Assembly (NCBI GenBank): GCA_024710355.1
Contig: JANJUX010000047.1
Coordinates: 2,542 to 66,541 of the forward strand
Direction: 5' to 3'
DNA from: Candidatus Rifleibacteriota bacterium
GTDB lineage: Bacteria > Muiribacteriota > Ozemobacteria > Ozemobacterales > Ozemobacteraceae
DNA: 64,000 nucleotides
In this document: one piece after another, positions 1 to 64,000 of the stretch
Layout: each line of letters starts with the position of its first letter
Position numbering within the stretch: position 1 is the first letter of the stretch
Notes under the pieces: model-generated
Databases searched by the model: none
Told to the model about the DNA's origin: nothing
Seen by the model: the letters and a program-made list of their open reading frames with translations, nothing else
Program-made: the position numbers and the translations under genes

Positions 1-2
1 TT

Positions 3-662
3 GGCGATCTGCCGCTGGAGACACAGCCGAAACTGCTGCGCGCCATTCAGCAGGGCACTTTTGAGCGGCTTGGCGGCGAAAAAACGCTGCAGGCGGATGT
101 TCGCATCATCAGCGCCACCAATGTCAGACTCGAAGAGAAGGTCGGGCAGGGTAAATTCAGAGAAGACCTTTATTACCGGCTCAATGTTTTTCCGATCCTG
201 GTGCCGCCACTGCGCGACCGGCAAAGCGATGTCGTTCTGCTCGCGCATCATTTTGTCGAGAAGATGCGGTCGCGCTTCGGTTACGACCGGGTTATGCTCT
301 CGGGTCTGGCAATAAGAAAACTTCTCGAAAACAATTGGCCTGGAAACGTCAGAGAGCTTCAGAATACAATTGAAAGAGCTCTGATCAATTGTCGTGGCGG
401 CCAGATAGAGCCCGAACATATATTTTTCGAGTCGCAGGCCCGGCCGGCAAAGCCGGCAAAGCCGGAACAACCGGTATTGTCTGTATCAGGCTCCGGGGTC
501 TCAGATTTCGAAACAGAAGTGGGTCGCATTATCACGCGAGCTTTGCAGCAGTGTAGTGGCCGCATTTACGGTAAAGACGGTGCGGCGGCCCTGCTGAACC
601 TCAAGCCTACCACCCTGCAGAGTAAGATTAAAAAGCTTGGACTCGATAAAAAATCGGGCTGA
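3..662 (+). CDS. Sigma-54-dependent transcriptional activator (bEBP), 5'-truncated by the window edge; AAA+ C-terminal part plus Fis-type HTH
   Basis: Frame 3 is open from base 3: GDLPLETQPKLLRAIQQGTFERLGG...FREDLYYRLNVFPILVPPLRDR...NWPGNVRELQNTIERA...AAALLNLKPTTLQSKIKKLG. Confidence 0.92.
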   Translation, partial: GDLPLETQPKLLRAIQQGTFERLGGEKTLQADVRIISATNVRLEEKVGQGKFREDLYYRLNVFPILVPPLRDRQSDVVLLAHHFVEKMRSRFGYDRVMLSGLAIRKLLENNWPGNVRELQNTIERALINCRGGQIEPEHIFFESQARPAKPAKPEQPVLSVSGSGVSDFETEVGRIITRALQQCSGRIYGKDGAAALLNLKPTTLQSKIKKLGLDKKSG

Positions 663-858
663 GCAGTCGAATATTTTTTTAGCGGCCTCACCGGCTGTTT
701 TATTGGCGCCGTTGTCGCAGACAAATTCACGTTCGGCCCGGAGCAGCACTCAGGTATCAGTCGCCGTGAATGCTTAGCTGATCGTAGCAGGTGCAATGCG
801 ATGTTACTCGTCTGAAGCTGAGATAATAAAAGCTTGAATTGCACCGAAATCCAGTTGC

Positions 859-897
859 TACCGAAATATCGGTGTAAAAAACAACGATATTTCGGTA
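859..897. promoter_or_regulatory. Perfect inverted repeat, candidate bEBP enhancer (UAS)
   Basis: TACCGAAATATCG (859-871), 13-nt spacer, CGATATTTCGGTA (885-897); extra half-site ACCGAAAT at 843-850; about 55-90 bp upstream of a sigma-54 promoter. Confidence 0.65.
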
Positions 898-951
898 TTG
901 ATATGTCGTGAAAATTGCTGAAACTTGCTTTGGTGGCCAATAATCAAAGAT

Positions 952-967
952 TGGCACGGTGATTGCA
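952..967 (+). promoter_or_regulatory. Sigma-54 (-24/-12) promoter for the peroxiredoxin gene
   Basis: TGGCAC-GGTGA-TTGCA matches TGGCAC-N5-TTGCA exactly, 42 nt before the ATG at 1010. Confidence 0.85.
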
Positions 968-1009
968 ATTCCTTCGGCGTTGATAAATTAAACTCTGGAG
1001 GAATTGAAA

Positions 1010-1666
1010 ATGGAAAACACTCAGAATTGCAGTATGCCCCTTCTTGGTGACAGAATGCCGGAATTCACCGTTCTGACCACGCATGGAATGAAAAGCTTTC
1101 CGAATGATTATGCCGGCAAGTGGATCGTTCTATTCAGCCACCCGGGCGATTTTACACCGGTCTGCACCACAGAGTTCGTAGCTTTTGCAAAACGCGAAGC
1201 CGAATTCAAAAAACTGAATGCCGAGCTGGTCGGCCTGTCGATTGACCAGGTATTTTCCCATATCAAATGGGTAGAATGGATCGAAGAAAAACTGCAGGTC
1301 AAAATTCCGTTCCCGATCATCGCTGATGACATGGGCAACGTTGCCAAAAAGCTTGGCATGCTTCACCCCGGCAAAGGTTCCAATACCGTCAGAGCCGTGT
1401 TTCTCATCGATCCGAACGGCGTTACTCGCCTGATGATCTATTATCCCCAGGAAATCGGCCGTCAGGTCGACGAAGTTCTGCGTGCCCTCAAAGCTTTGCA
1501 GGTTGCCGATGCCAACAAGGTTGCCCTTCCCGAAAACTGGCCGAACAATGAGCTTCTCAAAGATAAAGTAATTGTGCCGCCGGCGAAAGACGTTGAAACT
1601 GCCGCCAAACGCAAAGGTGAAAAGAACAGCTACGACTGGTGGTTTGTTTACAAAGATCTCAAATAA
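1010..1666 (+). CDS. Peroxiredoxin (Prx6/TDXH-like)
   Basis: [15 protein letters not shown] active site, [17 protein letters not shown]; GGAGG RBS favours ATG 1010 over the 1004 start. Confidence 0.93.
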
Positions 1667-1702
1667 TTGTGTCAGCCGTAGCTGATATCTGATAAGTCCT
1701 TG

Positions 1703-1747
1703 TCTCCGCTTCTGCCTCAAAACCGGTAGAGGCGGAGATTTTTTTTT
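1703..1747 (+). terminator. Intrinsic terminator
   Basis: TCTCCGCTTCT...AGAGGCGGAGA stem followed by T9. Confidence 0.75.
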
Positions 1748-1881
1748 CAGCAAAACAGTCTGCCATGGAGAGGGCCTTTTGAAGCCTGATCTGCCGCAGT
1801 TGCGCAATGACATTTTTCTGACTATGATTGGTACCTGCTATAAAGCTTTTTAATTCAGTCGGTAAGGATGGATCTGCAATA

Positions 1882-2490
1882 ATGAAAACCAGTTTGAAAA
1901 AAATGTTCTGTGCTGCTTTTGGCTTTGGTATGCTGGTGGTGCCTGCGTTTGCTCAGAATGCTGAAACCGCTGACGCGATTGTTGGGCCGATTCTCGACAA
2001 TGTCGGTAAACTCACCGAAATGACCTCTGGATCAGCCGATCTCGACCTTAAAAATGCCATCGAAGGCATGAAACTCAATCTCGACGGCATCATGGGTAAA
2101 TCCCTCGGGGCCAACGATGAAAAGGTTAAAACAACGATAGAAGGTATCAATACCCAGGTAGAGAGCCTTTTGCAGAAATCACTCGGTGAAAATGGCGAGA
2201 TGATCGGTCAGTTGCTTGAAGCAATCAACGGTCAGGTAGACACCTTTCTGCAGCAGACAAACGAATTCACCAACAAGGTCGTCGAGCAGAGCCTTAAAAC
2301 TGCCAACGAAGCCACTGCTCAGGGTCTTGAAATGGGCCGTCAGCTCACCGAACAGGCACTGCAGGACGCTAACCAGACAATGAACCAGGCACTTGAAGAG
2401 GGCTTGAAAAGCGGCCAGGATCTCAGCAATCAGATCATCAACGAAACGATGCAGGACCTGCAGAACCAGTCATACGGCACCTCTGATTAA
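1882..2490 (+). CDS. Secreted alpha-helical hypothetical protein with roughly 11-residue periodicity
   Basis: Signal peptide MKTSLKKMFCAAFGFGMLVVPAFA; Q/E/L-rich amphipathic repeats in the C-terminal half. Confidence 0.7.
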   Translation: MKTSLKKMFCAAFGFGMLVVPAFAQNAETADAIVGPILDNVGKLTEMTSGSADLDLKNAIEGMKLNLDGIMGKSLGANDEKVKTTIEGINTQVESLLQKSLGENGEMIGQLLEAINGQVDTFLQQTNEFTNKVVEQSLKTANEATAQGLEMGRQLTEQALQDANQTMNQALEEGLKSGQDLSNQIINETMQDLQNQSYGTSD

Positions 2491-2491
2491 C

Positions 2492-2549
2492 GGCCACCGA
2501 TGAACAGGGCCATAAAACAGGCCACGGATGAGCACGGATAAACACAGAT
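2492..2549 (+). repeat. Short intergenic repeat cluster (GGCCACGGATGAACACGGAT family), copy set 1
   Basis: GGCCACCGATGAACAGGG (2492-2509) and GGCCACGGATGAGCACGGATAAACACAGAT (2520-2549); related copies at 28926-28984. Confidence 0.7.
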
Positions 2550-2631
2550 TGAGCTGGAGTCATCAGCATAATAAGTGCTGCTGACTTCAGCGAATTTTTG
2601 GGTTATTTACTGCCAGAATTGAGAATTAAAA

Positions 2632-3474
2632 ATGGGTTTTGCAAACCATGAAAATGACAGTCTTCTGACCAGGCTGCGGCTATTCAGATTCTGGGCTGAG
2701 AAAGAATTTGAAGTCGTTATCGACGGTGAGCGCAGAAAAATCCGCTGCCGGGCCGGTTCGAACGAATCGAAGCAGGCGGCCGAAGAACTCTGCCGGCAAA
2801 AGGCCGAAAGGGTACAGCTGATCGTCGATAAGAAGGTAAAGCGCCAGAACTCATACGAAAAGCCCACGCGTGAGCATATCATCGAAGAGATCGACTCTGA
2901 AAATATCATCACCCGCAATTATTACGGGGCTCTGATTCTCAATACCTCTTCAGTAAATATTTTTGATATAGATACCTACCAGAAAACCTTCTGGGAAAGG
3001 CTTACTTTTAAAAAAATAGATAACAAACAGGGCATTATCGGGCTTTTACGCCGTCTCCACGCTGAGCAGATTATTCCCGGCACTACCTGGCGAATCTACG
3101 AAACCTGCAAAGGCATCAGAGTAATGGTGCTTGGCAGATTCATCGAGCCTGGCTCTGAGCAGTTCAAAACTTTCTGCGAAAAATCGAACGCCGATGGCCT
3201 CTATTCTTGGCTTTGCATACAGCAGCGCTGCTATCGTGCCAGACTTACACCAAAACCCTATCGTATGCATATTGAATGCATAAAGTATCGCTGCCCCGTT
3301 CCCGAAGGTCAGGAACAGGCCTATAAAAACTGGGAACATGAATATTCGAGCGCTTCACGCGGTTTCGCCGTCTGCCGATATGTTGAAACGCTCGGCAACG
3401 GGGTCGTCGACAGCCGTATCATCGATCTGCACGACCGCTACTGTCTTAATGACCAGGCCGAAAAACTGGCCTGA
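2632..3474 (+). CDS. Conserved hypothetical protein with hhhDhD motif (possibly AEP/prim-pol-like fold)
   Basis: 280-aa ORF; VNIFDID, WRIYETCKGIRV, LYSWLCIQQRCYRARLTPKP. Confidence 0.65.
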   Translation: MGFANHENDSLLTRLRLFRFWAEKEFEVVIDGERRKIRCRAGSNESKQAAEELCRQKAERVQLIVDKKVKRQNSYEKPTREHIIEEIDSENIITRNYYGALILNTSSVNIFDIDTYQKTFWERLTFKKIDNKQGIIGLLRRLHAEQIIPGTTWRIYETCKGIRVMVLGRFIEPGSEQFKTFCEKSNADGLYSWLCIQQRCYRARLTPKPYRMHIECIKYRCPVPEGQEQAYKNWEHEYSSASRGFAVCRYVETLGNGVVDSRIIDLHDRYCLNDQAEKLA

Positions 3475-3492
3475 GCCAGCAAAGGTAAGCCG

Positions 3493-4296
3493 ATGAAAAA
3501 TACTGCCAGCCTCGATCTTACCTTTCTCGTCGATAACAGCGCCGGGCCTGGCTGCGGCGCTGAACATGGCCTGTCGATCGTTGTTGAAACTGATGATACC
3601 TGTCTTCTTTTTGACTCAGGCCAGAGTTCTCTGTTTAAAAGCAATGCACAGAGCCTCGGAATCGATCTCAACCGTATTGAGCTCGCAGTCTTGAGCCATG
3701 GTCACTACGATCATGGCAATGGTTTTGAGTATTTTGCCGGCCGCCGGCTGATATGCCATCCCGAAATCTTCATTCGCCGCTATCGCGAGAAAAACGGCAC
3801 CTATATCGGGCTGAGCTATGATCGACAACAGGCTGAAGCCTGGTTTGACCTGCAGCTCAGCGCCAGGCCGGTAAAGCTCTCTGATTCGGTTACTTTTCTC
3901 GGGCAGATTCCGCGATTGAATGATTTTGAGGCAAAACAGACGCTCTTTTATGACGAAGCCGGTCAGCCTGATTTTGTACCCGATGATTCAGCCATTGTTG
4001 CTGAAACCGCAAGAGGCCTCGTGGTCATCGCGGGTTGTTCCCATTCAGGTATATGCAATATCGTCGACTATGCCTTCACTGTGACCGGCCGCAATGATAT
4101 CGCCGCAGTTATTGGTGGCTTTCATCTGAGAGAAGGCAGTCCGGCGATCGAGCCGACAATGTCTTACCTGAAAAGCAGGAATATCAAACTTCTCATGCCA
4201 TGCCACTGTGTTGATGCCTCTGTTATTCAGCTGATACACGCAGAAATGCCCTGCGAACCCGTTTTTTCAGGCCGCAAGGTCGTTTTTACCAGTTAA
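3493..4296 (+). CDS. MBL-fold metallo-hydrolase
   Basis: EHGLS, LFDSGQS, LSHGHYDHGNG, GCSHSG, GGFHL, PCHC motifs. Confidence 0.9.
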   Translation: MKNTASLDLTFLVDNSAGPGCGAEHGLSIVVETDDTCLLFDSGQSSLFKSNAQSLGIDLNRIELAVLSHGHYDHGNGFEYFAGRRLICHPEIFIRRYREKNGTYIGLSYDRQQAEAWFDLQLSARPVKLSDSVTFLGQIPRLNDFEAKQTLFYDEAGQPDFVPDDSAIVAETARGLVVIAGCSHSGICNIVDYAFTVTGRNDIAAVIGGFHLREGSPAIEPTMSYLKSRNIKLLMPCHCVDASVIQLIHAEMPCEPVFSGRKVVFTS

Positions 4297-4297
4297 T

Positions 4298-4390
4298 TCA
4301 GCTTTTCAACTTGAATTGCTTGAGCATCTGCTGCAGTTCAACTGCCTGTTTGTTGAGTTCCTCGGCGGTGGCGGCAAGTTCTTCTGAGCC
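4298..4390 (-). pseudogene. 3' remnant of a methyl-accepting chemotaxis protein gene
   Basis: Minus strand reads GSEELAATAEELNKQAVELQQMLKQFKLKS-stop, typical of MCP C-terminal helices; no start codon or MCP-like sequence upstream in frame. Confidence 0.6.
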
Positions 4391-4477
4391 GGGAAAATCG
4401 CAGGGGGCAACCGTAATGGCACACCTGCTTCCTTGCCGAAGAGCCGAGGTTATAATTCCAGCTCGCGGGCCTCAGCT

Positions 4478-4834
4478 TCAGAAAGTCAGCACCTTGTCGC
4501 TGTCGATTACCCACTGTGCCAGCGCCGGCATAGTCGAATTCTCGGCCCCGGCAAAGTATGGCTGATTCTTGTAGATGCCGCAGCGGGCCATGCAGGTGCC
4601 GCAGACTTTTACTTCGACGCCGTTTTTGATCAGGTCTTTAAGCATCTGGGCGAGGTCCTGGTCATAGCTTTCAGGCTTTTTGCAAGTGTCGCGGGCCATA
4701 TCGACCGAGTCATTCATCAGGAAAATACGAACCTGCTGCCCGGCTTCGACGAGTTGTCCTGCCAGGCGTAGCCCGTTCCAGGTAACGTCGGTGCCGTCAT
4801 AAGGCTGTCGGTTAAAAATGATGAGCATCTTCAT
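4478..4834 (-). CDS. DsrE/DsrF-family (YchN-like) sulfur-relay protein
   Basis: MKMLIIFNRQPYDG...WNGLRLA...IFLMNDSV...VCGTCMARCG...DKVLTF. Confidence 0.85.
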   Translation of the reverse strand: MKMLIIFNRQPYDGTDVTWNGLRLAGQLVEAGQQVRIFLMNDSVDMARDTCKKPESYDQDLAQMLKDLIKNGVEVKVCGTCMARCGIYKNQPYFAGAENSTMPALAQWVIDSDKVLTF

Positions 4835-4938
4835 TTTGCTGTTTTCCTTTTGGTTGTGTGTAGTATAAGCATGGCAACACTTTATATGTCGTGAGACAAA
4901 ATCTGAGCTCGGATTCTATATAAATCAGGAAGTCTGCA

Positions 4939-5541
4939 ATGAATGATCAAGAACTGCTTGAATGGTACGAAAGGGCGACCGGTTTTCATAAAAAGCGCGC
5001 GCCAGGGTTGCTGATTGCTGCGGCGATTATCGACAGCTGCAGTTTACGGCTTGGCGCGGTCAAAGACCGCCTGAACGCAGTCTGCGAGTCGGTATCATGT
5101 CTTACTGACGTAATCATGCTGATGACCGGCTGCACGATCGGCAATCGCTATCTGACAATCCACGGTGATATCGGTCGTTTTGCGCTGACCCTGTTCGACC
5201 GTGCCGATGGTCGTGGTGTCAGGGCATTCATCGACCTTGACCGCATTTCGCCAGACGAAACCCCTGAACTGTACAGGTTCTTTTATCGCACCCGTTCAGC
5301 CGAAGTCAAGGCTGGTGGCGAGGCCCGCCTGAAATCCGGTGAGCAGGTGATCAAAGAATTTTTAACCGTTCGCGACAAGGTAATCGGCCTGCAGAACGTG
5401 CAGGTTGAACGTTTTGGCAAGCATAACAAGCCTGGCGCTGCCCGCTGTTCGCAATGCGGCGAATCATTCCTGCAGAAAAACGGTGCCAACCGCTGCAGTA
5501 TCTGCAGCGGCGAATTCAGCTACTACCGACGGATTGACTAG
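4939..5541 (+). CDS. FmdE-family (formylmethanofuran dehydrogenase subunit E-like) protein with C-terminal zinc finger
   Basis: FHKKRAPGLLI, CESVSCLTDVIMLMTGCTIGN, GRFALTL, CSQCGE...CSIC. Confidence 0.8.
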   Translation: MNDQELLEWYERATGFHKKRAPGLLIAAAIIDSCSLRLGAVKDRLNAVCESVSCLTDVIMLMTGCTIGNRYLTIHGDIGRFALTLFDRADGRGVRAFIDLDRISPDETPELYRFFYRTRSAEVKAGGEARLKSGEQVIKEFLTVRDKVIGLQNVQVERFGKHNKPGAARCSQCGESFLQKNGANRCSICSGEFSYYRRID

Positions 5542-5605
5542 GTAACAGAATCACTTTACCCGCTGAATCAAAATGGCAGATTAGCATTTTTCATTTCCGC
5601 TAAAA

Positions 5606-5617
5606 TGGCATAAGCCA
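5606..5617. promoter_or_regulatory. Candidate operator TGGC-N4-GCCA
   Basis: TGGCATAAGCCA upstream of the DUF302 gene; the same motif occurs at 6355-6366. Confidence 0.45.
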
Positions 5618-5672
5618 AAAACCTCTTGTGGAATCATTGGTATTATTTTATAATACAAAACAGGAGGTAGTT

Positions 5673-6149
5673 ATGAAAAAATCTGTTTATATTATTGCCG
5701 CCGGTTTTGCCGGCGCCATTATCGCGGCAATGGTAATGGTTCTGCTGATGCCTGGCATGATGATTCGTGAGCAGACAAGCCCGTTCGGGTTTGAAGAAAC
5801 GGTCGAGAAAATAAAGACGGCAGCAGAGACTGAAGGATGGGTGATTTCAGGAATTTCTGACCTGAGTGCTTCGGTGAAGAAGCATGGAAATTACGATCTT
5901 TCTTCCGTTAAGCTGATCAACATGTGTCAGGCCGACCATGCATTTAAAATACTCAATGAGGACGCGAACAAGAAGATTTCTGTTTTCATGCCCTGTACGA
6001 TAAGCGTTTATAAGAAATCAGATGGAAAAGTCTATGTGGGCAGTATGAATGCCGGTTTGCTCGGAACAATGTTTGGCGGCACCGTCGCTGAAGTCATGGG
6101 AAACACAGTGGCTGCACAGCAGCAGAAGTTCATTGCATTTCTTAACTGA
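5673..6149 (+). CDS. DUF302-family protein with N-terminal membrane anchor
   Basis: SPFGFEETVEKIK, LINMCQADHA, VFMPCTISVYKKSDGKVYV; GGAGG RBS before ATG 5673. Confidence 0.85.
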   Translation: MKKSVYIIAAGFAGAIIAAMVMVLLMPGMMIREQTSPFGFEETVEKIKTAAETEGWVISGISDLSASVKKHGNYDLSSVKLINMCQADHAFKILNEDANKKISVFMPCTISVYKKSDGKVYVGSMNAGLLGTMFGGTVAEVMGNTVAAQQQKFIAFLN

Positions 6150-6353
6150 GTCCAAGATCGACCAGAATCTCCTCTGGTAACTGGTATGGGCGGCATTTAC
6201 GCCAGATTGCCGACACACAGCAATCCCGCCCCGGTCTCGAATTGCCGTTCGGCAGTTCGAGACTTTTTTTATCTAATTATTGGCATTTGCTTGAAAAAAA
6301 TAGAAGTGTATTTTTTTAAAACAAAATCTGTAGCTGATTTTAAAGATTTTAAA

Positions 6354-6367
6354 TTGGCAAATGCCAA
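6354..6367. promoter_or_regulatory. Palindromic operator candidate TTGGCA-AA-TGCCAA
   Basis: Perfect palindrome in the AT-rich region upstream of the DUF5320-Mrp operon; degenerate copy TTGGCATTTGC at 6280-6290. Confidence 0.55.
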
Positions 6368-6444
6368 AAAAGTTCTTGTGTTTTTATTGGTGTTATTTTA
6401 TCTTATTAAAGTGGGTTCAAAAATTCACAAACAAGGAGTAGGAT

Positions 6445-6807
6445 ATGCCAGGTTTTGACAGGACAGGTCCGAATGGTCAGGGGCCGATGACTGGCCGTGC
6501 AATGGGTTGTTGTCAGACTGTCAATCAGACCGGTCGCGTGCCGGTGGGTCGACGTGGTGGCTGCGCTTTCGGCCGTGGCGGTGGCAGGGGTCTCAGGCAG
6601 GGATTCGTCCCTGCTGCCGGTCGAGGCCGCTATCGTAATATCGAAGCCGGTTTCGAGCAGGTTGAGCCTGTAGATGTTGAAGGGCGCGAAAATGGCGGAA
6701 GCGAAATGCAGAATCAGATCGATTCGCTTAAAGTGCAGCTCACTGAAATCAAAGACCTTCTAACCGCCAAAGCCACTGAAAAAATCACTGAGAAGAAAGA
6801 AAAGTAA
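6445..6807 (+). CDS. DUF5320-family Gly/Arg-rich small protein
   Basis: MPGFDRTGPNGQGPMTGRAMGCC N-terminus, GRGGGRG tract, C-terminal coiled coil; GGAG RBS. Confidence 0.85.
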   Translation: MPGFDRTGPNGQGPMTGRAMGCCQTVNQTGRVPVGRRGGCAFGRGGGRGLRQGFVPAAGRGRYRNIEAGFEQVEPVDVEGRENGGSEMQNQIDSLKVQLTEIKDLLTAKATEKITEKKEK

Positions 6808-6819
6808 AGGAACCAGAAT

Positions 6820-7734
6820 ATGAGTCAGACCAGCAGCAGTTCTTCAGGTTGCAGTAACGAAGGCAGTGCATGCAGCGGTTGTTCCAGCGCTTCATGCAGC
6901 GAACGCGTTACCGCAGACAATTCACCAAACCGCATCAAACACACCGTTGTCGTCATGTCGGGCAAAGGCGGAGTCGGCAAGAGCACCGTGGCTGTTAATA
7001 TCGCCGTGGCCCTGGCTTCTGAGGGCTACAAAACCGGGTTGCTCGATGTCGACATTCATGGGCCGAGCATTCCGACCATGCTCAAACTGCAGAATGTACG
7101 CGCCCTGTCTGACGGAAAAATGCTGCTGCCAGCCGAAGTCGGCGACCTTAAGGTCATGTCGATAGGGCTTTTGCTCGATAAGTCTGATGATGCGGTAATC
7201 TGGCGCGGGCCGATGAAGGCCGGCGTCATTGGCCAGTTCCTCACCGAAGTCAACTGGGGCGAACTCGATTACCTGGTAATCGATTCGCCTCCTGGCACCG
7301 GTGATGAGCCGCTTTCGGTCTGTCAGCAGATCAAAGGCAGTTTCTCGGCTCTGATCGTCACCACCCCGCAGGAAGTGGCCGCCGCCGACGTACGCAAGTC
7401 GATCAACTTCTGCAATCAGCTTGGTGTCGAAGTTGTTGGCGTGCTGGAAAACATGAGCGGTTTTGTCTGCCCGAAATGCGAATGTGAAACTCACATTTTC
7501 AGCAGTGGCGGCGGCGAAAAGACCGCCGGTGAATTCGGCGTGCGCTTTCTGGGCAGAATTCCGATAGATCCCGCAATTGGCGTCGCCTGCGACAACGGTT
7601 CGCCCTTCGTCTATACCCATTCAAAAACTCCTGTCGCCAAAGCATTTACGCAGGTCGTGGCTCACATTCGTGAGGCTTACGACGGCAACACGGTTAAGAC
7701 AGAAAAAGCAGCAGGCTGTAGCAATGCCGGCTGA
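6820..7734 (+). CDS. Mrp/NBP35 (ApbC-like) ATP-binding Fe-S cluster carrier
   Basis: N-terminal Cys cluster, SGKGGVGKST, DVDIHGPS, WRGP, DSPPGTGD, CPKC. Confidence 0.93.
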   Translation: MSQTSSSSSGCSNEGSACSGCSSASCSERVTADNSPNRIKHTVVVMSGKGGVGKSTVAVNIAVALASEGYKTGLLDVDIHGPSIPTMLKLQNVRALSDGKMLLPAEVGDLKVMSIGLLLDKSDDAVIWRGPMKAGVIGQFLTEVNWGELDYLVIDSPPGTGDEPLSVCQQIKGSFSALIVTTPQEVAAADVRKSINFCNQLGVEVVGVLENMSGFVCPKCECETHIFSSGGGEKTAGEFGVRFLGRIPIDPAIGVACDNGSPFVYTHSKTPVAKAFTQVVAHIREAYDGNTVKTEKAAGCSNAG

Positions 7735-8188
7735 AACCTCTGTCGACAGATTGCCCCCGTATGGCCGGCTGCAGCCGGTGCCGGCAGCCGGCTCGCACGC
7801 CGGCTGCCTTCTTTGCGGGGTAAAAAACCCGTTATCGATGCATCTGCACTTTATGGCCGATGATAATCATGTCGTATACGCTGATTTCCAGGCGCACGAC
7901 ATGCTGCAGGGCTACCAGGGCATCATTCACGGCGGGGTCACCTGTGCCCTGCTCGATGCGGCAATGACTCACTGTCTGTTTAACCGCTCAATCGAAGCGG
8001 TTACCGGCGAGCTGAAGGTCAAGTTCATACATCCGGTGCCCTGTCGCGCCCGCCTGCAGCTCAAAGCCTGGGTGGAGAAGGCGTTCCAGCCTCTCTATAT
8101 ACTCCGGGCCGAATTGCGCTGCGATGAATCGCTGCTTGCCAGCGCCGAAGCCAAATTCATGCAGACTGCCACAGATTTTTTCTGCTGA
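7724..8188 (+). CDS. PaaI-family hotdog thioesterase
   Basis: CLLCGVKNPLSMHL, QGYQGIIHGG...LLDAAM, VTGELKVKF; start overlaps the end of mrp. Confidence 0.85.
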   Translation: MPAETSVDRLPPYGRLQPVPAAGSHAGCLLCGVKNPLSMHLHFMADDNHVVYADFQAHDMLQGYQGIIHGGVTCALLDAAMTHCLFNRSIEAVTGELKVKFIHPVPCRARLQLKAWVEKAFQPLYILRAELRCDESLLASAEAKFMQTATDFFC

Positions 8189-8199
8189 TCTAAAACACA

Positions 8200-8229
8200 A
8201 ACCGGGCCTGAGTCTGATCAGGCCCGGTT
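8200..8229. terminator. Hairpin between convergent genes (probably a bidirectional terminator)
   Basis: AACCGGGCCTGA-gtctga-TCAGGCCCGGTT. Confidence 0.7.
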
Positions 8230-8251
8230 GCCAGTTTTATTCGTCTGAATA

Positions 8252-8818
8252 CTAGCGCTTTTTGCCCGAAACTATGTGGCTGAGGTTCATAATTTCGCGA
8301 TAGTCGATGATCTTTGCTCCCAGTTTGCTTTCCGGCCAGTACTTGTAGACGTCGCTGAGAATCTGAAATGCCGGCGATGCGTATTTTTTAAAGGGAACAT
8401 TCACGACTACGGATCTGCATCTTTCAGTAAGGTCTTTGAGCAGATCACGAAAGCCCGCGAGGCGATCGGGATAACGCCAGTAAGGGTGAACTTTGTTATA
8501 CAAAACCTCGATATATTGCCAGTAGGCCGGCATCAGCCCCGGAATTTCGCGGTCTTCAGGAAACCCGCGTTTTAAGGCTTCGAGATAGAAGAGATAGGCC
8601 TTCTGCAGGCTTTTCTCACCTTTCAGGGTGATGCTGACAACCATGCCACCGCCAAACTGCTGAGAAATTTTCTTTTCGAGTTCGGCTTTAAAATCAAGGG
8701 CGCCGATGCACTGACGGTAGTCTTCGAACCAGTAGTGAGCCTGCAGCCCAAGACACAGCTGGTTGTCTGGGTATTTGCCAGCCAGTTCTTCGAGCCACGG
8801 GGTCACGTCATTGAACAC
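8252..8818 (-). CDS. Hypothetical protein; start uncertain
   Basis: 188-aa ORF from GTG; the frame stays open for 39 more codons upstream without a start codon, so it may be 5'-truncated. Confidence 0.5.
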   Translation of the reverse strand: MFNDVTPWLEELAGKYPDNQLCLGLQAHYWFEDYRQCIGALDFKAELEKKISQQFGGGMVVSITLKGEKSLQKAYLFYLEALKRGFPEDREIPGLMPAYWQYIEVLYNKVHPYWRYPDRLAGFRDLLKDLTERCRSVVVNVPFKKYASPAFQILSDVYKYWPESKLGAKIIDYREIMNLSHIVSGKKR

Positions 8819-8994
8819 TCCCTCAAGCAGCCATCTGTGAAGAAGGCTTATTTTAGCTGCAAAATAAACAGCTTTACTGTCATCTGAGCCCAGTATGAGG
8901 TCATCTTCATCACAATGTACCCCCGGTGGTGAATCTCACGAGCATTAATTATAGCAATTATTCTGAACTGCCGGGAGCGCAGCCGGCAAAAATT

Positions 8995-10338
8995 TTACCT
9001 GGCAAGTAACCCATGCTTTTTTAATTTATAAATCAGGTTGCGGCGGCTCATACCGAGATATTCCGCTGTCTGAACACGGTTGCCATCGAATCTGGCGAGA
9101 GCTTCGACAAGAGCTTTTTTTTCGGCCTCTTCAAGAGTGCCGGCTTTTGCCTCATTTTGTGGCTGTTTTCCAAGCCCGTGCAGGTTTTCTGATTTGAGAA
9201 TATCTTCTTCACAAAGCAGTACCGAGGCCTCGATGATATTGCCGAGTTCTCTGATATTGCCGGGCCATTCGTAACTCAGCAGGGCTTCTTTTGTTTCCTG
9301 GCTGAATTTTGGCGCTTGTTTGCCAAAACGTTGAGCGGCTTCGGCGGCGAATTTTTCTGCGAGAAAAATCACGTCTTCCGGCCTTTCTCTGAGGGGCGGA
9401 ATATGAATGCTGAACACGGAAATGCGGTAATAAAGATCTTCTCTGAAGGCCCCGGTCTGGCAATGTGCCTTCAGGTCGCGGTTGGTCGCTGCAATCAGGC
9501 GGGCATTGAATTTGATCATCTGAGCACCGCCGACACGTCTGAATTCTTTTTCCTGCAGGGCGCGCAGCAGTTTTGGCTGCAGATTGATCGACATTTCGCC
9601 GATTTCGTCGAGAAAGAGCGTTGAATTGTCGGCGAGTTCAAACTGCCCGGTTTTTCTTTCGGAGGCTCCGGTAAAAGCGCCTTTCTCATGGCCGAACAGT
9701 TCACTTTCGAGAAGGGTCTCGACGATGGCGGCGCAGTTGACCGAGACCATTTCGGCGGCAGCCCGCTGGCTGTGCATATGAATGAATTCAGCCATGCGTT
9801 CTTTGCCGGTGCCCGATTCGCCGGTTATCAGCACAGTAACGTCGGTGCCGGCGACTTTAGCCGCCGTTTCCAGAAGTTTTTTCATTTTTGGCGAGGCGCA
9901 GGGGAACGGGTCGATGTTTTTTTTGATAGCGATTTTATGATTCTGCTGATTTTTCAGGCGGTGCAGATCAAGAACGCGGTTAACAGTAATAACCAGGTCG
10001 TCGATGTGTGGCAGCGGCTTGGTAAGATAATCAGAAGCCCCTTCTTTGATGGCCTCCACTGCCGACGGAATCGAGCCATGTGCGGTCAGAAAAATTACCG
10101 GCAGGCCCGGAATCTTCTCGTGCAGCCGGTGCATCAGTTCGCGGCCGTCGATGCCCGGCATAACCAGATCGAGAACTGCCAGATCTATCGCCCGTCTGAG
10201 TGTAATTTCGAGCGCTTCGCGACCTGAGCCGGCTACCAGAACCTCAAAACCGGCATCGGAAAGAACGGTGCTCAGCATGCTTCTGAATGATGATTCGTCG
10301 TCTACTACCAGAACCGTATTGCGAATTTCTTTTTTCAT
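8995..10338 (-). CDS. Sigma-54-dependent response regulator (NtrC/ZraR/AtoC family)
   Basis: Receiver (VVDDE, LDLVMP), GESGTGKE, GHEKGAFTGA, LDEIGEM, WPGNIREL, Fis HTH. Confidence 0.95.
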   Translation of the reverse strand: MKKEIRNTVLVVDDESSFRSMLSTVLSDAGFEVLVAGSGREALEITLRRAIDLAVLDLVMPGIDGRELMHRLHEKIPGLPVIFLTAHGSIPSAVEAIKEGASDYLTKPLPHIDDLVITVNRVLDLHRLKNQQNHKIAIKKNIDPFPCASPKMKKLLETAAKVAGTDVTVLITGESGTGKERMAEFIHMHSQRAAAEMVSVNCAAIVETLLESELFGHEKGAFTGASERKTGQFELADNSTLFLDEIGEMSINLQPKLLRALQEKEFRRVGGAQMIKFNARLIAATNRDLKAHCQTGAFREDLYYRISVFSIHIPPLRERPEDVIFLAEKFAAEAAQRFGKQAPKFSQETKEALLSYEWPGNIRELGNIIEASVLLCEEDILKSENLHGLGKQPQNEAKAGTLEEAEKKALVEALARFDGNRVQTAEYLGMSRRNLIYKLKKHGLLAR

Positions 10339-11744
10339 ACTTTATTTACCTGTGGCAGGCTGAATTCTGCGACGATAGAGCGGTCCGCGCTATTGACAAG
10401 ACAGAGGCTGCCACCCATTGAATTGGCCAGTTTGCGGCTGATCGGCAGCCCTAGGCCGTAACCGTGGGCTTTGGAAGAAACAAATGGCTCGAAAATTTCT
10501 TCTAGGCGTTTTTCTGACATCGGTTCGCCGGGATTCGTGACTTTTATGCTGACATTCTGCCCGGGTTGAACTATCTCGACGCTTATTGGCAAATTTTCTG
10601 CTTCGGTTGCGTCGGCAGCATTTTTGAGAAGATTCAAAAATACCTGTTTGACGGCATTCTCGTCGCCAATGCATAAAACCGGCCCTTCCGGCAGTCTTAA
10701 ATCAAATTTCACTTCCGGGTTCTGCTGCTGAAAAAGCTTGAGTGTCTCGTTGACCACCAAATTGATATCGATTCGGGCAGGATTGATTACGGGTGGGCGT
10801 GAAAAGTCGAGAATGCCGCCGGTCAGACTGTCGAGACGGAAAGTTTCCTGTTCGATGGTTCTGGCCATGGCAAGCTGATTCTCATCGTTGAGCTTTTTCT
10901 GCAGAATTTGAGCCATGCCGCGAATTGCTCCGAGCGGGTTGCGAATTTCGTGAGCCAGCCTTGCCGACATCTGGCCGATTGTTGCAAGATGTGATTCTTT
11001 CTGAATTTCCGTCATAAGTCTGGCTGTTCTTCTTTGAAACATCAGAACCAGACCCCAGAGCAGGGTCAGGGCAAGCCATACGGCAGGCCAGAGCCAGGTC
11101 TGATAGACAAGCGGCATAATCAGCTGTCTGTCTGAATTCCGGAATACGAACATAATGCTCATTCTTGGCATTTGACCAGAACTCAATGCCGTAGATTGAT
11201 CATTCGATTCGCCATCTGATCTCATCCAGCGCGGCCCTCTGCCGCTGCCTCCGCCGTTGCCATCATGTGCCCTTCGTCTGCCGTTTTCGCTGGTGGCCCC
11301 CGGCCCGAAGAAGCGGCGATAAAGCGAGAACTGTTCATTGAGAACGGCTGCACCGGTTTCGTGCGGTAATTGTCCGGTATGCAATTCGAAACCTGGAAGC
11401 CTGCTGTAACTTGCGACGATTTCTGAACCCTGCATCAGAAAAGCGGCGATAACCTGAGGAAATGGGTCGACCAGAGACACAAGTTCTTCTGGTTGCTGCA
11501 GCAGCTGGCCTGGTGATATCGGGCCTTCGTGAATAATTTCTGTGTAAAGTTCTTTGCCATCGCGCTCGGCTGCCCACTGGCGCAGTGGCTCAATGCGGCT
11601 GGCGTTCCAGCCTGAAAGAATGAAGGCCAGAATGCCTGATGCGATTATCAGAACCGGGGTAAGGGCCAGCATCAATTTTTGCGGCGTTGCGCCCGGGTTC
11701 CTGGTATTTTTGTGTCCGTCTGAATTGGAATTAGTGTTGATCAT
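10335..11744 (-). CDS. Membrane sensor histidine kinase
   Basis: Two TM segments, LAHEIRNPL H-box, NLLKNA N-box, GYGLGL G-box; 4-nt overlap with the regulator. Confidence 0.93.
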   Translation of the reverse strand: MINTNSNSDGHKNTRNPGATPQKLMLALTPVLIIASGILAFILSGWNASRIEPLRQWAAERDGKELYTEIIHEGPISPGQLLQQPEELVSLVDPFPQVIAAFLMQGSEIVASYSRLPGFELHTGQLPHETGAAVLNEQFSLYRRFFGPGATSENGRRRAHDGNGGGSGRGPRWMRSDGESNDQSTALSSGQMPRMSIMFVFRNSDRQLIMPLVYQTWLWPAVWLALTLLWGLVLMFQRRTARLMTEIQKESHLATIGQMSARLAHEIRNPLGAIRGMAQILQKKLNDENQLAMARTIEQETFRLDSLTGGILDFSRPPVINPARIDINLVVNETLKLFQQQNPEVKFDLRLPEGPVLCIGDENAVKQVFLNLLKNAADATEAENLPISVEIVQPGQNVSIKVTNPGEPMSEKRLEEIFEPFVSSKAHGYGLGLPISRKLANSMGGSLCLVNSADRSIVAEFSLPQVNKV

Positions 11745-11964
11745 ACCGGCCTTTGTTTTACAAGATTGTAATCCCTGTGTCTATCAATCAGCAAATTCTG
11801 TTCCAGATATGTATTGAAAGCTTTTTGTCTGGCCTGTGCCGCACGCAGTCGCAAGCAAAGCAGAAAAGCACGGCTGTCAGTAGGGCGTGTGGCAAGATGC
11901 TGGAGAAATCAGCTGCTCAGGCTGGTCTACAAAACATATTTTTAGGCTGCTGTTTTGCTACGGC

Positions 11965-12003
11965 GTGCAAGGCTTTGCACTTTTTAGGTGCAGAATCTTG
12001 CAC
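11965..12003. promoter_or_regulatory. Tandem palindromic enhancer sites GTGCA-N6-TGCAC
   Basis: GTGCAAGGCTTTGCAC (11965-11980) and GTGCAGAATCTTGCAC (11988-12003), about 90-125 bp upstream of a sigma-54 promoter. Confidence 0.7.
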
Positions 12004-12090
12004 GCATTTTTCTGACCGTGGCCCATACATTTTGTGTGTGTTCTTCTTAAACCAGCTTTGAAAGCCGATTTTACCAGTGCTGAAAAAATC

Positions 12091-12106
12091 TGGCACGACC
12101 GTTGCA
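12091..12106 (+). promoter_or_regulatory. Sigma-54 (-24/-12) promoter
   Basis: TGGCAC-GACCG-TTGCA exact consensus, 33 nt before ATG 12140. Confidence 0.85.
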
Positions 12107-12139
12107 ATGACATATTTGTTCGCAAAATCACCGGAGGTT

Positions 12140-12841
12140 ATGAAATTGAAAAAACTGATTCTTTTCGTTGCAATGATGTCGTTAATGGCTCTTTTTACCG
12201 GTTGCGCCAGCACTGGTTCGGGTTCGTCCGATCTTGCCTATACACCGCCTGATGAAGAGATTGCTGCAATCGAAGCCAGTCTTCTGGTCGATCGCACGCT
12301 GGCCGCTTCAGTAATCAGCGCTGACGAAGGTATGAGCCTCAGAGCTGTTACTGATGGCCTGAGCGGTTCTAAACGTTATCGCAACCGCAGCTATCATGTG
12401 CAGGGCGCGAATGGTGGCATGGGTCTTCGCAGAGGCGACGGCAGTTGCAATGCGATTGTAACCGCTGACGGGGTAACGGTTGGCACTGAGCAATGCAGTG
12501 TTGTGAAACAGGCCGATGGTTCCCTGCAGATCACCCGCGGTAATGGTACGGTAATTACTACACCGACTCCTGCTGCTGCTGATGGCATGCCGGCAACCAT
12601 GACGGTTGATGGTGTTGAGTGGCAGGTCACTTTTGGTAGTGAAGAAGGGGCGCCGCTGGCAACTTTGCGCAATATGCGTTCCGGAATGCTTCTTACCATC
12701 AGCGAACTCGATGATGGCAGTCTGACAATCGTCAGAGACAGTTCAGAAGTTTATCAGGGCCGCTGGGCAAATGATGGTGACATTGAATTCACTGACCGGC
12801 AGGGGCAGCATAAGCGCTATCGCTACGGACGCAACAGGTGA
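12140..12841 (+). CDS. Predicted lipoprotein, beta-rich, unknown function
   Basis: MKLKKLILFVAMMSLMALFTG-C lipobox; GGAGG RBS; the start must lie downstream of the sigma-54 promoter. Confidence 0.8.
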   Translation: MKLKKLILFVAMMSLMALFTGCASTGSGSSDLAYTPPDEEIAAIEASLLVDRTLAASVISADEGMSLRAVTDGLSGSKRYRNRSYHVQGANGGMGLRRGDGSCNAIVTADGVTVGTEQCSVVKQADGSLQITRGNGTVITTPTPAAADGMPATMTVDGVEWQVTFGSEEGAPLATLRNMRSGMLLTISELDDGSLTIVRDSSEVYQGRWANDGDIEFTDRQGQHKRYRYGRNR

Positions 12842-12879
12842 GCCAACTTGTATCGATAAAATCAAATGGAGGTAGGTCT

Positions 12880-13338
12880 ATGAAAAAGCTCAGTATTGTA
12901 ATGATCGTAACTGTGTTTCTTGGCCTTGGTGTCGTAATGGCTCAGACTTCAGACAGCTCTGCTCAAAGTAAGGCTGTTATAAGTTCAACTTCAGACTCCA
13001 GTTCTTCAACAACTGTGCAGACTAGCCCCGTCAAGTGTACTGGTGAGGGTCGCGGCTACGGCGATGGCAGCAAACCTCGGCCGAGAGACGGTACCGGGTT
13101 TGGTGCAAAATCTGGTAACCGCCAGAAACGCAACGCCAGTCTTGGTCAGGGTAATGGAAACGGACTGAAGAATGGTCTCGGCCAGGGTCAGTGTAAGGGG
13201 CGCTGCAGCTCAGGTTGCCAGAAGAATGGCAACAGCAGAGGTAATGGCAAGAGCACTGGCAAGGGTAACGGTCAGAGACTGCAAAAACGCGACGGTTCGT
13301 GCGGTATCGCATCAACAACTGCGCCTTTGAGTAAGTAA
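12880..13338 (+). CDS. Secreted Gly/Asn/Lys-rich low-complexity protein with Cys-containing RDG motifs
   Basis: Signal peptide; GRGYGDGSKPRPRDGTG, GQCKGRCSSGC, QRLQKRDGSCG; GGAGG RBS. Confidence 0.75.
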   Translation: MKKLSIVMIVTVFLGLGVVMAQTSDSSAQSKAVISSTSDSSSSTTVQTSPVKCTGEGRGYGDGSKPRPRDGTGFGAKSGNRQKRNASLGQGNGNGLKNGLGQGQCKGRCSSGCQKNGNSRGNGKSTGKGNGQRLQKRDGSCGIASTTAPLSK

Positions 13339-13358
13339 GAATCGGGCATTTTAAATGC

Positions 13359-13392
13359 AAAACGCCGGTCTGCAGCTGCAGACCGGCGTTTT
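13359..13392. terminator. Perfect 34-nt palindrome, bidirectional terminator
   Basis: AAAACGCCGGTCTGCAGCTGCAGACCGGCGTTTT between convergent genes. Confidence 0.8.
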
Positions 13393-13404
13393 CACAATTA
13401 AACC

Positions 13405-15492
13405 TTATTTGTCTTTGGTTGGACGCAGAATTTTGGTGGCGACGCTTTCCGGTACTTCGACATAGTGCATTACTTCCATGCTGAAGCTGGCGCGGCCCTG
13501 TGAGAGCGAGCGCAGGTGCGTCGAGTAGTTGAACATTTCGGCGAGCGGCACATGGCATTCGATGGTGCGCATGTCGGCGCGCATTTCCATGTTGACGACC
13601 TTGCCGCGGCGAGAATTGATATTGCCGATGATATCACCGAGATATTGTTCGGGAGTCTCGATTTCGACACGGGTGTATGGTTCGAGCATCATCGGTGAAG
13701 CCTTGGCCAGGCCAAGTTTCATAGCTTCGATGGCTGCGGTTCTGAAAGCGATGATGCTGCTGTCGACTTCGTGATACGAGCCGTCGAGCAGAGTGACTTT
13801 AACATCGGTAACCGGCTTTTTGGCGAGTGGGCCTTCTGTGAGAGCGGCGCGAACACCCTGTTCAACAGCCGGGAAGAAAGTCGAAGGCACGGTGCCGCCC
13901 TTGACGTTGGTTTCGAAAATGAAGCCGCCGCCGCGTGGCAATGGTTCGATTTCCATGATTACATGACCATACTGGCCGCGGCCGCCGGTCTGTTTGGCAC
14001 ATTTGCCTTCAGTCGGCACACCTTTTTTGATGCCTTCACGATAAGCAACCTGCGGAGCGCCTACGGTTGCCTGTACGTTGAATTCACGCAGAATGCGGTC
14101 AACGATGATTTCGAGATGCAGTTCACCCATGCCGGCAATGATGGTTTCGCCGGTTTCTTCATCCATCGACGCTTTGAAGGTCGGGTCTTCGTCCATCAGA
14201 GTGTGCAAAACGGTGCTGAGCTTGGTAAGATCGGCCTTGGTTTTTGGCTCGATGGCGACCGAAATAACGGTTTCGGGGAAAGTGATCTTTTCGAGAACCG
14301 GCGCGTCTTTGTCATGCGCCAGGGTGTCGCCGGTGCCGATGCGTTTCATGCCGACGATAGCCACGATATCACCGGCCTGGGCGGTTTCGAGATCCTGGCG
14401 CTGGTTGGCGTGCATCTGCAGAATTCTGCCGACGCGCTCTTTGGTGCCGCGGGTGACGTTATAGATCTGGTCGCCGACATTGAGGGTGCCGGCGTAGATG
14501 CGGGTATAAACGAGTTTGCCGATATGCGGCATCGACGCAACCTTGAAGGCCATGGCGGCCAGCGGCAGGTTCGGGTCGGCGGCAATGGTGAGTTCTTCGT
14601 CGGTGACCTGATTGAAGGCGATAGAAGCCGGAATGTCTAGCGGTGACGGCAGGTAGGCGACAATCGCGTCGAGAAGTGCCTGGACACCCTTGTTGCGGAA
14701 GGCAGAGCCGCACAGTACCGGCACCACTTTCCCATCGATCGTGGCAGAGCGCAAAGCTTTGGTGATCAGTTCAATTTCGATCGGTTCTTCGGCCATGTAG
14801 CGTTCGAGGATCTCATCGTTGCAGGTCGCGAGGGTGTCGATCAGCTGATGATGAGCTGCAGCTGCGGCGGCCTGCAGGTCTGCCGGAATTTCCGATTCGA
14901 CCATCTGGCCGGCCGGATCTTTCTCTGATGGAGCCCAGATGCGGGCAGTCATTTTTACGAGATCGATATGCCCCAGATAATTTTCTTCACTGCCGATCGG
15001 CATGGTGAGGACTACCGGCTGGGCTTTGAGTCTTTCTTTGATCTGGGTGACGACGCGCTCGAAATTGGCGCCGGTGCGGTCCATCTTGTTGACAAAAACC
15101 ATTCTCGGCACGCGATATTTGTCGGCCTGGCGCCAGACGGTTTCTGACTGCGGCTGTACGCCGGCAACGGCGCAGAGCAGCACGACACAGCCGTCAAGAA
15201 CGCGCAGTGAGCGTTCAACTTCGGCAGTAAAATCAACGTGGCCTGGTGTGTCGATGATATTGATGGCGCAGTTCTGCCAGAGGCATTTGGTGGCGGCACT
15301 GGTGATGGTGATGCCGCGTTCCTGCTCCTGGATCATCCAGTCCATGGTGGCGGTACCGTCATGAGTTTCACCGATCTTGTAGTTTTTGCCGGTGAAATAA
15401 AGAATGCGCTCGGTAGTGGTGGTCTTACCAGCGTCGATGTGGGCGATAATTCCGATGTTTCTGACTCGTCGCATGTTTTCGAGTTGCTGCAT
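13405..15492 (-). CDS. fusA: Elongation factor G, stand-alone copy
   Basis: [40 protein letters not shown]; 695 aa; no rpsL/rpsG/tuf neighbours. Confidence 0.93.
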
Positions 15493-15609
15493 ATCCAGGT
15501 GTGTCCTTTATATAATCCGCGAGGAGCCTCATAACTCTGCCGACCAGAACCGGTAGAACTGCGATTCGCGTAGTAAAGATTAATACGCTCCCGTGTAAGA
15601 AGAGCAAAT

Positions 15610-15639
15610 AGTCTACACCACGCGCCGGGTACAGGTCAA
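15610..15639 (-). promoter_or_regulatory. Candidate sigma-70 promoter for fusA
   Basis: Minus strand TTGACC-N18-TAGACT, implying a 5' leader of about 110 nt. Confidence 0.4.
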
Positions 15640-15719
15640 GCATGTTGTTTTCTGGGGTCGGACCAGCGAAAAATGCGATCAGCAAAAGAAAATTGCCTTT
15701 AAAATCGTGTATTTTTATT

Positions 15720-15759
15720 CTTAGAGGGGCAATTTCGTGGTTGAAATTGCCCCTCTAAG
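15720..15759. terminator. Strong hairpin, terminator for the vWA operon
   Basis: CTTAGAGGGGCAATTTC-gtggtt-GAAATTGCCCCTCTAAG, 17-bp perfect stem. Confidence 0.8.
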
Positions 15760-15769
15760 GAATTCGAAA

Positions 15770-16762
15770 TCATTTTTTCGGCTCGATCAGGAAAGGTTTG
15801 AGCTCGGGAAACTGCAGGAAAACAGGCATGTCGAGGGCGGCCTGTTTCATAACGTCTGAGTCCTGCGTCTGGGCGAAGCCGGTTTCCATTTTGTTCTGAA
15901 AGTCCTGAATTTCTTTGCCCATGCTGGCGATCTGATCTTTTGCCGCCGCCATGTTTTCGCGGAAAACGCTGACCGACTTCTCGTCTTTCTCAACGCGTTC
16001 GCGGGCGCTTACAAGCTTACTGTAAGGCTTCTGACGATCAGCCTGCATTTTAACCAGCTTTTCTCTGGCACTTTCGAGCTGCTTTGTTTTTGCTTCGCGT
16101 TTTTTGGCGACCGCTTCTGAGGCAGCTTCGCTTTGCAGTTTTGTGATTCTGCTCTGCTGCTCAGCGATTTTTTTGTCCTGTTTGGCAAAGTATTCAGCTT
16201 CTTCGCTCTGTGCTTTTGCGAGAGCTTCACGGCTTTTTGCCAGACGGGCTTCGAGAGCGGCGAGTTTCTGGTCAACCCCGGCCATTCCCTCGGCGGCCAT
16301 ATCTGTACCGCTTCTTTTGCCGACCATGGCTGCTTTCATTTTTTCCATGTTCTGCAGCATGAGAACCTGCAGCAGTCTGATTTTGACTTCGTGAAAGTCG
16401 GTGTCACTCATGCCGGTTTCAACGCAGGCCTTTTTTTCGGCATCGATGATATTGCTGCCAAGCTGTAGAACGGTTTTGATATCTTTGACCGCTTCGTCTT
16501 TGCCGGCGGCTTTTTCAGGTGAGTTCTCGTCATTGCGCAGTTCAAGGGTGGCGGCAGTGGCTTTGCCCTGGGCGATATTCATGGTGCGGGCGAACAGTTC
16601 GACTTTTGCCCGGTCGATGACCGGCAGACCGCTGAAGCTGGCAGGCGCGGCCGCGAATAGCGCTGCGCCTGAAATCAGAAGCGCGAATATTGCCATGGTA
16701 GCCTGTTTTACAAGTTTAGTGAGACGGAACGAAAGTGTCTTGTCGATTTTTACTTTGAACAT
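15770..16762 (-). CDS. Secreted coiled-coil hypothetical protein (start may be a later Met)
   Basis: Hydrophobic N-terminal segment AIFALLISGAALFAAAPA, long K/E/A/Q heptads; 13 nt downstream of the vWA gene. Confidence 0.7.
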   Translation of the reverse strand: MFKVKIDKTLSFRLTKLVKQATMAIFALLISGAALFAAAPASFSGLPVIDRAKVELFARTMNIAQGKATAATLELRNDENSPEKAAGKDEAVKDIKTVLQLGSNIIDAEKKACVETGMSDTDFHEVKIRLLQVLMLQNMEKMKAAMVGKRSGTDMAAEGMAGVDQKLAALEARLAKSREALAKAQSEEAEYFAKQDKKIAEQQSRITKLQSEAASEAVAKKREAKTKQLESAREKLVKMQADRQKPYSKLVSARERVEKDEKSVSVFRENMAAAKDQIASMGKEIQDFQNKMETGFAQTQDSDVMKQAALDMPVFLQFPELKPFLIEPKK

Positions 16763-16775
16763 GCTGTTTCCTTAT

Positions 16776-19700
16776 TTATTTGCCTGATGCGGCAGCTTTA
16801 ACCTTGTTGAGATACCATGAAGCACCGGCGTTGAAACCGGTAACAAAGCCTTTGTAACCATCCCATGGCGAGTAGTCACCTTCAGAAGAGAAGCCGGCCA
16901 GGGTCACTTTGCCGCTGAGCAGGTCGATGCTGGCGTCGCCGACTTCAACCTCGACCGAGTCGCCGATCTTGCCAAGATTCTCAGACAGGTCGCCAATGAA
17001 TTTTTCGGTGCTGGCGGCTGCTTCCTGCGCCGATTGTCCTTCGAGAATGAAGGCAGACATGCCCCATACTGCGGTTTCTGTGCCTTTCCAGAAGCCGAGG
17101 GCAATGCCGGCGCCATCAGGAATCAGGGCCTGAATTATGGCCTCGCCGGCAATTGTGCCGCGTTCGCCGGTCTCGAGAACGCTGATGGTTTCATAGGTTT
17201 TCGGGTTGATTTCGAGCCAGGCCCAGAACGGCCGGTCGTTTATCATCGCCGGATTCTGCGGGAAAAGAACCACCGATCTGGTGCTTTTTATGGCTTTGAT
17301 AACCCGTTCGCTGACGCCACGACTTTCTGCGAACTTCAGCCAGGCATTTTTCTGTTTACCGCTGTCGGCAATAATCTGCAGGCGGTTTCTGCCCCAGAAC
17401 TGAAAAACGCCTTTTCCCTGCATGACTCTTGCTTCGAGATCGCTGACAAAAATCCCGGCGGCTATGCGAAAGGCTGCGGCGGCCTCAGCTTCGGCTTTGA
17501 CTTCAGGCTGTACCGCAACCAGATCGAGCCTGGCTTCAAATGCACCTTTATCATCGGCGGCACCGGTTAGAAGCATCAGGCGTGGCTGTTTTTCTCGACT
17601 CAGGCTGATGCCGGTATTTTCGCAAAGCTGTTTTTCAAAAGTAGTCTGAGCGCTGATGAATGCTGCCAGGCGCGCATGCGCATACCACTGCCACAGCGAC
17701 AGGTGGTCGGGGGTTTTCTCGACCCGGGCTGCCTGCCATCTCTTCTGCAGATCTTCGGTCTGTTCTGTCGAGATATCGGGCAGAGCGAGTGCGACACTGT
17801 GAATGCGGTTCTGCAAAGAGTTGTCGGGCAGATCACGCTCGATAATGGGCCATTTGATGCCTTTGCCGGTGAGAGTGATTCTTTCTTTGACCGGTTTCCA
17901 GGTTTTCAGATCGATACTTTCACGGCATTCAGAAGAACCCCAGATGCCGATCAGGCTCGTCTTGAGAAGTTTTTCACCGTCTTTGCCGGTTTCTTCGGCG
18001 TAGATTATCTCGAATGGACTTTTACCAATGCTTTCAGAAGGCAGGTTATAACCGATTACCTTGAAAGAGCGCGTTTTACTGCTGCCGCCGCTGAGCGCCG
18101 AAGCAGCAGCACCAGTCTGGGCTGCGGCTACTTCTGTGGCCGGTTCTGCATCGATTGAAACTTCGATTCTGAACTGATTTTCGACCGGACCGGCCCAGGG
18201 TGCGATAACCGGCGGGCTCAACCTGAAAGCTGCTTCAACCATATTGCCGTCGGCGTCGGTAGTTTTATCTGCCGCCTCGGCAATGGCTGCGGCATTTTGT
18301 CGGCGTTTTTCGTTCGCGAGTTGTTTAAGACGCTCAGCGAGCTTCTTTTCAAAATCGGCTGCCAGAACCGGAACCACTTCGTCATTTTCGGCAAGTAGCC
18401 AGGCAGGCAGGTTATTCGGTTCTGCCGTGGCCGGGGTCACGGCAAATGGCATTCCGTCAGCGGCCAGCAGATAATCACCCTTTGTCGGCATTCTGAAAAC
18501 TGCGACGAATCTCAGCTCTTTGCCATCGGGCACAATCGCGTTTTCGTTGGCGGCAAAGATCATCTGGCGACATACGGAATCAGGGTAAATTCTTGTCTGG
18601 TTGCCGTCCGCCTCGCTTTTACCGGCAAAATTGCCCATACCCTTGTGACCGGCCTGGTTGTCAGCGGTTTTTACCATGCGTTCGCCGGGCTTGAGGGCGA
18701 AACCCTGTTCTTTCAGATCGGCCCGGCCGAGAAACAGCAACTTGTCGATGCGGGTAGCACTGCCGTCGGGCAGATCGGCAACGGTGGCGTCGACGACCAG
18801 CCAGTCGCCCTTGCGGTTGTTGAATACCGCCATGCGACCCTGGGCATTGATTACCAGCTTCATGCCATTGCCTTCGGCAGACCAGCTGCGCTCTGCCGGC
18901 TTGTCGATAAAATTTTCGGCCGGGTTCAGGGCGATGCAGACATCGTCGTTTTTCATGTCGATGCAGAGACTGCCTGAAGCGGTTGCTGCCAGCCCGGCCG
19001 GCAGCAGATATGCCTGGGTGAAGTAATTGTTCGAGCCGGGCGCGAGTTTGACCCGGTCATAAAACCCGAAGGGCAGCAGGCCGGTCACTGCTGACAGCGG
19101 CCGACGCACCGGCCCGGCTGTTGTCGGTATGGCAAGATGCATGCGGGCTTTCGGGTCGATATCCAGCAGAGCCTGCACCTGCGATTCGATTTCGCCGTCG
19201 ATAACGCGCCAGAGCAGATGCTTGCCAGCGGTCGCTCCGGCCAGAGGCGAAGCGACATCGGCAAGGCTCTTAACAGTCATGCTGAAAGCAGAACCGAGCT
19301 TGCCCTGCGGTGCTTCTGGCAACCCCGCAGCTTTAAGATCAGCCGGTTCCATTTTGCCGGCAATTGTCAGCGAAACATGCCCGTAACTGCGGTCGAAGAA
19401 GTCGACGGCACCGTTGCTGAGCCCCTGATCGTCTGAAACGATAAAGACAACCTGTCCGCGTACCGGTTTGCCAGGGTTTACCGTAACCGATCTGCTGCCA
19501 AAAGGTGTGAGTGAATCGTCGAGCAGCCAGCTGGCCGGCGAAAATGGCACCGCCGGGTCGTTGTTCCAGCGCAGATAGAAATGCCGCGTCAGGTCACCGA
19601 TTTGATATGGCGGCAACGCTTTGATGATTTTTACCTTGTCGTTGCTGCGATTCACCCACTGCGCCGGGTGGTTGCCGCCGTCGGGGTAAACTGCGACATC

Positions 19701-22148
19701 CTGCTCGGGCAGAATATTGCCCAGCTCTATGTCGAATGCAGCAAACAGCTTCTTTGCCGGCGCCTGAACGCCATTTAGGCTGTCGTACAGAGCCATTTTT
19801 CGAATGTGAAATGAGCAGGCGCTGTTCTGACCTTTAAGGTCCAGATCGATCGCCATTCTGGCGTTGCCTTCTGCCTGGTTACCGGTAGTGTCGGCCATTT
19901 TAGCACCGGCGGCAGAAGGTTTTGTTGCCTGTTGATTTTCGTTTGCCTGGCTGTCGGTTGACACATCCGCAACCGTCAGCGCAGAGTCTGTAGAATTGTC
20001 GCAGGTTATCTGCAGAGTGTCCACGACTTCTTTTGTTTCTGAAGCGAGCTGTTTCAGCGGCGGCAGCTTGAAAATGCCGTTGCCTGAAACAGTTACCGGC
20101 GAGTTGGCTTCCTGCGGCATGTTCCAGACAAGTTCGAATGGAACCGTGCTTTCGTCGGCTGGCTCGGCAACTCTGGCGAGCAGTTTGTCGATAGTCTGTT
20201 GCATGGCAGCGAAGTTGCCAGCGATAATTGCTTCTCCACCAGCTTTTGCCGCAGTTTGATGAAATGCGCCATTTTCATTTTCTTTGACCATACCGATCCA
20301 CATCGAGAAAATGCCCTCGTCTTTCATGCGTGCCAGCAGCCGGTTGAACATTTCTTCGTCTTTTTTGCTGTTGGTTTTAACGGCCTCATCGGTCAGAAAC
20401 AGCATGTAACGACGATTGGATGGCACCGCGAGCAGACCCTGCATGGCGACCGAAACTGCTTTGAGAACGTCGGTGCCGCCGCCGTCGTTAAAAGCGGCGA
20501 TGCCGGCGTGATTTCTCGCCCGATTGGCGGTAGCGGTCTGAGTTATGCAGGTATTGGCATCGAAATCGAGAATTTGCACCAGAGCATTTTCTGGCAATCT
20601 TTTGAGCATACTATGCAGCGCATTTCTGGCAACATCGCGTCGACTGCCGGGAACGCCGCTTTCAAGACCGCTGGCCATCGAGCCGCTGGTGTCGACGCAG
20701 ATGCTGATTACCGGTCGAATGCCGAAACCTGGCTTCTGCGGCCGGCGATAGGTGAGAAGATATTCGCGGGCGACGGTGGCTTCGAGTCTGGCGAAAACCT
20801 CATTGATATTGCTCTCGTCAGCTGTCTGAAACAGCCCGCCCGAAAGATCGGCCAGGCGCGCCAGGGTTTCGCGGTCGGCGCCTTCGCCAAAACCGATGGT
20901 AAAAACCGGAATGCGTGCCTTTGCGAGCGCCTCGAATACCTCTTTTTCGCCGGCCTTGCTTCCGGGTGCCGTATCGTTGTGATTTGCGTCGAAACCGTCG
21001 GTGAAAACGACAAGTGCCGGTCGGGGCGAGGCCTTTAACTGTGAAAGACCTAGCAGAATGCTGTCTCTGAGTGCTGTCGCTCCATCGGCCTTGATGGCTT
21101 TGATCGATTTGATAAGTTCGTTACGGTTTGCTGCCTTAACCGGCTTTGCTTTGGTATCGAAGTCGATCACTTCGACTCTGGCTTCGTCTGGCAGAGCTTC
21201 GACAAATTTAACCGTAGCGTCGATAGCCGCTTTCATTGATTTTTTCATCGAGCCTGAGCTGTCGAGCAGCATAACCAGATGCAGCGGTGTTTCTGACTGC
21301 TTTATATCGATAATTTCAGCCGGGAGTGAGCGCTCGAAGCACTGCAGCTGATCGATGGCGGGTGTGTGGCTGGTTAGACCGGCCGGAACCGCAAACCGGC
21401 ACAGAGCATTTTCTGAATCTGCTTCAGAAGTCACCGCGCGAATTTCCAGACGCCTGGCAGAAGTGGCAGTCTGACTTTCAAGGCTTATTTCCGGGCTGGC
21501 AGCCCATCGCACTGTCGTTTTTCTGCCACTGCTTACCGGAATCAGCCTGGCATAACCCGTGCCGTTGCCGCTGCGCTGCAATACCCAGTAGCCCGCCGGC
21601 AGTTTGAAGAAAATATCGCCATTCGGGCTGGCAATGCCTTTATTCATGCCTTTTTTGAAGTCTGGGTGTTTGACTGAAAACATGTCAGACTCGACCGACA
21701 CGGTCGCACCGCCGGTGCCGGTTACGACCAGTTCCCCCAATTGCTCACCGGCCGTAAACTGGTCAAGCGGCGCATGTTGTTCGGTTAAAATTGTGCATGA
21801 GGCGGCCTTGCCTGAAATCTGGACTTCGTAGTCGCCTGGCATCTGGCACAGCCTGTCGATTGTCTGTTCGAGGCCGTTTTTGCCGTCAAGGTTGGCAGAG
21901 AGTTTTGTTTCGTAGACCGCTTTGCCATGTTGCTGCTTTGCTGTAATCCTGAGGCTGAGGCGGTCAGCAGCTTCGCTGAACTTTATCTGCAGCGTCGTGA
22001 ATTGTTTGCCGTCGTGTTTGAGAGTCGCGGTTACCGGTTTTTTATCGGCCGTCCCCTGCCAGAGAAGGCTGTTTTCGCCAGCCTGAAGAGAATTTACGGT
22101 TAAAACCGCAATGAAAGTCATAATGAGATAGCGCAATGATTTGAGCAT
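16776..22148 (-). CDS. Large secreted protein with two von Willebrand A domains (1790 aa)
   Basis: Signal peptide MLKSLRYLIMTFIAVLTVNSLQA; MIDAS motifs LLDSSGSM and CVDTSGSM; VFTDGFD; Gly/aromatic-rich hydrophobic C-terminus. Confidence 0.85.
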   Translation of the reverse strand: MLKSLRYLIMTFIAVLTVNSLQAGENSLLWQGTADKKPVTATLKHDGKQFTTLQIKFSEAADRLSLRITAKQQHGKAVYETKLSANLDGKNGLEQTIDRLCQMPGDYEVQISGKAASCTILTEQHAPLDQFTAGEQLGELVVTGTGGATVSVESDMFSVKHPDFKKGMNKGIASPNGDIFFKLPAGYWVLQRSGNGTGYARLIPVSSGRKTTVRWAASPEISLESQTATSARRLEIRAVTSEADSENALCRFAVPAGLTSHTPAIDQLQCFERSLPAEIIDIKQSETPLHLVMLLDSSGSMKKSMKAAIDATVKFVEALPDEARVEVIDFDTKAKPVKAANRNELIKSIKAIKADGATALRDSILLGLSQLKASPRPALVVFTDGFDANHNDTAPGSKAGEKEVFEALAKARIPVFTIGFGEGADRETLARLADLSGGLFQTADESNINEVFARLEATVAREYLLTYRRPQKPGFGIRPVISICVDTSGSMASGLESGVPGSRRDVARNALHSMLKRLPENALVQILDFDANTCITQTATANRARNHAGIAAFNDGGGTDVLKAVSVAMQGLLAVPSNRRYMLFLTDEAVKTNSKKDEEMFNRLLARMKDEGIFSMWIGMVKENENGAFHQTAAKAGGEAIIAGNFAAMQQTIDKLLARVAEPADESTVPFELVWNMPQEANSPVTVSGNGIFKLPPLKQLASETKEVVDTLQITCDNSTDSALTVADVSTDSQANENQQATKPSAAGAKMADTTGNQAEGNARMAIDLDLKGQNSACSFHIRKMALYDSLNGVQAPAKKLFAAFDIELGNILPEQDVAVYPDGGNHPAQWVNRSNDKVKIIKALPPYQIGDLTRHFYLRWNNDPAVPFSPASWLLDDSLTPFGSRSVTVNPGKPVRGQVVFIVSDDQGLSNGAVDFFDRSYGHVSLTIAGKMEPADLKAAGLPEAPQGKLGSAFSMTVKSLADVASPLAGATAGKHLLWRVIDGEIESQVQALLDIDPKARMHLAIPTTAGPVRRPLSAVTGLLPFGFYDRVKLAPGSNNYFTQAYLLPAGLAATASGSLCIDMKNDDVCIALNPAENFIDKPAERSWSAEGNGMKLVINAQGRMAVFNNRKGDWLVVDATVADLPDGSATRIDKLLFLGRADLKEQGFALKPGERMVKTADNQAGHKGMGNFAGKSEADGNQTRIYPDSVCRQMIFAANENAIVPDGKELRFVAVFRMPTKGDYLLAADGMPFAVTPATAEPNNLPAWLLAENDEVVPVLAADFEKKLAERLKQLANEKRRQNAAAIAEAADKTTDADGNMVEAAFRLSPPVIAPWAGPVENQFRIEVSIDAEPATEVAAAQTGAAASALSGGSSKTRSFKVIGYNLPSESIGKSPFEIIYAEETGKDGEKLLKTSLIGIWGSSECRESIDLKTWKPVKERITLTGKGIKWPIIERDLPDNSLQNRIHSVALALPDISTEQTEDLQKRWQAARVEKTPDHLSLWQWYAHARLAAFISAQTTFEKQLCENTGISLSREKQPRLMLLTGAADDKGAFEARLDLVAVQPEVKAEAEAAAAFRIAAGIFVSDLEARVMQGKGVFQFWGRNRLQIIADSGKQKNAWLKFAESRGVSERVIKAIKSTRSVVLFPQNPAMINDRPFWAWLEINPKTYETISVLETGERGTIAGEAIIQALIPDGAGIALGFWKGTETAVWGMSAFILEGQSAQEAAASTEKFIGDLSENLGKIGDSVEVEVGDASIDLLSGKVTLAGFSSEGDYSPWDGYKGFVTGFNAGASWYLNKVKAAASGK

Positions 22149-22331
22149 GGGTTCGCCTCTTGTCCTCTTGATTTTTTCAGGGCGATAGTACCATGCAGCC
22201 ACAGAACCTGCAATAACATCGAACATCTGCATTGCAAACGCACTAAATCTTTCTTTATTGAAGATTTCCTGTTACCCTTGGCGCTGCACCATTGAAAGCC
22301 ATTCTTTTTAATTGCCGCACCGGAGAAAATA

Positions 22332-23915
22332 ATGATCAGCACTGAAAACCTGGGCCTCAGTTTTGGCAGCAACAAGCTTTTTGCAGGGGTAAACATCAAG
22401 TTTCTCCCCGGGAACTGCTACGGATTGATTGGCGCCAACGGCTCAGGCAAATCAACATTCTTGAAAATACTTTCCGGCGAAATCACCAATTTTTCCGGAA
22501 ATGTGAACATAACCCCCGGTGAGCGCATCGCCACTCTCAAACAGAACCACTTTGCCTATGAAGACACCCAGGTTCTGCAGGTCGTTCTCATGGGCTACCC
22601 TGAGCTGTATGCCGTGATGCAGGAAAAAGAAAAGCTTTATGAGAAAGCTGATTTTTCTGAAGCTGACGGTGTACGTGCGAGCGAACTCGAAAGCCTGTGT
22701 GCCGAAATGAACGGCTGGGAAGCGGAATCGAACGCTGCCGTTCTGCTGGCCGGCCTGGGCATCAAAACCGAGCTTCATAACCTGATGATGCGCGAACTGA
22801 CTGGCTCAGAAAAGGTTAAGGTCCTGCTGGCACAGGCTTTGTTCGGTGATCCTGATATTCTGCTTCTCGATGAACCGACAAACCACCTCGATGCCGCCGC
22901 AATCCGCTGGGTCGAAAACTTTCTGGTCAATTGCGATAAAACGGTCATCGTTGTTTCGCACGACCGCCACTTTCTCAACCACGTTTGCTCTCACATGGCT
23001 GATATCGATTACGGCAATATCACTCTTTATACCGGCAACTATGACTTCTGGAGCGAATCGAGTCAGCTGGCACTGAAGCTGCAGCAGGATCAGAACAAGA
23101 AACTGGCCGAAAAGGCCGAAGAGCTGAAAGCCTTTATTGCCAGGTTCAGCGCCAACAAATCAAAATCATCGCAGGCAACTTCGCGGCGCAAGCAGCTTGA
23201 GAAGCTGAATCTTGAAGACATCAAGCCCTCTTCGCGCCGCTACCCCTTCATTGCCTTCAAACCTGAACGAGAAGCCGGCGACCAGCTTCTGCGCGTTCAG
23301 GGGCTGACAAAAACCATCGATGGCAACAGGGTTCTCAACAACGTGACTTTCACGGTTCATAAAAATGACCGGGTCGTCTTTGTCGGCAGCAATGAACTGG
23401 CTGCCACTACCCTTTTCAAGATACTGGCCGGTGAAATGGAACCGGACGCGGGGTCGTTCAACTGGGGCGTTACCACTTCCCAGTCGTATTTTCCCAAAGA
23501 CAACTCGGCTTTCTTCAGTGACAGCACCCTGAACCTGGTTGAGTGGCTGCGGCAGTATTCCAAAGATAAAAACGACAGCTTTGTTCGTGGCTTTCTTGGC
23601 CGTATGCTTTTTTCCGGCGAAGAAGGCCTGAAAATGACGAACGTCCTGTCAGGCGGGGAAAGGGTGCGCTGTATGCTCGCCAGAATGATGCTGAGCAGCG
23701 CCAACGTGCTGCTGCTCGACGGTCCGACCAATCACCTCGATCTCGAATCGATTACAGCGCTGAATAATGGACTGATGAAGTTTACCGGTACCATTTTATT
23801 TACTTCGCAGGATCTGCAGTTCAACGAAACTATTGCTACCAGAGTCATTGAATTGACCCCGACCGGCCTGATCGACTACGGCATCAGCTACGAGGAATAT
23901 TTAAAAAACCTGTAG
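22332..23915 (+). CDS. ABC-F family ATPase (YbiT/YkpA-like)
   Basis: Two NBDs, no TM segments; GANGSGKST, LLDEPTNHLD; second NBD degenerate (GSNELAATT, LLDGPTNHLD). Confidence 0.9.
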   Translation: MISTENLGLSFGSNKLFAGVNIKFLPGNCYGLIGANGSGKSTFLKILSGEITNFSGNVNITPGERIATLKQNHFAYEDTQVLQVVLMGYPELYAVMQEKEKLYEKADFSEADGVRASELESLCAEMNGWEAESNAAVLLAGLGIKTELHNLMMRELTGSEKVKVLLAQALFGDPDILLLDEPTNHLDAAAIRWVENFLVNCDKTVIVVSHDRHFLNHVCSHMADIDYGNITLYTGNYDFWSESSQLALKLQQDQNKKLAEKAEELKAFIARFSANKSKSSQATSRRKQLEKLNLEDIKPSSRRYPFIAFKPEREAGDQLLRVQGLTKTIDGNRVLNNVTFTVHKNDRVVFVGSNELAATTLFKILAGEMEPDAGSFNWGVTTSQSYFPKDNSAFFSDSTLNLVEWLRQYSKDKNDSFVRGFLGRMLFSGEEGLKMTNVLSGGERVRCMLARMMLSSANVLLLDGPTNHLDLESITALNNGLMKFTGTILFTSQDLQFNETIATRVIELTPTGLIDYGISYEEYLKNL

Positions 23916-23917
23916 AT

Positions 23918-25369
23918 TCAGTAAACGGTCGAGGCGGTATCGCCGCCGCGGCCGGTCCAGTTGGTATGGAAAAACTGCCCGCGCGGCCGATCGAGCCGTT
24001 CGTAGGTATGAGCGCCGAAGTAGTCGCGCTGGGCCTGCAGCAGATTGGCCGGCAGGCGTCCGCAGCGGTAGGCATCGTAGTAATTCAGTGCGGTGCTGAG
24101 AGCTGGTACCGGTATGCCACAGTCGATGGCAAGCTTGACGGTCTCGCGCCAGCTGGTCTGGGCCCTGGTGACGACTTCGCTGAAATATGGCGCCAGCAGC
24201 AGATTGGCCAGGTTCGGATCAGCTTTGAAGGCTGTATTGATGTGCCCAAGAAAACGGGCCCTGATAATGCAGCCGCCGCGCCAGAGCAGCGCGATCTGAC
24301 CGTAGTCGAGCTGCCAGTTGAATTCGTTGGCTGCGGCCCGCAGCAACTGAAAGCCCTGGGCATACGAACAGATTTTGGCAGCGTAGACGGCAGTCTGCAG
24401 ATGCTGCAGCATTGCCTGCCGGTCACCGCTGAAACGGAATTGTGGCCCCTGCAGGCGGTTGGCCGCCGCAAGACGCTCTTCTTTGATTGCAGAAAGGCTG
24501 CGGGCAAAAACCGCTTCGGCAATCTGCGGAATTGCGACACCAAGATCGAGGCCGGCCTGTGATGTCCATTTGCCGGTGCCTTTCTGGCCGGCGGTGTCGA
24601 GAATGACGTCGACTAAGGGTTTGCCGGTTTCTTCGTCGTTTCTGGCAAGAATTTCGGCAGTGATTTCGATCAGATAAGAATCGAGCTCGCCTTTGTTCCA
24701 GGCAGCGAAAACGCCGCTCATTTCGGCGGGTGTCATGCCGAGTGCCTGCGACATGATGTGGTAAGCTTCGCAGATCAGCTGCATGTCGCCGTATTCGATG
24801 CCATTGTGAACCATTTTGACGAAATGCCCTGAGCCGTCGGGGCCAACCCATTCGCAGCATGGTATGTTATTGTCGACCTTTGCGGCAATCGCCTGAAAAA
24901 TCGGTTTGATGGCTGACCAGGCCCGGGTGTCGCCGCCAGGCATTATCGATGGGCCGGTCAGGGCGCCTTCTTCACCGCCAGAAACACCGGCGCCGACGAA
25001 CAGCATGCCGGCCTCTTCGGCTTCGCGGCTGCGGCGCATGCTGTCGGGGTAATGACTGTTGCCGCCATCGATGAGAATGTCGCCCGGTTCGAGCAGCGGC
25101 ATCAGGGCTTGCATCAGGTCGTCAACCGGTTGGCCGGCCCGCACCATCATCATGATGCGGCGCGGTTTCTTCAGGCAGACCACCATCTCTTCGAGGCTGT
25201 GGCAGCCGATAAAATTGCGCCCTTTGCCGCGGCCGTTCATAAAGCGGTCGACCTTGTCGGTCGTGCGGTTGTAGCAGGCGACGGTAAAGCCGCGACTTTC
25301 CATGTTCAGCATCAGGTTTTCGCCCATGACGGCCATGCCGATCAGGCCAATGTCTGCGAGTCTGGTCAT
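23918..25369 (-). CDS. gnd: NADP-dependent 6-phosphogluconate dehydrogenase, decarboxylating
   Basis: GLIGMAVMGENL, DGGNS, GVSGGEEGA, KMVHNGIEYGDMQ, QKGTGKWT, QAQRDYFGAHTY. Confidence 0.97.
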   Translation of the reverse strand: MTRLADIGLIGMAVMGENLMLNMESRGFTVACYNRTTDKVDRFMNGRGKGRNFIGCHSLEEMVVCLKKPRRIMMMVRAGQPVDDLMQALMPLLEPGDILIDGGNSHYPDSMRRSREAEEAGMLFVGAGVSGGEEGALTGPSIMPGGDTRAWSAIKPIFQAIAAKVDNNIPCCEWVGPDGSGHFVKMVHNGIEYGDMQLICEAYHIMSQALGMTPAEMSGVFAAWNKGELDSYLIEITAEILARNDEETGKPLVDVILDTAGQKGTGKWTSQAGLDLGVAIPQIAEAVFARSLSAIKEERLAAANRLQGPQFRFSGDRQAMLQHLQTAVYAAKICSYAQGFQLLRAAANEFNWQLDYGQIALLWRGGCIIRARFLGHINTAFKADPNLANLLLAPYFSEVVTRAQTSWRETVKLAIDCGIPVPALSTALNYYDAYRCGRLPANLLQAQRDYFGAHTYERLDRPRGQFFHTNWTGRGGDTASTVY

Positions 25370-26598
25370 TTTTTCACCCCGGTGACAAATATCTGGTAAT
25401 CCTTCTGCAGTTTCGCGTGGTAGCTGATAATCAGAGGTATGAGAGCATCAGCTGATTTTTCGAGCCAGGCCTTCATTTCGCCGCCTTTGCCCGATGCGGC
25501 ATGAAAATCGGCGGTTATATAGCCGAGAACCTCTGCTAGATCGCCGATCTGCGCCAGGCTCAGCGCCTGCGAATTTTCGAGCGTTTCGTCCCAGGCAAAG
25601 ACCTGCTTTACGAGAAAGGCTTTGCCCGCGTGTTCCATAGTGCCGAGAAACGGGTCGGTAATGTGATGGGCCCGCTTCATGGCGGCAATGGTCGTCTGCC
25701 GCTGCGTGGCAATGTCTGTGGCTGCGACACTGCTGGTGCGCATGACTTTGAATTCGAGCAGAATGTCATCCTGCCAGTCGGCGGTCGGGCCCTGCAGCAG
25801 GGCGTAATAACGTTTCAGGCCGATGCTGGCGAGGCCTTTGTCATAGCGCTGGGCGATGTCTAGGATTGCGGCCGCTTCTTTTTGAACGCCGCTGAGGCTG
25901 CCGAGATAAGAGCTGAGGCTCAAGCTTGCTGATGCCGCTTCAGCATCCTCTACCGGGTCAAAGCGATCGAAATTCAGCAGGTTCGGGCTGCTTTTGGTGC
26001 TGCGTTTGCCGATGAACTTTTTGTATTTAACATCGATACTGTCATCGATGAAATCCTGCATGAATTCCGGGAACGGCGTCGCCGGCCAGTCAGTAGCCCT
26101 GTTGTTTGCGGCTCTGGCCAGGTAGCCGGCAAAAAGCTTCTGCAGCACGGTCTGCTGTTCTGCTGGTGTCAGTTTATCTGAATAACCGGTCAGCACGCTG
26201 ACGCCGAGTCTGAAGATGTCGAAGGCGAGCGGGGCGCCGTCAAAGGCTTCGTCAAGGTCGTCAATGACGTAATCAGGTTTTTTGCCCTCGGCGTTGAGCA
26301 CCGAAAAATTATGCATGTGCAGGTCACCGGCGATCATACCTGCTGGCGAGGTTTTAATGAGTGCCAGTTCAGGGTTCGTCTGCAGGTCGTTGTTCATGAT
26401 ATGCGCGGTGCCGCGCAGAAACGAAAACAGATCTTCAGCCATCGCTTCGAGCTTGTTCTGATACAACTGCGGCACTGAACTCGCCACGTCGGCGTTAAAT
26501 GCATGAATCTGCTGCAGCAGATCGGGCGTCTGCCCGGCGAATGTTGTAACAGCTAAGAAAAACTGCAGAAGCAGTGCTATAAACAGTCTGGTAGTCAT
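25366..26598 (-). CDS. DUF2252-family (kinase-like) protein with signal peptide
   Basis: FSFLRGTA, GDLHMHNF, DDLDEA, GLASIGLKRYYALL, LLEFK; MTTRLFIALLLQFFLAVTTFA signal; stop overlaps the gnd start. Confidence 0.75.
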   Translation of the reverse strand: MTTRLFIALLLQFFLAVTTFAGQTPDLLQQIHAFNADVASSVPQLYQNKLEAMAEDLFSFLRGTAHIMNNDLQTNPELALIKTSPAGMIAGDLHMHNFSVLNAEGKKPDYVIDDLDEAFDGAPLAFDIFRLGVSVLTGYSDKLTPAEQQTVLQKLFAGYLARAANNRATDWPATPFPEFMQDFIDDSIDVKYKKFIGKRSTKSSPNLLNFDRFDPVEDAEAASASLSLSSYLGSLSGVQKEAAAILDIAQRYDKGLASIGLKRYYALLQGPTADWQDDILLEFKVMRTSSVAATDIATQRQTTIAAMKRAHHITDPFLGTMEHAGKAFLVKQVFAWDETLENSQALSLAQIGDLAEVLGYITADFHAASGKGGEMKAWLEKSADALIPLIISYHAKLQKDYQIFVTGVKK

Positions 26599-26829
26599 TT
26601 TTCCCTCACAGAAATTCAGCTTTTCACCGTCCATTATAGCCTAAACTCATCCTGTTTTCGACAACCCTTTTGCCGCTTCATTGACGGTGGGCGGTAATGG
26701 ATGTTTGCCGGTCAAAGCGCCCGGTCCGGTGGGTTTTTAAGATTTTGACGGTTCGGGTTTTAATTTCTGTTTTTAAGCGCGAAAAAATGGCCGCTGGGGT
26801 TTCCAAGCGGCCATTTGTATGAGTTTTTC

Positions 26830-26955
26830 TTATTCTTCCAGTTTTGCTCCGTAGACTTTGTCAGGTTTTCTGAGGCCTTCCCCGGTAAATCTGAGTATGG
26901 TTGCTCTGTCTACCAGCCGGTCAACAGTCGCTGCTGCCGCCGCTTCATGAAGAAA
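26830..26955 (-). mobile_element. IS21-family istB 3' remnant
   Basis: Minus strand FLHEAAAAATVDRLVDRATILRFTGEGLRKP...stop resembles the IstB C-terminal A..DRL....I..F.G.S.R motif; in-frame stop upstream at 26992-26994; followed by a hairpin at about 26785-26816. Confidence 0.55.
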
Positions 26956-27061
26956 AGAAAGTTTTCCATCTGCTGAATCCGGTATTTGAAGTCAGTATAA
27001 TTGAGCCAGTAAACATAGAGAACAGGTGTTTGTTTTTTCTTTCCATAATTGGTCAAATCTA

Positions 27062-27352
27062 CTATGCAGCTAATGCCTTTAATACAGCATCTGGTTGCAT
27101 TTGAACAACTCGCAGCAATGCTTGAGCCGGTCCTACGGGTTTACGGCGGCCCTGCTCCCAGTTTTGCAAAGTTGACAGGCTGACACCAATCATTTTGGCA
27201 AATTCTGATTGAGATTTATGCAAGCTTTCACGGAGTGCTTTTACATCAAGAGCAGTGAACTCAAACACTCTGGAGGGCTTTATTTCACCGCGCTTGATTT
27301 GAACAAACTGTTTTACACCCTCAACAAGTCTGTTAAAGTCTTTGTCTTTCAT
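27062..27352 (-). CDS. XRE/HTH_3 antitoxin (HigA-like)
   Basis: VKALRESLHKSQSEFAKMIGVSLSTLQNWEQGRRKP; GGAG RBS; start overlaps the toxin stop. Confidence 0.88.
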   Translation of the reverse strand: MKDKDFNRLVEGVKQFVQIKRGEIKPSRVFEFTALDVKALRESLHKSQSEFAKMIGVSLSTLQNWEQGRRKPVGPAQALLRVVQMQPDAVLKALAA

Positions 27353-27666
27353 GTTGTTACTCCTTTTACAAGCGATTTCAATAGCTTTATTTGATCCTGA
27401 GTAAGATCTTCCTGGGCAGATTTTTTGTAGATAAAGATCAAATAAAGCTTTTGTGTCGATTTTTCCCAATAATAGATAACCCTGACCCCACCTCGTTTTC
27501 CTTTTCCGCCCTGTTTCCAACGCATTTTCCGGAAACCGCCACTACCTTGAATCAGGTCGCCGGTCTCTGGTTCAAGCAACAGTGTTTTCTGCATTTCCTT
27601 GTATTCATCGTCGGAAAGCAATTCTAGCAAATCTTCAGTAAAGATTGGAATTTCTATAAATACCAT
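27349..27666 (-). CDS. RelE/HigB-family toxin
   Basis: MVFIEIPIF, GDLIQGSGGFRKMRW, GKRGGVRVIYY, LIFIYKKS..EDL; toxin-first order. Confidence 0.9.
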   Translation of the reverse strand: MVFIEIPIFTEDLLELLSDDEYKEMQKTLLLEPETGDLIQGSGGFRKMRWKQGGKGKRGGVRVIYYWEKSTQKLYLIFIYKKSAQEDLTQDQIKLLKSLVKGVTT

Positions 27667-27678
27667 GCTTATATTATA

Positions 27679-27689
27679 CGTCAATGACG
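27679..27689. promoter_or_regulatory. Palindromic operator for the higBA-like operon
   Basis: CGTCA-A-TGACG immediately upstream of the toxin start. Confidence 0.55.
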
Positions 27690-28027
27690 GATAGTGTGCA
27701 ACTGTTTTCGTTTTAGGAGACCATTAGCCATCCGAATTTTCTCAGAGCGCTGGCAAAGAACTCGCCTGGCGAGATCTGGCCAGCGCAACCGCTTTTTCTT
27801 GCAGCAGACGGCTCTGGGTGCGGCCTGCTAGCTTTGCCCCCGGATTGAGGTGGAAGTCACGATGAACCGGGTGCGCGCATACCCTCGGGGCGCGGGCTTT
27901 TCGAGACCTGGCCAGATCGGAGGCGGAAGGGTCGCTGGAGCGTCGGCCAGGTCAGCAGGGCGTGGGTCGTGTACTGATTTTTTGATAAATATACATCATG
28001 ACACTATAATGTATATAGAGGTGACCA

Positions 28028-28297
28028 ATGAAAAGAACACAAATTTACCTGGAAGCTGATCAGCAGGACTTTTTGGAAAATATGGCCTTCGTTATCGGGA
28101 AAAAGAACCACAAAAAGGTTTCTATTTCTGAAGTGATAAGGTCAGCCATCGATCTGCTGCGCGAAAAATACGACGCTAAGCAGCTTGAGGATGAAACAGA
28201 ACTTATTCTTAAAAGTGATCATCTGATGGCGGGAATTAAAAAGGCCAGAAATGAAAAGAAGCTGCTTTCCCACGAGGAAGTGTTTGGTAAGAAATGA
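28028..28297 (+). CDS. Ribbon-helix-helix antitoxin-like protein
   Basis: MKRTQIYL beta-strand, VSISEVIRSAIDLL helix, LLSHEEVF tail; inverted repeat ATATACAT...ATGTATAT (27989-28016) around a TATAAT box; GAGG RBS. Confidence 0.75.
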   Translation: MKRTQIYLEADQQDFLENMAFVIGKKNHKKVSISEVIRSAIDLLREKYDAKQLEDETELILKSDHLMAGIKKARNEKKLLSHEEVFGKK

Positions 28298-28410
28298 GCT
28301 TTATTCCTTATTACAAACCACAATTCGCCAAGGATGTTAAAACCTACGCTGTGTTTTTTACTGCCAGGCCGCATAAAGTCGTATATGACGAAAAAAAACC
28401 TCTGGAATAA
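28294..28410 (+). pseudogene. RelE/ParE-like toxin remnant with apparent internal deletion (38 aa)
   Basis: ATGA-coupled to the antitoxin; MSFIPYYKPQFAKDVK N-terminus joined to TYAVFFTARPHKVVYD C-terminal-like segment. Confidence 0.5.
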
Positions 28411-28422
28411 TTTATAAAAATT

Positions 28423-28950
28423 ATGGCAAAAGTTTCGCCGCAGGCGCAGAAATGGATCGATGCATTGAAAATGCAGCCGCACCCCGAAGGTGGCTGGTTT
28501 GCCGAGGTTTTCAGGGCGGCGGGCACGATAGCTGCTTCGGCGCTGCCGGGGCATGTCGGGGCGCGGCCGTTTCTGACCTCGATTTATTTTATGCTGGTTC
28601 CCGGCAGTGTGTCGCGGTTTCATCGGCTGAAATCAGATGAAATCTGGTATCACCATGCCGGCGGCAGTCTGAATATTCATCAGATCGACGCGGCCGGCAA
28701 TTATTCGGTTGCCCGGCTCGGGTGCAATCTTGTGGACGGCGAGAAGCTGCAGGTAGTTGTACCGGCCGGGATCTGGTTCGGCGCGACGCTGAACGGCGAA
28801 GAAGAAGCCCTGGTCGGCTGCGCCGTGGCACCCGGCTTCGATTTCGCCGACTTTGAGATGCCCGACCGCAGCGCCATGCTGAAGCTTTTTCCGCAGCACG
28901 CGCCCATTATCGAACGCCTGACCTGGGCCACGGATGAACACGGGGAATGA
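28423..28950 (+). CDS. Cupin domain protein (DUF985/cupin_5)
   Basis: MQPHPEGGWF, TSIYFML, FHRLKSDEIWYHHAG, VGCAVAPGFDFADFE. Confidence 0.92.
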   Translation: MAKVSPQAQKWIDALKMQPHPEGGWFAEVFRAAGTIAASALPGHVGARPFLTSIYFMLVPGSVSRFHRLKSDEIWYHHAGGSLNIHQIDAAGNYSVARLGCNLVDGEKLQVVVPAGIWFGATLNGEEEALVGCAVAPGFDFADFEMPDRSAMLKLFPQHAPIIERLTWATDEHGE

Positions 28951-28984
28951 TTGTGGCCACGGATGAACGCGGATAGACACGGAT
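28926..28984 (+). repeat. Short repeat cluster (GGCCACGGATGAACACGG family), copy set 2
   Basis: GGCCACGGATGAACACGG (28926-28943, inside the cupin 3' end) and GGCCACGGATGAACGCGGATAGACACGGAT (28955-28984). Confidence 0.7.
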
Positions 28985-29087
28985 CTGGTCATCAAAATCC
29001 GCTTTATTTGACAGTTATCAATAAAACAGAAGCGTTTCAAGCCGATTTAGCGGCGCTGCTGGTCAGAAAGAAGAGCATGCCGGCAAT

Positions 29088-29759
29088 TCAGTGGTCGATG
29101 CTGTGCCAGTAGGGGTTGTTGAGGTTCTGGTTGGCAACGGCGCTCGAAATTGTGGTGGTCAGTTCAAAAGAATTGCGGCCGCCGCCACTGTCTTTAGGGT
29201 CGGCGTCGATGGTCAGGGTTACGAGCAGCATCGGAATCTCGGGCTTGAGCGGGTGCCCGTAGAGTTCGAAGCGGGCGCCGCGGATATCGCTGAAAATCTT
29301 TTCGTTGCCGGCTTCGGTGCGCACCAGGCATTTTCGTTTATCGTCCATGGTGTAGTTTACTTCGCCGACTTTCGGAACCCCTGAAGTTTCAGGGGTATCG
29401 TAAAGATGCCGGAAAAAGTGAATTTCACCGTCAGAAACCAGAACCGGCACTGAATTGGCGTCTTTGTTGAACGTTTTCTTCTGAATTACCGGGTTGCGAA
29501 TTGCGTTTATCTTCTGGGCGAGCGTCGCATCTTTCGCGATGACCGGCGCCGCGCACCTGAAATCGCGGCGCAGATAGTTGATTGCGGTTCTCGCGCCCTG
29601 CAGTTCCTGCAGGTCGACCGAACCGCGACTGCGCTGCATGGTGATGTAGCTGAAAACCTTGTAAGACATGGTCAGCAGCGCCGAAACCAGCATCATGCCG
29701 ATCATGGCTTCGACGAGTGTGAAGCCAGAACATCGCCGTTTGTGCGCCTGTGTTTGCAT
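29088..29759 (-). CDS. Prepilin-type N-terminal methylation domain protein (PilW/GspJ-like)
   Basis: KRRCSG|FTLVEAMIGMMLVSALL; AINYLRRDFR motif. Confidence 0.85.
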   Translation of the reverse strand: MQTQAHKRRCSGFTLVEAMIGMMLVSALLTMSYKVFSYITMQRSRGSVDLQELQGARTAINYLRRDFRCAAPVIAKDATLAQKINAIRNPVIQKKTFNKDANSVPVLVSDGEIHFFRHLYDTPETSGVPKVGEVNYTMDDKRKCLVRTEAGNEKIFSDIRGARFELYGHPLKPEIPMLLVTLTIDADPKDSGGGRNSFELTTTISSAVANQNLNNPYWHSIDH

Positions 29760-30289
29760 CAGTATGGCTCACTTTCGTCGAAAAGCAGGGTCGCCAGTGA
29801 CAGTTTGCGCATGCGGTCGGGCTCGGCACCTATTGAATCGATCTTGTCCGGTGCTTTGCCCTCATTCCAGTAGACGTCGACCGCCACTTTGCGCAGAAAC
29901 CTCGCGCCGGGGCCGCTGCTGACCGGCTCAAATCTGATTTTGCGATAAAACCAGGCGTTATTGTATTGCTCGGGGTAGTTTTTCGTGGCCGGCTGCCAGA
30001 CCGAACTGGCGTGCATCGGTATTTTAACCGAATTGCCGGTGGCAGCATGGATCAGCGAGCCCTCGAACATCTGCAGGGTCGCCGGCGTCAGCTCAGACTG
30101 AGGTGTCGACTGAATCAGCTCGATGGTTTCCTGGGCGATCTGCAGGGCGCGCAGATAATTGCCGGCCTTGCTCGTTTCAACGCGGGTTGACGAAGCAAAA
30201 TAGATCAGGCCGCCAAAGAAAACGATGCTGACCGAAAGTGCGACAATGATTTCGACGAACGAAAAAGCCCGGCGCTGTATTTTAATCAT
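29759..30289 (-). CDS. Prepilin-like protein (PilV/GspI-like)
   Basis: QRRA|FSFVEIIVALSV; LRKVAVDVYW motif. Confidence 0.8.
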   Translation of the reverse strand: MIKIQRRAFSFVEIIVALSVSIVFFGGLIYFASSTRVETSKAGNYLRALQIAQETIELIQSTPQSELTPATLQMFEGSLIHAATGNSVKIPMHASSVWQPATKNYPEQYNNAWFYRKIRFEPVSSGPGARFLRKVAVDVYWNEGKAPDKIDSIGAEPDRMRKLSLATLLFDESEPY

Positions 30290-30792
30290 CAGCCACCCCC
30301 ATTCCCGCTGCCGGGAAACCCGTGTAGCGGAGGTGTTTCCGGTTCAGGGCCGGGTTCGCCGGCGGTTTTCGCCCGCTCTTTCGCAGCCCGGTCTTCGGCT
30401 TCCCGCAGTTCGCGGATTCTGGCGCTGGCCGCGCGTGTTACTTCCGGTGCCTGCGGCACCAGAAAATCGACCGGCAGCTTGTGAAAATCCAGTGCAAAAG
30501 GCTGATTGGCAGAGAAAAATTCGACCGGCAGGCTGTCGAATGATGGCTTGACCTGCTTGCCCGAGGCTTTGCGGGTGTCAAGCAAGCGATCGAGCTCGTT
30601 GTCTGAGACAGCATTGACCGGCCCGGCGGTATCGACCAGGCTGCGGTCGCCGGTTCCCTCATCGGTGGTCAGCGATCTGAGAATTTCGGGGGCCCGGCGC
30701 GAGATGTAGGGAGCGGCGATCACCAGTGTGATGAAGAATGAAATGCCCATCACCTTGAGAAACAGTGCGCGCAGTTGCCGGTTATTCAGCAT
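30289..30792 (-). CDS. Single-pass membrane hypothetical protein inside the pilin cassette
   Basis: MLNNRQLRALFLKVMGISFFITLVIAAPYI; overlaps both neighbours. Confidence 0.6.
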   Translation of the reverse strand: MLNNRQLRALFLKVMGISFFITLVIAAPYISRRAPEILRSLTTDEGTGDRSLVDTAGPVNAVSDNELDRLLDTRKASGKQVKPSFDSLPVEFFSANQPFALDFHKLPVDFLVPQAPEVTRAASARIRELREAEDRAAKERAKTAGEPGPEPETPPLHGFPGSGNGGG

Positions 30793-32968
30793 AGTAGTCG
30801 ACCGCCAGCAGTGATTTGTTCTCGCCGATACTGACCCTGACCGGGTAGTCAGGAAAATACAGATTCGCGTCGTGCGAAATCTTGAGATGACCGCCTTCAG
30901 GCATTTTGCGCAGGTCAAAAAGGCTGTCGACGATCAGGTTGCCGTGAATGTCGACGCTTTTCTCTTCGAACTCGATGCCGCCTTCGGCCGACGATGAAAC
31001 TGATGAATTGTCGCTGAAACAGGTGGTGGCAGCAAGTGAGGCATAGATTTTTGCGGTGCTTTCTGTGGTTTTGATGTAGAACCGGCCGCTCATCAGATAG
31101 ATGTTGAGACGATCTTTTTTGGGGTCGAGTGGGGCCAGGCTGCCGATGTGGCAGTGGCCATCGGCGAGCACGATGCGGCCCTTGCCGCGGTAGTGATTGA
31201 CGCCGCTGAGATTCAGGATTTTGCCGCCTGAATTGATGATCAGCATGACCCCGTCGAGGTCGATGATCTTTTTGCCGTCGATGTTTTTGACGCGGTCGTT
31301 GATGAACTGATCGGGGTTCTGATACGAGTGTGAAACGGTCTGCAGGCTTTCGTCGAAAGCCGGGAACACGTCATGCCCCTCGATACCGCTTTTTACCGCC
31401 GTTGGAGTTTTTGCGGGGGTAGTACCGGCGCCGAAAAAGAAATTGTTGATCGAGAAGTGCTCGACCGGCATCGACATCAGGCGGTCGGTGCGTTTATCGA
31501 CCGGCGGGTTCAGCTGTTTGCCTGAAAAGGTTTCGACCGGATTCTCGTAGTGCATCGGCACGACCGGAAAAGGCACATCGAGCGAGTAACCGCCGTGCAG
31601 ATTGAAGGCGACGTTTACCTGGTCGACGAAGGCGATTTTGAAGAAGCGCAGATGTACCGGCCCTTCGATATAAAGCGGGATATCACGGCCTTCACCAAAG
31701 AAAAGCGGCATTTTGCCGCCCCTGACCCGTTGCGGGTTGAAGGTTTTCATTTTATCGAAATATTCGATTATGCCAGAATATGGGTGTTCATCGGTGAAAG
31801 ATTTGCCGCCGCTGCCAAAAATGCTGGTGTAGTCAGAGTAGCCGTAGTGGTATTTCCAGTTGGCCATCAGCGAGCGCACCAGCGACCTGAAGACGTCGGA
31901 AGCGGCCGGGTTGCCACCTGATTTCTGGTAGTCTTTGGCGATTACGTAGGGCAGCGAACCTTCGTTGAGGTCGCCCTTATGCGAATTTACTATCGCTTTG
32001 TAGATCGAAACCAGCTCAGGGGTTTTGTGAAAATCAGAGGCCGGGTTGAAAGATCCTGAAATGGTCGAAAAGGGAAAAGGCGGGTTAACAAAGAACAGGT
32101 TGTTGGCGCTGGCGGCAGCGTGCTGGCTGCTGACCGTCTGAAAGGCGCCCGGCTGGTAGAAGCCGCCGAGCAGGCGTTTGTCTTCTTTGAAATCGAGGTC
32201 GAGAAGCACGGGCGGGGTCGGGTCACTCCTTGCCCCCTGCGGAAACTCGGGGCAGGTCGGGTAGGATCGGTTGCCAAGGTAGGCGAATGAGTATCGGGTC
32301 GGGTCGTCCGGTGTTACGCCCTGCACGATGATGCGCTTCTGCGGGCTGTTGAGCGTTTTGCAGTAGCTTTTAACGAACAGAGCATACTTATCGACGAATG
32401 GGTCGGCAAGGTCGACGATTTTAAGCTCGCGGCGTTCTTTCACCCTGATTTCGGCAGGGCTGTCCTTGTATTTTGCCCGGCCGGTCAGTTCGATGTGGCC
32501 GACATAAGATGGTCTTGCACCGTTAATGCGCTCTGTAACGACTATATTTACCTGCCCTGACACTTCGCCGTTCTTGCCGAGATATTCGTCGACGAGCTTG
32601 TTGGCCTGTTTCAGCTGTGCTGCCGCAAAATCGGCTTTATAAACCGACTTTGCGCCACCACCCGGCTTCGATTGCCAGAAACTGCGGATGCGCGAACCAA
32701 TTGAACTGTCGGGGTCGTTTACCTGAGCTTTGACGATGGCGAGCATTTCGTTGATACCGGCCTGAGCTAGCAGAACCACGCGCTCCTGATCTATCGTTCT
32801 GTTCAATTGCAATACCGCACCGCTTTTGTGCCGGCTGAGGCCAATAATCATAATCAGCATGACCAGCGCGAAAGTGATGACGAGAAAGAGAACGAAGCCT
32901 CGGCGCTGCTTTAAAACAGCGATTCGGGCTGGCCTCTGCCCCCTATGCTCTTTCTGAGGTATGTTCAT
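30782..32968 (-). CDS. Large PilX/GspK-like prepilin protein (728 aa)
   Basis: KQRRG|FVLFLVITFAL (no Glu5); LLAQAGINE; C-terminal beta-rich GNLIVDSL region. Confidence 0.75.
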   Translation of the reverse strand: MNIPQKEHRGQRPARIAVLKQRRGFVLFLVITFALVMLIMIIGLSRHKSGAVLQLNRTIDQERVVLLAQAGINEMLAIVKAQVNDPDSSIGSRIRSFWQSKPGGGAKSVYKADFAAAQLKQANKLVDEYLGKNGEVSGQVNIVVTERINGARPSYVGHIELTGRAKYKDSPAEIRVKERRELKIVDLADPFVDKYALFVKSYCKTLNSPQKRIIVQGVTPDDPTRYSFAYLGNRSYPTCPEFPQGARSDPTPPVLLDLDFKEDKRLLGGFYQPGAFQTVSSQHAAASANNLFFVNPPFPFSTISGSFNPASDFHKTPELVSIYKAIVNSHKGDLNEGSLPYVIAKDYQKSGGNPAASDVFRSLVRSLMANWKYHYGYSDYTSIFGSGGKSFTDEHPYSGIIEYFDKMKTFNPQRVRGGKMPLFFGEGRDIPLYIEGPVHLRFFKIAFVDQVNVAFNLHGGYSLDVPFPVVPMHYENPVETFSGKQLNPPVDKRTDRLMSMPVEHFSINNFFFGAGTTPAKTPTAVKSGIEGHDVFPAFDESLQTVSHSYQNPDQFINDRVKNIDGKKIIDLDGVMLIINSGGKILNLSGVNHYRGKGRIVLADGHCHIGSLAPLDPKKDRLNIYLMSGRFYIKTTESTAKIYASLAATTCFSDNSSVSSSAEGGIEFEEKSVDIHGNLIVDSLFDLRKMPEGGHLKISHDANLYFPDYPVRVSIGENKSLLAVDYYAE

Positions 32969-33103
32969 TCTCAGTTTTTGATTCCCGTAAAATTTTAGCC
33001 GGTTCTACGACCCCGGGTCCGGGTTTTCATGAACTCGACTATTTTGCAGTCATCGATCAAGATAACATTAAACCTTTGCCGGTGTCATTGCCCACGAACA
33101 GTT

Positions 33104-33163
33104 TCGCCCCGCACAACGCCATTTTGCGGCAGAAGCACGCAAAATGATGTTGCCACGGGGCGA
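33104..33163. other. Long imperfect hairpin between the secreted helical gene and the pilin cassette
   Basis: TCGCCCCG...CAAC..CATTTTGCG / CGCAAAATG..GTTG...CGGGGCGA arms. Confidence 0.6.
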
Positions 33164-33184
33164 GACTCTGGCTCTTAAAGAGGG

Positions 33185-34252
33185 TTAATCCCAGTTGAGG
33201 CCGGGCTGTGATTTGGCAGCCGGCAGCGGCGCGCTGTCGATTATTTCGTTGGTTGTATTGGCGGCTTCTGATTTGACCGGTTTGAAAATTTCACTGACGC
33301 CTCTTTTGATAATGGCTTTGGCGGCAGCATTGTTAGCCGAATTCGAAACAAGATTGCCGGCGCTGTCGACAATCATATCGTCAGCGGCGCCAACCAGGTT
33401 GTCTGCCATACCACCGGCAATGTTGCCGAGGCCTTTTGAGACCACGCGGTTGAGGGCTTCCTGGGCGGCGGCTTTGGTTGCCTCTTTGCCGGCTACAGCA
33501 AGGAACTGCTTGTCGTCAGTGATTGCCTTGTCGGCTGCGGTATTGAGAGTGTTGCCGGCTGCTTTGAGAATTGCAGCAGCAATACCGGTTGCGGTCGCGG
33601 CTTTGCCGGTGATTGCGGCGATCGGGCCGGCAATGGGAGCGGCGGGCGGAAAGGCGCAGATGGCGGTGCAGAGAAGACCGACGCTGCCCAGAACCATCGA
33701 TGCCGTTGACAGAGCGTTGGCTGCGTCAAGCAGAGCCTTGCCGGCTTCTTTGAGGGCTTTCTGGTAGATACCGAGGGCGCTGGCGTTTTCGTCGAGACTT
33801 TCATAGACTTTGGTCGGATCAGTGCTGGCCGCCTCTTTGAAAGACCCCTGCTTGAGCAGTTCCATGGTCTTTTTGGCGTCTTCCTGGATTTTTTTGATAT
33901 CTGCGTTGGCTTTTTCGATCTTCGGAACGTAGCGTTCGAGTTCCTGTTTTTCTTTCAGGGCTTTCTCTTCTTCTTCACTGCGGTCTTTGCCACCGAGCCA
34001 GGTCGGGCGGTTGGCCCAGGCATTCTTGATGTCATTGATGCGATTCAGGGTCCATTCAGAGATCTTGCCGAGCTCGATCGGTTTGATCGCCATGATTTCG
34101 TCATAGGTCTTCTGATAATCAGCTACCGCCTTTTCGATCTGTGCCTTCTGATTCTTGGCTTCCTGGGCGGCAACGATTGCCGGCGACATCAGCTGCACAA
34201 AAAACGTAAGCAGAACGAGCAATGCAACAAGTTTACGCGAGTACCTGTTCAT
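33185..34252 (-). CDS. Secreted helical protein with central hydrophobic hairpin
   Basis: Sec signal; coiled-coil N-half; uncharged Ala/Gly-rich run SMVLGSVGLLCTAICAFPPAAPIAGPIAAITG. Confidence 0.75.
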   Translation of the reverse strand: MNRYSRKLVALLVLLTFFVQLMSPAIVAAQEAKNQKAQIEKAVADYQKTYDEIMAIKPIELGKISEWTLNRINDIKNAWANRPTWLGGKDRSEEEEKALKEKQELERYVPKIEKANADIKKIQEDAKKTMELLKQGSFKEAASTDPTKVYESLDENASALGIYQKALKEAGKALLDAANALSTASMVLGSVGLLCTAICAFPPAAPIAGPIAAITGKAATATGIAAAILKAAGNTLNTAADKAITDDKQFLAVAGKEATKAAAQEALNRVVSKGLGNIAGGMADNLVGAADDMIVDSAGNLVSNSANNAAAKAIIKRGVSEIFKPVKSEAANTTNEIIDSAPLPAAKSQPGLNWD

Positions 34253-34390
34253 ATTGACCTCCGAGTATTTTATTCTACTTCTAACTATACCTCAAAAAAT
34301 TCTGAAAGTTTTGGGCCGCAGAAAAAAAGTGTACAGAAAATTAAACTCGCCGCCGGAAATAGTGAATTCTTGCTGCCATTGTGTTACTGT

Positions 34391-35254
34391 ATGGGCATGC
34401 ATCCAATACTATTTGAATATGGGCCGATCCGCATCGGTTCTTACGGTGTCACACTCGCAATCGCTTTTATCAGCGCTTTTCTGCTGATCAACCGGGAGTT
34501 CAGAAAAAACAACTGCGATGTTGAACTCGCCTGGGATCTGCACTTTTTTGCCATATTTGGTGGCATGATCGGCTCGCGCCTGCTGTTCATCTTCGAAAAT
34601 TTCAAAGCTTTTCTTGCCGACCCGGTTTCAATGATTTTTTCAACCACCGGCTTTTCGGTGTTGGGTGGTTATGTGCTGGCCCTGATTTTATGTATTGTCA
34701 GGGTACGTATGTCTGGTGAGCCTTTTTTCAGAATCGCCGACATCTACGTTCCGGGAATGGCGATCGGCTATGCCATCGGGCGCCTCGGTTGTATCGTAGC
34801 TGGCGATGGCTGTTACGGCCTGCCGTGTGAACTGCCATGGTCGATGAGTTTCCCGAAGGGTCTGGTATCGACACTCAGCGCCGAAAACCCGCCTCTGGCA
34901 GCTTTATATGCAAAACTGTTTCCGGGCAAGCCGGTGCCGATCGATATTTATGTGCACCCAACACCGCTTTATGAGTCGATTTCGACGTTCATTCTGCTTG
35001 CAATTCTTCTGCTGGTAAACTGGCGCATCGGCGGCGGCCGTCGCTTTGCCTTTTTCATGGTCTGGTTCGGTGTTTCCCGCTTTTTTGTCGAATTCATCAG
35101 GTTGAACCCTTTTGTCTACTGGGGAATGTCATCGAGCCAGGTGCTTTCGCTGCTTTTCATTCTTGGCGGAATTATCATTGCAGCCACCTCTTCCGCCCGC
35201 CTGGCGCGAATTGATGCCGCAGCCGCTCCGCCCGTCGTTCCCTCAGAAGATTGA
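34391..35254 (+). CDS. lgt: Prolipoprotein diacylglyceryl transferase
   Basis: MHPILF, SYG, IGSRL, AIGRLGC..AGDGCYG, HPTPLYES, RFFVEFIR. Confidence 0.92.
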   Translation: MGMHPILFEYGPIRIGSYGVTLAIAFISAFLLINREFRKNNCDVELAWDLHFFAIFGGMIGSRLLFIFENFKAFLADPVSMIFSTTGFSVLGGYVLALILCIVRVRMSGEPFFRIADIYVPGMAIGYAIGRLGCIVAGDGCYGLPCELPWSMSFPKGLVSTLSAENPPLAALYAKLFPGKPVPIDIYVHPTPLYESISTFILLAILLLVNWRIGGGRRFAFFMVWFGVSRFFVEFIRLNPFVYWGMSSSQVLSLLFILGGIIIAATSSARLARIDAAAAPPVVPSED

Positions 35255-35312
35255 AAAGCGATGGCGATTGCGTTATGCTGACAGAAAATAACAAGCGAAA
35301 GGTTCAAAGATT

Positions 35313-36236
35313 ATGGCTCTGATTCTGGTCAGAGAAATCGTGCAGGACCAGGGACTCCTGGTCGTGGCTGGCAAAGAAGGCCTCGACCGCAAGGTGATAT
35401 CGTCAGAAGTGCATCGACCCGGCCTCGAACTTGCCGGTTTTTTTGAACATTTTGGCTACGAGCGGATTATCGTTCTCGGCCGCACCGAATTGGCATATCT
35501 CGGCGAGCAGAGCGCCGAAATCCGCAAAGTCAGGCTGCGCCAGCTGTTGTTTTTCAATATTCCCTGCATAATCATCACCGATGACCTGCTGGTGCTCGAT
35601 GAACTTCTCGAACTCTGCAACCAGAAGAAGATTCCGTTGCTGCGCACTTCGGCTCGCACCGGCGAATTCATCTATCAGCTGTCGCGTTATCTGCACAATC
35701 GCTTTGCGCCTCGCAAAAGTGTACATGGCGTTTTTGTCGAAGTTTACGGTGTCGGTATTCTCATCATGGGTCCGTCCGGAATTGGCAAGAGCGAGTGCGC
35801 ACTCGAACTTATCAAACGCGGCCATCGTCTGGTGGCCGATGATGCGGTGCAGTTGATGAAAATCAGTGACACCAAGGTCGTCGGTTCACCCGACGAAATG
35901 ATCAGGCATCACATGGAGATCCGCGGTCTCGGCATCATTGACATCAGATCGCTGTTCGGTATCGCGGCAACTGCCGATGAAAAAACCGTTGACATGGTTA
36001 TTACCCTCGAAAAATGGGATGACCACAAGGAATATGACCGCCTCGGTATTTTCCAGCGTACCATGAGGTTTTTGAAGGTCGAAGTGCCTTCTACCACGAT
36101 TCCGGTGCGTGAAGGTCGCAATCTGGCGGTGGTTATCGAGACGGCGGCGATGAACTTTTACCTGCGTCGTATGGGCATTCTCAGTGCCGAAAAATTCTCA
36201 AAACAGCTGCGTGCAAAGATGAGCGGTGAATTCTGA
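35313..36236 (+). CDS. hprK: HPr(Ser) kinase/phosphorylase
   Basis: VHRPGLELAGFF, HGVFVEVYGVG, GPSGIGKSECALEL, GHRLVADD, EIRGLGII, GRNLA. Confidence 0.96.
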   Translation: MALILVREIVQDQGLLVVAGKEGLDRKVISSEVHRPGLELAGFFEHFGYERIIVLGRTELAYLGEQSAEIRKVRLRQLLFFNIPCIIITDDLLVLDELLELCNQKKIPLLRTSARTGEFIYQLSRYLHNRFAPRKSVHGVFVEVYGVGILIMGPSGIGKSECALELIKRGHRLVADDAVQLMKISDTKVVGSPDEMIRHHMEIRGLGIIDIRSLFGIAATADEKTVDMVITLEKWDDHKEYDRLGIFQRTMRFLKVEVPSTTIPVREGRNLAVVIETAAMNFYLRRMGILSAEKFSKQLRAKMSGEF

Positions 36237-37570
36237 TGCTGCTGTCGTTGCGGCGCAAATTCAGCCATGAGGTCAGGGCCAGGCGCTGGGTAGCTTTTTT
36301 GCTGCTTGGCCTGCTGATGATGTGCTTTGGTTTTGTCTTTGCCTCGCTTTCGACGATTGTGCTGGCTCCGGCCAGTATCGAGACGGTGCGCAGTTTTCAC
36401 CCGCTGGCATTGGCCTTTTCGGCGCTTTCGGCATTTCTGATCAGTTCGTTCTGGCTGTATCGCGGTTTCAGAACCGCATTCAGACTTCTTGACAGCAAAG
36501 ATCACGGGCTTTCAACCCGTCTGCGTGAATTCGTTTTTCAGCGCAGTCAGCCGGCAGAAAAGTTGCTGTCGATGGTGGCGCTCGGGGGCGGCACCGGTCT
36601 GAGCTCTCTGCTCAAGGGTCTTAAAGAGTTGCCGGTAGATCTGACCGCCATTGTTACCGTTACTGATGATGGCGGTTCTTCGGGGCGCCTGCGCAAAGAG
36701 CTGCAGATTCTGCCACCCGGCGATATCCGCAACTGTCTGGTGGCGCTTTCCCGGTCTGAGAGCCTTTTGTCGCGGCTTTTTCAATATCGCTTCGGTGAAG
36801 GCGGCGAGATCGAAGGCCACAGTTTCGGCAATCTTTTCATTGCCGCCATGACCGGTGTAATTGGTGATTTCAGCAGTGCCGTGCGCGAAGCCAGCAGCAT
36901 TCTGGCGATCAAGGGGCATGTAATCCCGGTCACCAACGAGAACGTGCAGCTGGTCGCCAGATTTGAAGACGGCAGCGAAATTACCGGCGAAACTGCAATC
37001 AGCGATGCGCGCCGCCGAATTTTCAGTATCAGCCTCAATCCTGAAGCACCAGCTCCGAATCAGGAGGCTCTGAGTGCCATCGATGACGCCAATATGATCG
37101 TTCTTGGCCCGGGCAGCTTGTTTACCAGTGTTATTCCGAACCTGCTGGTTCCCGGGGTGGCCGAGAGAATCAACAACAGCCATGCTCGTGTCGTTTATAT
37201 CTGCAACGTCATGACTCAGCCCGGCGAAACCGATTCTTTCAATGCCGCCGACCATGTGCGCGCCATTCTCGAAAAGACCACACTGCAGCGAATCGATATC
37301 GTGGTCGTTAATTCGCGGCGCGCTGCCAAACCGCTGATGGCGAGATACGAAAACCGTAATCAGTTCTGGGTGCCGCCAACCGTAAAAAAAATCGAAGATA
37401 TGGGTATAAGAGTGGTCGCTGCCGACATGCTGCTCGAATCAGATATGCTGCGCCATAACCCGAACCTGCTTGCCGCAATTCTCATCGGACTGATCAACGA
37501 GAATGCCGTCGCACCGACAAAAATGGCTGAAAATGCCGAAGACGAAGACGAAAGCTTTTTCGACGACTGA
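36236..37570 (+). CDS. yvcK: Gluconeogenesis factor YvcK/GlmR with N-terminal membrane segments
   Basis: GGGTGLS, TVTDDGGSSG, PPGDIRN, GHSFGNL, GPGSLFTSVIPNL, MTQPGET. Confidence 0.92.
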   Translation: MLLSLRRKFSHEVRARRWVAFLLLGLLMMCFGFVFASLSTIVLAPASIETVRSFHPLALAFSALSAFLISSFWLYRGFRTAFRLLDSKDHGLSTRLREFVFQRSQPAEKLLSMVALGGGTGLSSLLKGLKELPVDLTAIVTVTDDGGSSGRLRKELQILPPGDIRNCLVALSRSESLLSRLFQYRFGEGGEIEGHSFGNLFIAAMTGVIGDFSSAVREASSILAIKGHVIPVTNENVQLVARFEDGSEITGETAISDARRRIFSISLNPEAPAPNQEALSAIDDANMIVLGPGSLFTSVIPNLLVPGVAERINNSHARVVYICNVMTQPGETDSFNAADHVRAILEKTTLQRIDIVVVNSRRAAKPLMARYENRNQFWVPPTVKKIEDMGIRVVAADMLLESDMLRHNPNLLAAILIGLINENAVAPTKMAENAEDEDESFFDD

Positions 37571-37583
37571 TGGGTGCAAGTAA

Positions 37584-38480
37584 ATGAGCAGATTTGATTA
37601 TACCGCCGCCACCAGGCGCGAACTGGTCAGTCTTATTCGCAGCAATAAACTTTTCTGCTGTCAGCAGTCTTTCCTCGTCGGTCTGCTGCATGGCTCGCGC
37701 CTGACTCCATTCGCCCGTGCCCGCAAAAACCTGCGCCGGCGCCTGGCGAACTGCCTTCAGTCCATTCTCCCCGACAGTCAGAAAATTATCTGCCGGGGTG
37801 CCAGAATATGGTTGCCCGGTCTCGATCAGCTGTTTCTGCGCGAGAAATTTGTCGATCGCATGCGCATCGTTTCAGGGGCAAGTCGGGTAAGCCATTGTCA
37901 CGTGGCTTTTCTTCAGGGTCTCTTTGTCGCACATGGCTACATTCAGAGCCCGAGTCGCGGTTATCATCTCGAATTCCGTCTGCAGGGAAGCTGGCTGGCC
38001 GCGGCTTTCAGAAAAGTCGCTGCCGGTCTGCGCCTCAAATTCTGCTTCTATCAGCACGAACAATACAAAAGTTTTTACCTCAAAAGCGGCAGGCGCATTG
38101 CCAGGCTGCTGAACCTGCTGGGACTGTTCGAACGTGGGCTTGAATTTTCTGACCTTCTGGCAACGCGAAACCTGCTTTCACAGGTAAACCGCCAGGTCAA
38201 TTCAGAAACTGCCAATATCAACCGTCTGATCAATGCTGCTGAGTCTTCAATTGCTCACATTCGCGAACTGCTGACCTGGGAAGACCAGGAAATCTGGACG
38301 GAAAGCCTGCATCAGATGGCGCAGATGCGTCTCAGATACCCACACGACAGCATTGAAAGCCTCGGAAAAAGATTTGAGCCGCCCCTGACCAAATCAGCGG
38401 TCAACCATCGTCTGCGGCGCATTAAAGCGCTGCATGCCAAAATTTTCAGCCAGACAGTCGATCGCTCTCAGCCTTCGTGA
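37584..38480 (+). CDS. whiA: DNA-binding protein WhiA
   Basis: CCQQSFL, YHLEF, YLKSG, VNRQVNSETANI, C-terminal HTH LTKSAVNHRLRRI. Confidence 0.9.
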   Translation: MSRFDYTAATRRELVSLIRSNKLFCCQQSFLVGLLHGSRLTPFARARKNLRRRLANCLQSILPDSQKIICRGARIWLPGLDQLFLREKFVDRMRIVSGASRVSHCHVAFLQGLFVAHGYIQSPSRGYHLEFRLQGSWLAAAFRKVAAGLRLKFCFYQHEQYKSFYLKSGRRIARLLNLLGLFERGLEFSDLLATRNLLSQVNRQVNSETANINRLINAAESSIAHIRELLTWEDQEIWTESLHQMAQMRLRYPHDSIESLGKRFEPPLTKSAVNHRLRRIKALHAKIFSQTVDRSQPS

Positions 38481-40651
38481 ATTTTGCGGGAATAAAGCAG
38501 CAGAGCGGCAAAATTCAGCGACAGTATCAGACACAGCAGAGCGAAACAGTTCTGCATGCCAAAGGCCGGCAGCAGCCAGAGACCACTGAGAGTTCCGACC
38601 AGCATTGCGCCGGCGCTGTCAGAAAACAGCAGCAATCCGGCTGAATCGTGGGCCTGCCGACCGCTGCCCCGCAGTATGCTGTCGGCAACCGGAAACTCGA
38701 TGCCGTCGAGAAAAGCGATGAGAAAGACCATTGCCCCAACAACCGCTGCCGAGTGCAGGTTGTAGCGTTCGACGAACAATATGCCCAGACCGGTAAAAAC
38801 AATCTGCAGCAGCTTAACGTGCTTGAGCCTTCTGATGGCTTCTGGGCGGTGCTGCAGCCGGCCAAAGGTCATCGAACCAGTTGCCAGGCCAAGCATGTAG
38901 AGCCCGAAAAACAGCGCGGTCATCTGGTATGCAGCGCCATGGCGGTTTTGATAGAGCAAAATGAGAATTATTTCAGACAGCAAACCGGTTGCGCCGCTGG
39001 CGGCGACCCCGGCGGCAATGATACTGCGTGAAGCCAGAACCGGGCTGGCGACCAGCGGCAGCAACATCAAAAACAGGCCGAAACCTGTGCAGATGGCGAA
39101 CAGGTGGGTGCGGGATGTGTGTTGCAGAACGTGCAGCATACGGTTCAGTGAAGTGCCGCTGTAGATGTTCCAGAGTTCGAGCTGTTGCATGAAAGTACCG
39201 GGGCGGGCGTCGGTATTGAGATCGACTTTTACATCTTTCGCCAGCCATTGTTCGAGTTCTTTGACGCGAAAGGGCATCAGCAGATTATAAAAGCTCATCG
39301 GCATAAAGGTGGTCGTCTGAATGCCACGCCCGGCAAACCTCGTGGCCAGAACTTTGACATCAGTTGTGACCGGTGCCGGTGAGGCAAAAAAGGTAATGTT
39401 GCTGCCCGGAAAAGCGACGCAGTGAGCGAATTGCGCTTTCAGGGCCTGCCAGGTCGACAGCATAATTTTTTCTTTGATGTTGCCGAGGTAATTTTCGCTA
39501 CCCTCGACCTGCAGAGAAAGAACCCCGGTCGGCTTGAGCCGGCCCTGCATTGCCTTGAAGGCTTCGACGGTGAAAAGTCGGTTGCCTACAAGCGTTACCG
39601 GCGAGACCGGGCAGATCATGATACCGTCGAAAACCTCGTTTTCGTGGTTGAGGTACTGGCGTGGGTCAGTGATGATTATTCTGATCAACTGCCGCAGCTG
39701 ACTGTCGTAACCGAGCAGGTCGAAAAGTCTGCCGTCAGGCTCTACAACAGTAAGCCTCAGGTTCTGATATTTGAGAAATTCCCTGACGGTTTCAGCTGAT
39801 GGTGCACCAATGAGCAGAATATTGCCGGTTTCTGACAGAACTGTCGCAAAAGTGTGCACTCTGGCTTCGCTGCTTTCAGGGTTTGGCCATGAATCTGCGA
39901 GCATGCCATTTGAAAAGAGGCTTTTTTGCTCATGATAACCGGCAATCTGCAGCTTCTGATACGGTGTTTCTACAGTCTTTTCAAGGGTCAGCAACCCTTG
40001 CATGCGCTGCCACCAGGAGTTTTCGATTTTATGAGAAACCGATGGCCCAAAATGCCAGACTAGAGGCGCCAGCGTCAGAGTCAGCAGAGCTGGCAGCAAT
40101 TTTTTCCGGCTGATCAGTGTCTCTGCCGCGATTGGCAAGAGCGGCAGAGCAAGCAGGCAGAGAATCGAATCGGCGGTGCCGCCAAGCAGCAGCGAGAAAA
40201 AGACACCACCGGCAAAGCCACCAATCGCCTCAAGACTGTAAAAGTAGCCGAGGCTTTTATGCGAAAGTCTTATCAGACAAGGAATCAACATGCCGATCAG
40301 CAGAGAAACCGGGGTGACAGATGCAAGCATGAACAGAGCAACCGGCGCAAATGGCAGAAAACCGCCCTCCGGCGCCGGAACCATGTCGACACCATAGTAC
40401 AGTGCGCCAACTGACATGAGAGGCAGAACAAACAGTGCGGCGAGAAGCAGCCTCGGACTGATGCTGATTTTACCGCCAATGAAGCCGCCAATGGCGATTC
40501 CGAGCAGCCAGATACTCAAAAACAGCCCGAGATGAATTTCAGTGCCATAAAACTGGCCCATGAAAAACCTGAACAGGGCAACCTGGGCAATATTGGCGGT
40601 AAATCCGGTAAAAGCTGCAATCAGAGAAAGTTTATGAAGATGATGCAGCAT
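38468..40651 (-). CDS. Membrane-bound spermidine-synthase-like protein (fused MFS/SAM-dependent domain)
   Basis: About 7 N-terminal TM helices, ETPYQKLQI, central methyltransferase-like domain (DPRQYL, FTVEAF..M...L.P.G), NTDARP, further C-terminal TMs. Confidence 0.78.
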   Translation of the reverse strand: MLHHLHKLSLIAAFTGFTANIAQVALFRFFMGQFYGTEIHLGLFLSIWLLGIAIGGFIGGKISISPRLLLAALFVLPLMSVGALYYGVDMVPAPEGGFLPFAPVALFMLASVTPVSLLIGMLIPCLIRLSHKSLGYFYSLEAIGGFAGGVFFSLLLGGTADSILCLLALPLLPIAAETLISRKKLLPALLTLTLAPLVWHFGPSVSHKIENSWWQRMQGLLTLEKTVETPYQKLQIAGYHEQKSLFSNGMLADSWPNPESSEARVHTFATVLSETGNILLIGAPSAETVREFLKYQNLRLTVVEPDGRLFDLLGYDSQLRQLIRIIITDPRQYLNHENEVFDGIMICPVSPVTLVGNRLFTVEAFKAMQGRLKPTGVLSLQVEGSENYLGNIKEKIMLSTWQALKAQFAHCVAFPGSNITFFASPAPVTTDVKVLATRFAGRGIQTTTFMPMSFYNLLMPFRVKELEQWLAKDVKVDLNTDARPGTFMQQLELWNIYSGTSLNRMLHVLQHTSRTHLFAICTGFGLFLMLLPLVASPVLASRSIIAAGVAASGATGLLSEIILILLYQNRHGAAYQMTALFFGLYMLGLATGSMTFGRLQHRPEAIRRLKHVKLLQIVFTGLGILFVERYNLHSAAVVGAMVFLIAFLDGIEFPVADSILRGSGRQAHDSAGLLLFSDSAGAMLVGTLSGLWLLPAFGMQNCFALLCLILSLNFAALLLYSRKIHEG

Positions 40652-40652
40652 C

Positions 40653-41531
40653 TCAGTCGGTGAGGTGGCGGCCGGTTCTGGTGATTTTGCGGATCTGCTG
40701 CAGCTCTTTGCTTGCCGGCTGATCCTGAAAGTCGATGACGCTGCCGCGGCACTGAATTTCGATCGCTTCTTCGTTGTAGCGGCGCAGGCCCTGAATGGCC
40801 TTGATTTCGATCGCTTTGACCGAGTAATTCATTGTGTAAGGGTAGCCCTCGTCATTGATGCCCCAGCTTTGCTCGGTTTCCATGCCGGCCATTTTCTCGG
40901 TCTTCAGCATTGGCTGCAGAATCTGGCCGTCGACCAGATCATTGGTGCAGTCGCGGATAAAATACGAGAGAAATTTGCCGGGCGAATAGGCGTTGTTCTT
41001 GCTGTTATCGGGCGAAATGTATTTTTCAGGCAGCGCGCCCGGGGCCAGGCCGGGTGCCAGATAGCGGTAGTTCGGGTTATAAAAGCTGGCGAGGCGCAAC
41101 ATGGCTTCGGGTTCACTGCCGGCCATTTTTAGCGGAATGTAGAAAAATTTTACGCGGCCGCTGGCATCTGATTCGGCCGGGATAATGCGCTTATAAACGC
41201 CTGAATATGAGGGCAGTTCCTGGAAGGCCGGCTTGTTGTCGTCGGTTCTGAATGGGAACTCGGAAAAATCGAAATAGGGGTTCTTGCCCTGCATGAATTC
41301 AACCGCATCGTAGAGTTCAGTCGGAAAAAGCCTGGCTTTTAAGAGAAAATGCTGCATGGCGGCGCGCGCCGCAAAATAGGCCTGCTGGTCGCGCAGATTC
41401 AGCTTGTTGCGCCCGGCAACACTGCGGTGTTGAAAAGACATTGACGCAAAAAGCACCAGCAGCAGAACAGAAAAAATCAGCACGATGATAATCGCCATGC
41501 CTTCGCGGCGGTTTTGCTTTTTGTTAAACAT
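40653..41531 (-). CDS. PilX/GspK-like prepilin protein
   Basis: RREG|MAIIIVLIFSVLL; QAYFAARAAMQH. Confidence 0.72.
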   Translation of the reverse strand: MFNKKQNRREGMAIIIVLIFSVLLLVLFASMSFQHRSVAGRNKLNLRDQQAYFAARAAMQHFLLKARLFPTELYDAVEFMQGKNPYFDFSEFPFRTDDNKPAFQELPSYSGVYKRIIPAESDASGRVKFFYIPLKMAGSEPEAMLRLASFYNPNYRYLAPGLAPGALPEKYISPDNSKNNAYSPGKFLSYFIRDCTNDLVDGQILQPMLKTEKMAGMETEQSWGINDEGYPYTMNYSVKAIEIKAIQGLRRYNEEAIEIQCRGSVIDFQDQPASKELQQIRKITRTGRHLTD

Positions 41532-42468
41532 CGATATCAGCCTTGATGGTCATCAGATGAATGCGGCGCATGCCTGAGCCGGTCTTTTCGGGGTCTTTAA
41601 GGTTTGGTTTGTCGATGTTCCACTGCACTTCGATGATCAGGCGCTTCAGACCGCAATATTGAAAGTCGTCGTTGTTTGTATAGCTGACTTTGGTTTTGGC
41701 CATGCGCTGGGTCATGCGGGTCGCCGTGGGGTTTACGAACCTGAAGGCATCGGTCTGATACTTGTCATAACCCTGGTCGAGGTAGAAATTTTCGTGATTT
41801 TCCGAGACTTTGCCGGGCAGTTCGGTTTCGAACCTGAATTCTCCAGCCTTGGGAAGCATGCCGACCGGGTTGGGCAGGTAAACGCGCTGGTGCCAGCTCT
41901 GGCTCAGCAGCTTCGCCGGGTTTTTCAGGTAAGAAAAGGTGGGCTCGCCGGTGCCGATCGCTGCAAAGTCTTTTGGTGCTTTACCCGGGTAGTCGGTGCC
42001 GATCTGCTTTACAGGTGGTTTTTCATCTTTCGAGGCCGTGGGAGAGGTAATGTCTTCGACGCGCAAAGTAATTTTATAATACTGGCCGCGCGGGTCGTTG
42101 ATGACGTTCTGGCACGGATACCCGGCCGAGGTTTTTTCACTGCCCGGAAAAACCGTGTGAATGAACTTGGCGGCCCAGGCATCGTCAAAGCGTTCGTAGC
42201 CATCGACAGTTTTAAGGTCTTCGACTTTGATATAGGCCGGCACACCGGCGCGCAGCGCCTGAAACGGCACGTTATCGAGCATGGCATTGAGAATTTCTGA
42301 AGCCCGGCTGATCGCGAACATGCGCGAAACGTTAAAGTCAGTATCTGTGGCGCCTTTGCTCATGAAATAGAAGATGGGTACCATGGTTGCGGCGAGTATC
42401 GCCATGGCAAGAATGACTTCGATCAGCGTGAAGGCTGCAGATGATTGCTTTATTTTTTTTCCGGGCAT
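41524..42468 (-). CDS. Prepilin-like protein (PilV/GspI-like)
   Basis: SSAA|FTLIEVILAMAIL; GLKRLIIEVQW; LMTIKADI. Confidence 0.82.
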   Translation of the reverse strand: MPGKKIKQSSAAFTLIEVILAMAILAATMVPIFYFMSKGATDTDFNVSRMFAISRASEILNAMLDNVPFQALRAGVPAYIKVEDLKTVDGYERFDDAWAAKFIHTVFPGSEKTSAGYPCQNVINDPRGQYYKITLRVEDITSPTASKDEKPPVKQIGTDYPGKAPKDFAAIGTGEPTFSYLKNPAKLLSQSWHQRVYLPNPVGMLPKAGEFRFETELPGKVSENHENFYLDQGYDKYQTDAFRFVNPTATRMTQRMAKTKVSYTNNDDFQYCGLKRLIIEVQWNIDKPNLKDPEKTGSGMRRIHLMTIKADIDV

Positions 42469-42598
42469 ATTATTAGAGATAAGTTAACAGAAAAACGCAC
42501 CGTCTGGCAACAATTGTGTAACCGGGCAGGCTTTTCAGGCGTATATTTAATGAAAACTCAAGACCGCAAAAATATACGCAGTAACAGGTAATAAAGTA

Positions 42599-43750
42599 AT
42601 GAATAAAAACAACATCTGGTCTCTGAACCGGCGCCGGTTTCTGCAATGCTCAGCAGTTGCGGCAGCCGGCTCTCTTCTCGGCAACCCGGCAAAAATTCTG
42701 GCAGCAAGTGGCGAAAGCAGTTTCCCGGCCGAGTATATCAGAAAACTCGATAATGGCAGCCTGCAGTGTGGTCTCTGCCCGAATGCCTGTGTGCCGGGCG
42801 AAGGTCAGAATGGCACCTGCCGCGCCCGAGGCCTGCGCGACGGAAAATATGTCAGCCTTGTCTACGGCCTGCCATGCGTTCTTGCCATCGACCCGGTCGA
42901 GAAGATGCCGCTGTTTCATTACCATGTTCACAGCCCGGCGATGTCGATTTCGACTGCCGGTTGCAACCTTGCCTGTCAATATTGCCAGAACTGGCAGTTC
43001 TCACAGAAAACTCCGGGCGAGACCTCGAATTTCGCGTTCAAGCCCGAAGAGGTGATTGTGCGGGCCCTTGATTTTCAGGTGCAGAGCATCGGCTTCTTCT
43101 ATACCGAACCGATCATCTACATCGAGTTCATGAAGGATATCGCCCGGCTGGCCCGCAAGAGCAATCTCAAAACCATCATGGTGACCGCCGGCTATATAGA
43201 GCCTGAGCCGTTGCACGATCTGTTCGAGCTGATCGACATGTTTGTCGTCGGCTACAAAGGCTTTACCGAAGATTTCTATAAAGAGGTCATCGGTGGCAGC
43301 CTTGAACCGGTCAAAAATACGCTCAAGCTGATCAAAAACTCAGGGCGGCATCTCGAAGTGGTGTCGTTGCTGATTCCGGGCAAAAATGACAGTGAGGAGC
43401 ACCTCAAGACCGGCATCGACTGGTTCGCCAATAACCTCGGCCCCGATGTTCCATGGCATTTTTCGCGGTTTGTACCGGAATTTATGCTGAAAAATCTGCC
43501 GCCGACCCCCAACACCGTGCTCGAAAATGCCCGAAAAATGGCGATGCAGGCCGGCATCAAATTCGTCTATACCGGCAACAATCCTGGCCAGGAAGGCAAC
43601 CATACCTACTGCCCCGGCTGCGGCAAAAAAGTCGTCGAGCGCCTTGGTTTCAAGGTCATGCGCAGCCACCTGACCCGTGGCAAATGCCCCGACTGCAATT
43701 ACCAGATGCCTGGCATCTGGCTCGATGATCTGCCAAACGGCAATATCTGA
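42599..43750 (+). CDS. AmmeMemoRadiSam-type radical SAM enzyme with twin-arginine signal
   Basis: NRRRFLQ..A..A Tat motif; CGLCPNAC; DPVEKMPLFHY; CNLACQYCQNW; YTEP; YTGN; C-terminal CPGC...CPDC. Confidence 0.88.
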   Translation: MNKNNIWSLNRRRFLQCSAVAAAGSLLGNPAKILAASGESSFPAEYIRKLDNGSLQCGLCPNACVPGEGQNGTCRARGLRDGKYVSLVYGLPCVLAIDPVEKMPLFHYHVHSPAMSISTAGCNLACQYCQNWQFSQKTPGETSNFAFKPEEVIVRALDFQVQSIGFFYTEPIIYIEFMKDIARLARKSNLKTIMVTAGYIEPEPLHDLFELIDMFVVGYKGFTEDFYKEVIGGSLEPVKNTLKLIKNSGRHLEVVSLLIPGKNDSEEHLKTGIDWFANNLGPDVPWHFSRFVPEFMLKNLPPTPNTVLENARKMAMQAGIKFVYTGNNPGQEGNHTYCPGCGKKVVERLGFKVMRSHLTRGKCPDCNYQMPGIWLDDLPNGNI

Positions 43751-43828
43751 TCGGGTATTCGGACCGGCCATCTGTTTGCTTATGCGAGATTTATTTGAAG
43801 AATTGAAGCTTGAGAGCAGGAGGAAAGT

Positions 43829-45046
43829 ATGAAAAAGCTGTTTATAATACTGGCACTGGCGATGTTTCTGCCCGTGTCAACTTTGCGGGCGGCAGACAAT
43901 TACATCGATAAGATGGGTGATCTCGTCGAAGAAATCTCTCTGCTCAACGTTCTGCGCGGCATTTATCTCAACGAACAGCAGGCCCGGCGCATTGCCGAAC
44001 TGGCAGCTGAGGCCGAAAAACTGCGCAGCGATGCCCGCGCTGAAGTTGAAAAACTTGCAGCTCTGCCAGCGTTTTCACAATTGCGTGACGAGCTTTATAC
44101 CGCCCTCGCAGAAAATCCCCCGGCGGTTCGTGCTAAGGTTGTCGAGCTTGACAATCAGGCCCACCAGATTACCGGTGCAGTTCTGCATAAAATTGCCTTA
44201 ATGGAAGATGAAATTAAAACGATGCTCAGCCACGGCCAGCAGAATATCTTCTGGAGCTTTGTACCCTGCATCGTTCCTGAAGTCGATTTCGAAAACCCGG
44301 TAAGAACCGGTCAGGCCGCCGCCAGCAGCCGCCTGATGCCAGCCTGTGAACTGATCAGAAACACGTCCGAAGAAATGTGGAAAAAGCATGGTCAGGCCTA
44401 TCTCGATCATATTCTCAAGGTAATCGAGCAGGACGCCGGCAAAATGACCGAGGATACGCGCGAAGACCTGCGTCGGCGCCTGGTCAAACATGCCTGGAAG
44501 ATCAGAAAAATGAAAGAAGCCGATTACATGATCAATCGCGACAAACTCGCCGAAGAATTGCTGCTGATTAACCGCGAACATACCATGCGCAGTGGTTTCA
44601 GAATTACCGGCAAGCTCGCCAGATTCTTTCTTTCGCCCGCCGCCGCCCGCGTCATGCCGAAGTGGATCGAAACCCATTTTGCTTCCGGTACTGCCTCTGG
44701 TTCTGTTGTGCCTGCAGCCAGGACTGAACCCGACAAGAGCGCCGATGATAAAAATGTTGCGCCTGCCGCCGCTCAACCGGCTGCTGCCGATCAGAGCATG
44801 GCACCCGCAGATGCTGATGTTGACCGCGAATTCTGGGAAAAGCTGGTGCCGAAATCACTGGCCCGTCTCAGCGAAACCCCATATTATGATCACATTCTGC
44901 ATGCCTACGGGAAACCCCTCAGTCGGAGCCTTTTTGACGAAGAAAACAAATATGTCGAAACGCTGAAGCTGTTAAAAGAGGCCGGCGTTATTCTCACTCG
45001 CGACGGCGACCTTAAATACTACACCCTCACTCAGGGCGAACCCTGA
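43829..45046 (+). CDS. Secreted alpha-helical hypothetical protein
   Basis: MKKLFIILALAMFLPVSTLRA signal; GGAGG RBS. Confidence 0.75.
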   Translation: MKKLFIILALAMFLPVSTLRAADNYIDKMGDLVEEISLLNVLRGIYLNEQQARRIAELAAEAEKLRSDARAEVEKLAALPAFSQLRDELYTALAENPPAVRAKVVELDNQAHQITGAVLHKIALMEDEIKTMLSHGQQNIFWSFVPCIVPEVDFENPVRTGQAAASSRLMPACELIRNTSEEMWKKHGQAYLDHILKVIEQDAGKMTEDTREDLRRRLVKHAWKIRKMKEADYMINRDKLAEELLLINREHTMRSGFRITGKLARFFLSPAAARVMPKWIETHFASGTASGSVVPAARTEPDKSADDKNVAPAAAQPAAADQSMAPADADVDREFWEKLVPKSLARLSETPYYDHILHAYGKPLSRSLFDEENKYVETLKLLKEAGVILTRDGDLKYYTLTQGEP

Positions 45047-45049
45047 TAT

Positions 45050-46045
45050 TTACTTCATTCTGATCTGAACGGGGCCTTTTTCGGTGCCGACGAGCAGGTT
45101 GCCGCTTTCGTCGAGGGCGAGCGCCGTGATCTTGCTGCCCGGCAGCCCATCAGCTTCGTTGATAAGCTCTCCGGGTTCATCGATGCTCCAGAGCTGCAGG
45201 CCGACCGGACTGCCCAGCCAGACTCTATCGCCCTGACGCTGTAGAAAATTGACCGGAAGGGCTCTGATTCCTTCAGCCCGGCCGCGCAGCGACCATTTTT
45301 TGCCATCGAACAGAGCCAGTCCGCGACTGGTGCCGGCAACGACCATGTCGTCTATATAATCGCTGACGCTGAAGGCTTCGCGGGCCGGGAATTCGGGATA
45401 CAGCCAGGTATCGACATTGAGCTCGAAATTTGATTTCAGCTCGGTGCGGAGCCGCACAATACCGTTGGCGGTGCCGATCCACAGGTGGGTTTTCTGCATG
45501 AATGAACTTTGCAAAGCGTTTTCGAACAGGTGCAGCACCTTGTTGTATGATTTGAAAGTCGGATTTACCAGATATACCAGCCGCGAAAGGCCATGATATC
45601 TGTGACCGAACCAGATGTTCTCGTCGGGGTCTACATGGATATCGACGACTTCATTGTTCAGCAGTCCGACTGCATCTGGTTCACGAAATTTTTCCCATTT
45701 GCTGCCGTCGAATTTTAGAATGCCCAGGTCTTTCGAAGGCGCTGTCTGTGACACCCAGATATCTTCATTCACGATGCCGATGTCAGAGATGGTTCCTTCT
45801 TCTGCCAGAGGTGAATTGACTGGCGAGAATTCAATAACTTCGTCATTGGCTTTTTGAATGAACAGCCGGTGCTGAAATCCCCATGCTTTGATGCCATTGT
45901 TGCCGGCAACGGCGTAGACCTGGTTGTCCGCCGCTGATACAGGAAGCTTTACCGGCGTGATAATTATGTTGTCGGGTTTTTCAGCATGCGCCGGCAAACA
46001 TGTGATTAACACGAGATAAATCAGAGAAAGAATTTTCCGGTGCAT
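45050..46045 (-). CDS. Secreted beta-propeller protein (two-component regulator propeller-like repeats)
   Basis: Repeats such as LLNNEVVDIHVDPDENIWFG, LWIGTANG, LPGSKITALALDESGNLLVGT; signal peptide from the ATG at 46045. Confidence 0.78.
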   Translation of the reverse strand: MHRKILSLIYLVLITCLPAHAEKPDNIIITPVKLPVSAADNQVYAVAGNNGIKAWGFQHRLFIQKANDEVIEFSPVNSPLAEEGTISDIGIVNEDIWVSQTAPSKDLGILKFDGSKWEKFREPDAVGLLNNEVVDIHVDPDENIWFGHRYHGLSRLVYLVNPTFKSYNKVLHLFENALQSSFMQKTHLWIGTANGIVRLRTELKSNFELNVDTWLYPEFPAREAFSVSDYIDDMVVAGTSRGLALFDGKKWSLRGRAEGIRALPVNFLQRQGDRVWLGSPVGLQLWSIDEPGELINEADGLPGSKITALALDESGNLLVGTEKGPVQIRMK

Positions 46046-46119
46046 GGAACTTCTCCTGCGGGCGAAATAAAAAGCCTCTGTGGCGATTGTCGCCACAGAG
46101 GCTATCATGACATCAGGGG

Positions 46120-48798
46120 TTATTTGCTGTCAATAGATCTTGTTCTGAAGCTTGCGGGCAGAACATTGATGTTGAACTTCATTTCGCGGGCCTGGCCAAT
46201 ATTGCCGTCTTTGGCGCGGTCGAAGGCCTTGACTCTGAACTGATACCAGCCGGCGGCTCTGAAGATATGATAGAAACTGACTTTGGGGTCGAAGTCGTTG
46301 AGATCGAACTTGTTGAGGCCGCTGCCGTCTTTGACGATCTTGGTGGCAGTAACGATCTTACCGTCGGCTTCGTGCTCGATTTCTTCGAGTTTACCGGTGG
46401 GCTGCTGGTTGGCATCGAGAGCTTCGATTTCGATTTCGGTCTTGAGAACGCCTCTGAACGGGGTCAGGCTGTCGATATTGTCATAGGGGGCGATGCTGAA
46501 GCGCATGCGCTGGTCTTCTACCGGGATGCCGTTTTTATCCGGACCTTCGGGATCGGTCGGAATGCGCGACAGTTTTTCTTCGGTGCCGTCAGCCTTGATG
46601 ATTGTCCATTCTTTGTTGGCCATGTCGAAGTCTTCTTTGCAGCCTTCTTCGCCGTGGTTTTTCACTTCACCGGTCTTGAGGTCTTTGCAGACCAGCTGTG
46701 AGCCGGCTTCGAGAGATTCAACCGGCGGGATGCCGATTTTGTGAGTGACGCCATTGTTCATGTCTTCGACTTCAGCTTTAATCAGAGGTTTGCTGAATTC
46801 GGCAACGTCGTCGACCTTGACGAGAGAACCGGCCGGGGCTGAGTTGCCGCAGCAGTTGGAAACCTGCTGGGTCATCAGACAGTCAGGCGGAGTTTTCATG
46901 ATTTCGCTGTAGTAGGCTTTCATGGCCTTCGGGTCTTTGGCACTCGGTGCTGGTGGGATTGAATGGTCGTTCCATTCGATCGAGTTCATGGCGAAGTGGC
47001 GCGGCATGATGATGCGCTTGCCGGCGACGGTCCAGGAACCGCTCTTCACGTCGATATTCTTGCCGGTTGCCGGGTCGACCTGTGAAACGGTTTTTTCGGT
47101 GTGTTGAGTCGGAATGTTTTCGAGGGTGATCGGCCCGACGATGCAGCGGCCGAGGTGGGGTTCGAAACCGATCGGGGCGAAGCGGGTGGCTTCACGGGTG
47201 CCTTCGCTCGAAGAGGTGATGAACTGCTGCAGTTCCTGCATGCAGGCGCGGGCTTCAACAGCGGCCGGAGTGGTTTTGCCGTTCAGATCGGCCATGATGT
47301 CGTTGAGCACTGACAGCTGACCGGCATCTTTCTTTTTCCAGGCTTCGTTAAGCTCATTGGTGCGGGTAACCGGGTCGCCGTCAAGATACAGACAGTAGTA
47401 GACGACGCCTTTTTCCCAGGGTTTGAGGAATTTGCCTTCCCAGCTGTTGGTGCGGCGGTCAGCGAGGAATTTGTCGAGTTTTTCTTTCGGCTGTGATTTC
47501 CAGTAGGGGTGGTGACCTTCAAAATAGGTCTGCTCGCGTGAACTGACCGATTTACCGACGTAGGGGCCGTAGGTGTCGTTCGACTTCAGGAAGTAGAAGA
47601 AAAGCACCTGTTTGTTATCAGCAGCGCCGTCGAAGAATGGGTTCGGCAGCTGATAGAGTTCATCGGAGCTGAACTGGTATTCAAAGGCATTGGTGATTGC
47701 CGGTGAAGTTGGTGAAAGATCGGGGTTTTCGTTGGTGTAGCTGACGCTCATGCCGTCTTTACCGCCGTTGTAGCCAAGGTATTTGCCGACAACGGCTTCA
47801 TATACCGAGCCCTGCGGATTCAGGAAATCCTGAGAAATTTCGGGGTAAGAATAATCTTCGACGTAAACCATGTTGTAGTCGGTGAATTCGCTGTAGGTTT
47901 TGCCGTCGATTTCGGCTTTGAGGTTCCAGGAAGGTTTGAGGTTTTCCGGGATCGGTTTGGCAGTTTTTTCGGGGCCGAATTTTTCGAAAGAAGAATCGGC
48001 CGGAGCAGCAGTCAGATTGGCGGTGCCAGGAATTTCGCCGGCGGGGTCAGCGGTCTGCAGAGCGGTTTCCGGGTAAGCATTGCCTGATACTGTCGGAGCC
48101 GGAACTTCGGCGCGTTCGTAGGTCATGATCATGCCGACCTGCTGCAGGAATTTGGAGCCGGCGACGTCTTCGCGGCCGCGAATACCAGAGTCAAAAGCGG
48201 TGGTATGGCGGTTAACGTAGAGTTTTTTGTCCCAGACGTCGGATTCACTTTTGCTGCCATTCACGACATCTTCAAAATATTTAAGATCGGCGTCTTTCAG
48301 GTTCATGAACGGTGACCAGACTTCACCGCCTGATACGCCATTCTTGTTGCCTTCTGCGAGTACTTTTTTCTTTTCGTCAGGTTGTTCGAAGAACCAGTGA
48401 TATTTTACGTTGCGGTAAACGTAGAATTTGCCGGTGGCCTTTTCTTTGACGATGAATGGGAACTTGTCTTTGCCGGCGCCGGTGTTGCGGTAGATCTGGG
48501 CAGCATCGGTGATCATGTTGGCACCGTTCTTTTCGATCGGGGCCGGTTCATAGAATGGCATCCAGACGGCAATCTGGGCTTCTGGTTTGTCAGTGTGGCC
48601 AGAGACGCGTTCGACGTTCATGCCGTCGGCGAGCACGCCGCCTTCTTCAAGCTTCGAATCAAAAAATCTGATTTTTGATTTCGGAAAATAGCTTGACTCG
48701 CGGCCCGGTTCGACCTCGACAGCCGGCAGCTGTGTGGCAAGACCAAACAGCAGCAGCGAAGCAACACAGATCGGTTTTTTAAGATTCTTCAAACTCAT
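46120..48798 (-). CDS. Large secreted hypothetical protein (892 aa) with Ig-like C-terminus
   Basis: Signal peptide; GGAGG RBS; C-terminal GWYQFRVKAFDRAKDGN...INVL beta-sandwich-like motif. Confidence 0.75.
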   Translation of the reverse strand: MSLKNLKKPICVASLLLFGLATQLPAVEVEPGRESSYFPKSKIRFFDSKLEEGGVLADGMNVERVSGHTDKPEAQIAVWMPFYEPAPIEKNGANMITDAAQIYRNTGAGKDKFPFIVKEKATGKFYVYRNVKYHWFFEQPDEKKKVLAEGNKNGVSGGEVWSPFMNLKDADLKYFEDVVNGSKSESDVWDKKLYVNRHTTAFDSGIRGREDVAGSKFLQQVGMIMTYERAEVPAPTVSGNAYPETALQTADPAGEIPGTANLTAAPADSSFEKFGPEKTAKPIPENLKPSWNLKAEIDGKTYSEFTDYNMVYVEDYSYPEISQDFLNPQGSVYEAVVGKYLGYNGGKDGMSVSYTNENPDLSPTSPAITNAFEYQFSSDELYQLPNPFFDGAADNKQVLFFYFLKSNDTYGPYVGKSVSSREQTYFEGHHPYWKSQPKEKLDKFLADRRTNSWEGKFLKPWEKGVVYYCLYLDGDPVTRTNELNEAWKKKDAGQLSVLNDIMADLNGKTTPAAVEARACMQELQQFITSSSEGTREATRFAPIGFEPHLGRCIVGPITLENIPTQHTEKTVSQVDPATGKNIDVKSGSWTVAGKRIIMPRHFAMNSIEWNDHSIPPAPSAKDPKAMKAYYSEIMKTPPDCLMTQQVSNCCGNSAPAGSLVKVDDVAEFSKPLIKAEVEDMNNGVTHKIGIPPVESLEAGSQLVCKDLKTGEVKNHGEEGCKEDFDMANKEWTIIKADGTEEKLSRIPTDPEGPDKNGIPVEDQRMRFSIAPYDNIDSLTPFRGVLKTEIEIEALDANQQPTGKLEEIEHEADGKIVTATKIVKDGSGLNKFDLNDFDPKVSFYHIFRAAGWYQFRVKAFDRAKDGNIGQAREMKFNINVLPASFRTRSIDSK

Positions 48799-48825
48799 AA
48801 TTCCTCCTGATAAAACTGGGGATTT

Positions 48826-50463
48826 TTACTCGGTTTTAAACTGACTCTGAACGAAAGCGTCAAACTCACGGGCATTGCGCAGAGTTTCCTCGTTTTCGTC
48901 GAGCCAGCGCCTGGCTCCCTGGGCTTCAGGTGCATCAGGCCGTTTGGCAACGAATGCCGAGAGGTGCGCGTATGCGAGTTCCTGGTCATTCATCGAACTG
49001 TAGGTTCTGATATAATTCGGCCGGTCGGCGACCAGCAGATTTCCGGGAAAGGTTTCGTGGCCGATGCCGCCGTAGAGCTGGCCGAGCCTGAGTTTTGCGC
49101 GGTAGGCGATGTCGTCTTCATACATGGCGAGCAGGCTGTAAATGCGTTTTGCCTCTTCGAGGCGCTCGTCGAGTTCAAGAAAAATGGCTTTCCAGTATTC
49201 GACACGCGGGTCGCCTTTAAAGAACTTTTCGCAGCGGGCAAGATGATTGTTAGCGCGGTAGTCGCCCTTGCGCGCGAAAATTTCGAGCAGACCGACATTG
49301 ACGTCGAAATTATCGGGGTTCATGTCGTAGGCGAGGTTGAACATTACCAGCGCAAAGCCATAGTCGTTGTTTTTCAGATAGGCTTTGCCAAGACCGACGA
49401 GCGGCATGAAATTGTCTGGCCAGAGGTCACGGGCCTTCTGCAGCACTTCGATGGCTTTGGGAAACTGCTGCATTTTCTGATAAGCCTCGCCAAGGCCAAG
49501 ATAGGCCTGCATGGCGTTTTTGTCGAGTTTTATCGCCTTTTCGAATTTCTCGACAGCCTGCTTGTAGAGCTTGTTTTCGCTGTCGAGCTGGCCCGAAAGA
49601 ACCACGGCTTCGACGTTGTCGGGGGTGCTTTTGAGAATGTCGGCGAGTATGGTCTCTGCCTTCTTGTAGTCGGGTTTGTTGGCAAAGATGCAGGCGCGGG
49701 CGTAAGATGCTTTGTGCGCCGGCGTCATGCGTGCGGGGTCGGCCTTTTCGAGGGCCGCGAAAACGGTCATCGCCTTTTGATAGTAGCCGCTGCCAACGTT
49801 GCTGAGGCAGATGATGGCTTTTTCGAGCAGTTCGATATTGGTCGGTTCTGCTTCTACCGCGAGCAGGTAGGCATCGGCGGCGTCCTGAAACTGCCCGCTG
49901 TCAAACAACGAATTGCCTTTGGCATAGTTTTCGCGGGCTTTGTCGTTTTTGATGCTGGTAGGCTCAGCAGCAGCGGTTTCGCTGGCGGCCGGCGGTTCAG
50001 CGGCGGTGCTGGCCACGTCTGCAGCTGCCTGAGTTTCGTTCTGGCTGCCGGTGTCAGTCGAAGCGGTTTCGCTGGCGGCAGAAACGGTGGCAGCTGAAGC
50101 AGTCTGGTTTTTGTCGCCTGAGGCTCTCTGTGGGTCTTCAGGAATTTTGCCTTTGTTGCTTTCGAGCAGCTTTTTGAGGGTTTTGGCACGGTCGAGGGCC
50201 TTGTCAGCCAGGTCGATCCGACCGATTTTCCGCAGTGACAGGCTGAACAGATACCAGGCTTCGGGGTGTTTAGGGTGATTCTTGATCTCGTCTTTGTTCT
50301 GGGTGAGAATTTGATTGAAAAGTTCGGCCGACTTTTTAAAGTCGCCACTTTTTATCAATTTTTTGCCATTTTCGATTTCGGCTTCAAGATTGACGGCAGC
50401 CAGTGCGCCCGTGGCAAGACCGGCGCAGACGAAAGCTGTCATAAGAAGATTACGCACCTTCAT
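48826..50463 (-). CDS. Secreted tetratricopeptide-repeat protein
   Basis: Signal peptide; several TPRs (AVEKFEKAIKLD, AYLGLGEAYQKM, LVGLGKAY); Ala/Thr/Ser-rich linker. Confidence 0.88.
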   Translation of the reverse strand: MKVRNLLMTAFVCAGLATGALAAVNLEAEIENGKKLIKSGDFKKSAELFNQILTQNKDEIKNHPKHPEAWYLFSLSLRKIGRIDLADKALDRAKTLKKLLESNKGKIPEDPQRASGDKNQTASAATVSAASETASTDTGSQNETQAAADVASTAAEPPAASETAAAEPTSIKNDKARENYAKGNSLFDSGQFQDAADAYLLAVEAEPTNIELLEKAIICLSNVGSGYYQKAMTVFAALEKADPARMTPAHKASYARACIFANKPDYKKAETILADILKSTPDNVEAVVLSGQLDSENKLYKQAVEKFEKAIKLDKNAMQAYLGLGEAYQKMQQFPKAIEVLQKARDLWPDNFMPLVGLGKAYLKNNDYGFALVMFNLAYDMNPDNFDVNVGLLEIFARKGDYRANNHLARCEKFFKGDPRVEYWKAIFLELDERLEEAKRIYSLLAMYEDDIAYRAKLRLGQLYGGIGHETFPGNLLVADRPNYIRTYSSMNDQELAYAHLSAFVAKRPDAPEAQGARRWLDENEETLRNAREFDAFVQSQFKTE

Positions 50464-51401
50464 TGCTTTTGCTCCTCAAGACCATTCTCTGTGAATGACA
50501 TGGTGTGGATAAAGTTTCTTGCGTCATCAGATTTATATATTTTACCATCCGCTGTACCGACATAGAGAATTTTTTTTGTATCGACGGCAGCGCACTTGGC
50601 ATCATCGAATGGCACAGAAATTTCGGTCGCGTCGACATTTTTTATGCTCCAGAAGCCCAGATCACCGCCGGCGAGCACTGCACCGTCGTAAACCTGCAAA
50701 AAGTGCACCGGACCGATTGTGCCACTTATCTGGCGCGGGTAGCCATCGCCTTCTATGGCGAAAACGCCGCGGTCGGTGCTGCCCGCATAGAGAATGCCTT
50801 CGTGAAGCAGCAGACAGTTGACGGCCCGGCGCAATTCGGCCGCCTGCGGTCGCCAGGTGCCGCTCGCAACGTTGCGATAGAGACCGGTTGCAGTGCCAAG
50901 CCAGAGTTGATTCTGCCACTCGGCGATACTGTTGACCCAGGCAAGTTGCGAAGATTCGTCGACCTTCATCGGCCGCCAGGCATCAGCGTCGAGAAACGCG
51001 GTGCCACTGCCGACCGAGCCGATAAACACCCGGCCATCAGAAGTCTGTGTCAGCGCGTGCAGCTTTTCAAAACCAGTCGCCTGCTGTAATGGCTCGAAAT
51101 CGAGAGATTCGGTGTCGAGGCGCAGACAGCCGCCGCCTGCGGTGGCAATATAAAGTTTTTCGCCGTTCAGCATCAGATTATTGACCATGGGAAAAGGCTG
51201 CCCGTCTTTTTCGAACCGGCGCGGGCCGGCAGCATCGATCTGCCACAGACCTTTGCCGAAGGTAGCGACCCAGAGCCGCCCGTTCCCTTCGACTGCGAGA
51301 CTGCGGATCGTCGAGGCGTAGGCAGGCAGCTTCGCCTCGCCGGCACTGGCGAGCAGCGGCAGGCTCATTGCTAGCAACAGCAGCAGAAGTTTACGCAGCA
51401 T
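50460..51401 (-). CDS. Secreted beta-propeller protein
   Basis: Signal peptide; repeats LWVATFGKGL, LYIATAGGG, VFIGSVGSG, LWLGTATGL, LYAGSTDRGV. Confidence 0.8.
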   Translation of the reverse strand: MLRKLLLLLLAMSLPLLASAGEAKLPAYASTIRSLAVEGNGRLWVATFGKGLWQIDAAGPRRFEKDGQPFPMVNNLMLNGEKLYIATAGGGCLRLDTESLDFEPLQQATGFEKLHALTQTSDGRVFIGSVGSGTAFLDADAWRPMKVDESSQLAWVNSIAEWQNQLWLGTATGLYRNVASGTWRPQAAELRRAVNCLLLHEGILYAGSTDRGVFAIEGDGYPRQISGTIGPVHFLQVYDGAVLAGGDLGFWSIKNVDATEISVPFDDAKCAAVDTKKILYVGTADGKIYKSDDARNFIHTMSFTENGLEEQKQ

Positions 51402-51556
51402 GATCTGGTTTCCTGTCTTACGGTGTACATATTGCTGAACTGACTGTAAGCTGTCAGCTCTTTCACTTAATTTACGAACGGGCGGCTAAAAAGGTTTCAT
51501 ATCTTTTTTGCGGCAATTTTTAAATCGTTTGAGTTTTGCGGCGGTTATGGTGTATA

Positions 51557-51585
51557 TTGACAGCGTTGGGGGGGTGTGCTAGTAT
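51557..51585 (+). promoter_or_regulatory. Sigma-70 promoter for the hpf-ptsN-secA run
   Basis: TTGACA-N17-TAGTAT. Confidence 0.7.
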
Positions 51586-51639
51586 GGGCTCCCCAAACAA
51601 TACGGGATACGCGCTATTCCTCATTATCCGGAGGCTTTT

Positions 51640-52230
51640 ATGCAGTTTGTAATCAAGGGAAAAAATCTTCAGCTCACCGACGCTCTCAAAGAATACGCCG
51701 AGAAGAAGCTGTCGATCATCAAAAAATACTTCGACCACATTGTTGAAGTCGATGTAACTCTTTCTGTCAAAGATTCAAAAGACACCAGCCGCAGCAGAGT
51801 CTGTGAAGTTACCGTCTGGGCCAAATCAGTCGGCAACCCGATTCATGGTAAATCAGCCTCTGAAGACCTCTACGCTTCGATCGACATGGTTGTCGAAAAA
51901 ATCGAACGCCAGGTCAAGAAGTTCAAAGAAAAAATCACCGGCCGCCGCAGAAACAACAAGGGCGCCGACAAACAGGCTACCCACAGCGTTCTGTCATTCG
52001 GTGAAGATTTCGCCGTCAGAAGCGAACAGGAAGCCCCGACCGAAATCAAACCCAAAATCGTTCGCAGCGGCACTTTCCCGATGCGCCCGATGTATTCTGA
52101 TGAAGCAGCTGAACAGCTTGAACTCTTCAACCAGGACTTCTTCGTATTCTCTAACGCAGAAACCAACAAGATCAACGTTATCTATCGCAGGGGCGACGGC
52201 AACTTCGGTCTCATCGAACCTGAATATTGA
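51640..52230 (+). CDS. hpf: Ribosome hibernation promoting factor (long HPF)
   Basis: IKGKNLQLTDALKEYAEKKL, DLYASIDMVVEKIERQVKKFK, C-terminal PM..DEA..Q...FFVF.N...INVIYRR.DGNFGLIEP. Confidence 0.95.
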   Translation: MQFVIKGKNLQLTDALKEYAEKKLSIIKKYFDHIVEVDVTLSVKDSKDTSRSRVCEVTVWAKSVGNPIHGKSASEDLYASIDMVVEKIERQVKKFKEKITGRRRNNKGADKQATHSVLSFGEDFAVRSEQEAPTEIKPKIVRSGTFPMRPMYSDEAAEQLELFNQDFFVFSNAETNKINVIYRRGDGNFGLIEPEY

Positions 52231-52272
52231 TCAACAAAGACTTGAACCCCTGACCGGGATGCAGGAGGAGTT

Positions 52273-52728
52273 TTGGAACTAAGCGAATTTATATCACCCC
52301 AGCTGACAAAGTTGGAATTGAGTTCCACCACGAAGCTTGATGCCATTAAAGAGCTTATCGATATGCTCGATACGGCCGGCTATCTTACCGATGCCGACGC
52401 CTTTCTGAAGTCTGTTCTTGAACGCGAGAAAGTCGGTTCAACCGGTATCGGCAAAGGTATTGCCATTCCGCACTCAAGAACTGCCACCGTCAGAGAAGTC
52501 GTTGTCGCGATCGGTCGATCCAGCGCCGGAATTGAATTCGAAGCGCTCGATAACCGGCCTGTGCATCTGATTTTCCTGATTGCCGCTCCGATCGAGTCAG
52601 GCGGGCTTTACCTCAAGGCTCTCGCCCGCCTTTCAAGACTGCTGCGCTATCAGGAATTCCGCAATGAGCTCATGGAAGCCGGAACCGTCGAAGAGGTAAT
52701 CAAAATTATCTCTGCCGAAGAAAAATAA
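52273..52728 (+). CDS. PTS EIIA domain protein (PtsN/fructose-mannitol family)
   Basis: REKVGSTGIGKGIAIPHSR, DNRPVHLIFL; TTG start after GGAGG. Confidence 0.9.
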   Translation: MELSEFISPQLTKLELSSTTKLDAIKELIDMLDTAGYLTDADAFLKSVLEREKVGSTGIGKGIAIPHSRTATVREVVVAIGRSSAGIEFEALDNRPVHLIFLIAAPIESGGLYLKALARLSRLLRYQEFRNELMEAGTVEEVIKIISAEEK

Positions 52729-52842
52729 GGCCTTAACCATTGTCCTTATAACCGGCGAAAACCGGGCTCACAAATCTAATGAATGCGTCAGGCGCGAGCC
52801 TTTAACAGGGCCGCGCCTTCTATTTTGAAAGGGGTCTCAGGC

Positions 52843-55611
52843 ATGTTTGGATGGCTTTATAAGCTGGTCAGATTCTTCATTCCAGATTTCAACGCACGGG
52901 AACTGGCCCGACTACAGGAAACCCTCGAAGAAGTCAACGTTCTTGAGGATTCATTTAAAAAGCTTTCGAACGAAGAACTTGCCGGTATGACCCTGAAGTT
53001 CCGCCAGCGACTTTATGATGGCGAATCGGTTGACAATATCAAAGCCGAAGCTTTTGCCACCGTAAGAGAAGCCTCGCGCCGCATACTCAATATGCGTCAT
53101 TACGACGTGCAGATCCTCGGCGGCCTGTCTCTCAACGAAGGGCGCATCGTCGAAATGAAGACCGGCGAAGGTAAAACCCTCGTCGCCACTCTGCCGCTAT
53201 ATCTCAATGCCCTCGAACTGAACCCCGTCTGGCTCGATCTCGCCAAAAAGAAGGGTCAGAAAACTTTCGAACCAATCGTCGATGCCAACGGTATTCCGGT
53301 GCCGGTTGGCCGGGGCGCTCTGCTCGTCACCGTCAACGATTACCTGGCCCGCCGCGACTCTGAATGGATGGGCAAAGTCTATCGTTTTCTCGGCCTCAGC
53401 GTCGGCCTGAACATTCATGGTCTGAATGCCGAACAGAAGCGCGCCGCCTACGCCTCAGACATCACCTACGGCACCAACAACGAATTCGGTTTTGACTATC
53501 TGCGCGACAATATGGCACTGACTCTTGCCGACTGCGTGCAGAGACCCGAATACAACTTCGCCATCGTCGACGAAGTCGACTCGATTCTTATCGATGAGGC
53601 GCGAACGCCGCTGATCATTTCGGGCCCGGCCGAAAAAGCTACACAGCTGTATTTTATCTATGCCAAAGTGGCCCGCGAAATTCTCAAACCCGACGAAGAC
53701 TATATCGTTGACGAAAAGCATCACGGCGTTTCGGTTACCGAAGCTGGTATCGCCAGGGTCGAAAAGGCTCTTGGCATCGAAAATCTTTATGACAACAGCA
53801 ACATGGACCACGTGCATCAGCTGCAGAACGCTCTGAAAGCGAAGCATTTCTTCCATCGCGATAAAGAATACATTGTCAGGCCGCGCGAAGACGGTCGTGG
53901 CCAGGAAGTCGTCATCGTCGACGAATTCACCGGCCGCCTGATGTTCGGTCGCCGCTATTCGGATGGTCTGCACCAGGCTATCGAAGCTAAAGAAGGCGTT
54001 CCGATACAACAGGAAAACCAGACTCTCGCTTCGATCACCTTTCAGAACTACTTCAGGCTTTATCGCAAACTCGCCGGCATGACCGGTACTGCTGAAACTG
54101 AAGCAAAAGAATTTAAAGAAATCTACAAGTGCGAAGTCGTGGTCATTCCGCCCAACAAGCCCTGCATAAGAATTGACCAGGCCGATGTCATCTACAAGAC
54201 GGTCCAGGAAAAATTCGAAGCGATCGTCGATAACATCATCGAGATTCATAACCGCAAACAGCCGGTTCTCGTGGGCACCATCTCGATCGAAAAAAGTGAA
54301 CTGATCGCGGCGATGCTGCGCAAACGCGGCATTACCTGCCAGGTTCTCAACGCCAAATACCACGAAAAAGAAGCCGAAATCGTCGCTCAGGCCGGTAGAG
54401 AAGGCGCCATCACCATCGCCACCAACATGGCTGGCCGCGGTACCGACATTCTTCTCGGCGGTAACCCCGAAATGCTTGCCAAGCGCGAAGTTGACGATAT
54501 CGAGAGTGCCGAATACAAAGAGGCGCTGGCCAAATACCGCAACCAGTGCGAAGATGAGAAAAAGCGCGTTATCGAAGCCGGTGGCCTGTTTATTCTCGGT
54601 ACCGAACGTCATGAATCGCGCCGTATCGACAACCAGCTGCGCGGTCGTGCCGGCCGCCAGGGCGACCCGGGCGCCAGCCAGTTCTATCTGTCGCTTGAAG
54701 ATGATCTGATGCGCCTGTTCGGCTCGGTTAACATCGCCGGCTGGATGGAAAAACTCGGCTGGGAACGCGGCGAACCGATCGAACACCCCTGGATCTCGCG
54801 CTCGATCGAAAGCGCCCAGCGCAAGGTTGAAGCCTACCATTTCGACGTGCGCAAGCATATTCTCAAATACGATGACGTCATGAACCAGCAGCGCACCGTG
54901 GTTTACAATGAACGCCGCAAAGCCCTCGAACAGGAAAGGGTTTATGACGATCTGCTGTCGATGATCAGCGAAGTCATCGAAGGCGCCGTCGGTGCCACTC
55001 TTTCTCCTGAAATCGACCCGGACGACATCGATTACAATGCACTGGCTGACCAGATCAGGAAGGTTTTTCCGATCGAATGCGAGGGCGGCGACCCGAAAAA
55101 CGGCAAGCCCGGCCAGCTCTGCACCTATTCACGTGACGAACTGGTTGATGAACTGAAGCGCCGCGCCATGGAAAGACTCAACGCCAAACGCGCCGAACTC
55201 GGCGATGACGACTTCTTCTCGATGCAGAAGTTCCTGCTGCTGCAGATCGTCGATGCCAAATGGAAAGACCACCTGCACAACATGGACAACCTGCAGGACG
55301 GCATTCACCTGCGCAGCTGGGGCCAGCGCGATCCGCTGGTTGAATACAAGATCGAAGGTTTCCAGATGTTTCAGAACATGATCGAAAGCATCAAGGAAGA
55401 CCTGCTGTATTACCTCTACCGCGTTTCTTACTCGCGCAACGAAGAACAGGAAGCCCAGAAAGAACAGGAAGAGGAAGTCTATTACAACCGCGGCGACGGC
55501 GATGCTCCCCCGAAACAGCCTGCCCATGCCGAAGATACCACCAACCGCAACGAGCCCTGCCCGTGCGGCAGTGGCAAGAAATACAAGAAGTGCTGCGGCC
55601 GAACCAGCTGA
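52843..55611 (+). CDS. secA: Preprotein translocase subunit SecA
   Basis: EMKTGEGKTL, TVNDYLARRD, YGTNNEFGFDYLRDN, VDEVDS, GTERHESRRID, C-terminal RNEPCPCGSGKKYKKCCG. Confidence 0.97.
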   Translation: MFGWLYKLVRFFIPDFNARELARLQETLEEVNVLEDSFKKLSNEELAGMTLKFRQRLYDGESVDNIKAEAFATVREASRRILNMRHYDVQILGGLSLNEGRIVEMKTGEGKTLVATLPLYLNALELNPVWLDLAKKKGQKTFEPIVDANGIPVPVGRGALLVTVNDYLARRDSEWMGKVYRFLGLSVGLNIHGLNAEQKRAAYASDITYGTNNEFGFDYLRDNMALTLADCVQRPEYNFAIVDEVDSILIDEARTPLIISGPAEKATQLYFIYAKVAREILKPDEDYIVDEKHHGVSVTEAGIARVEKALGIENLYDNSNMDHVHQLQNALKAKHFFHRDKEYIVRPREDGRGQEVVIVDEFTGRLMFGRRYSDGLHQAIEAKEGVPIQQENQTLASITFQNYFRLYRKLAGMTGTAETEAKEFKEIYKCEVVVIPPNKPCIRIDQADVIYKTVQEKFEAIVDNIIEIHNRKQPVLVGTISIEKSELIAAMLRKRGITCQVLNAKYHEKEAEIVAQAGREGAITIATNMAGRGTDILLGGNPEMLAKREVDDIESAEYKEALAKYRNQCEDEKKRVIEAGGLFILGTERHESRRIDNQLRGRAGRQGDPGASQFYLSLEDDLMRLFGSVNIAGWMEKLGWERGEPIEHPWISRSIESAQRKVEAYHFDVRKHILKYDDVMNQQRTVVYNERRKALEQERVYDDLLSMISEVIEGAVGATLSPEIDPDDIDYNALADQIRKVFPIECEGGDPKNGKPGQLCTYSRDELVDELKRRAMERLNAKRAELGDDDFFSMQKFLLLQIVDAKWKDHLHNMDNLQDGIHLRSWGQRDPLVEYKIEGFQMFQNMIESIKEDLLYYLYRVSYSRNEEQEAQKEQEEEVYYNRGDGDAPPKQPAHAEDTTNRNEPCPCGSGKKYKKCCGRTS

Positions 55612-55683
55612 CAGGGCTGAATTCCTGCGGCAGCTGCCTTAAACCGGGCTTTTCCTGATCAGCTTTTTCAAGCCGGAGAAATT

Positions 55684-56160
55684 ATGTTGGCAATCAGAAA
55701 CAGACAGGCTGCGGTTTCGCTTGTTGAGGTGCTGATTGCCCTCGCCATTCTTTCGACGCTGGCTTTGCCGATGCTGATGTTTCTTGTCGAATATTCGCGC
55801 GGCAGTTCGCAGCTCGGCGACTATTACCAGATTCTCAACATTGTCGAAGAAAAGCTCGATACGGCGCTGGCAATGAACTTCGTCGATCTTCCGACCGGTG
55901 AAACCGACGGCAAACTGGTCGAGGCCGAAAATTCGCGGCCGCTCGATCTGCGCCCGGCTCAGGTCGGGCACGAGATTGTCAAATTCAGAATGCGTGCCGA
56001 GATGGTGACGGTTGAGTTCGCGGCGATGAAAGACGCCACTTCCGGGCAGCTGCAGCGCGCCCGTGTCGAAGACGGCATGAAGCGCATCGAGATTACCGCT
56101 GAATGGGGCGACAAGAAAAAGCACAACATCAGCCTCATCGCTTACAAGGCCAACCTATGA
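55684..56160 (+). CDS. Prepilin-like protein (PilV/GspI-like)
   Basis: RQAA|VSLVEVLIALAIL; GMKRIEITAEW; LIAYKANL. Confidence 0.8.
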   Translation: MLAIRNRQAAVSLVEVLIALAILSTLALPMLMFLVEYSRGSSQLGDYYQILNIVEEKLDTALAMNFVDLPTGETDGKLVEAENSRPLDLRPAQVGHEIVKFRMRAEMVTVEFAAMKDATSGQLQRARVEDGMKRIEITAEWGDKKKHNISLIAYKANL

Positions 56161-56675
56161 CGCCAGCCACGCTGACAATTCAAAGTCAAGATTCCCATAT
56201 CTCTCGGTTCCTGAGCTTGCCGAAGGGCCGTCACGGTATCGCGATGCCGATTATCTTCGGGCTGGTTCTCTGTCTGGCAATCTGGGTGGCTTCGCTTTCC
56301 TGGACGATGACCAACAGTCGGGCGCGTTACCAGCAGGTATTGAAGGCCCGCAAAGCTTACTTTATGGCCCGCTCAGGCATGCAGCACCTTTTCCTGAAGC
56401 TCAAAACCATGCAGCGGCACTGCATCGAGGCCATGCAGTCGATCGAAAATGCCAATGATGACGAAAAAAAACTTCTTTATTCTGTCTTTATTGAGGATAT
56501 AATTGTACCACCCGATGATAGTTACACTGGCGAAAAGTATGAATATCGGGTAAATGAATTCAAGGTCGAGTCGATCGACCATGAAGAGTCGAAACTTACT
56601 CTGCAGGTCGGGGTTGAAGGCAGCTTCGGCGGGCAGAAGAACAGTATCAGCAGACTGATTCGCATAAGTCGATAG
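56157..56675 (+). CDS. Small PilX/GspK-like prepilin protein
   Basis: GRHG|IAMPIIFGLVLCL; KAYFMARSGMQH; ATGA-coupled to the previous gene. Confidence 0.72.
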   Translation: MTPATLTIQSQDSHISRFLSLPKGRHGIAMPIIFGLVLCLAIWVASLSWTMTNSRARYQQVLKARKAYFMARSGMQHLFLKLKTMQRHCIEAMQSIENANDDEKKLLYSVFIEDIIVPPDDSYTGEKYEYRVNEFKVESIDHEESKLTLQVGVEGSFGGQKNSISRLIRISR

Positions 56676-56700
56676 TCTGAACATTTCAGGAGGCATAACC

Positions 56701-57829
56701 GTGGAATACGAAGTCGTCGAAAAAATTCGAACGATGAAAACCCGGCTCTCCGGCATCGGGAGCCATCTTTGACCTGCCCAACAAAAGGCGGCAGATTGAA
56801 GAGCTTGAGTCAGCGACATTAAACCCCAATTTCTGGAACGACCGCAACAAGGCCCTGGCCACGAGCCAGAAGATCGCCGAACTCAAAAAGGCGTGCGATG
56901 CCTATGAGGCTGTCAATAAAGAATTTACAGACACAGTAGACCTGCTGGAGCTTGCCGAAGCCGAAAACGACGACGGCATGTTTTCTCAGCTGCTGAATCA
57001 GCTTGACCCGATTAACAGAACGATCGACAACCTTGAGCTGACCACCTTTCTCTCTGAACCATACGATGCTTCCGATGCCTATCTTTCGATCAAGCCCGGT
57101 GCCGGTGGCACCGAGTCGTCAGACTGGGCCTCGATGCTGCTGCGTATGTACCAGCGCTATCTCGATGCTTCCGATCTCAAATACGAGATTCTCGACCTCC
57201 AGGAAGAAGAACAGGGCATCAAGTCTGCAACGCTGCGCATTAAAGGCCAGTATGCCTACGGCTATCTGAAGGGCGAAAAGGGAGTGCACCGCCTGGTGCG
57301 CATTTCGCCGTTCGATTCGAACGCCCGCCGCCATACCAGCTTTACCGCGGTCGACGTCATGCCGATTCTGCCTGATGATGTCGACGTCGAAATCAAAGAA
57401 GACGACCTCAAGCTCGACTTCTTCAGAAGCTCGGGCGCCGGTGGCCAGCACGTTAACAAAACGAGCAGTGCCGTGCGCATCACGCATCTGCCGACCGGTA
57501 TCGTGGTTGCCTGTCAGATCGAGCGCAGTCAGCACCAGAACCGCGAAGTCGCTCTCGGCATGCTGAAAGCCAAGCTCTACGAACTGCAGCAGCAGGAAAA
57601 AAAGAAGGAACTGAAGAACATTTCGGGCGATATGAAAAATATTTCCTGGGGCAATCAGATCAGGTCCTACGTTTTCTGCCCTTATACTCTGGTCAAAGAC
57701 CTGCGCACCGGTCAGTCTACTTCCGATGTCCGCAAGGTCATGGATGGAGACCTTGAGCCCTTTATCAAGGCCTATCTTAACTGGCATGCCAACGGTGAAA
57801 AACCGTTGAATGTTGCCGACGCTGAATAA
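56701..57829 (+). CDS. prfB: Peptide chain release factor 2 with programmed +1 frameshift (join 56701-56769, 56771-57829)
   Basis: AGGAGG RBS, GTG start, 23 codons ending CTT-TGA-C, then the +1 frame continues into SPF, GGQ and WGNQIRSYV motifs. Confidence 0.95.
56758..56773 (+). other. RF2 +1 ribosomal frameshift site
   Basis: GGGAGC-CAT-CTT-TGA-C: internal SD-like element plus slippery CTT-TGA. Confidence 0.9.
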
Positions 57830-57841
57830 TGAGGTAAATCG

Positions 57842-59590
57842 ATGCCCGATGTAAGGAACCTGCTGACGCGCTGCCGCCGTGGCAGTGCCATATTCATGCT
57901 GCTGACGATTGTCGGCGTTCTTTACATTTTCGGCACGATGCTGATCAACTACATGACGCAGGAACGGGCGCAGACAGCCCGGCTCGGCGAGAGCATGCAG
58001 GCCTTCTACCTGGCAGAATCTGCGGTTGAAAAGGGCATGATCAAGATGCGCGAGCTTTTTTCGCAGAAACTGCTGACTGATGGCGGTGAAATCAACGATA
58101 AGATTCTCGCCCTGCTCGATATCGACAGGGCCGAGAACTTTTCGCTGCGCATCAAGATCAACGACGGCGAACTGATCACAGGCGGCAGCGCCGAAGTGCT
58201 CGTCGAAGTCAACAATCTGCGTCTTACCCCTTTCAAGACCTACATTGACGAATACGAGGAGGTGCCCGCGGCTCTCAAGGTCTACCGCAAAGAAAACCGC
58301 GACACCTATGCCGACAAGGCACTCGGCGGCTGGGAAGGCCTGCTGCGTTTCGAAGCCACCGGTCGTTACCGCAATGCCGAAAAGAAAATCGAGGTTATCC
58401 GCGAACTGAAGGTTACTGACCTGACGCCGCCGGCCGAGAACTACACTTTGTTTGTCTCGAACCGCAAGGATGAATATCTGCGCCACGGTGAGTTCAGATG
58501 CCGTAACTGGAGCGTTGTGCGCGAACTGAAGGCGCTGATAGATGATCTGGCTAAAAAGACCCGCGACGCTTTCCAGGAAACCCTCGGCAACACTGCCGGC
58601 GACTTCTTCTGGGAACCGAACATGGCCAGCAACGTCGGCTTTGAGGGCGATATGAAGATTCGCACCCTCAAGGTTATCCGCAAGCTGGTAATGTCGGTTT
58701 CTGACATCAAGATCAAGGATTTCGTCGACATTTCGATTCAGAAACTGCACCCCTATCTCTGGGGCAAGATTCGCACCAACGGCCGTCTGCACGTCTATCT
58801 GCCGTTTTTTGCCGCCGACGATATCATCAACTATTTCGAAGACAACTCGATCTTTTCGCATCAGCGCCCGGAAATCGGCTACCTGTTCTGCAGCAATCAG
58901 CTGCACGACCCGTATCTGAGCAAATATACCTATTATGAAGGCGAAATAATCAGGTATTATCAGAAGCTGAAGCCCTACGTGCTCGGCATTACCGAGACGC
59001 CGTACCCGAGTTCAGATCCTTACACGATGAATACCAAGTTCGACTTCGTTTCGCGCCACCCCGACAAGCTCGAACCAATGCAGCTCGACCGCATCAAGAA
59101 AGATGCGAAAGACTACTGCCACGAATTCATCGAACGCGATCTGACGCTGCAGGGCACCTATTCAAAGCCTGCATCGGTGTGGGGCCTGGTTTACGTTCAG
59201 GGCAACGTTTACATTGGCGGCCGTATCTCCGGGCAGGGCATGATCGTCACCGATGGCGACATTTTCATCACCGAGAACGTCGTGCACGACAGCGCCGCTT
59301 CTTTCCTGTCGCTCGTTTCGCTCAAAGGCACGGTGCGTCTTGCCAAGGGTCTGAACAATGCCAAGATCGAATCGGCGATCTACGCCAAAGAAAGTCTGCT
59401 CGGCGGTGAAGAAGTCAATATCTTCGGCAACCTCGTCGTCGATTCTCTCAACCGCCAGAAGGGCGAAGACGGCCCGCTGATCATGCCCAAGCGTGTGGTC
59501 ATCAACTACGATTCGAATCTGAAGGCTGAGGTCGGCAGCAACGTCTGCTTCAACATCTCTGATTTGATTACGACCCAGCGCGATCTTTAA
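57842..59590 (+). CDS. Large PilX/GspK-like prepilin protein (582 aa)
   Basis: CRRG|SAIFMLLTIVGV; QAFYLAESAVE; C-terminal beta-rich GNLVVDSL region. Confidence 0.75.
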   Translation: MPDVRNLLTRCRRGSAIFMLLTIVGVLYIFGTMLINYMTQERAQTARLGESMQAFYLAESAVEKGMIKMRELFSQKLLTDGGEINDKILALLDIDRAENFSLRIKINDGELITGGSAEVLVEVNNLRLTPFKTYIDEYEEVPAALKVYRKENRDTYADKALGGWEGLLRFEATGRYRNAEKKIEVIRELKVTDLTPPAENYTLFVSNRKDEYLRHGEFRCRNWSVVRELKALIDDLAKKTRDAFQETLGNTAGDFFWEPNMASNVGFEGDMKIRTLKVIRKLVMSVSDIKIKDFVDISIQKLHPYLWGKIRTNGRLHVYLPFFAADDIINYFEDNSIFSHQRPEIGYLFCSNQLHDPYLSKYTYYEGEIIRYYQKLKPYVLGITETPYPSSDPYTMNTKFDFVSRHPDKLEPMQLDRIKKDAKDYCHEFIERDLTLQGTYSKPASVWGLVYVQGNVYIGGRISGQGMIVTDGDIFITENVVHDSAASFLSLVSLKGTVRLAKGLNNAKIESAIYAKESLLGGEEVNIFGNLVVDSLNRQKGEDGPLIMPKRVVINYDSNLKAEVGSNVCFNISDLITTQRDL

Positions 59591-60420
59591 TTTTTCACGG
59601 CGCCGGCAGTGACGCCCGAAACATAGGCGCGCTGCGCCAGCATGAAGACGATCAGCGAGGGAATCGCGGTGACGACACCGCCTGCCAGAAGCACGCCCCA
59701 GCGCCCGAAATGCTTCGAGGTCATCGAAACCAGCGCCACCGGCAGTGTGAACATCGGCTCATCCTGCATGATCACCAGCGGGTATAAAAATTGATCCCAG
59801 GTGTAGATGAAGCTGGTTACCGCCATGCTTGCGAGAATCGGCCGGCAGAGCGGCAAAGCGATGTGAATGAACAAACCGGTTTCGCTGCAGCCGTCGGTGC
59901 GTGCCGCATCGAAGACTTCGTCGGGCAGATCGAGCATGAACTGCCTGATCGCAAATATGCCGAAGGCATGCGCACAGCCCGGAACGATCAGCCCAAGATA
60001 AGAGTTCAGCATTCCCAGAGATTTAACGATGACGAACACCGGAATCATGATCACCTGGCTCGGAATCATCATCGCGAGAATCAGCATCATAAACAGCCGG
60101 TCGCGCCCCGGAAACACCATTCTGGCAAAGGCAAAAGCGGCCAGTGAGTTGATCAGCAGCGATATGAACGTGTAACCAAACGAATGCACGAGACTGTTGA
60201 GGGCAAAGCGCGGCACATCACCGATTTCAAACAGCTGCCTGAATGACTGCAGCGACCACTGTCCCGGCAGATACCGCCCCAGACCGCTGCTCTGTGCCGC
60301 ATCGGTCGCCGGCGCGATCGCCTCGGCCGACATAAAAATGAACGGCAGCATGCTGACCGCCAGCGTAAACACCAGAAAGGCGAAAAAAAGCCCTTCCCGC
60401 AGCAGCCTGCTTTTTAACAT
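59587..60420 (-). CDS. Carbohydrate ABC transporter permease (MalG-like)
   Basis: NSL, AAFAFARMVFPGR, EAA-loop DAARTDGCSE, W..FLYPL, TLPVAL. Confidence 0.92.
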   Translation of the reverse strand: MLKSRLLREGLFFAFLVFTLAVSMLPFIFMSAEAIAPATDAAQSSGLGRYLPGQWSLQSFRQLFEIGDVPRFALNSLVHSFGYTFISLLINSLAAFAFARMVFPGRDRLFMMLILAMMIPSQVIMIPVFVIVKSLGMLNSYLGLIVPGCAHAFGIFAIRQFMLDLPDEVFDAARTDGCSETGLFIHIALPLCRPILASMAVTSFIYTWDQFLYPLVIMQDEPMFTLPVALVSMTSKHFGRWGVLLAGGVVTAIPSLIVFMLAQRAYVSGVTAGAVKN

Positions 60421-60773
60421 TTGTCAGAATCGCCAGTGATTTCGAGGTTTTTCTTCAAACAATCTTCGACTTTCAGCCAGTCTTCTCTGTTTAGTTGGCC
60501 GAGTTTCTTTTGCAGCATAAGTTTTTTAATTGTCGTGATGATACCGGTAACCGCAGACGGAAAAAGCAGACCTGCCGACTCCCAGTTTTTAATCGTAACA
60601 TCGCCGTAAATCTTGCGGATAACATTGCTGGTGATCGGCAATACTATGACTTCATCGCGCTTTTCGTTATATTGCCTGCCGCTGATAATTACTACCGGCC
60701 GCTTTTTGGTTGCGGTCGCATCTGTGAAAATGATTTCCGCAAGATGCACTTCGCCTTTTTTAAAGTTTGTCAT
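60414..60773 (-). CDS. PemK/MazF-family toxin
   Basis: KKGEVHL..IIFTD...TKKRPVVIIS, VIVLPITS, WESAGL..PS; stop overlaps the permease start. Confidence 0.9.
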   Translation of the reverse strand: MTNFKKGEVHLAEIIFTDATATKKRPVVIISGRQYNEKRDEVIVLPITSNVIRKIYGDVTIKNWESAGLLFPSAVTGIITTIKKLMLQKKLGQLNREDWLKVEDCLKKNLEITGDSDKC

Positions 60774-61002
60774 AGGCGGCATCTTTGTCGTTGTCCCATA
60801 TTTCCATCAGCAATGCTGTCGGCTTTGTCATGACTTTGTACAAATCTTCCTGTTCAGCATCTAGAGCCATCCTGGTTCGTATGCTTTCCACAACGAATTC
60901 TTTCAGAGTCTTGCCCTGGTAGGCCGCATAAGACTTTATTTTTCGGTGTTCTTCCGGTGTCAGATCAATAGTTAATCTTTCCCGCTTTGCAGTATTTGCC
61001 AT
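60760..61002 (-). CDS. Antitoxin (RHH/DUF1778-like N-terminus, acidic WDNDKDAAYDKL tail)
   Basis: RLTIDLTPEEHRKIKSYAA..GKTLKEFV; overlaps the toxin start. Confidence 0.75.
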   Translation of the reverse strand: MANTAKRERLTIDLTPEEHRKIKSYAAYQGKTLKEFVVESIRTRMALDAEQEDLYKVMTKPTALLMEIWDNDKDAAYDKL

Positions 61003-61024
61003 AGAAATCTCCACATTGTTTACT

Positions 61025-61040
61025 TTGTAACATTGTAACA
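61025..61040. promoter_or_regulatory. Tandem direct repeat, candidate antitoxin operator
   Basis: TTGTAACA TTGTAACA immediately upstream of the antitoxin gene. Confidence 0.5.
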
Positions 61041-61212
61041 TTTCTACAATTTTGCGGCCATGGCTTTGCCGGCTAACTGTTTCTGCCTCTTTCGCCTGGT
61101 TTTTCTCAGCAATTCATGCAATGGAAATGCTTGCAGAGGTTTGGAGGCAAAAAAGCAACGCCCTGGCCGAATCGTCGACTGGCCAGGGCGTATGTGGGTC
61201 GTTAAACTGCTG

Positions 61213-62139
61213 TTACCAGCGGGTGTTGGGGTTTTTCGGCGGAGCTTTTTCTCTGGGTTCGGGGGCTGGCATGCTGCCGAGCGCTTTGACGAATTCGCCG
61301 AAGGCTTTTTCGATTGTCAGCTTCGGGTCGTTGAGTTCAACTGCGGCATGCACGAACAGTCCCTTGCTGTCGGCGCGGTTGTAGAAGATTTTGCCTTCGA
61401 CCCTGTTGTTCTGAACCTGAGCGAAAACACCCTGCGGCTCGACGCCTTCGCTGAGATAATTTTCGAGCCAGGCGGCTACCGGGTTCGGGCCGCGGCCGAG
61501 TTTTTCCATTCTGGCCTGGCGGCGTTCGCTTCTCTTTGTCATTTCGCCTTTGAGATATTCACTGCCGCCAACCATCAAGCCGGCATAGGCCTTGTCATCG
61601 AAGTTTTTCAGAAGTTCATCGAAATCTTTGCTGATCTCTTTGCCGCCTCTGGCTTCGAGGTAAACACTCAGGGCCGCGAATGTACCGAAGGCAACCTTGC
61701 CTGAGTCGATAAAGCACAGACCGCCCTTGCCGTCAGGGGATTTGATAACGCTGTATTCACCAAGCTTTTCTTCGCTGATTTCTTTGCCGATCTTTTCTTT
61801 GATGAAGCCCATGATTTTGTCTTTGTTGAATGTGCCTGAAAGAACGATCACGGCATTGTCTTCTCTCTTTGTGGCGCCCTTTTTAACCATGGCCTGAATT
61901 TTTGCAATGTCTTTCAGCGGGTTGAAAGAGGTTGCAGTCATGAATTCATTGAGTTTCTGCTTTGCCATGTCAGGGATCGGTGCAGAAGTCAGCAGATCGC
62001 CAAGCGGCAGCCCGGCATGGTTGTTGACGAAGGCAACGATATTGGCGCCGGCCGGTATCGGCTCAAGTTCGAGTGCCAGAGCCGGGAAAACCGAAACAAG
62101 GGCAAAAAGAACGCAGGCGAGCATAATTTTTCTGGTCAT
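61213..62139 (-). CDS. Secreted hypothetical protein
   Basis: MTRKIMLACVLFALVSVFPALA signal; GAGGAGG RBS. Confidence 0.75.
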   Translation of the reverse strand: MTRKIMLACVLFALVSVFPALALELEPIPAGANIVAFVNNHAGLPLGDLLTSAPIPDMAKQKLNEFMTATSFNPLKDIAKIQAMVKKGATKREDNAVIVLSGTFNKDKIMGFIKEKIGKEISEEKLGEYSVIKSPDGKGGLCFIDSGKVAFGTFAALSVYLEARGGKEISKDFDELLKNFDDKAYAGLMVGGSEYLKGEMTKRSERRQARMEKLGRGPNPVAAWLENYLSEGVEPQGVFAQVQNNRVEGKIFYNRADSKGLFVHAAVELNDPKLTIEKAFGEFVKALGSMPAPEPREKAPPKNPNTRW

Positions 62140-62252
62140 GGTTCCTCCTCAAAAATACAACTGTTAATTCACCATAACCTTTAATACAGCAAAAAAACAA
62201 GAAGGTTCAAACCCGCCGTTTATTTTCTGGTTGCCGAAGGGGTCTGTAAATT

Positions 62253-64000
62253 TCAGCTGAGTTTGCGGCGTATTGACTGCTGCCAGAGGTTGAAAAGCAG
62301 AAAGAAGGCGAACAACACCACGATCACCGATGAGGCATAGCCCAGCTGAAATGAGCCAAAAGCGCGATTATACGAAAACAGCAGCAGTGACATGGTAGCG
62401 TCTTTCGGCCCGCCGCCGGTCAGCACGTATGGTTCGAGAAAAAACTGAATATTGGCCACAATCGAGCCAACCACGAGAGCAAAAAGCGTGCGTCTGAGCC
62501 CGGGCAGAGTGACGTGGCGCAGTTCGTGCCGGTAGGTACCGCCATCAATGCGAACCGCTTCATACAGGTCGCGGTTGATAAGTTCAAGACCGGCGAGCAG
62601 AATTATCATGCTGAGCCCGTAACTGCGCCAGATCGAGAAAACAATCAGGGCCGGCAATGCCAGGTCGGCATCGTTGAGCCAGTTGATCGGGCCGAAACCC
62701 AGCCAGTTGACCAGATCGTTCAACGGGCTCTGCTGACAATAAAGCCAGCGCCAGGTCACCGCCGACGCCACTGTGGTAACGACCGATGGCAGAAAGAACC
62801 CCATCGCCAGCAGGTTGCGTTTCCAGCCTTTAAAGCGGTTAACGACCAGTGCCAGCGTCAGGGCGAACAGAAGATTGGCTGGCACTCCGACGCAGAGGTA
62901 TATCAGCGTGTTTCTGACGCTTTTCCAGAAGATCTGGTCGTGATACAGCTGATGAAAATTACTCAGCGCAATGAACTTTGCCCGCGCCGGGTCGGTGATG
63001 CTCGCGGCACCCAGGTCGGTGAGACTAGCCGCGAAAGCGACACAAAGCGGTAATAATCTGAAAATCAGCAGAATCAGCAGGGCCGGGCCGAGAAACCAGG
63101 CGGCCTTTCTCAGCGATGTCGCTGCAAAAGCCTGCTGAACCGTTTGCCCCGAATGTGATTTGAAGCCGTTGACAACATAGACCGAGACGAGCAGCAACGG
63201 AAACACCGAAAGGGCCAGCCAGTAAAAATTGCCGGTCGCCGGCGACTGTGCCGCTTCCTTCTCTTTGACAATCGCGGCCATCGTGTCGTTCATCAGCCTG
63301 ACGAAGGTCTTTGCATCATCATTACTTTCGAGAAAAGCGTCATATTGCCGGTAAAATCTGTCCCAGAAGATGCTCCATTCTTTTTCCGGCGGCGGCAGCC
63401 GGGTGTCTTCAAGCTGCTGACGAAAAACCTGCATGACCCGGTCTTCAGCCAGTTCTGGGCGGGCCATCGCCGGCCGGCTGGCCGGCAGGTCGCTCGAAAT
63501 TCTGTACCACTCAGCCTGAATAACAGGTCGGCTGAGAAACAGAATCAGTTTCTGCCCGGCTTCTTTGTGTCGTGAATCCTTGAACTGCACCAGATTTGAG
63601 CCACCGATGAACGAAGTTCGGGTTTTGCCCGCCGGCAGAGGCGCCAGATCCCAGGCATTTTTGAGTTTTCCGGCGTTTTTCTTCAGGTCTGAAGCCATCC
63701 AGGGGCCAGAGACAACGACTTCATAAACCCCGTTGTCGAATTCGGTGATGTAGTCGAGACCAGAGTCGTTGGGCTTGCCCAGAAAGCCCTTGCGGCGCAT
63801 GGTGCGGTCATATTCGAGGGCGGCAAGCATGGGCTCTTCTTCAAAAGCCGGTTTATCAGAACTCAGTGGTGAAAACAGGCCGCCGGCCTGCCAGTAGAAC
63901 ATCTCGAAAGTGAAACCATGCATGCTGGCAAAATTGCTGTTTTGCAGCCCGGCGGCGCGTTTGTCGGCGACCACTCTGCGGCCGAATTCGAGAAATTCCT
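62253..64000 (-). CDS. Fusion of sugar ABC solute-binding protein and MalF-like permease, 5'-truncated by the window edge
   Basis: Frame is open to the window end; SBP motifs (SGPWM, APLPAG, FIGGSNL) continuous with permease motifs (FWKSVRNT, EAVRIDGG, RHVTLP, GYAS). Confidence 0.88.
   Translation of the reverse strand, partial: EFLEFGRRVVADKRAAGLQNSNFASMHGFTFEMFYWQAGGLFSPLSSDKPAFEEEPMLAALEYDRTMRRKGFLGKPNDSGLDYITEFDNGVYEVVVSGPWMASDLKKNAGKLKNAWDLAPLPAGKTRTSFIGGSNLVQFKDSRHKEAGQKLILFLSRPVIQAEWYRISSDLPASRPAMARPELAEDRVMQVFRQQLEDTRLPPPEKEWSIFWDRFYRQYDAFLESNDDAKTFVRLMNDTMAAIVKEKEAAQSPATGNFYWLALSVFPLLLVSVYVVNGFKSHSGQTVQQAFAATSLRKAAWFLGPALLILLIFRLLPLCVAFAASLTDLGAASITDPARAKFIALSNFHQLYHDQIFWKSVRNTLIYLCVGVPANLLFALTLALVVNRFKGWKRNLLAMGFFLPSVVTTVASAVTWRWLYCQQSPLNDLVNWLGFGPINWLNDADLALPALIVFSIWRSYGLSMIILLAGLELINRDLYEAVRIDGGTYRHELRHVTLPGLRRTLFALVVGSIVANIQFFLEPYVLTGGGPKDATMSLLLFSYNRAFGSFQLGYASSVIVVLFAFFLLFNLWQQSIRRKLS

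Follow-up and report, generated by a model that had tools for sequence, protein, structure and literature searches.

The window analyzed here, a 64,000-nucleotide stretch from the genome of an uncultured Candidatus Riflebacteria organism (Ozemobacteraceae/Rifleibacterium-like), contains eight pilin-like genes, and the question that they raise is what kind of assembly these proteins form and which machine they would serve. A preliminary description had viewed them as a dispersed paralogous family in four loci, expanded in this lineage, and had proposed a repertoire of interchangeable tips on one shared machine. All eight reading frames are confirmed at the coordinates in Table 1, as are the motifs quoted for the PilV-like and PilX-like proteins, and by sequence the products resemble GspI, GspJ, and GspK/PilX. 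The genes make up sets of GspI/J/K-like minor pseudopilins that are of ancient origin, highly conserved, and specific to the phylum, and that probably work with a secretion or pilus apparatus whose genes lie elsewhere.

Table 1. Pilin-like genes of the window and the genes grouped with them
Gene	Coordinates	Strand	Features
Y1	33185..34252	-	355-aa secreted coiled-coil/Ala-Gly-rich protein; first gene of K1 operon
K1	30782..32968	-	728-aa GspK/PilX-like; no Glu5; RRG/FVLFLV
X1	30289..30792	-	Small single-TM protein; ORF to 30918, likely start the Met at 30792
I1	29759..30289	-	176-aa GspI/PilV-like; RA/FSFVEIIVAL; C-terminal RKVAVDVYW
J1	29088..29759	-	223-aa GspJ-like; SG/FTLVEAMIG
I2	41524..42468	-	314-aa GspI/PilV-like; AA/FTLIEVILAM; KRLIIEVQW ... 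TIKADI
K2	40653..41531	-	292-aa GspK-like; no Glu5; REG/MAIIIVL; AYFAARAAMQH
M2	38468..40651	-	727-aa polytopic membrane protein, spermidine-synthase-like domain; abuts K2 (1-nt gap)
I3	55684..56160	+	158-aa GspI/PilV-like; AA/VSLVEVLIAL; KRIEITAEW ... AYKANL; 73 nt after secA
K3	56157..56675	+	172-aa short K2-type; RHG/IAMPIIF; AYFMARSGMQH; ORF extends back to 56103
K4	57842..59590	+	582-aa K1-type; RRGS/AIFMLL; AFYLAESAVE; starts 13 nt after prfB

Organization of the Gene Clusters

The eight genes fall into three clusters, Y-K1-X-I1-J1, I2-K2-M2, and secA-I3-K3-prfB-K4. The genes of the four loci described previously are all present, but the third and fourth loci are separated by prfB alone and constitute one cluster. 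Similarly, the I1 and K1 genes of the first locus belong to a five-gene operon, and the I2-K2 pair is also coupled to M2.

In the first cluster, the junctions between J1, I1, X, and K1 overlap or abut. In loci L003, L004, L006, and L013-L018, the gene immediately preceding K1 encodes a Y1 homologue of 400-421 aa; Y1 itself belongs to no Pfam family and has a dN/dS of 0.027. Orthologues of I1 are found in L003, L004, and L006, where the position of X1 is occupied by a gene of 122-154 aa; similarity to X1, also without a Pfam family, is detectable by phmmer only in the L003 copy. The K1 protein has 65 homologues, of which all those with an organism name are from Riflebacteria and none carries a Pfam domain, and its relatives number only 91 among 1.84 billion representative proteins. 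Some Riflebacteria genomes hold two K1-type operons.

In the second cluster, I2 has a dN/dS of 0.019, and 19 loci carry an I2 orthologue upstream of K2. M2 comes after K2 in every type-A locus that extends far enough (17 of 17). Spermine_synth is matched clearly by the M2 orthologue in L029 (E 8.5e-11) and weakly by the window copy, at 19.2 bits versus a cut-off of 22.9. Homologues of K2 (n=149), where an organism is named, are from Riflebacteria or from a metagenome-assembled genome that is likely mislabelled.

In the third cluster, the start of K3 overlaps the stop of I3 (ATGA), and the called K3 gene in contig L009 likewise encodes 172 aa. I3 keeps its position in L009 and in the complete 5.2-Mb genome L002, where its identity is 63%, and K4 has 152 homologues of 40-100% identity. 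The I3-K3-K4 set lies inside an hpf-ptsN-secA-prfB cluster, and its embedding in this secA-prfB cluster is observed in every genome examined. At least one pseudopilin set is packed with secA and prfB and is probably co-transcribed with them. Across the cassettes, the neighbours are secA, prfB, lgt, M2, FecR-domain proteins, and an ECF sigma factor; the spermidine-synthase-like membrane protein, the FecR-domain proteins, and secA/prfB are atypical company for pilus tip genes.

Prepilin Signals and Family Assignment

The preliminary description had placed class III signal peptides at all loci. Four proteins, J1, I1, I2, and I3, carry the canonical prepilin signal with Glu5: a short basic leader whose last residue (-1) is Gly or Ala, then a hydrophobic residue at +1, Glu at +5, and ~20 hydrophobic residues. 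K1-K4 do not, since they have a GspK/PilX-type N-terminus without Glu5, as that description had recognized; the same absence is seen in GspK, PilX, and ComGG. The motif [GAS]-h-x-h-h-E-h-h-h, run over the six-frame translation of the window, has five matches, four of which are the N-termini of J1, I1, I2, and I3 and the fifth of which lies within SecA. The Pfam N_methyl model (PF07963; compare TIGR02532), with a gathering score of 21.2 bits, is exceeded by J1 (27.3), I2 (23.0), and I3 (27.8), whereas I1 falls under it at 12.9 bits and K1-K4 have no match. The K proteins instead share a basic-Gly-hydrophobic N-terminus followed ~45 residues on by an A-x-x-A-A/E-x-A/G-h motif.

All of the window proteins stay below the NCBIfam cut-offs for GspI (TIGR01707, 44.35 bits), GspJ (TIGR01711, 64.85; NF006453, 295), or GspK (NF037980, 130). 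The GspI model matches only the N-terminal 45-55 residues of I2 (18.3 bits) and I3 (20.1) and does not match I1; J1 scores 16.1 and 21.2 bits with TIGR01711 and NF006453, respectively; and the GspK model matches only the N-terminus of K2 (20.9) and K3 (12.2) and neither K1 nor K4. Pfam T2SSK (PF03934) is absent from K1-K4. In hhalign profile comparisons, the I-type aligns with GspI at 83% probability over 49 columns, and J1 aligns with the canonical Riflebacteria GspJ at 84.6% over 115 columns, reaching beyond the helix. The motif [KR][KR]-h-x-h-x-h-x-W found near the C-terminus of the I-type proteins has only five matches in ~128,000 six-frame positions, three of them in I1, I2, and I3, and the canonical GspI proteins of Riflebacteria carry related strands (VRLTVEW, YSLTVTW). 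Within the K2 family, 25 of 36 members have weak GspK matches confined to the N-terminus. PilX_N (PF14341) is weakly matched in 5 of 33 K4 orthologues (best E 2e-4), one of which is so named by NCBI; the window K4 has no match at E <= 1.

AlphaFold2 models of K1 and K2 begin with an N-terminal helix of 60-70 residues followed by antiparallel strands, the order in which these elements come in the pilin fold, where a long helix packs on an antiparallel β-sheet. In K1 (pLDDT 85, pTM 0.79), the predicted helix spans residues 18-83 and the strands residues 107-186, after which ~500 residues adopt a fold without a known match, with β-helix-like strands at the end; in K2 (pLDDT 75), predicted helices span residues 9-80 and precede strands. 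Foldseek searches of the PDB with both models return no pilin or GspK structure. No PDB match is found for K1 or K2 by fold or sequence, or for K4; no solved structure of a pilin, GspK, PilX, PilY1, or ComZ resembles the globular parts of these three proteins; and the K families have no above-threshold Pfam match.

Similarity between the Clusters

Similarity across the clusters is mostly limited to the N-terminal helix. The exception is K1 and K4, which hhalign aligns as full-length homologues (probability 95.7%, E 8e-9, 505 columns). K2 and K3 are related over 76 aa by blastp (E 4e-9), and the K2 family aligns with K3 at 97.4% over 72 columns, whereas I1 and the I2 family align (93.5%) only over the N-terminal 54 columns. 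The proposed paralogy is well supported only for the pair K1 and K4, over the full length, and for the pair K2 and K3, over the N-terminal ~75 aa.

Paralogues of the I2-K2 cassette sit outside the window and are found in other Riflebacteria too. In the K2 family, each genome has one orthologue and one paralogue, K2b (~44% identity), and I2b, a paralogue of I2, is present in ~45 loci; the pair was co-duplicated (I2/I2b 39% identity, K2/K2b 44%). J1 aligns with the J2b family at 96.6%. Riflebacteria genomes have several cassettes each; the I-K ones fall into types A, B, and C and the large-K ones into three or more, and further large-K cassettes occur in other Riflebacteria. The sets seen in the window comprise I-K-M2, I-K, Y-K-X-I-J, and K alone; with those beyond it, they comprise I-K-M2, I-K-J-FecR, I-K-J, Y-K-X-I-J, and I-K...K. 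Because their contents differ, the cassettes are not equivalent modules.

Assembly Machinery

As previously noted, the window has no motor gene: no T2SSE, T2SSF, or secretin signature is found in it, and motor genes are absent from the Pfam listings of called genes spanning most of it. Contigs L009 and L011 extend ~8 kb and ~7 kb past the window ends and contain no ATPase, platform, or secretin gene in these parts, although L009 encodes a Peptidase_A24 prepilin peptidase (267 aa) ~6 kb past the right end. Candidates for the motor genes that the preliminary description proposed to locate are those of the one gspC-like-D-E-F cluster found on contigs of the window's clade. The tetranucleotide composition of L094 and L096, which carry this cluster, matches that of the window (r = 0.98), and L096 comes from the same metagenome as L009, which carries genes identical to the window's. 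It is by composition and shared metagenome, not by physical linkage, that L094 and L096 are assigned to the window organism.

In other Riflebacteria, a full gspC-M operon is present. In four contigs of the window's clade, the gene after gspF is of the PLC/HHH type, never gspG-M; no pseudopilin genes follow gspF. No second ATPase locus of matching composition is found among the best 80 of 477 metagenome ATPase matches, although a second machine of the PilB/PilT type may exist, and a major pseudopilin (GspG-like) and GspL/M are not found for the clade. PilT and PilMNOP are not seen either, and the only machine found is T2SS-like. Because the motor cluster lacks pseudopilins of its own, it fits an arrangement in which several pseudopilin sets feed a machine encoded elsewhere.

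The alternative in which every cassette has a complete T2SS or T4P system of its own nearby is largely refuted, and we regard it as highly improbable. It would draw on the distant Riflebacteria locus L029, in which a secretin-GspE-GspF cluster lies 5.4 kb from I2-K2-M2. However, hprK-cofD-whiA intervene, L029 is the only one of 78 K2-type loci (1.3 Mb) with an ATPase, and none occurs at the K1, K4, K2b, or L171 loci or, as described above, in the window and its extensions.

Conservation and Selection

The pseudopilin sets belong to the ancient core genes of the phylum, have been inherited vertically, and are under strong purifying selection. Across Riflebacteria, each of the genes is represented by one conserved orthologue, and synteny is kept even in distant genomes, which is at odds with a recent date for the lineage-specific expansion first suggested for these loci. 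The dN/dS values of the cassette genes (0.02-0.07) are like those of adjacent housekeeping genes, and identities to a distant complete genome (K4 74%, K2 70%, I2 67%, I3 63%) approach that of SecA (76%). The low dN/dS, the SecA-like conservation, and the secA-prfB location therefore argue for a core conserved role and not for fast-evolving recognition tips.

Comparison with Known Systems

The closest parallel is the minor pseudopilin tip complex of the T2SS, GspI-GspJ-GspK (with GspH), reportedly described for ETEC GspIJK by Korotkov and Hol in 2008. Similar to this complex, the window encodes a small GspI-like subunit with an LxEVLxA N-terminus and a C-terminal V-x-V-x-W strand, as well as a GspJ-like subunit and a Glu5-less partner that would cap the filament, and the prepilin peptidase and GspDEF-type machine on which such a set would depend are both present in the clade. 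The differences are the scores under the Gsp cut-offs with no T2SSK domain or fold match, the scattering of several sets per genome away from the gsp operon, and the size of K1 and K4, which exceed GspK in size two- to threefold and have an extra domain of no known family. By phmmer, the window pseudopilins have no detectable similarity to the canonical GspI/J/K of other Riflebacteria, and the canonical GspG-M proteins there are unrelated to window proteins.

In type IVa pili, the priming or tip complex comprises FimU-PilV-PilW-PilX and PilY1. In Myxococcus xanthus, multiple minor-pilin sets in three alternative clusters serve one machine and one major pilin (PMC7541494), such that the earlier view of the window as an undescribed system was overstated. 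Both organisms have multiple minor-pilin sets at a distance from the core machine genes, and these include a PilX-type member and a large protein of the non-pilin or tip kind. The M. xanthus clusters, however, are equivalent five-gene sets with recognizable Pfam domains and a PilY1 β-propeller (PMC7541494), whereas several complete, equivalent sets are not found here: the window sets are heterogeneous, with no PilY1 domain, marginal PilX_N similarity, and a T2SS-like machine.

Cassettes of one large protein and two or three prepilin-type proteins, away from motor genes and multi-copy or stand-alone, are also known as the Verru_Chthon (TIGR02596/02598/02599/02600) and cyanobacterial HpsA-D (NF03830x) cassettes. 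The window cassettes likewise combine a large protein with prepilin-type proteins apart from motors, and the best NCBIfam matches of J1 are HpsC and Verru_Chthon protein C. These matches, like that to GspJ, are far under the cut-offs (24.2 bits versus 200 for HpsC; 17.0 versus 256.5 for TIGR02599), I2 reaches only 13.5 bits, similarity is essentially N-terminal, and phylum and gene content differ. The ComGD-ComGG proteins provide another Glu5-less minor pilin, with ComGG-like matches in 6 of 36 K2-family members and weak ComGE-like NCBIfam matches in I1, I3, and J1. The window's clade also encodes a protein with a ComEA-type HHH domain after gspF. In Thermus (PilA2/ComZ), the pilin-like ComZ carries a large domain at the tip and may be a precedent for the K1/K4-type domain. 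Neither ComZ nor ComG has significant sequence or fold similarity to the window proteins, and no comGA/GB-type operon is seen.

Proposed Function of the Pseudopilin Sets

The explanation that we favour, by a little better than even chances, is that a T2SS-type machine uses the products of these genes as non-canonical priming or cap sets of minor pseudopilins. The pseudopilin reading is adopted because of the class III signals and N_methyl matches, the GspI-like C-terminal strand, the J1-GspJ alignment beyond the helix, the weak GspK/ComGG and PilX_N matches of the K2 and K4 families, respectively, and the helix-then-strands models. The Glu5-bearing I1, I2, I3, and J1 would be cleaved and N-methylated by the prepilin peptidase beyond the right end of the window, and the I and J proteins would join their Glu5-less K partners in GspI/J/K-like initiation or cap complexes. 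Such caps would sit atop a (pseudo)pilus built by the secretin-ATPase-platform machine of the gspC-like-D-E-F cluster, and K1 and K4 may display their ~500 extra residues at the filament tip.

Many N_methyl proteins of PVC bacteria use a prepilin-like N-terminus for membrane insertion or sorting, and the window proteins could similarly be bitopic envelope proteins rather than filament subunits, acting in envelope biogenesis or sensing, for example, with M2, FecR, or Sec. The K proteins without Glu5 or a pilin-fold match, the housekeeping and envelope neighbours, the lack of an adjacent motor, and a conservation as high as in core cell functions are consistent with this alternative. Nevertheless, we consider it unlikely: Glu5 is required for filament assembly and not for anchoring, and four proteins have the complete class III motif that includes it; the recurrent I and K (and J) grouping parallels GspI-J-K and PilV-W-X; the I-type C-terminal strands are like those of canonical GspI; and a prepilin peptidase and a GspDEF machine exist in the clade.

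The original proposal of a lineage-specific expansion of swappable tips, with specificities for prey, hosts, or particles, is only partly supported. Several cassettes per genome with three I-K types and multiple large-K types, the co-duplication of I and K partners, the second K1-type operon of some genomes, a motor cluster without its own pseudopilins, and the Myxococcus precedent (PMC7541494), from which the multi-set concept is already known, all speak for it. Free interchange on one shared machine is nevertheless unlikely, given the one-to-one orthologues across the phylum, which make the duplications old, the unequal cassette contents, the globular domains unrelated between loci except in K1 and K4, and the strongly purifying selection with no sign of diversification. 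One set is, moreover, embedded in a housekeeping cluster in every genome examined. As ancient core genes under purifying selection and, in at least one set, packed with secA and prfB, the pseudopilin sets are therefore read as specialized and non-redundant and not as a freely interchangeable recent repertoire.

Prepilin-like genes and their arrangement

All eight open reading frames of the preliminary description are present in the window (GC 0.52; see the table), and signatures of a secretion ATPase, platform protein and secretin are, as described there, absent from it. A six-frame search of the window with a class III signal regular expression gives exactly four N-terminal matches, the Glu5-bearing GspJ-like protein J1 and GspI-like proteins I1, I2 and I3, and one further, irrelevant match inside SecA. 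The class III signals first ascribed to every locus stand for these four proteins and fall away for the GspK/PilX-like proteins K1–K4, from which Glu5 is absent. K1–K4 carry an A-x-x-A-A/E-x-A/G motif approximately 45 residues past the N terminus, as in GspK and PilX. The C-terminal motif of the I-type proteins, [KR][KR]-h-x-h-x-h-x-W, is rare, with five matches among ~128,000 six-frame positions, three of which lie in I1, I2 and I3; related strands are also present in canonical Riflebacteria GspI.

The genes do not occupy four separate loci, as the third and fourth form a single cluster, secA-I3-K3-prfB-K4, with gaps of 73 nt between secA and I3 and 13 nt between prfB and K4, an ATGA overlap between I3 and K3, and a prfB 5′ end that directly adjoins or overlaps the K3 end. 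The order hpf-ptsN-secA-I3-K3-prfB-K4 recurs in a complete 5.2-Mb genome with 76% identical SecA. The first locus is a five-gene operon, Y1-K1-X1-I1-J1, in which Y1 is a 355-aa secreted protein and X1 a small single-TM protein; it is kept as a unit on three other Riflebacteria contigs (L003, L004 and L006), with otherwise different surroundings. The gene for the membrane protein M2 comes after I2-K2 with abutting or overlapping coding sequences, follows K2 in every type A locus (see below) long enough to show it, and is conserved together with I2-K2 across Riflebacteria. Promoter and terminator scans gave counts equal to those of shuffled controls and are thus uninformative on operon boundaries.

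The Reg_prop block of the window is syntenic with hpf-ptsN-secA even in a distant complete genome (L002, L028). K1-type operons lie within a flagellar basal-body cluster (flgI ... flgH flgA flgG flgF) in one genome, and in others adjoin genes for ECF sigma and FecR proteins as well as additional N_methyl cassettes. The VWA protein is unrelated to the pseudopilin finding, and the toxin-antitoxin pair is also called on contigs L009 and L010.

Features of the window and of related Riflebacteria contigs
Feature	Location	Strand	Description
VWA protein	window 16776-22232	-	1818 aa, secreted, two VWA domains
Coiled-coil protein	window 15770-16762	-	330 aa; comes after VWA protein
J1	window 29088-29759	-	class III signal; Pfam N_methyl above gathering score
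I1	window 29759-30289	-	class III signal; Pfam N_methyl below gathering score
K1	window 30782-32968	-	basic-Gly-hydrophobic N terminus without Glu5
M2	window 38468-40651	-	727-aa polytopic membrane protein, spermidine-synthase-like domain
K2	window 40653-41531	-	basic-Gly-hydrophobic N terminus without Glu5
I2	window 41524-42468	-	class III signal; Pfam N_methyl above gathering score
Reg_prop block	window 45050-51401	-	two Reg_prop β-propeller proteins, 892-aa protein without Pfam domain, 545-aa TPR protein
I3	window 55684-56160	+	class III signal; Pfam N_methyl above gathering score
K3	window 56157-56675	+	basic-Gly-hydrophobic N terminus without Glu5
prfB (RF2)	window 56700-57829	+	classical +1 programmed frameshift site CTT TGA C at 56767
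K4	window 57842-59590	+	basic-Gly-hydrophobic N terminus without Glu5
Toxin-antitoxin pair	window ~60450-61100	-	ParD-like antitoxin, PemK/MazF-like toxin; between ABC permease gene and 308-aa secreted protein
Prepilin peptidase	L009 1336-2139 (~70.0-70.8 kb in window numbering)		Peptidase_A24, 267 aa
K1-type operon neighborhoods	L003 7212-22091; L004 1-4753; L006 2375-7650 and 13701-16776		
Gene directly after gspF	L096 9125-10150; also L093, L094, L095		Zn-dependent phospholipase C/S1-P1 nuclease-like domain fused to ComEA-type HHH_3
gspG-H-I-J-K-L-M module	L091 7104-11703; L097 12883-17958		after gspF; missing there in the window's clade

Relatedness and predicted structures

All-against-all BLASTP of the window proteins yields marginal matches only, mostly in the N-terminal helix (K2–K3, E 4e-9 over 76 aa; I2–I3, E 3.5e-5; I1–I3, E 4e-4; K1–K4, E 0.015). 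In profile-profile comparisons, homology between K1 and K4 extends over the full length (probability 95.7%, E 8e-9, 505 columns), the match of the K2 with the K3 family reaches 97% over 72 columns, and the I families align with each other and with canonical GspI over 49–65 N-terminal columns only. Because these remaining matches stay N-terminal, the proposed paralogous family is retained for K1/K4 and in part for K2/K3; elsewhere the similarity does not go beyond features common to every type IV pilin-like protein.

In the AF2 model of K1 (pLDDT 85, pTM 0.79), an N-terminal helix of 66 residues precedes an antiparallel sheet, a large mixed domain and C-terminal short strands resembling a β-helix; in that of K2 (pLDDT 75), the long helix is broken and sheets come after it. 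In both models, the N-terminal architecture is pilin-like and the remainder is predicted to be novel. Foldseek comparisons of the two models with the PDB returned nothing below E 0.16, and neither J1 and I3 nor the alignments of K1, K2 and K4 gave a significant match in PDB sequence or profile searches, so that the ComZ-, PilY1- or GspK-like fold expected for the K proteins is not supported. Besides N_methyl, the matches of the window proteins in Pfam and NCBIfam were all N-terminal and below threshold, and the K1/K4 and K2/K3 families are without a Pfam domain above threshold and without a structural relative.

Conservation and further cassettes

K1, K4 and K2 have 65, 152 and 149 homologues, respectively, annotated as hypothetical and without a Pfam domain; those carrying a name belong to Candidatus Riflebacteria, Rifleibacterium or Ozemobacteraceae. 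With the K1 profile, no more than 91 of 1.84 billion representative proteins are recovered as relatives; among distant K1-like representatives, the one with an organism name is from Riflebacteria. When species-representative genomes were scanned with the K2 alignment, 78 loci were found, almost all in Riflebacteria MAGs, the closest match being Ca. Ozemobacteraceae isolate AMR_MDS_1066 (97% identity). The window is accordingly part of the chromosome of an uncultured member of the Riflebacteria. Identities to the complete 5.2-Mb genome are 74% for K4, 70% for K2, 67% for I2, 63% for I3 and 62% for K3, compared with 76% for SecA, 81% for RF2 and 44% for WhiA. Against a close relative (dS ~0.5), dN/dS is 0.019 for I2, 0.052 for K2, 0.040 for K1, 0.027 for Y1 and 0.070 for M2; values for neighboring housekeeping genes are between 0.005 and 0.06. 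The pseudopilin-like genes are real, old orthologues under strong purifying selection, and their conserved order, high identity and low dN/dS do not bear out a recent lineage-specific expansion.

By phmmer annotation, the 78 K2-type loci fall into three paralogous types: type A, I2-K2-M2; type B, I2b-K2b-J2b-Z2b, in which J2b has N_methyl and Z2b is a FecR-domain membrane protein; and type C, I-K-J. Types A and B are both present in genomes of the window's clade, including its closest relatives (L056 and L060). I2 and I2b are 39% identical and K2 and K2b 44%, a similar degree of divergence from which it follows that the I-K pair was duplicated together. In some genomes there is a second K1-type operon, near which additional N_methyl genes lie, and a third type of large K gene has I-like and J-like genes after it. 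A "ComGC_C" neighbor on contig L171 was rejected as a pilin, the protein being a lipoprotein.

Prepilin peptidase and secretion machinery

Approximately 6 kb past the window's right end, the contig that carries the window's genes encodes a prepilin peptidase, between an arginase gene and secG; the left extension of the contig holds nothing relevant. In the 1.5 Mb of fetched Riflebacteria loci, the T2SSE signature occurs on L029 only, where a secretin, GspE (MshEN and T2SSE) and GspF are encoded directly upstream of hprK-cofD-whiA and 5.4 kb from I2-K2-M2. With this GspE as the query, metagenomes yielded ten Riflebacteria orthologues. Two of these lie on contigs, L094 and L096, whose tetranucleotide profile agrees with that of the window (r = 0.98, a value as high as in same-genome controls), and L096 shares its metagenome of origin with L009, the contig on which genes identical to those of the window lie; the motor locus is tied to the window's organism compositionally rather than by physical linkage. 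Among the best 80 of 477 metagenome matches, there was no second ATPase locus of window-like composition. Among the loci covered, no GspG-like major pseudopilin, GspL/M or PilT came to light for the window's organism.

Both motor contigs carry gspC-like-D-E-F followed by the gene for a secreted PLC/nuclease-HHH protein, and in L093 and L095, cut at their 5′ ends, the gene content agrees with this from gspD or gspE on. Pseudopilin genes are absent after gspF in all four. The secreted protein may be a substrate of the T2SS, or its function may relate to DNA. Two other Riflebacteria contigs, L091 and L097, carry a full canonical gspC-D-E-F-G-H-I-J-K-L-M operon. That the window genes are relocated canonical gspI/J/K was rejected at the sequence level, as phmmer finds no similarity to GspI/J/K of these operons. 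By hhalign, similarity to the canonical proteins is confined to the helix except in J1, which matches GspJ at 85% probability over 115 columns.

Discussion

We favor, with somewhat better than even confidence, a reading in which the products of the I, J and K genes form minor pseudopilin sets of a non-canonical, GspI/J/K-like kind. The nearby prepilin peptidase would process them, a T2SS-type machine encoded elsewhere, putatively the GspDEF locus, would use them as initiation or cap complexes of a filament, and K1 and K4 would display a large domain of putatively novel fold at the tip. The analysis demonstrates the reality of the genes, their prepilin signals, cassette arrangement and conservation, and the occurrence of a peptidase and a GspDEF cluster in the clade; from these, processing, entry into a filament, position at the tip and use of this particular machine are inferred. 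That each cassette has its own complete T2SS nearby is essentially refuted by the absence of motor signatures from the window and their restriction to L029 among the fetched loci. A non-filament, envelope-anchored role is a serious though less probable alternative. The interchangeable recognition tips originally envisaged are possible but improbable: the window cassettes are one-to-one orthologues of heterogeneous content, under strong purifying selection and in a housekeeping gene context.

A bolder reading, which we regard as distinctly doubtful, is that the T2SS operon of the Rifleibacterium-like clade shed gspG-M and that initiation passed to dispersed, phylum-specific sets, with K1/K4 (580–730 aa) and K2/K3 as caps without a relative of solved fold. 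One set would be hard-wired in the hpf-ptsN-secA-prfB operon, and the resulting filament, on the surface or in the periplasm, may be constitutive and near-essential and have a tip of a new kind, with a possible coupling to the spermidine-synthase-like membrane enzyme.

Verru_Chthon and Hps, known from TIGRFAM/NCBIfam models, are stand-alone cassettes of a large protein and pseudopilins. Functionally, the closest known systems are the GspHIJK tip of the T2SS and the FimU-PilVWX-PilY1 priming complex of T4aP. The window proteins score below every GspI/J/K, Verru_Chthon and Hps model cut-off tested and are therefore analogues and distant relatives rather than members. We found no literature on Riflebacteria pili or secretion and no mention of Verru_Chthon cassettes. 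A case of the T4aP priming complex is Myxococcus xanthus, in which three minor-pilin sets serve one machine (PMC7541494). Because several sets per machine are already established, current models are not overturned and the term "undescribed system" is not warranted; what is new is the protein families, the unusual genomic embedding and the stripped motor operon in the window's clade.

If the favored reading is right, it would help in annotating metagenomic type IV filament systems and in choosing structural-genomics targets, and K1/K4 and K2/K3, now only "hypothetical", would become at least two defined protein families. It would also provide an example of pseudopilin genes split from a stripped-down gspDEF core and set in housekeeping operons, and carry the concept of a minor-pilin priming or tip complex over to a little-known, uncultured phylum of diderm Terrabacteria.

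What the first reader, a model, noticed from the sequence alone, without database searches (positions are those of the whole stretch)
30782..59590. Two giant PilX-like paralogues share a core and a C-terminal beta-rich module but differ in the middle
The 728-aa (30782-32968) and 582-aa (57842-59590) proteins share RRELKIVDLADPFVDKYALFV / IRELKVTDLTPPAENYTLFV after the pilin helix, and VDIHGNLIVDSL...ISHDANL / VNIFGNLVVDSL...INYDSNL at the end. The intervening 300-400 aa look unrelated by eye. They are much longer than typical PilX. Inference: a conserved scaffold carrying a variable adhesin or ligand-binding insert, acting as a built-in tip adhesin in place of PilY1.
Basis: partly seen in the sequence, partly recalled or inferred. 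Interest (0 to 1): 0.65.

Follow-up and report, generated by a model that had tools for sequence, protein, structure and literature searches.

The report
Giant cap-type minor pilin paralogues
Two very large, unannotated proteins of an uncultured Rifleibacteriota bacterium are true distant paralogues that look like oversized "cap" subunits of type IV pilus or type II secretion filaments, a design already known from Thermus ComZ and cyanobacterial PilX, and their differing middles are strongly conserved rather than variable.

Summary
The 728-aa protein A (30782-32968, minus strand) and the 582-aa protein B (57842-59590, plus strand) share an N-terminal ~200 aa module (profile-profile E=1e-15) and a C-terminal ~120 aa beta-rich module (E=4e-20). 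The 250-390 aa between them are not detectably related. The one exception is a borderline ~50-aa core.

Both start with [RK][RK]-Gly followed by a hydrophobic helix without Glu5, the signature of GspK/PilX-class cap pilins. Both sit beside small Glu5-bearing pseudopilins resembling GspI, GspJ or HpsC. They belong to a superfamily of about 750 clusters, mostly Rifleibacteriota, with at least three classes of middle region on the same N...C scaffold.

The "hypervariable adhesin insert" idea fails. Within each orthologue family the middle is as conserved as the ends or more so, and B's central motif is nearly invariant even in Wallbacteria. The "built-in tip plug instead of PilY1" idea is plausible but untested, and has published precedent in ComZ and cyanobacterial PilX.

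Neither protein matches any Pfam or NCBIfam model. A's confident AlphaFold model (pLDDT 85) has no significant PDB match. B is locked into a secA-pseudopilin-prfB-B gene order across the phylum. Verdict: a new variant of a known kind, of moderate interest.

The parts
30782..32968 (-). Gene A: 728-aa giant PilX/GspK-class minor-pilin-like protein
   Evidence: ORF. 65 orthologues at 27-95% identity covering about 97% of its length, all Riflebacteria/Ozemobacteraceae where named. AF2 model with pLDDT 85.2 and pTM 0.79.
32357..32968 (-). A N-module (aa 1-204): RRG leader, hydrophobic helix without Glu5, long alpha-1 helix (19-83), then four long beta-strands
   Evidence: hhalign N-N E=1.1e-15. Gly24 in 95% of family members; the +5 residue is L/V/I/F, never Glu. 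Secondary structure.
31199..32356 (-). A middle (aa 205-590): family-specific mixed alpha/beta region, not detectably related to B's middle
   Evidence: hhalign M-M E=0.19, no better than column shuffles. Conserved among A orthologues at the same level as the ends.
31631..31774 (-). A central core (aa 399-446): best-conserved segment of the A family; borderline match to the B core
   Evidence: Mean identity 54% against 41-45% in the other segments. hhalign against B327-377: E=0.0055-0.076, z=1.8-2.6. The A-core HMM also hits some 'other-middle' relatives at a collinear position.
30785..31198 (-). A C-module (aa 591-728): beta-rich module shared with B, ending in a 15-residue strand (710-724)
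   Evidence: hhalign C-C E=3.6e-20. Runs of short strands in the AF2 model with pLDDT above 90.
57842..59590 (+). Gene B: 582-aa giant PilX/GspK-class minor-pilin-like protein, conserved across the phylum
   Evidence: ORF. 152 hits, mostly at 60-100% identity. Found in 60 species-representative genomes. Covered by metatranscriptome contigs.
57842..58468 (+). B N-module (aa 1-209): RRG-SA leader and hydrophobic helix without Glu5, then an alpha-1 helix plus beta-sheet
   Evidence: Family consensus matches PilX_N PF14341 over positions 1-51 of 51, E=5.5e-4, 20.3 bits, below the cut-off. Gly14 in 92% of members; the +5 residue is M/L/V/I. AF2 pLDDT 80-92.
58469..59221 (+). B middle (aa 210-460): family-specific region, poorly modelled but the most conserved part of the B family
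   Evidence: pLDDT below 50 for residues 286-407. Identity 0.83-0.94 in residues 281-400.
58820..58972 (+). B central core (aa 327-377): ...DIINYFEDNSIFSHQRPEIGYLFCSNQLHDPYLSKYTYYEGEI..., near-invariant
   Evidence: Mean identity 75% against 53-57% elsewhere, and still 51-67% in Wallbacteria-type orthologues. The motifs Y[LM]PFFAAD (its last two residues, D326-D327, border this core) and [FQ]S[HY][QH]RPEIG (inside it) recovered all 60 genome loci.
59222..59587 (+). B C-module (aa 461-582): beta-rich module shared with A
   Evidence: hhalign C-C E=3.6e-20. AF2 pLDDT 83-95. Non-significant Foldseek hits to ComZ, ice-binding proteins and bactofilin.
29088..29759 (-). 223-aa pseudopilin (G|FTLVE), GspJ/HpsC-like, last gene of the A operon
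   Evidence: Pfam N_methyl E=2.4e-6. NCBIfam HpsC 2.2e-5 and GspJ 1.2e-4, both sub-threshold. Gene order is kept in a 34%-identical orthologue locus.
29759..30289 (-). 176-aa pseudopilin-like protein (A|FSFVE)
   Evidence: Weak N_methyl and ComGE hits. Synteny kept.
30289..30792 (-). About 167-aa single-pass membrane protein that overlaps the 3' end of A by 11 nt (stop codon included). The start at 30792 is inferred.
   Evidence: ORF. An equivalent 126-aa gene overlaps the giant gene in L002 and L003. An RNA-derived contig spans the junction.
33185..34252 (-). 355-aa conserved upstream neighbour of A: N-terminal hydrophobic segment, charged Lys/Glu-rich stretch, Ala/Gly-rich C-terminus; function unknown
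   Evidence: ORF. A 400-aa gene holds the same position in L002. No family hit.
55684..56160 (+). 158-aa GspI/ComGE-like pseudopilin with Glu5, first gene of the B cluster
   Evidence: Pfam N_methyl 1.7e-6. NCBIfam GspI 6.7e-4. Synteny kept across Rifleibacteriota.
56157..56675 (+). 172-aa small pilin-like protein without Glu5. The start at 56157 is inferred from an ATGA overlap.
   Evidence: The B N-module HMM hits it at E=1.2e-4. NCBIfam GspK N-terminus 0.097. Homologous to the 292-aa protein at 40653-41531. Syntenic.
56702..57829 (+). prfB (release factor 2) with a +1 frameshift site, lying between the pseudopilin genes and B and ending 12 nt before B
   Evidence: CTT TGA C at 56767-56773. 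GAGG ribosome-binding site and the ATG of B. The order pseudopilin-small pilin-prfB-B is kept in 41 of the 44 Rifleibacteriota loci that have upstream sequence.

Best explanation
A and B are distant paralogues of one superfamily of oversized, Glu5-less cap-type minor (pseudo)pilins, the GspK/PilX class, in a Rifleibacteriota bacterium.

Proposed mechanism. Only the N-terminal sequence features and the gene neighbourhood are shown; cleavage, the pilin fold, assembly, tip location and function are all inferred.
- The N-terminal [RK][RK]-Gly leader is cut by a prepilin peptidase.
- The hydrophobic alpha-1 helix and the pilin-like alpha/beta domain dock onto the small Glu5-bearing pseudopilins encoded beside each gene (176 and 223 aa for A; 158 and 172 aa for B).
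- Together they form a GspI/J/K-like priming complex that seeds and caps a type IV filament.
- Lacking Glu5 and carrying about 400-500 extra residues, the giant subunit can only sit at the tip.
- The N- and C-modules form the conserved scaffold. The family-specific middle, with its highly conserved ~50-aa core, is the functional head that plugs the tip and binds a fixed partner or substrate.

Different giant caps (A-type, B-type and at least one further type) would equip different filaments or tip complexes in one cell, as described for ComZ and for the cyanobacterial PilX subfamilies.
For: - Homology of the N- and C-modules: E=1e-15 and 4e-20, z about 40.
- N-terminus: Gly at -1 in 92-95% of members, preceded by basic residues and followed by about 20 hydrophobic residues; position +5 is never Glu.
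- The B consensus aligns over the full PilX_N model, though below threshold. One orthologue is named 'PilX N-terminal domain-containing' by NCBI.
- The AF2 models show a 58-65-residue alpha-1 helix followed by four long beta-strands, then the extra domains.
- Neighbouring N_methyl pseudopilins resemble GspI, GspJ or HpsC.
- The layout 'giant gene plus small ORFs, at least one scoring as N_methyl' recurs in a 34%-identical A orthologue, in the third class P0276 and in two further relatives, one with a T2SS-type ATPase gene about 8 kb away.
- No PilY1/PilC domain gene is listed in any of these related loci, and neither window protein nor its neighbours hit that domain.
- RNA-derived contigs cover both loci and span the prfB-B and A-downstream junctions.
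- Precedent: ComZ, a GspK-like pilin domain carrying a large inserted beta-solenoid, argued to sit at the tip (PMC6561018), and cyanobacterial PilX with a bulky solenoid proposed to replace the PilY1 plug.
- ComZ and two ice-binding proteins are among B's best Foldseek hits, although none is significant.
Against: - Neither window protein reaches any Pfam or NCBIfam pilin model.
- Foldseek does not recover GspK, PilX or any other pilin for the confident A model (best E=0.83). The pilin fold is therefore inferred from the order of secondary-structure elements only.
- No filament machinery (ATPase, platform protein, secretin, prepilin peptidase) lies in the window.
- B is separated from its pseudopilin partners by prfB and embedded among housekeeping genes. 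The Wallbacteria orthologue locus shows no obvious pseudopilin by eye (no family scan was run) and none of the window's cluster genes by tblastn. This sits oddly with a dedicated pilus operon.
- Cleavage, filament incorporation and tip location are all untested.
Confidence: 0.55

Rival explanations
1. They are caps of a periplasmic type II secretion-type pseudopilus rather than external tip adhesins. The bulky head would contact the secretin or the secreted substrates, and B would belong to a core secretion apparatus co-expressed with SecA.
For: - The neighbours score best against T2SS-type models: GspI, GspJ and the GspK N-terminus, plus the polysaccharide-secretion pseudopilin HpsC.
- B is phylum-wide and much more conserved than A.
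- B is locked in the order secA-pseudopilin-small pilin-prfB-B and lies next to tatC in Wallbacteria.
- Its near-invariant core suggests a fixed internal partner.
Against: - All T2SS model hits are far below their cut-offs.
- No secretin or GspE/F genes are in the window.
- A 580-730-aa cap is much larger than GspK.
- T2SS and type IV pilus minor pilin sets cannot be told apart from these data.
Confidence: 0.2
2. They are not filament subunits. They are bitopic envelope proteins held in the cytoplasmic membrane by an uncleaved signal-anchor helix, with a large periplasmic or extracytoplasmic domain that has a housekeeping role such as envelope biogenesis or secretion quality control. On this view the pilin-like N-terminus is a relic.
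For: - No significant pilin model or fold hit.
- B sits in a housekeeping context beside secA and prfB, or beside tatC.
- B's central motif is extremely conserved and has many invariant polar residues (R311, N313, D326, D327, H355, D356, E366). That would suit a catalytic or metal-binding site.
Against: - The near-invariant Gly preceded by two basic residues, at the exact position of a prepilin cleavage site, is conserved across very divergent families.
- The genes are consistently linked with Glu5-bearing pseudopilins in several independent families.
Confidence: 0.15
3. One reading: a conserved scaffold carrying a variable, diversifying adhesin or ligand-binding insert.
For: The middles differ between paralogue classes while the N- and C-modules persist.
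Against: Within each orthologue family the middle is not variable. It is uniform in A and is the best-conserved part of B. B's middle motifs persist at 34-37% overall identity across phyla. No sign of hypervariability was seen.
Confidence: 0.07
4. The shared motifs are chance matches between unrelated proteins.
For: The pairwise BLASTP E-values are only 0.002-0.003.
Against: Profile-profile E-values are 1e-15 and 4e-20, about 40 SD above shuffled controls. The matches are collinear, and the proteins share architecture and gene context.
Confidence: 0.01

Closest known systems
ComZ of Thermus thermophilus (PDB 6QVI), a competence pilus tip pilin
   Same: A large protein (about 500 aa or more) with an N-terminal hydrophobic helix and a GspK-like pilin domain carrying a big beta-rich extra domain. 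It is encoded next to a small minor pilin that it binds, and was argued on steric grounds to sit only at the filament tip. ComZ ranks second among B's Foldseek hits.
   Different: No sequence similarity: profile searches of the PDB find nothing. The Foldseek match is not significant for B (E=0.086, TM about 0.25), and ComZ is not among the 50 best hits listed for A. ComZ's extra domain is one ~380-aa triangular solenoid, whereas A has a mixed alpha/beta middle followed by a short beta-rich C-module. DNA binding was not examined here.
Cyanobacterial PilX homologues (PilX_Com, and PilX_EPS, the subfamily homologous to HpsA), bioRxiv 10.64898/2026.02.12.705559
   Same: Glu5-less PilX-class caps enlarged by a bulky inserted domain. 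Several subfamilies occur per genome, each paired with its own small minor pilins, and they are proposed to replace the PilY1 tip plug. The 223-aa neighbour of A scores best against the HpsC pseudopilin model.
   Different: A and B hit no NCBIfam model at E<=1. A different phylum is involved. The insert is not shown to be a solenoid. B's embedding between secA and prfB, and its invariant central motif, are not features described for these proteins in the passages read.
GspK (T2SS) and PilX (type IVa pilus) cap minor pilins
   Same: Basic-Gly leader, hydrophobic alpha-1 helix lacking Glu5, and genes encoded with GspI/GspJ-like (PilV/PilW-like) partners. GspK also carries an extra domain inserted into the pilin fold.
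   Different: From established knowledge, GspK is about 325 aa and Pseudomonas PilX about 195 aa, against 582-728 aa here. The model scores are below threshold. The extra mass here is 2-4 times larger and of unknown fold.
PilY1/PilC tip adhesins
   Same: The same proposed role: a bulky element at the pilus tip acting as plug or adhesin.
   Different: From established knowledge, PilY1 is a non-pilin protein with a C-terminal beta-propeller (PF05567). A and B have a pilin-type N-terminus and no hit to that domain. The comparison is one of function only.
Large or modular minor pilins: CofB/TcpB of type IVb pili, and PilB/PilC of Streptococcus sanguinis
   Same: A pilin module fused to bulky functional modules. 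The type IVb proteins act as assembly initiators and tip components (mentioned, and from established knowledge).
   Different: Those modules are recognisable (vWA, lectin, beta-sandwich) and are appended C-terminally. No such domains are detected in A or B.

Membership tests
GspK/PilX-class cap minor (pseudo)pilins | Class III signal-like N-terminus: basic residues, Gly at -1, then about 20 hydrophobic residues | tested here: met
   A family: R/K 89%, R/K 68%, G 95% (otherwise A), then F-V/I-L-F/Y-L/V/I-V... B family: R/K 71%, R 64%, G 92%, then S-A-L/M-F-M/L-L....
GspK/PilX-class cap minor (pseudo)pilins | Absence of Glu at mature position 5 | tested here: met
   Position +5 is L/V/I/F in the A family and M/L/V/I in the B family, never Glu. 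The neighbouring small pseudopilins do carry Glu5 (FTLVE, FSFVE, VSLVE).
GspK/PilX-class cap minor (pseudo)pilins | Significant match to the PilX_N (PF14341) or GspK (NF037980) models | tested here: not met
   Neither window protein hits anything at E<=1. One of 44 family members hits PilX_N, at E=0.011. The B consensus scores 20.3 bits against a 25.5-bit cut-off; the A consensus has no hit.
GspK/PilX-class cap minor (pseudo)pilins | Type IV pilin fold: a long alpha-1 helix packed on a four-stranded antiparallel sheet | tested here: inconclusive
   The AF2 secondary-structure order fits: A has H19-83 then strands 107-114, 134-148, 154-167 and 170-186; B has H16-73 then strands 101-106, 115-133, 161-176 and 179-193. 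Foldseek returns no pilin for A, and only ComZ at E=0.086 for B.
GspK/PilX-class cap minor (pseudo)pilins | Encoded with GspI/GspJ-like (PilV/PilW-like) partner minor pilins | tested here: met
   N_methyl pseudopilins lie next to A, and next to B with prfB in between. The arrangement is conserved in distant orthologues and in other classes of the superfamily.
GspK/PilX-class cap minor (pseudo)pilins | Processing by a prepilin peptidase and location at the filament tip | not testable with these tools
   This needs biochemistry or imaging.
ComZ / cyanobacterial PilX (tip pilins carrying a solenoid) | A large beta-solenoid inserted between the penultimate and the last beta-strand of the pilin fold | tested here: inconclusive
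   In A, about 500 residues separate the fourth sheet strand (170-186) from a final 15-residue strand (710-724), which is compatible with an insertion topology. The C-modules show runs of short strands. Foldseek hits to ComZ (E=0.086), LeIBP (E=0.99), FfIBP (E=1.3) and bactofilin (E=0.32), all for B, are not significant; for A only bactofilin is listed, at E=5.0, and ComZ and the ice-binding proteins are not among its 50 best hits. Hydrophobic periodicity is unclear.
ComZ / cyanobacterial PilX (tip pilins carrying a solenoid) | Sequence homology to ComZ or to HpsA/PilX models | tested here: not met
   Profile searches of PDB sequences, which include 6QVI, find nothing. No NCBIfam hit at E<=1.
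PilY1/PilC tip adhesins | C-terminal PilY1/PilC beta-propeller domain (PF05567) and a non-pilin N-terminus | tested here: not met
   No Pfam hit. The N-terminus is pilin-type.
Bactofilin (PF04519), the name given to one partial B orthologue | Significant match to the bactofilin beta-helix model; a cytoplasmic polymer-forming protein | tested here: not met
   E=0.25 for one of 44 members. E=0.41 for the B C-module consensus. Foldseek against 6RIA gives E=0.32 for B and 5.0 for A. The N-terminal membrane helix also argues against a cytoplasmic polymer.

The most novel reading that the evidence does not exclude
B, and perhaps the whole superfamily, may not be a pilus adhesin at all. It could be the cap or working head of a phylum-wide, housekeeping type IV filament-derived machine that is co-transcribed with prfB and sits just downstream of secA. 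Its near-invariant central motif (...YLPFFAADDIINYFEDNSIFSHQRPEIGYLF..HDPY...YEGE...) would form a catalytic, metal-binding or partner-binding site of a fold not yet represented in the PDB.
Probability: 0.2. Interest if true: 0.65.

Novelty: new variant of a known kind. Interest (0 to 1): 0.42.

Why it matters
If these proteins are cap pilins, candidate phyla such as Rifleibacteriota and Wallbacteria carry several unannotated families of giant tip subunits with no Pfam or NCBIfam model. One of them has a confidently predicted structure (pLDDT 85) with no significant match in the PDB.

This would extend the emerging idea, based on ComZ and cyanobacterial PilX, that many bacteria lacking PilY1 build the tip plug or receptor into the PilX-class pilin itself, and that exchanging the head on a fixed scaffold specialises filaments.

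The B family is the more intriguing one:
- It is single-copy and conserved across the phylum.
- It is fixed between prfB and the secA-proximal pseudopilin genes.
- Its central motif is almost invariant across phyla, which points to a conserved molecular partner or activity worth identifying.

In practical terms, the results give clear domain boundaries and motifs for building family models and for annotating hundreds of 'hypothetical proteins'.

Tried and rejected
- Pfam and NCBIfam scans of A, B and 44 family members gave nothing at threshold. There were only faint hits to PilX_N, the FapA solenoid and bactofilin.
- PDB sequence-profile searches with both families found nothing relevant.
- Foldseek of both AF2 models against the PDB, and of A against BFVD, gave no hit at E<=0.001.
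- Several tests for hidden homology of the middles were run: segment hhalign, local and global modes with column-shuffle nulls, enlarged profiles, and core HMMs searched across families. Only a borderline ~50-aa core emerged. I therefore do not claim full-length homology of the middles, and I also reject 'completely unrelated'.
- The 727-aa ORF at 38468-40651 is not a third paralogue. It is a polytopic membrane protein with a weak spermidine-synthase-like hit and is not hit by any module HMM.
- Hydrophobic autocorrelation of the C-modules showed no clear solenoid period.
- The genome-collection scan with the merged alignment failed because it had no sufficiently conserved stretch. The B-family alignment was used instead.
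- Literature searches on Riflebacteria, Ozemobacter and pili found nothing about these proteins.
- 'Variable adhesin insert' is rejected on per-segment conservation.
- Bactofilin membership is rejected: the NCBI name on one partial orthologue is not supported.

Full report
**1. What is in the sequence**

The two ORFs are exactly as described. A lies at 30782-32968 on the minus strand (728 aa). B lies at 57842-59590 on the plus strand (582 aa).

Pairwise BLASTP gives only two weak, collinear matches:
- A14-201 against B4-207: 20% identity, E=0.002.
- A595-703 against B464-560: 30% identity, E=0.003.

Neither protein hits any Pfam or NCBIfam model, even at E<=1.

Both have many orthologues, all labelled Candidatus Riflebacteria, Ozemobacteraceae or Rifleibacterium where a name exists.
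- A has 65 clusters at 95% down to 27% identity, each covering about 97% of its length.
- B has 152 clusters, mostly at 60-100% identity.
- B evolves roughly half as fast as A in the same metagenome-assembled genomes (MAGs). In PHD82, A is 78% identical and B 91%. In KKB51 the figures are 67% and 83%.

**2. Is the similarity real, and how far does it extend?**

Profile-profile comparison of the two orthologue alignments gives 95.5% probability and E=1.4e-8. The three segments were then tested separately:

| Segments compared | First profiles (41 and 36 sequences) | Enlarged profiles (108 A-type, 57 B-type) |
|---|---|---|
| N-N (A1-204 / B1-209) | E=1.4e-8 | E=1.1e-15, about 40 SD above column-shuffled controls |
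| C-C (A591-728 / B461-582) | E=7.9e-12 | E=3.6e-20, about 40 SD above column-shuffled controls |
| M-M (A205-590 / B210-460) | E=0.19, no better than column shuffles | best match E=0.076, see below |

The enlarged B set includes Wallbacteria-type sequences.

With the enlarged profiles the best middle match becomes a collinear ~47-column stretch, A399-446 against B327-377. It scores E=0.076 over the whole middle and 0.0055 in a narrow test, with z=1.8-2.6, and 1-2 of 40 shuffles score as well. MAFFT aligns the same stretch in the merged alignment: PF..I..YF....QR..G...LF....Y.EG.

I treat this as a borderline remnant, not as proof.

**3. The middle is not variable**

Per-window identity to the window protein is flat across the A family, at 0.42-0.63. 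In the B family residues 281-400 are the most conserved part, at 0.83-0.94.

Split into five segments, the ~50-aa central core is the best-conserved segment of both families:
- A: 54% against 41-45% in the other segments.
- B: 75% against 53-57%.

In a scan of species-representative genomes, all 60 B orthologues were recovered through two motifs from the middle, Y[LM]PFFAAD and [FQ]S[HY][QH]RPEIG. These include twelve at only 34-37% overall identity, three of them labelled Ca. Wallbacteria, UBP17 or Cloacimonadota. This contradicts a hypervariable or diversifying insert.

**4. The wider family**

An exhaustive HMM search with the merged profile finds 748 clusters (at 50% identity) with E<=1e-3, of which 162 have E<=1e-10. 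I dissected the best 145 with separate N, middle and C HMMs:
- 41 long proteins have the N-module, an A-type middle and the C-module.
- 17 have the N-module, a B-type middle and the C-module.
- 31 long proteins (524-947 aa) have N- and C-modules but neither middle.

The 'other' proteins form at least one large group of about 750-950 aa and several small ones. A sample of ten has no Pfam domain.

One of them, P0276, comes from the Rifleibacteriota MAG ADurb.Bin157, which also carries a B orthologue. A single cell therefore carries several classes. 'Conserved N...C scaffold with exchangeable middle' is true between paralogue classes.

**5. Why I read them as cap-type minor pilins**

Shown directly:
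- **N-terminus.** Both families begin with [RK][RK]-Gly (Gly in 92-95%, otherwise Ala), followed by about 20 hydrophobic residues. The residue at +5 is never Glu. This is the signature of GspK/PilX-class subunits. The cyanobacterial preprint states that lack of Glu5 in PilX caps the filament.
- **Model match.** The B consensus N-terminus aligns over the entire PilX_N model at 20.3 bits, below the 25.5-bit cut-off. NCBI names one orthologue 'PilX N-terminal domain-containing'.
- **A's neighbours.** A is followed by a ~167-aa single-pass protein, a 176-aa pseudopilin (A|FSFVE) and a 223-aa pseudopilin (G|FTLVE). The last gives N_methyl E=2.4e-6, with best sub-threshold hits to HpsC and GspJ.
- **B's neighbours.** B is preceded by a 158-aa GspI/ComGE-like pseudopilin and a 172-aa protein without Glu5.
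- **Recurrence.** The layout 'giant gene followed by small pilin-like genes' recurs in a 34%-identical A orthologue, in the third class P0276 and in other relatives, one with a T2SS-type ATPase gene nearby.

Inferred:
- **Pilin fold.** AF2 gives a long alpha-1 helix and then four long strands in both proteins. The A model has pLDDT 85.2 and pTM 0.79. In the B model the N- and C-modules are confident and the middle is below 50. Foldseek gives no significant pilin hit: for A the best E is 0.83, and for B ComZ ranks second at E=0.086.
- **Tip location.** This follows from the missing Glu5 and the bulk of the protein, by analogy with GspK and ComZ.

**6. The C-terminal module**

The models show runs of 3-6-residue strands (A560-700, B428-533), compatible with a small beta-solenoid. 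For B, Foldseek lists ComZ, two ice-binding proteins (LeIBP 3UYV and FfIBP 8X1L, the fold class closest to ComZ's solenoid), bactofilin and a left-handed beta-helix protein. All are non-significant, with E between 0.09 and 1.4. For A the only such hit is bactofilin at E=5.0.

Pfam bactofilin and FapA hits are faint, at E of 0.03 or worse. Hydrophobic periodicity is unclear. 'Beta-rich' is shown; 'beta-helix' is not.

A ends with a 15-residue strand (710-724), as long as the strands of the N-terminal sheet. This could be the last pilin strand returning after an insertion, as in ComZ.

If that is so, the N- and C-modules would form one structural unit, which would explain why they are conserved together. 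This is an inference.

**7. Context and expression of B**

prfB (56702-57829) carries the classic CTT TGA C +1 frameshift site at 56767-56773. It ends 12 nt before the ATG of B, which is preceded by GAGG.

In 48 Rifleibacteriota species representatives, the order hpf-ptsN-secA-pseudopilin-small pilin-prfB-B is kept wherever enough upstream sequence exists. The exceptions are L031 and L041, where no prfB lies upstream, and L053, which has a 4.6-kb insertion. The distant group lacks this linkage. In one Wallbacteria locus B is followed by tatC.

Contigs assembled from metatranscriptomes span the small pilin-prfB junction (56490-57869) and run from inside prfB through the whole of B (57435-59800). 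The A locus is covered more patchily, with a contig across the junction between A and its downstream gene.

These contigs carry no strand information and may include DNA. They are consistent with co-transcription but do not prove it. The organism occurs in wastewater, sludge, wetland and microbial fuel cell metagenomes.

**8. Comparison with what is known**

The closest known systems, by function, are:
- ComZ, a GspK-like pilin domain with a large inserted solenoid, acting as a tip DNA receptor (PMC6561018).
- The cyanobacterial PilX subfamilies, with a bulky solenoid proposed to replace the PilY1 plug, and distinct priming complexes for distinct filaments (bioRxiv 10.64898/2026.02.12.705559).

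Membership in those families is not established. There is no sequence homology to ComZ or to any NCBIfam model, and no significant structural match.

Membership in the GspK/PilX class rests on the N-terminal signature and the gene context, not on model scores.

PilY1 and bactofilin membership are both rejected.

**9. Verdict**

The most likely account, at about 0.55, is a family of giant Glu5-less cap pilins that form tip or priming complexes with their neighbouring pseudopilins, each class carrying a conserved, class-specific head.

The main alternatives are a periplasmic T2SS-type pseudopilus cap (0.2) and a non-filament bitopic envelope protein (0.15). For B, the housekeeping context and the invariant polar core keep these two open.

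Novelty: a new variant of a known kind. Interest is moderate.

Noticed in passing
window 56702-57829, site at 56767-56773: prfB (release factor 2) carries the classic programmed +1 frameshift site CTT TGA C. The gene is wedged between pilin-like genes and B, and this arrangement is conserved across Rifleibacteriota.
   Followed up: partly
window 40653-42468 (minus strand) and 38468-40651 (minus strand): A third pilin-like pair: a 314-aa Glu5 pseudopilin (N_methyl E=5e-5) plus a 292-aa protein without Glu5 whose N-terminus is homologous to the 172-aa protein of the B cluster (E=3e-10). It is followed directly by a 727-aa polytopic membrane protein with a weak spermidine-synthase-like hit. No giant cap is present in this cluster.
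   Followed up: partly
window 16776-22232 (minus strand): An 1818-aa protein whose only detected domain is a von Willebrand factor A domain (aa 319-480), followed by a 330-aa ORF with no family hit. It is not next to any pilin gene. Whether it is a PilY1-like or other adhesin was not examined.
   Followed up: no
loci L018, L019, L037, L052; protein P0105: B orthologues at 70-87% identity occur in MAGs labelled Candidatus Methylomirabilis, Erysipelotrichia, Candidatus Avigastranaerophilus and Clostridiales. The four loci also show the full Rifleibacteriota secA-prfB-B synteny. These contigs or bins are probably mis-binned or mislabelled.
   Followed up: partly
locus L056, 5977-8780: In a Candidatus Wallbacteria genome the B orthologue (619 aa) is followed immediately by an ORF that looks like tatC by eye. 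No pseudopilin is obvious by eye among the flanking ORFs (no family scan was run), and tblastn finds no secA, prfB or window-type pseudopilin within about 6 kb. The central motif is almost identical to that of the window protein despite 35% overall identity.
   Followed up: partly
window 60414-61041 (minus strand), 27062-27684 (minus strand) and 28028-28297 (plus strand): Small ORF pairs that look, by eye only, like toxin-antitoxin modules. One is a 122-aa protein with a 93-aa partner that overlaps its start. The other is a 111-aa protein with a 152-aa HTH-like protein. No tool was run on them.
   Followed up: no
window 32580-32947: The 5' ~370 nt of gene A have no coverage at 95% identity or above in any of the four metatranscriptome assemblies, although the rest of the gene is covered. 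This may reflect strain divergence at the 5' end or low coverage.
   Followed up: no
window 57119-58906 (minus strand) and 53455-54858 (minus strand): Long antisense ORFs of 595 and 467 aa lie opposite prfB/B and secA. They are shadow ORFs of the conserved sense genes, not genes.
   Followed up: no
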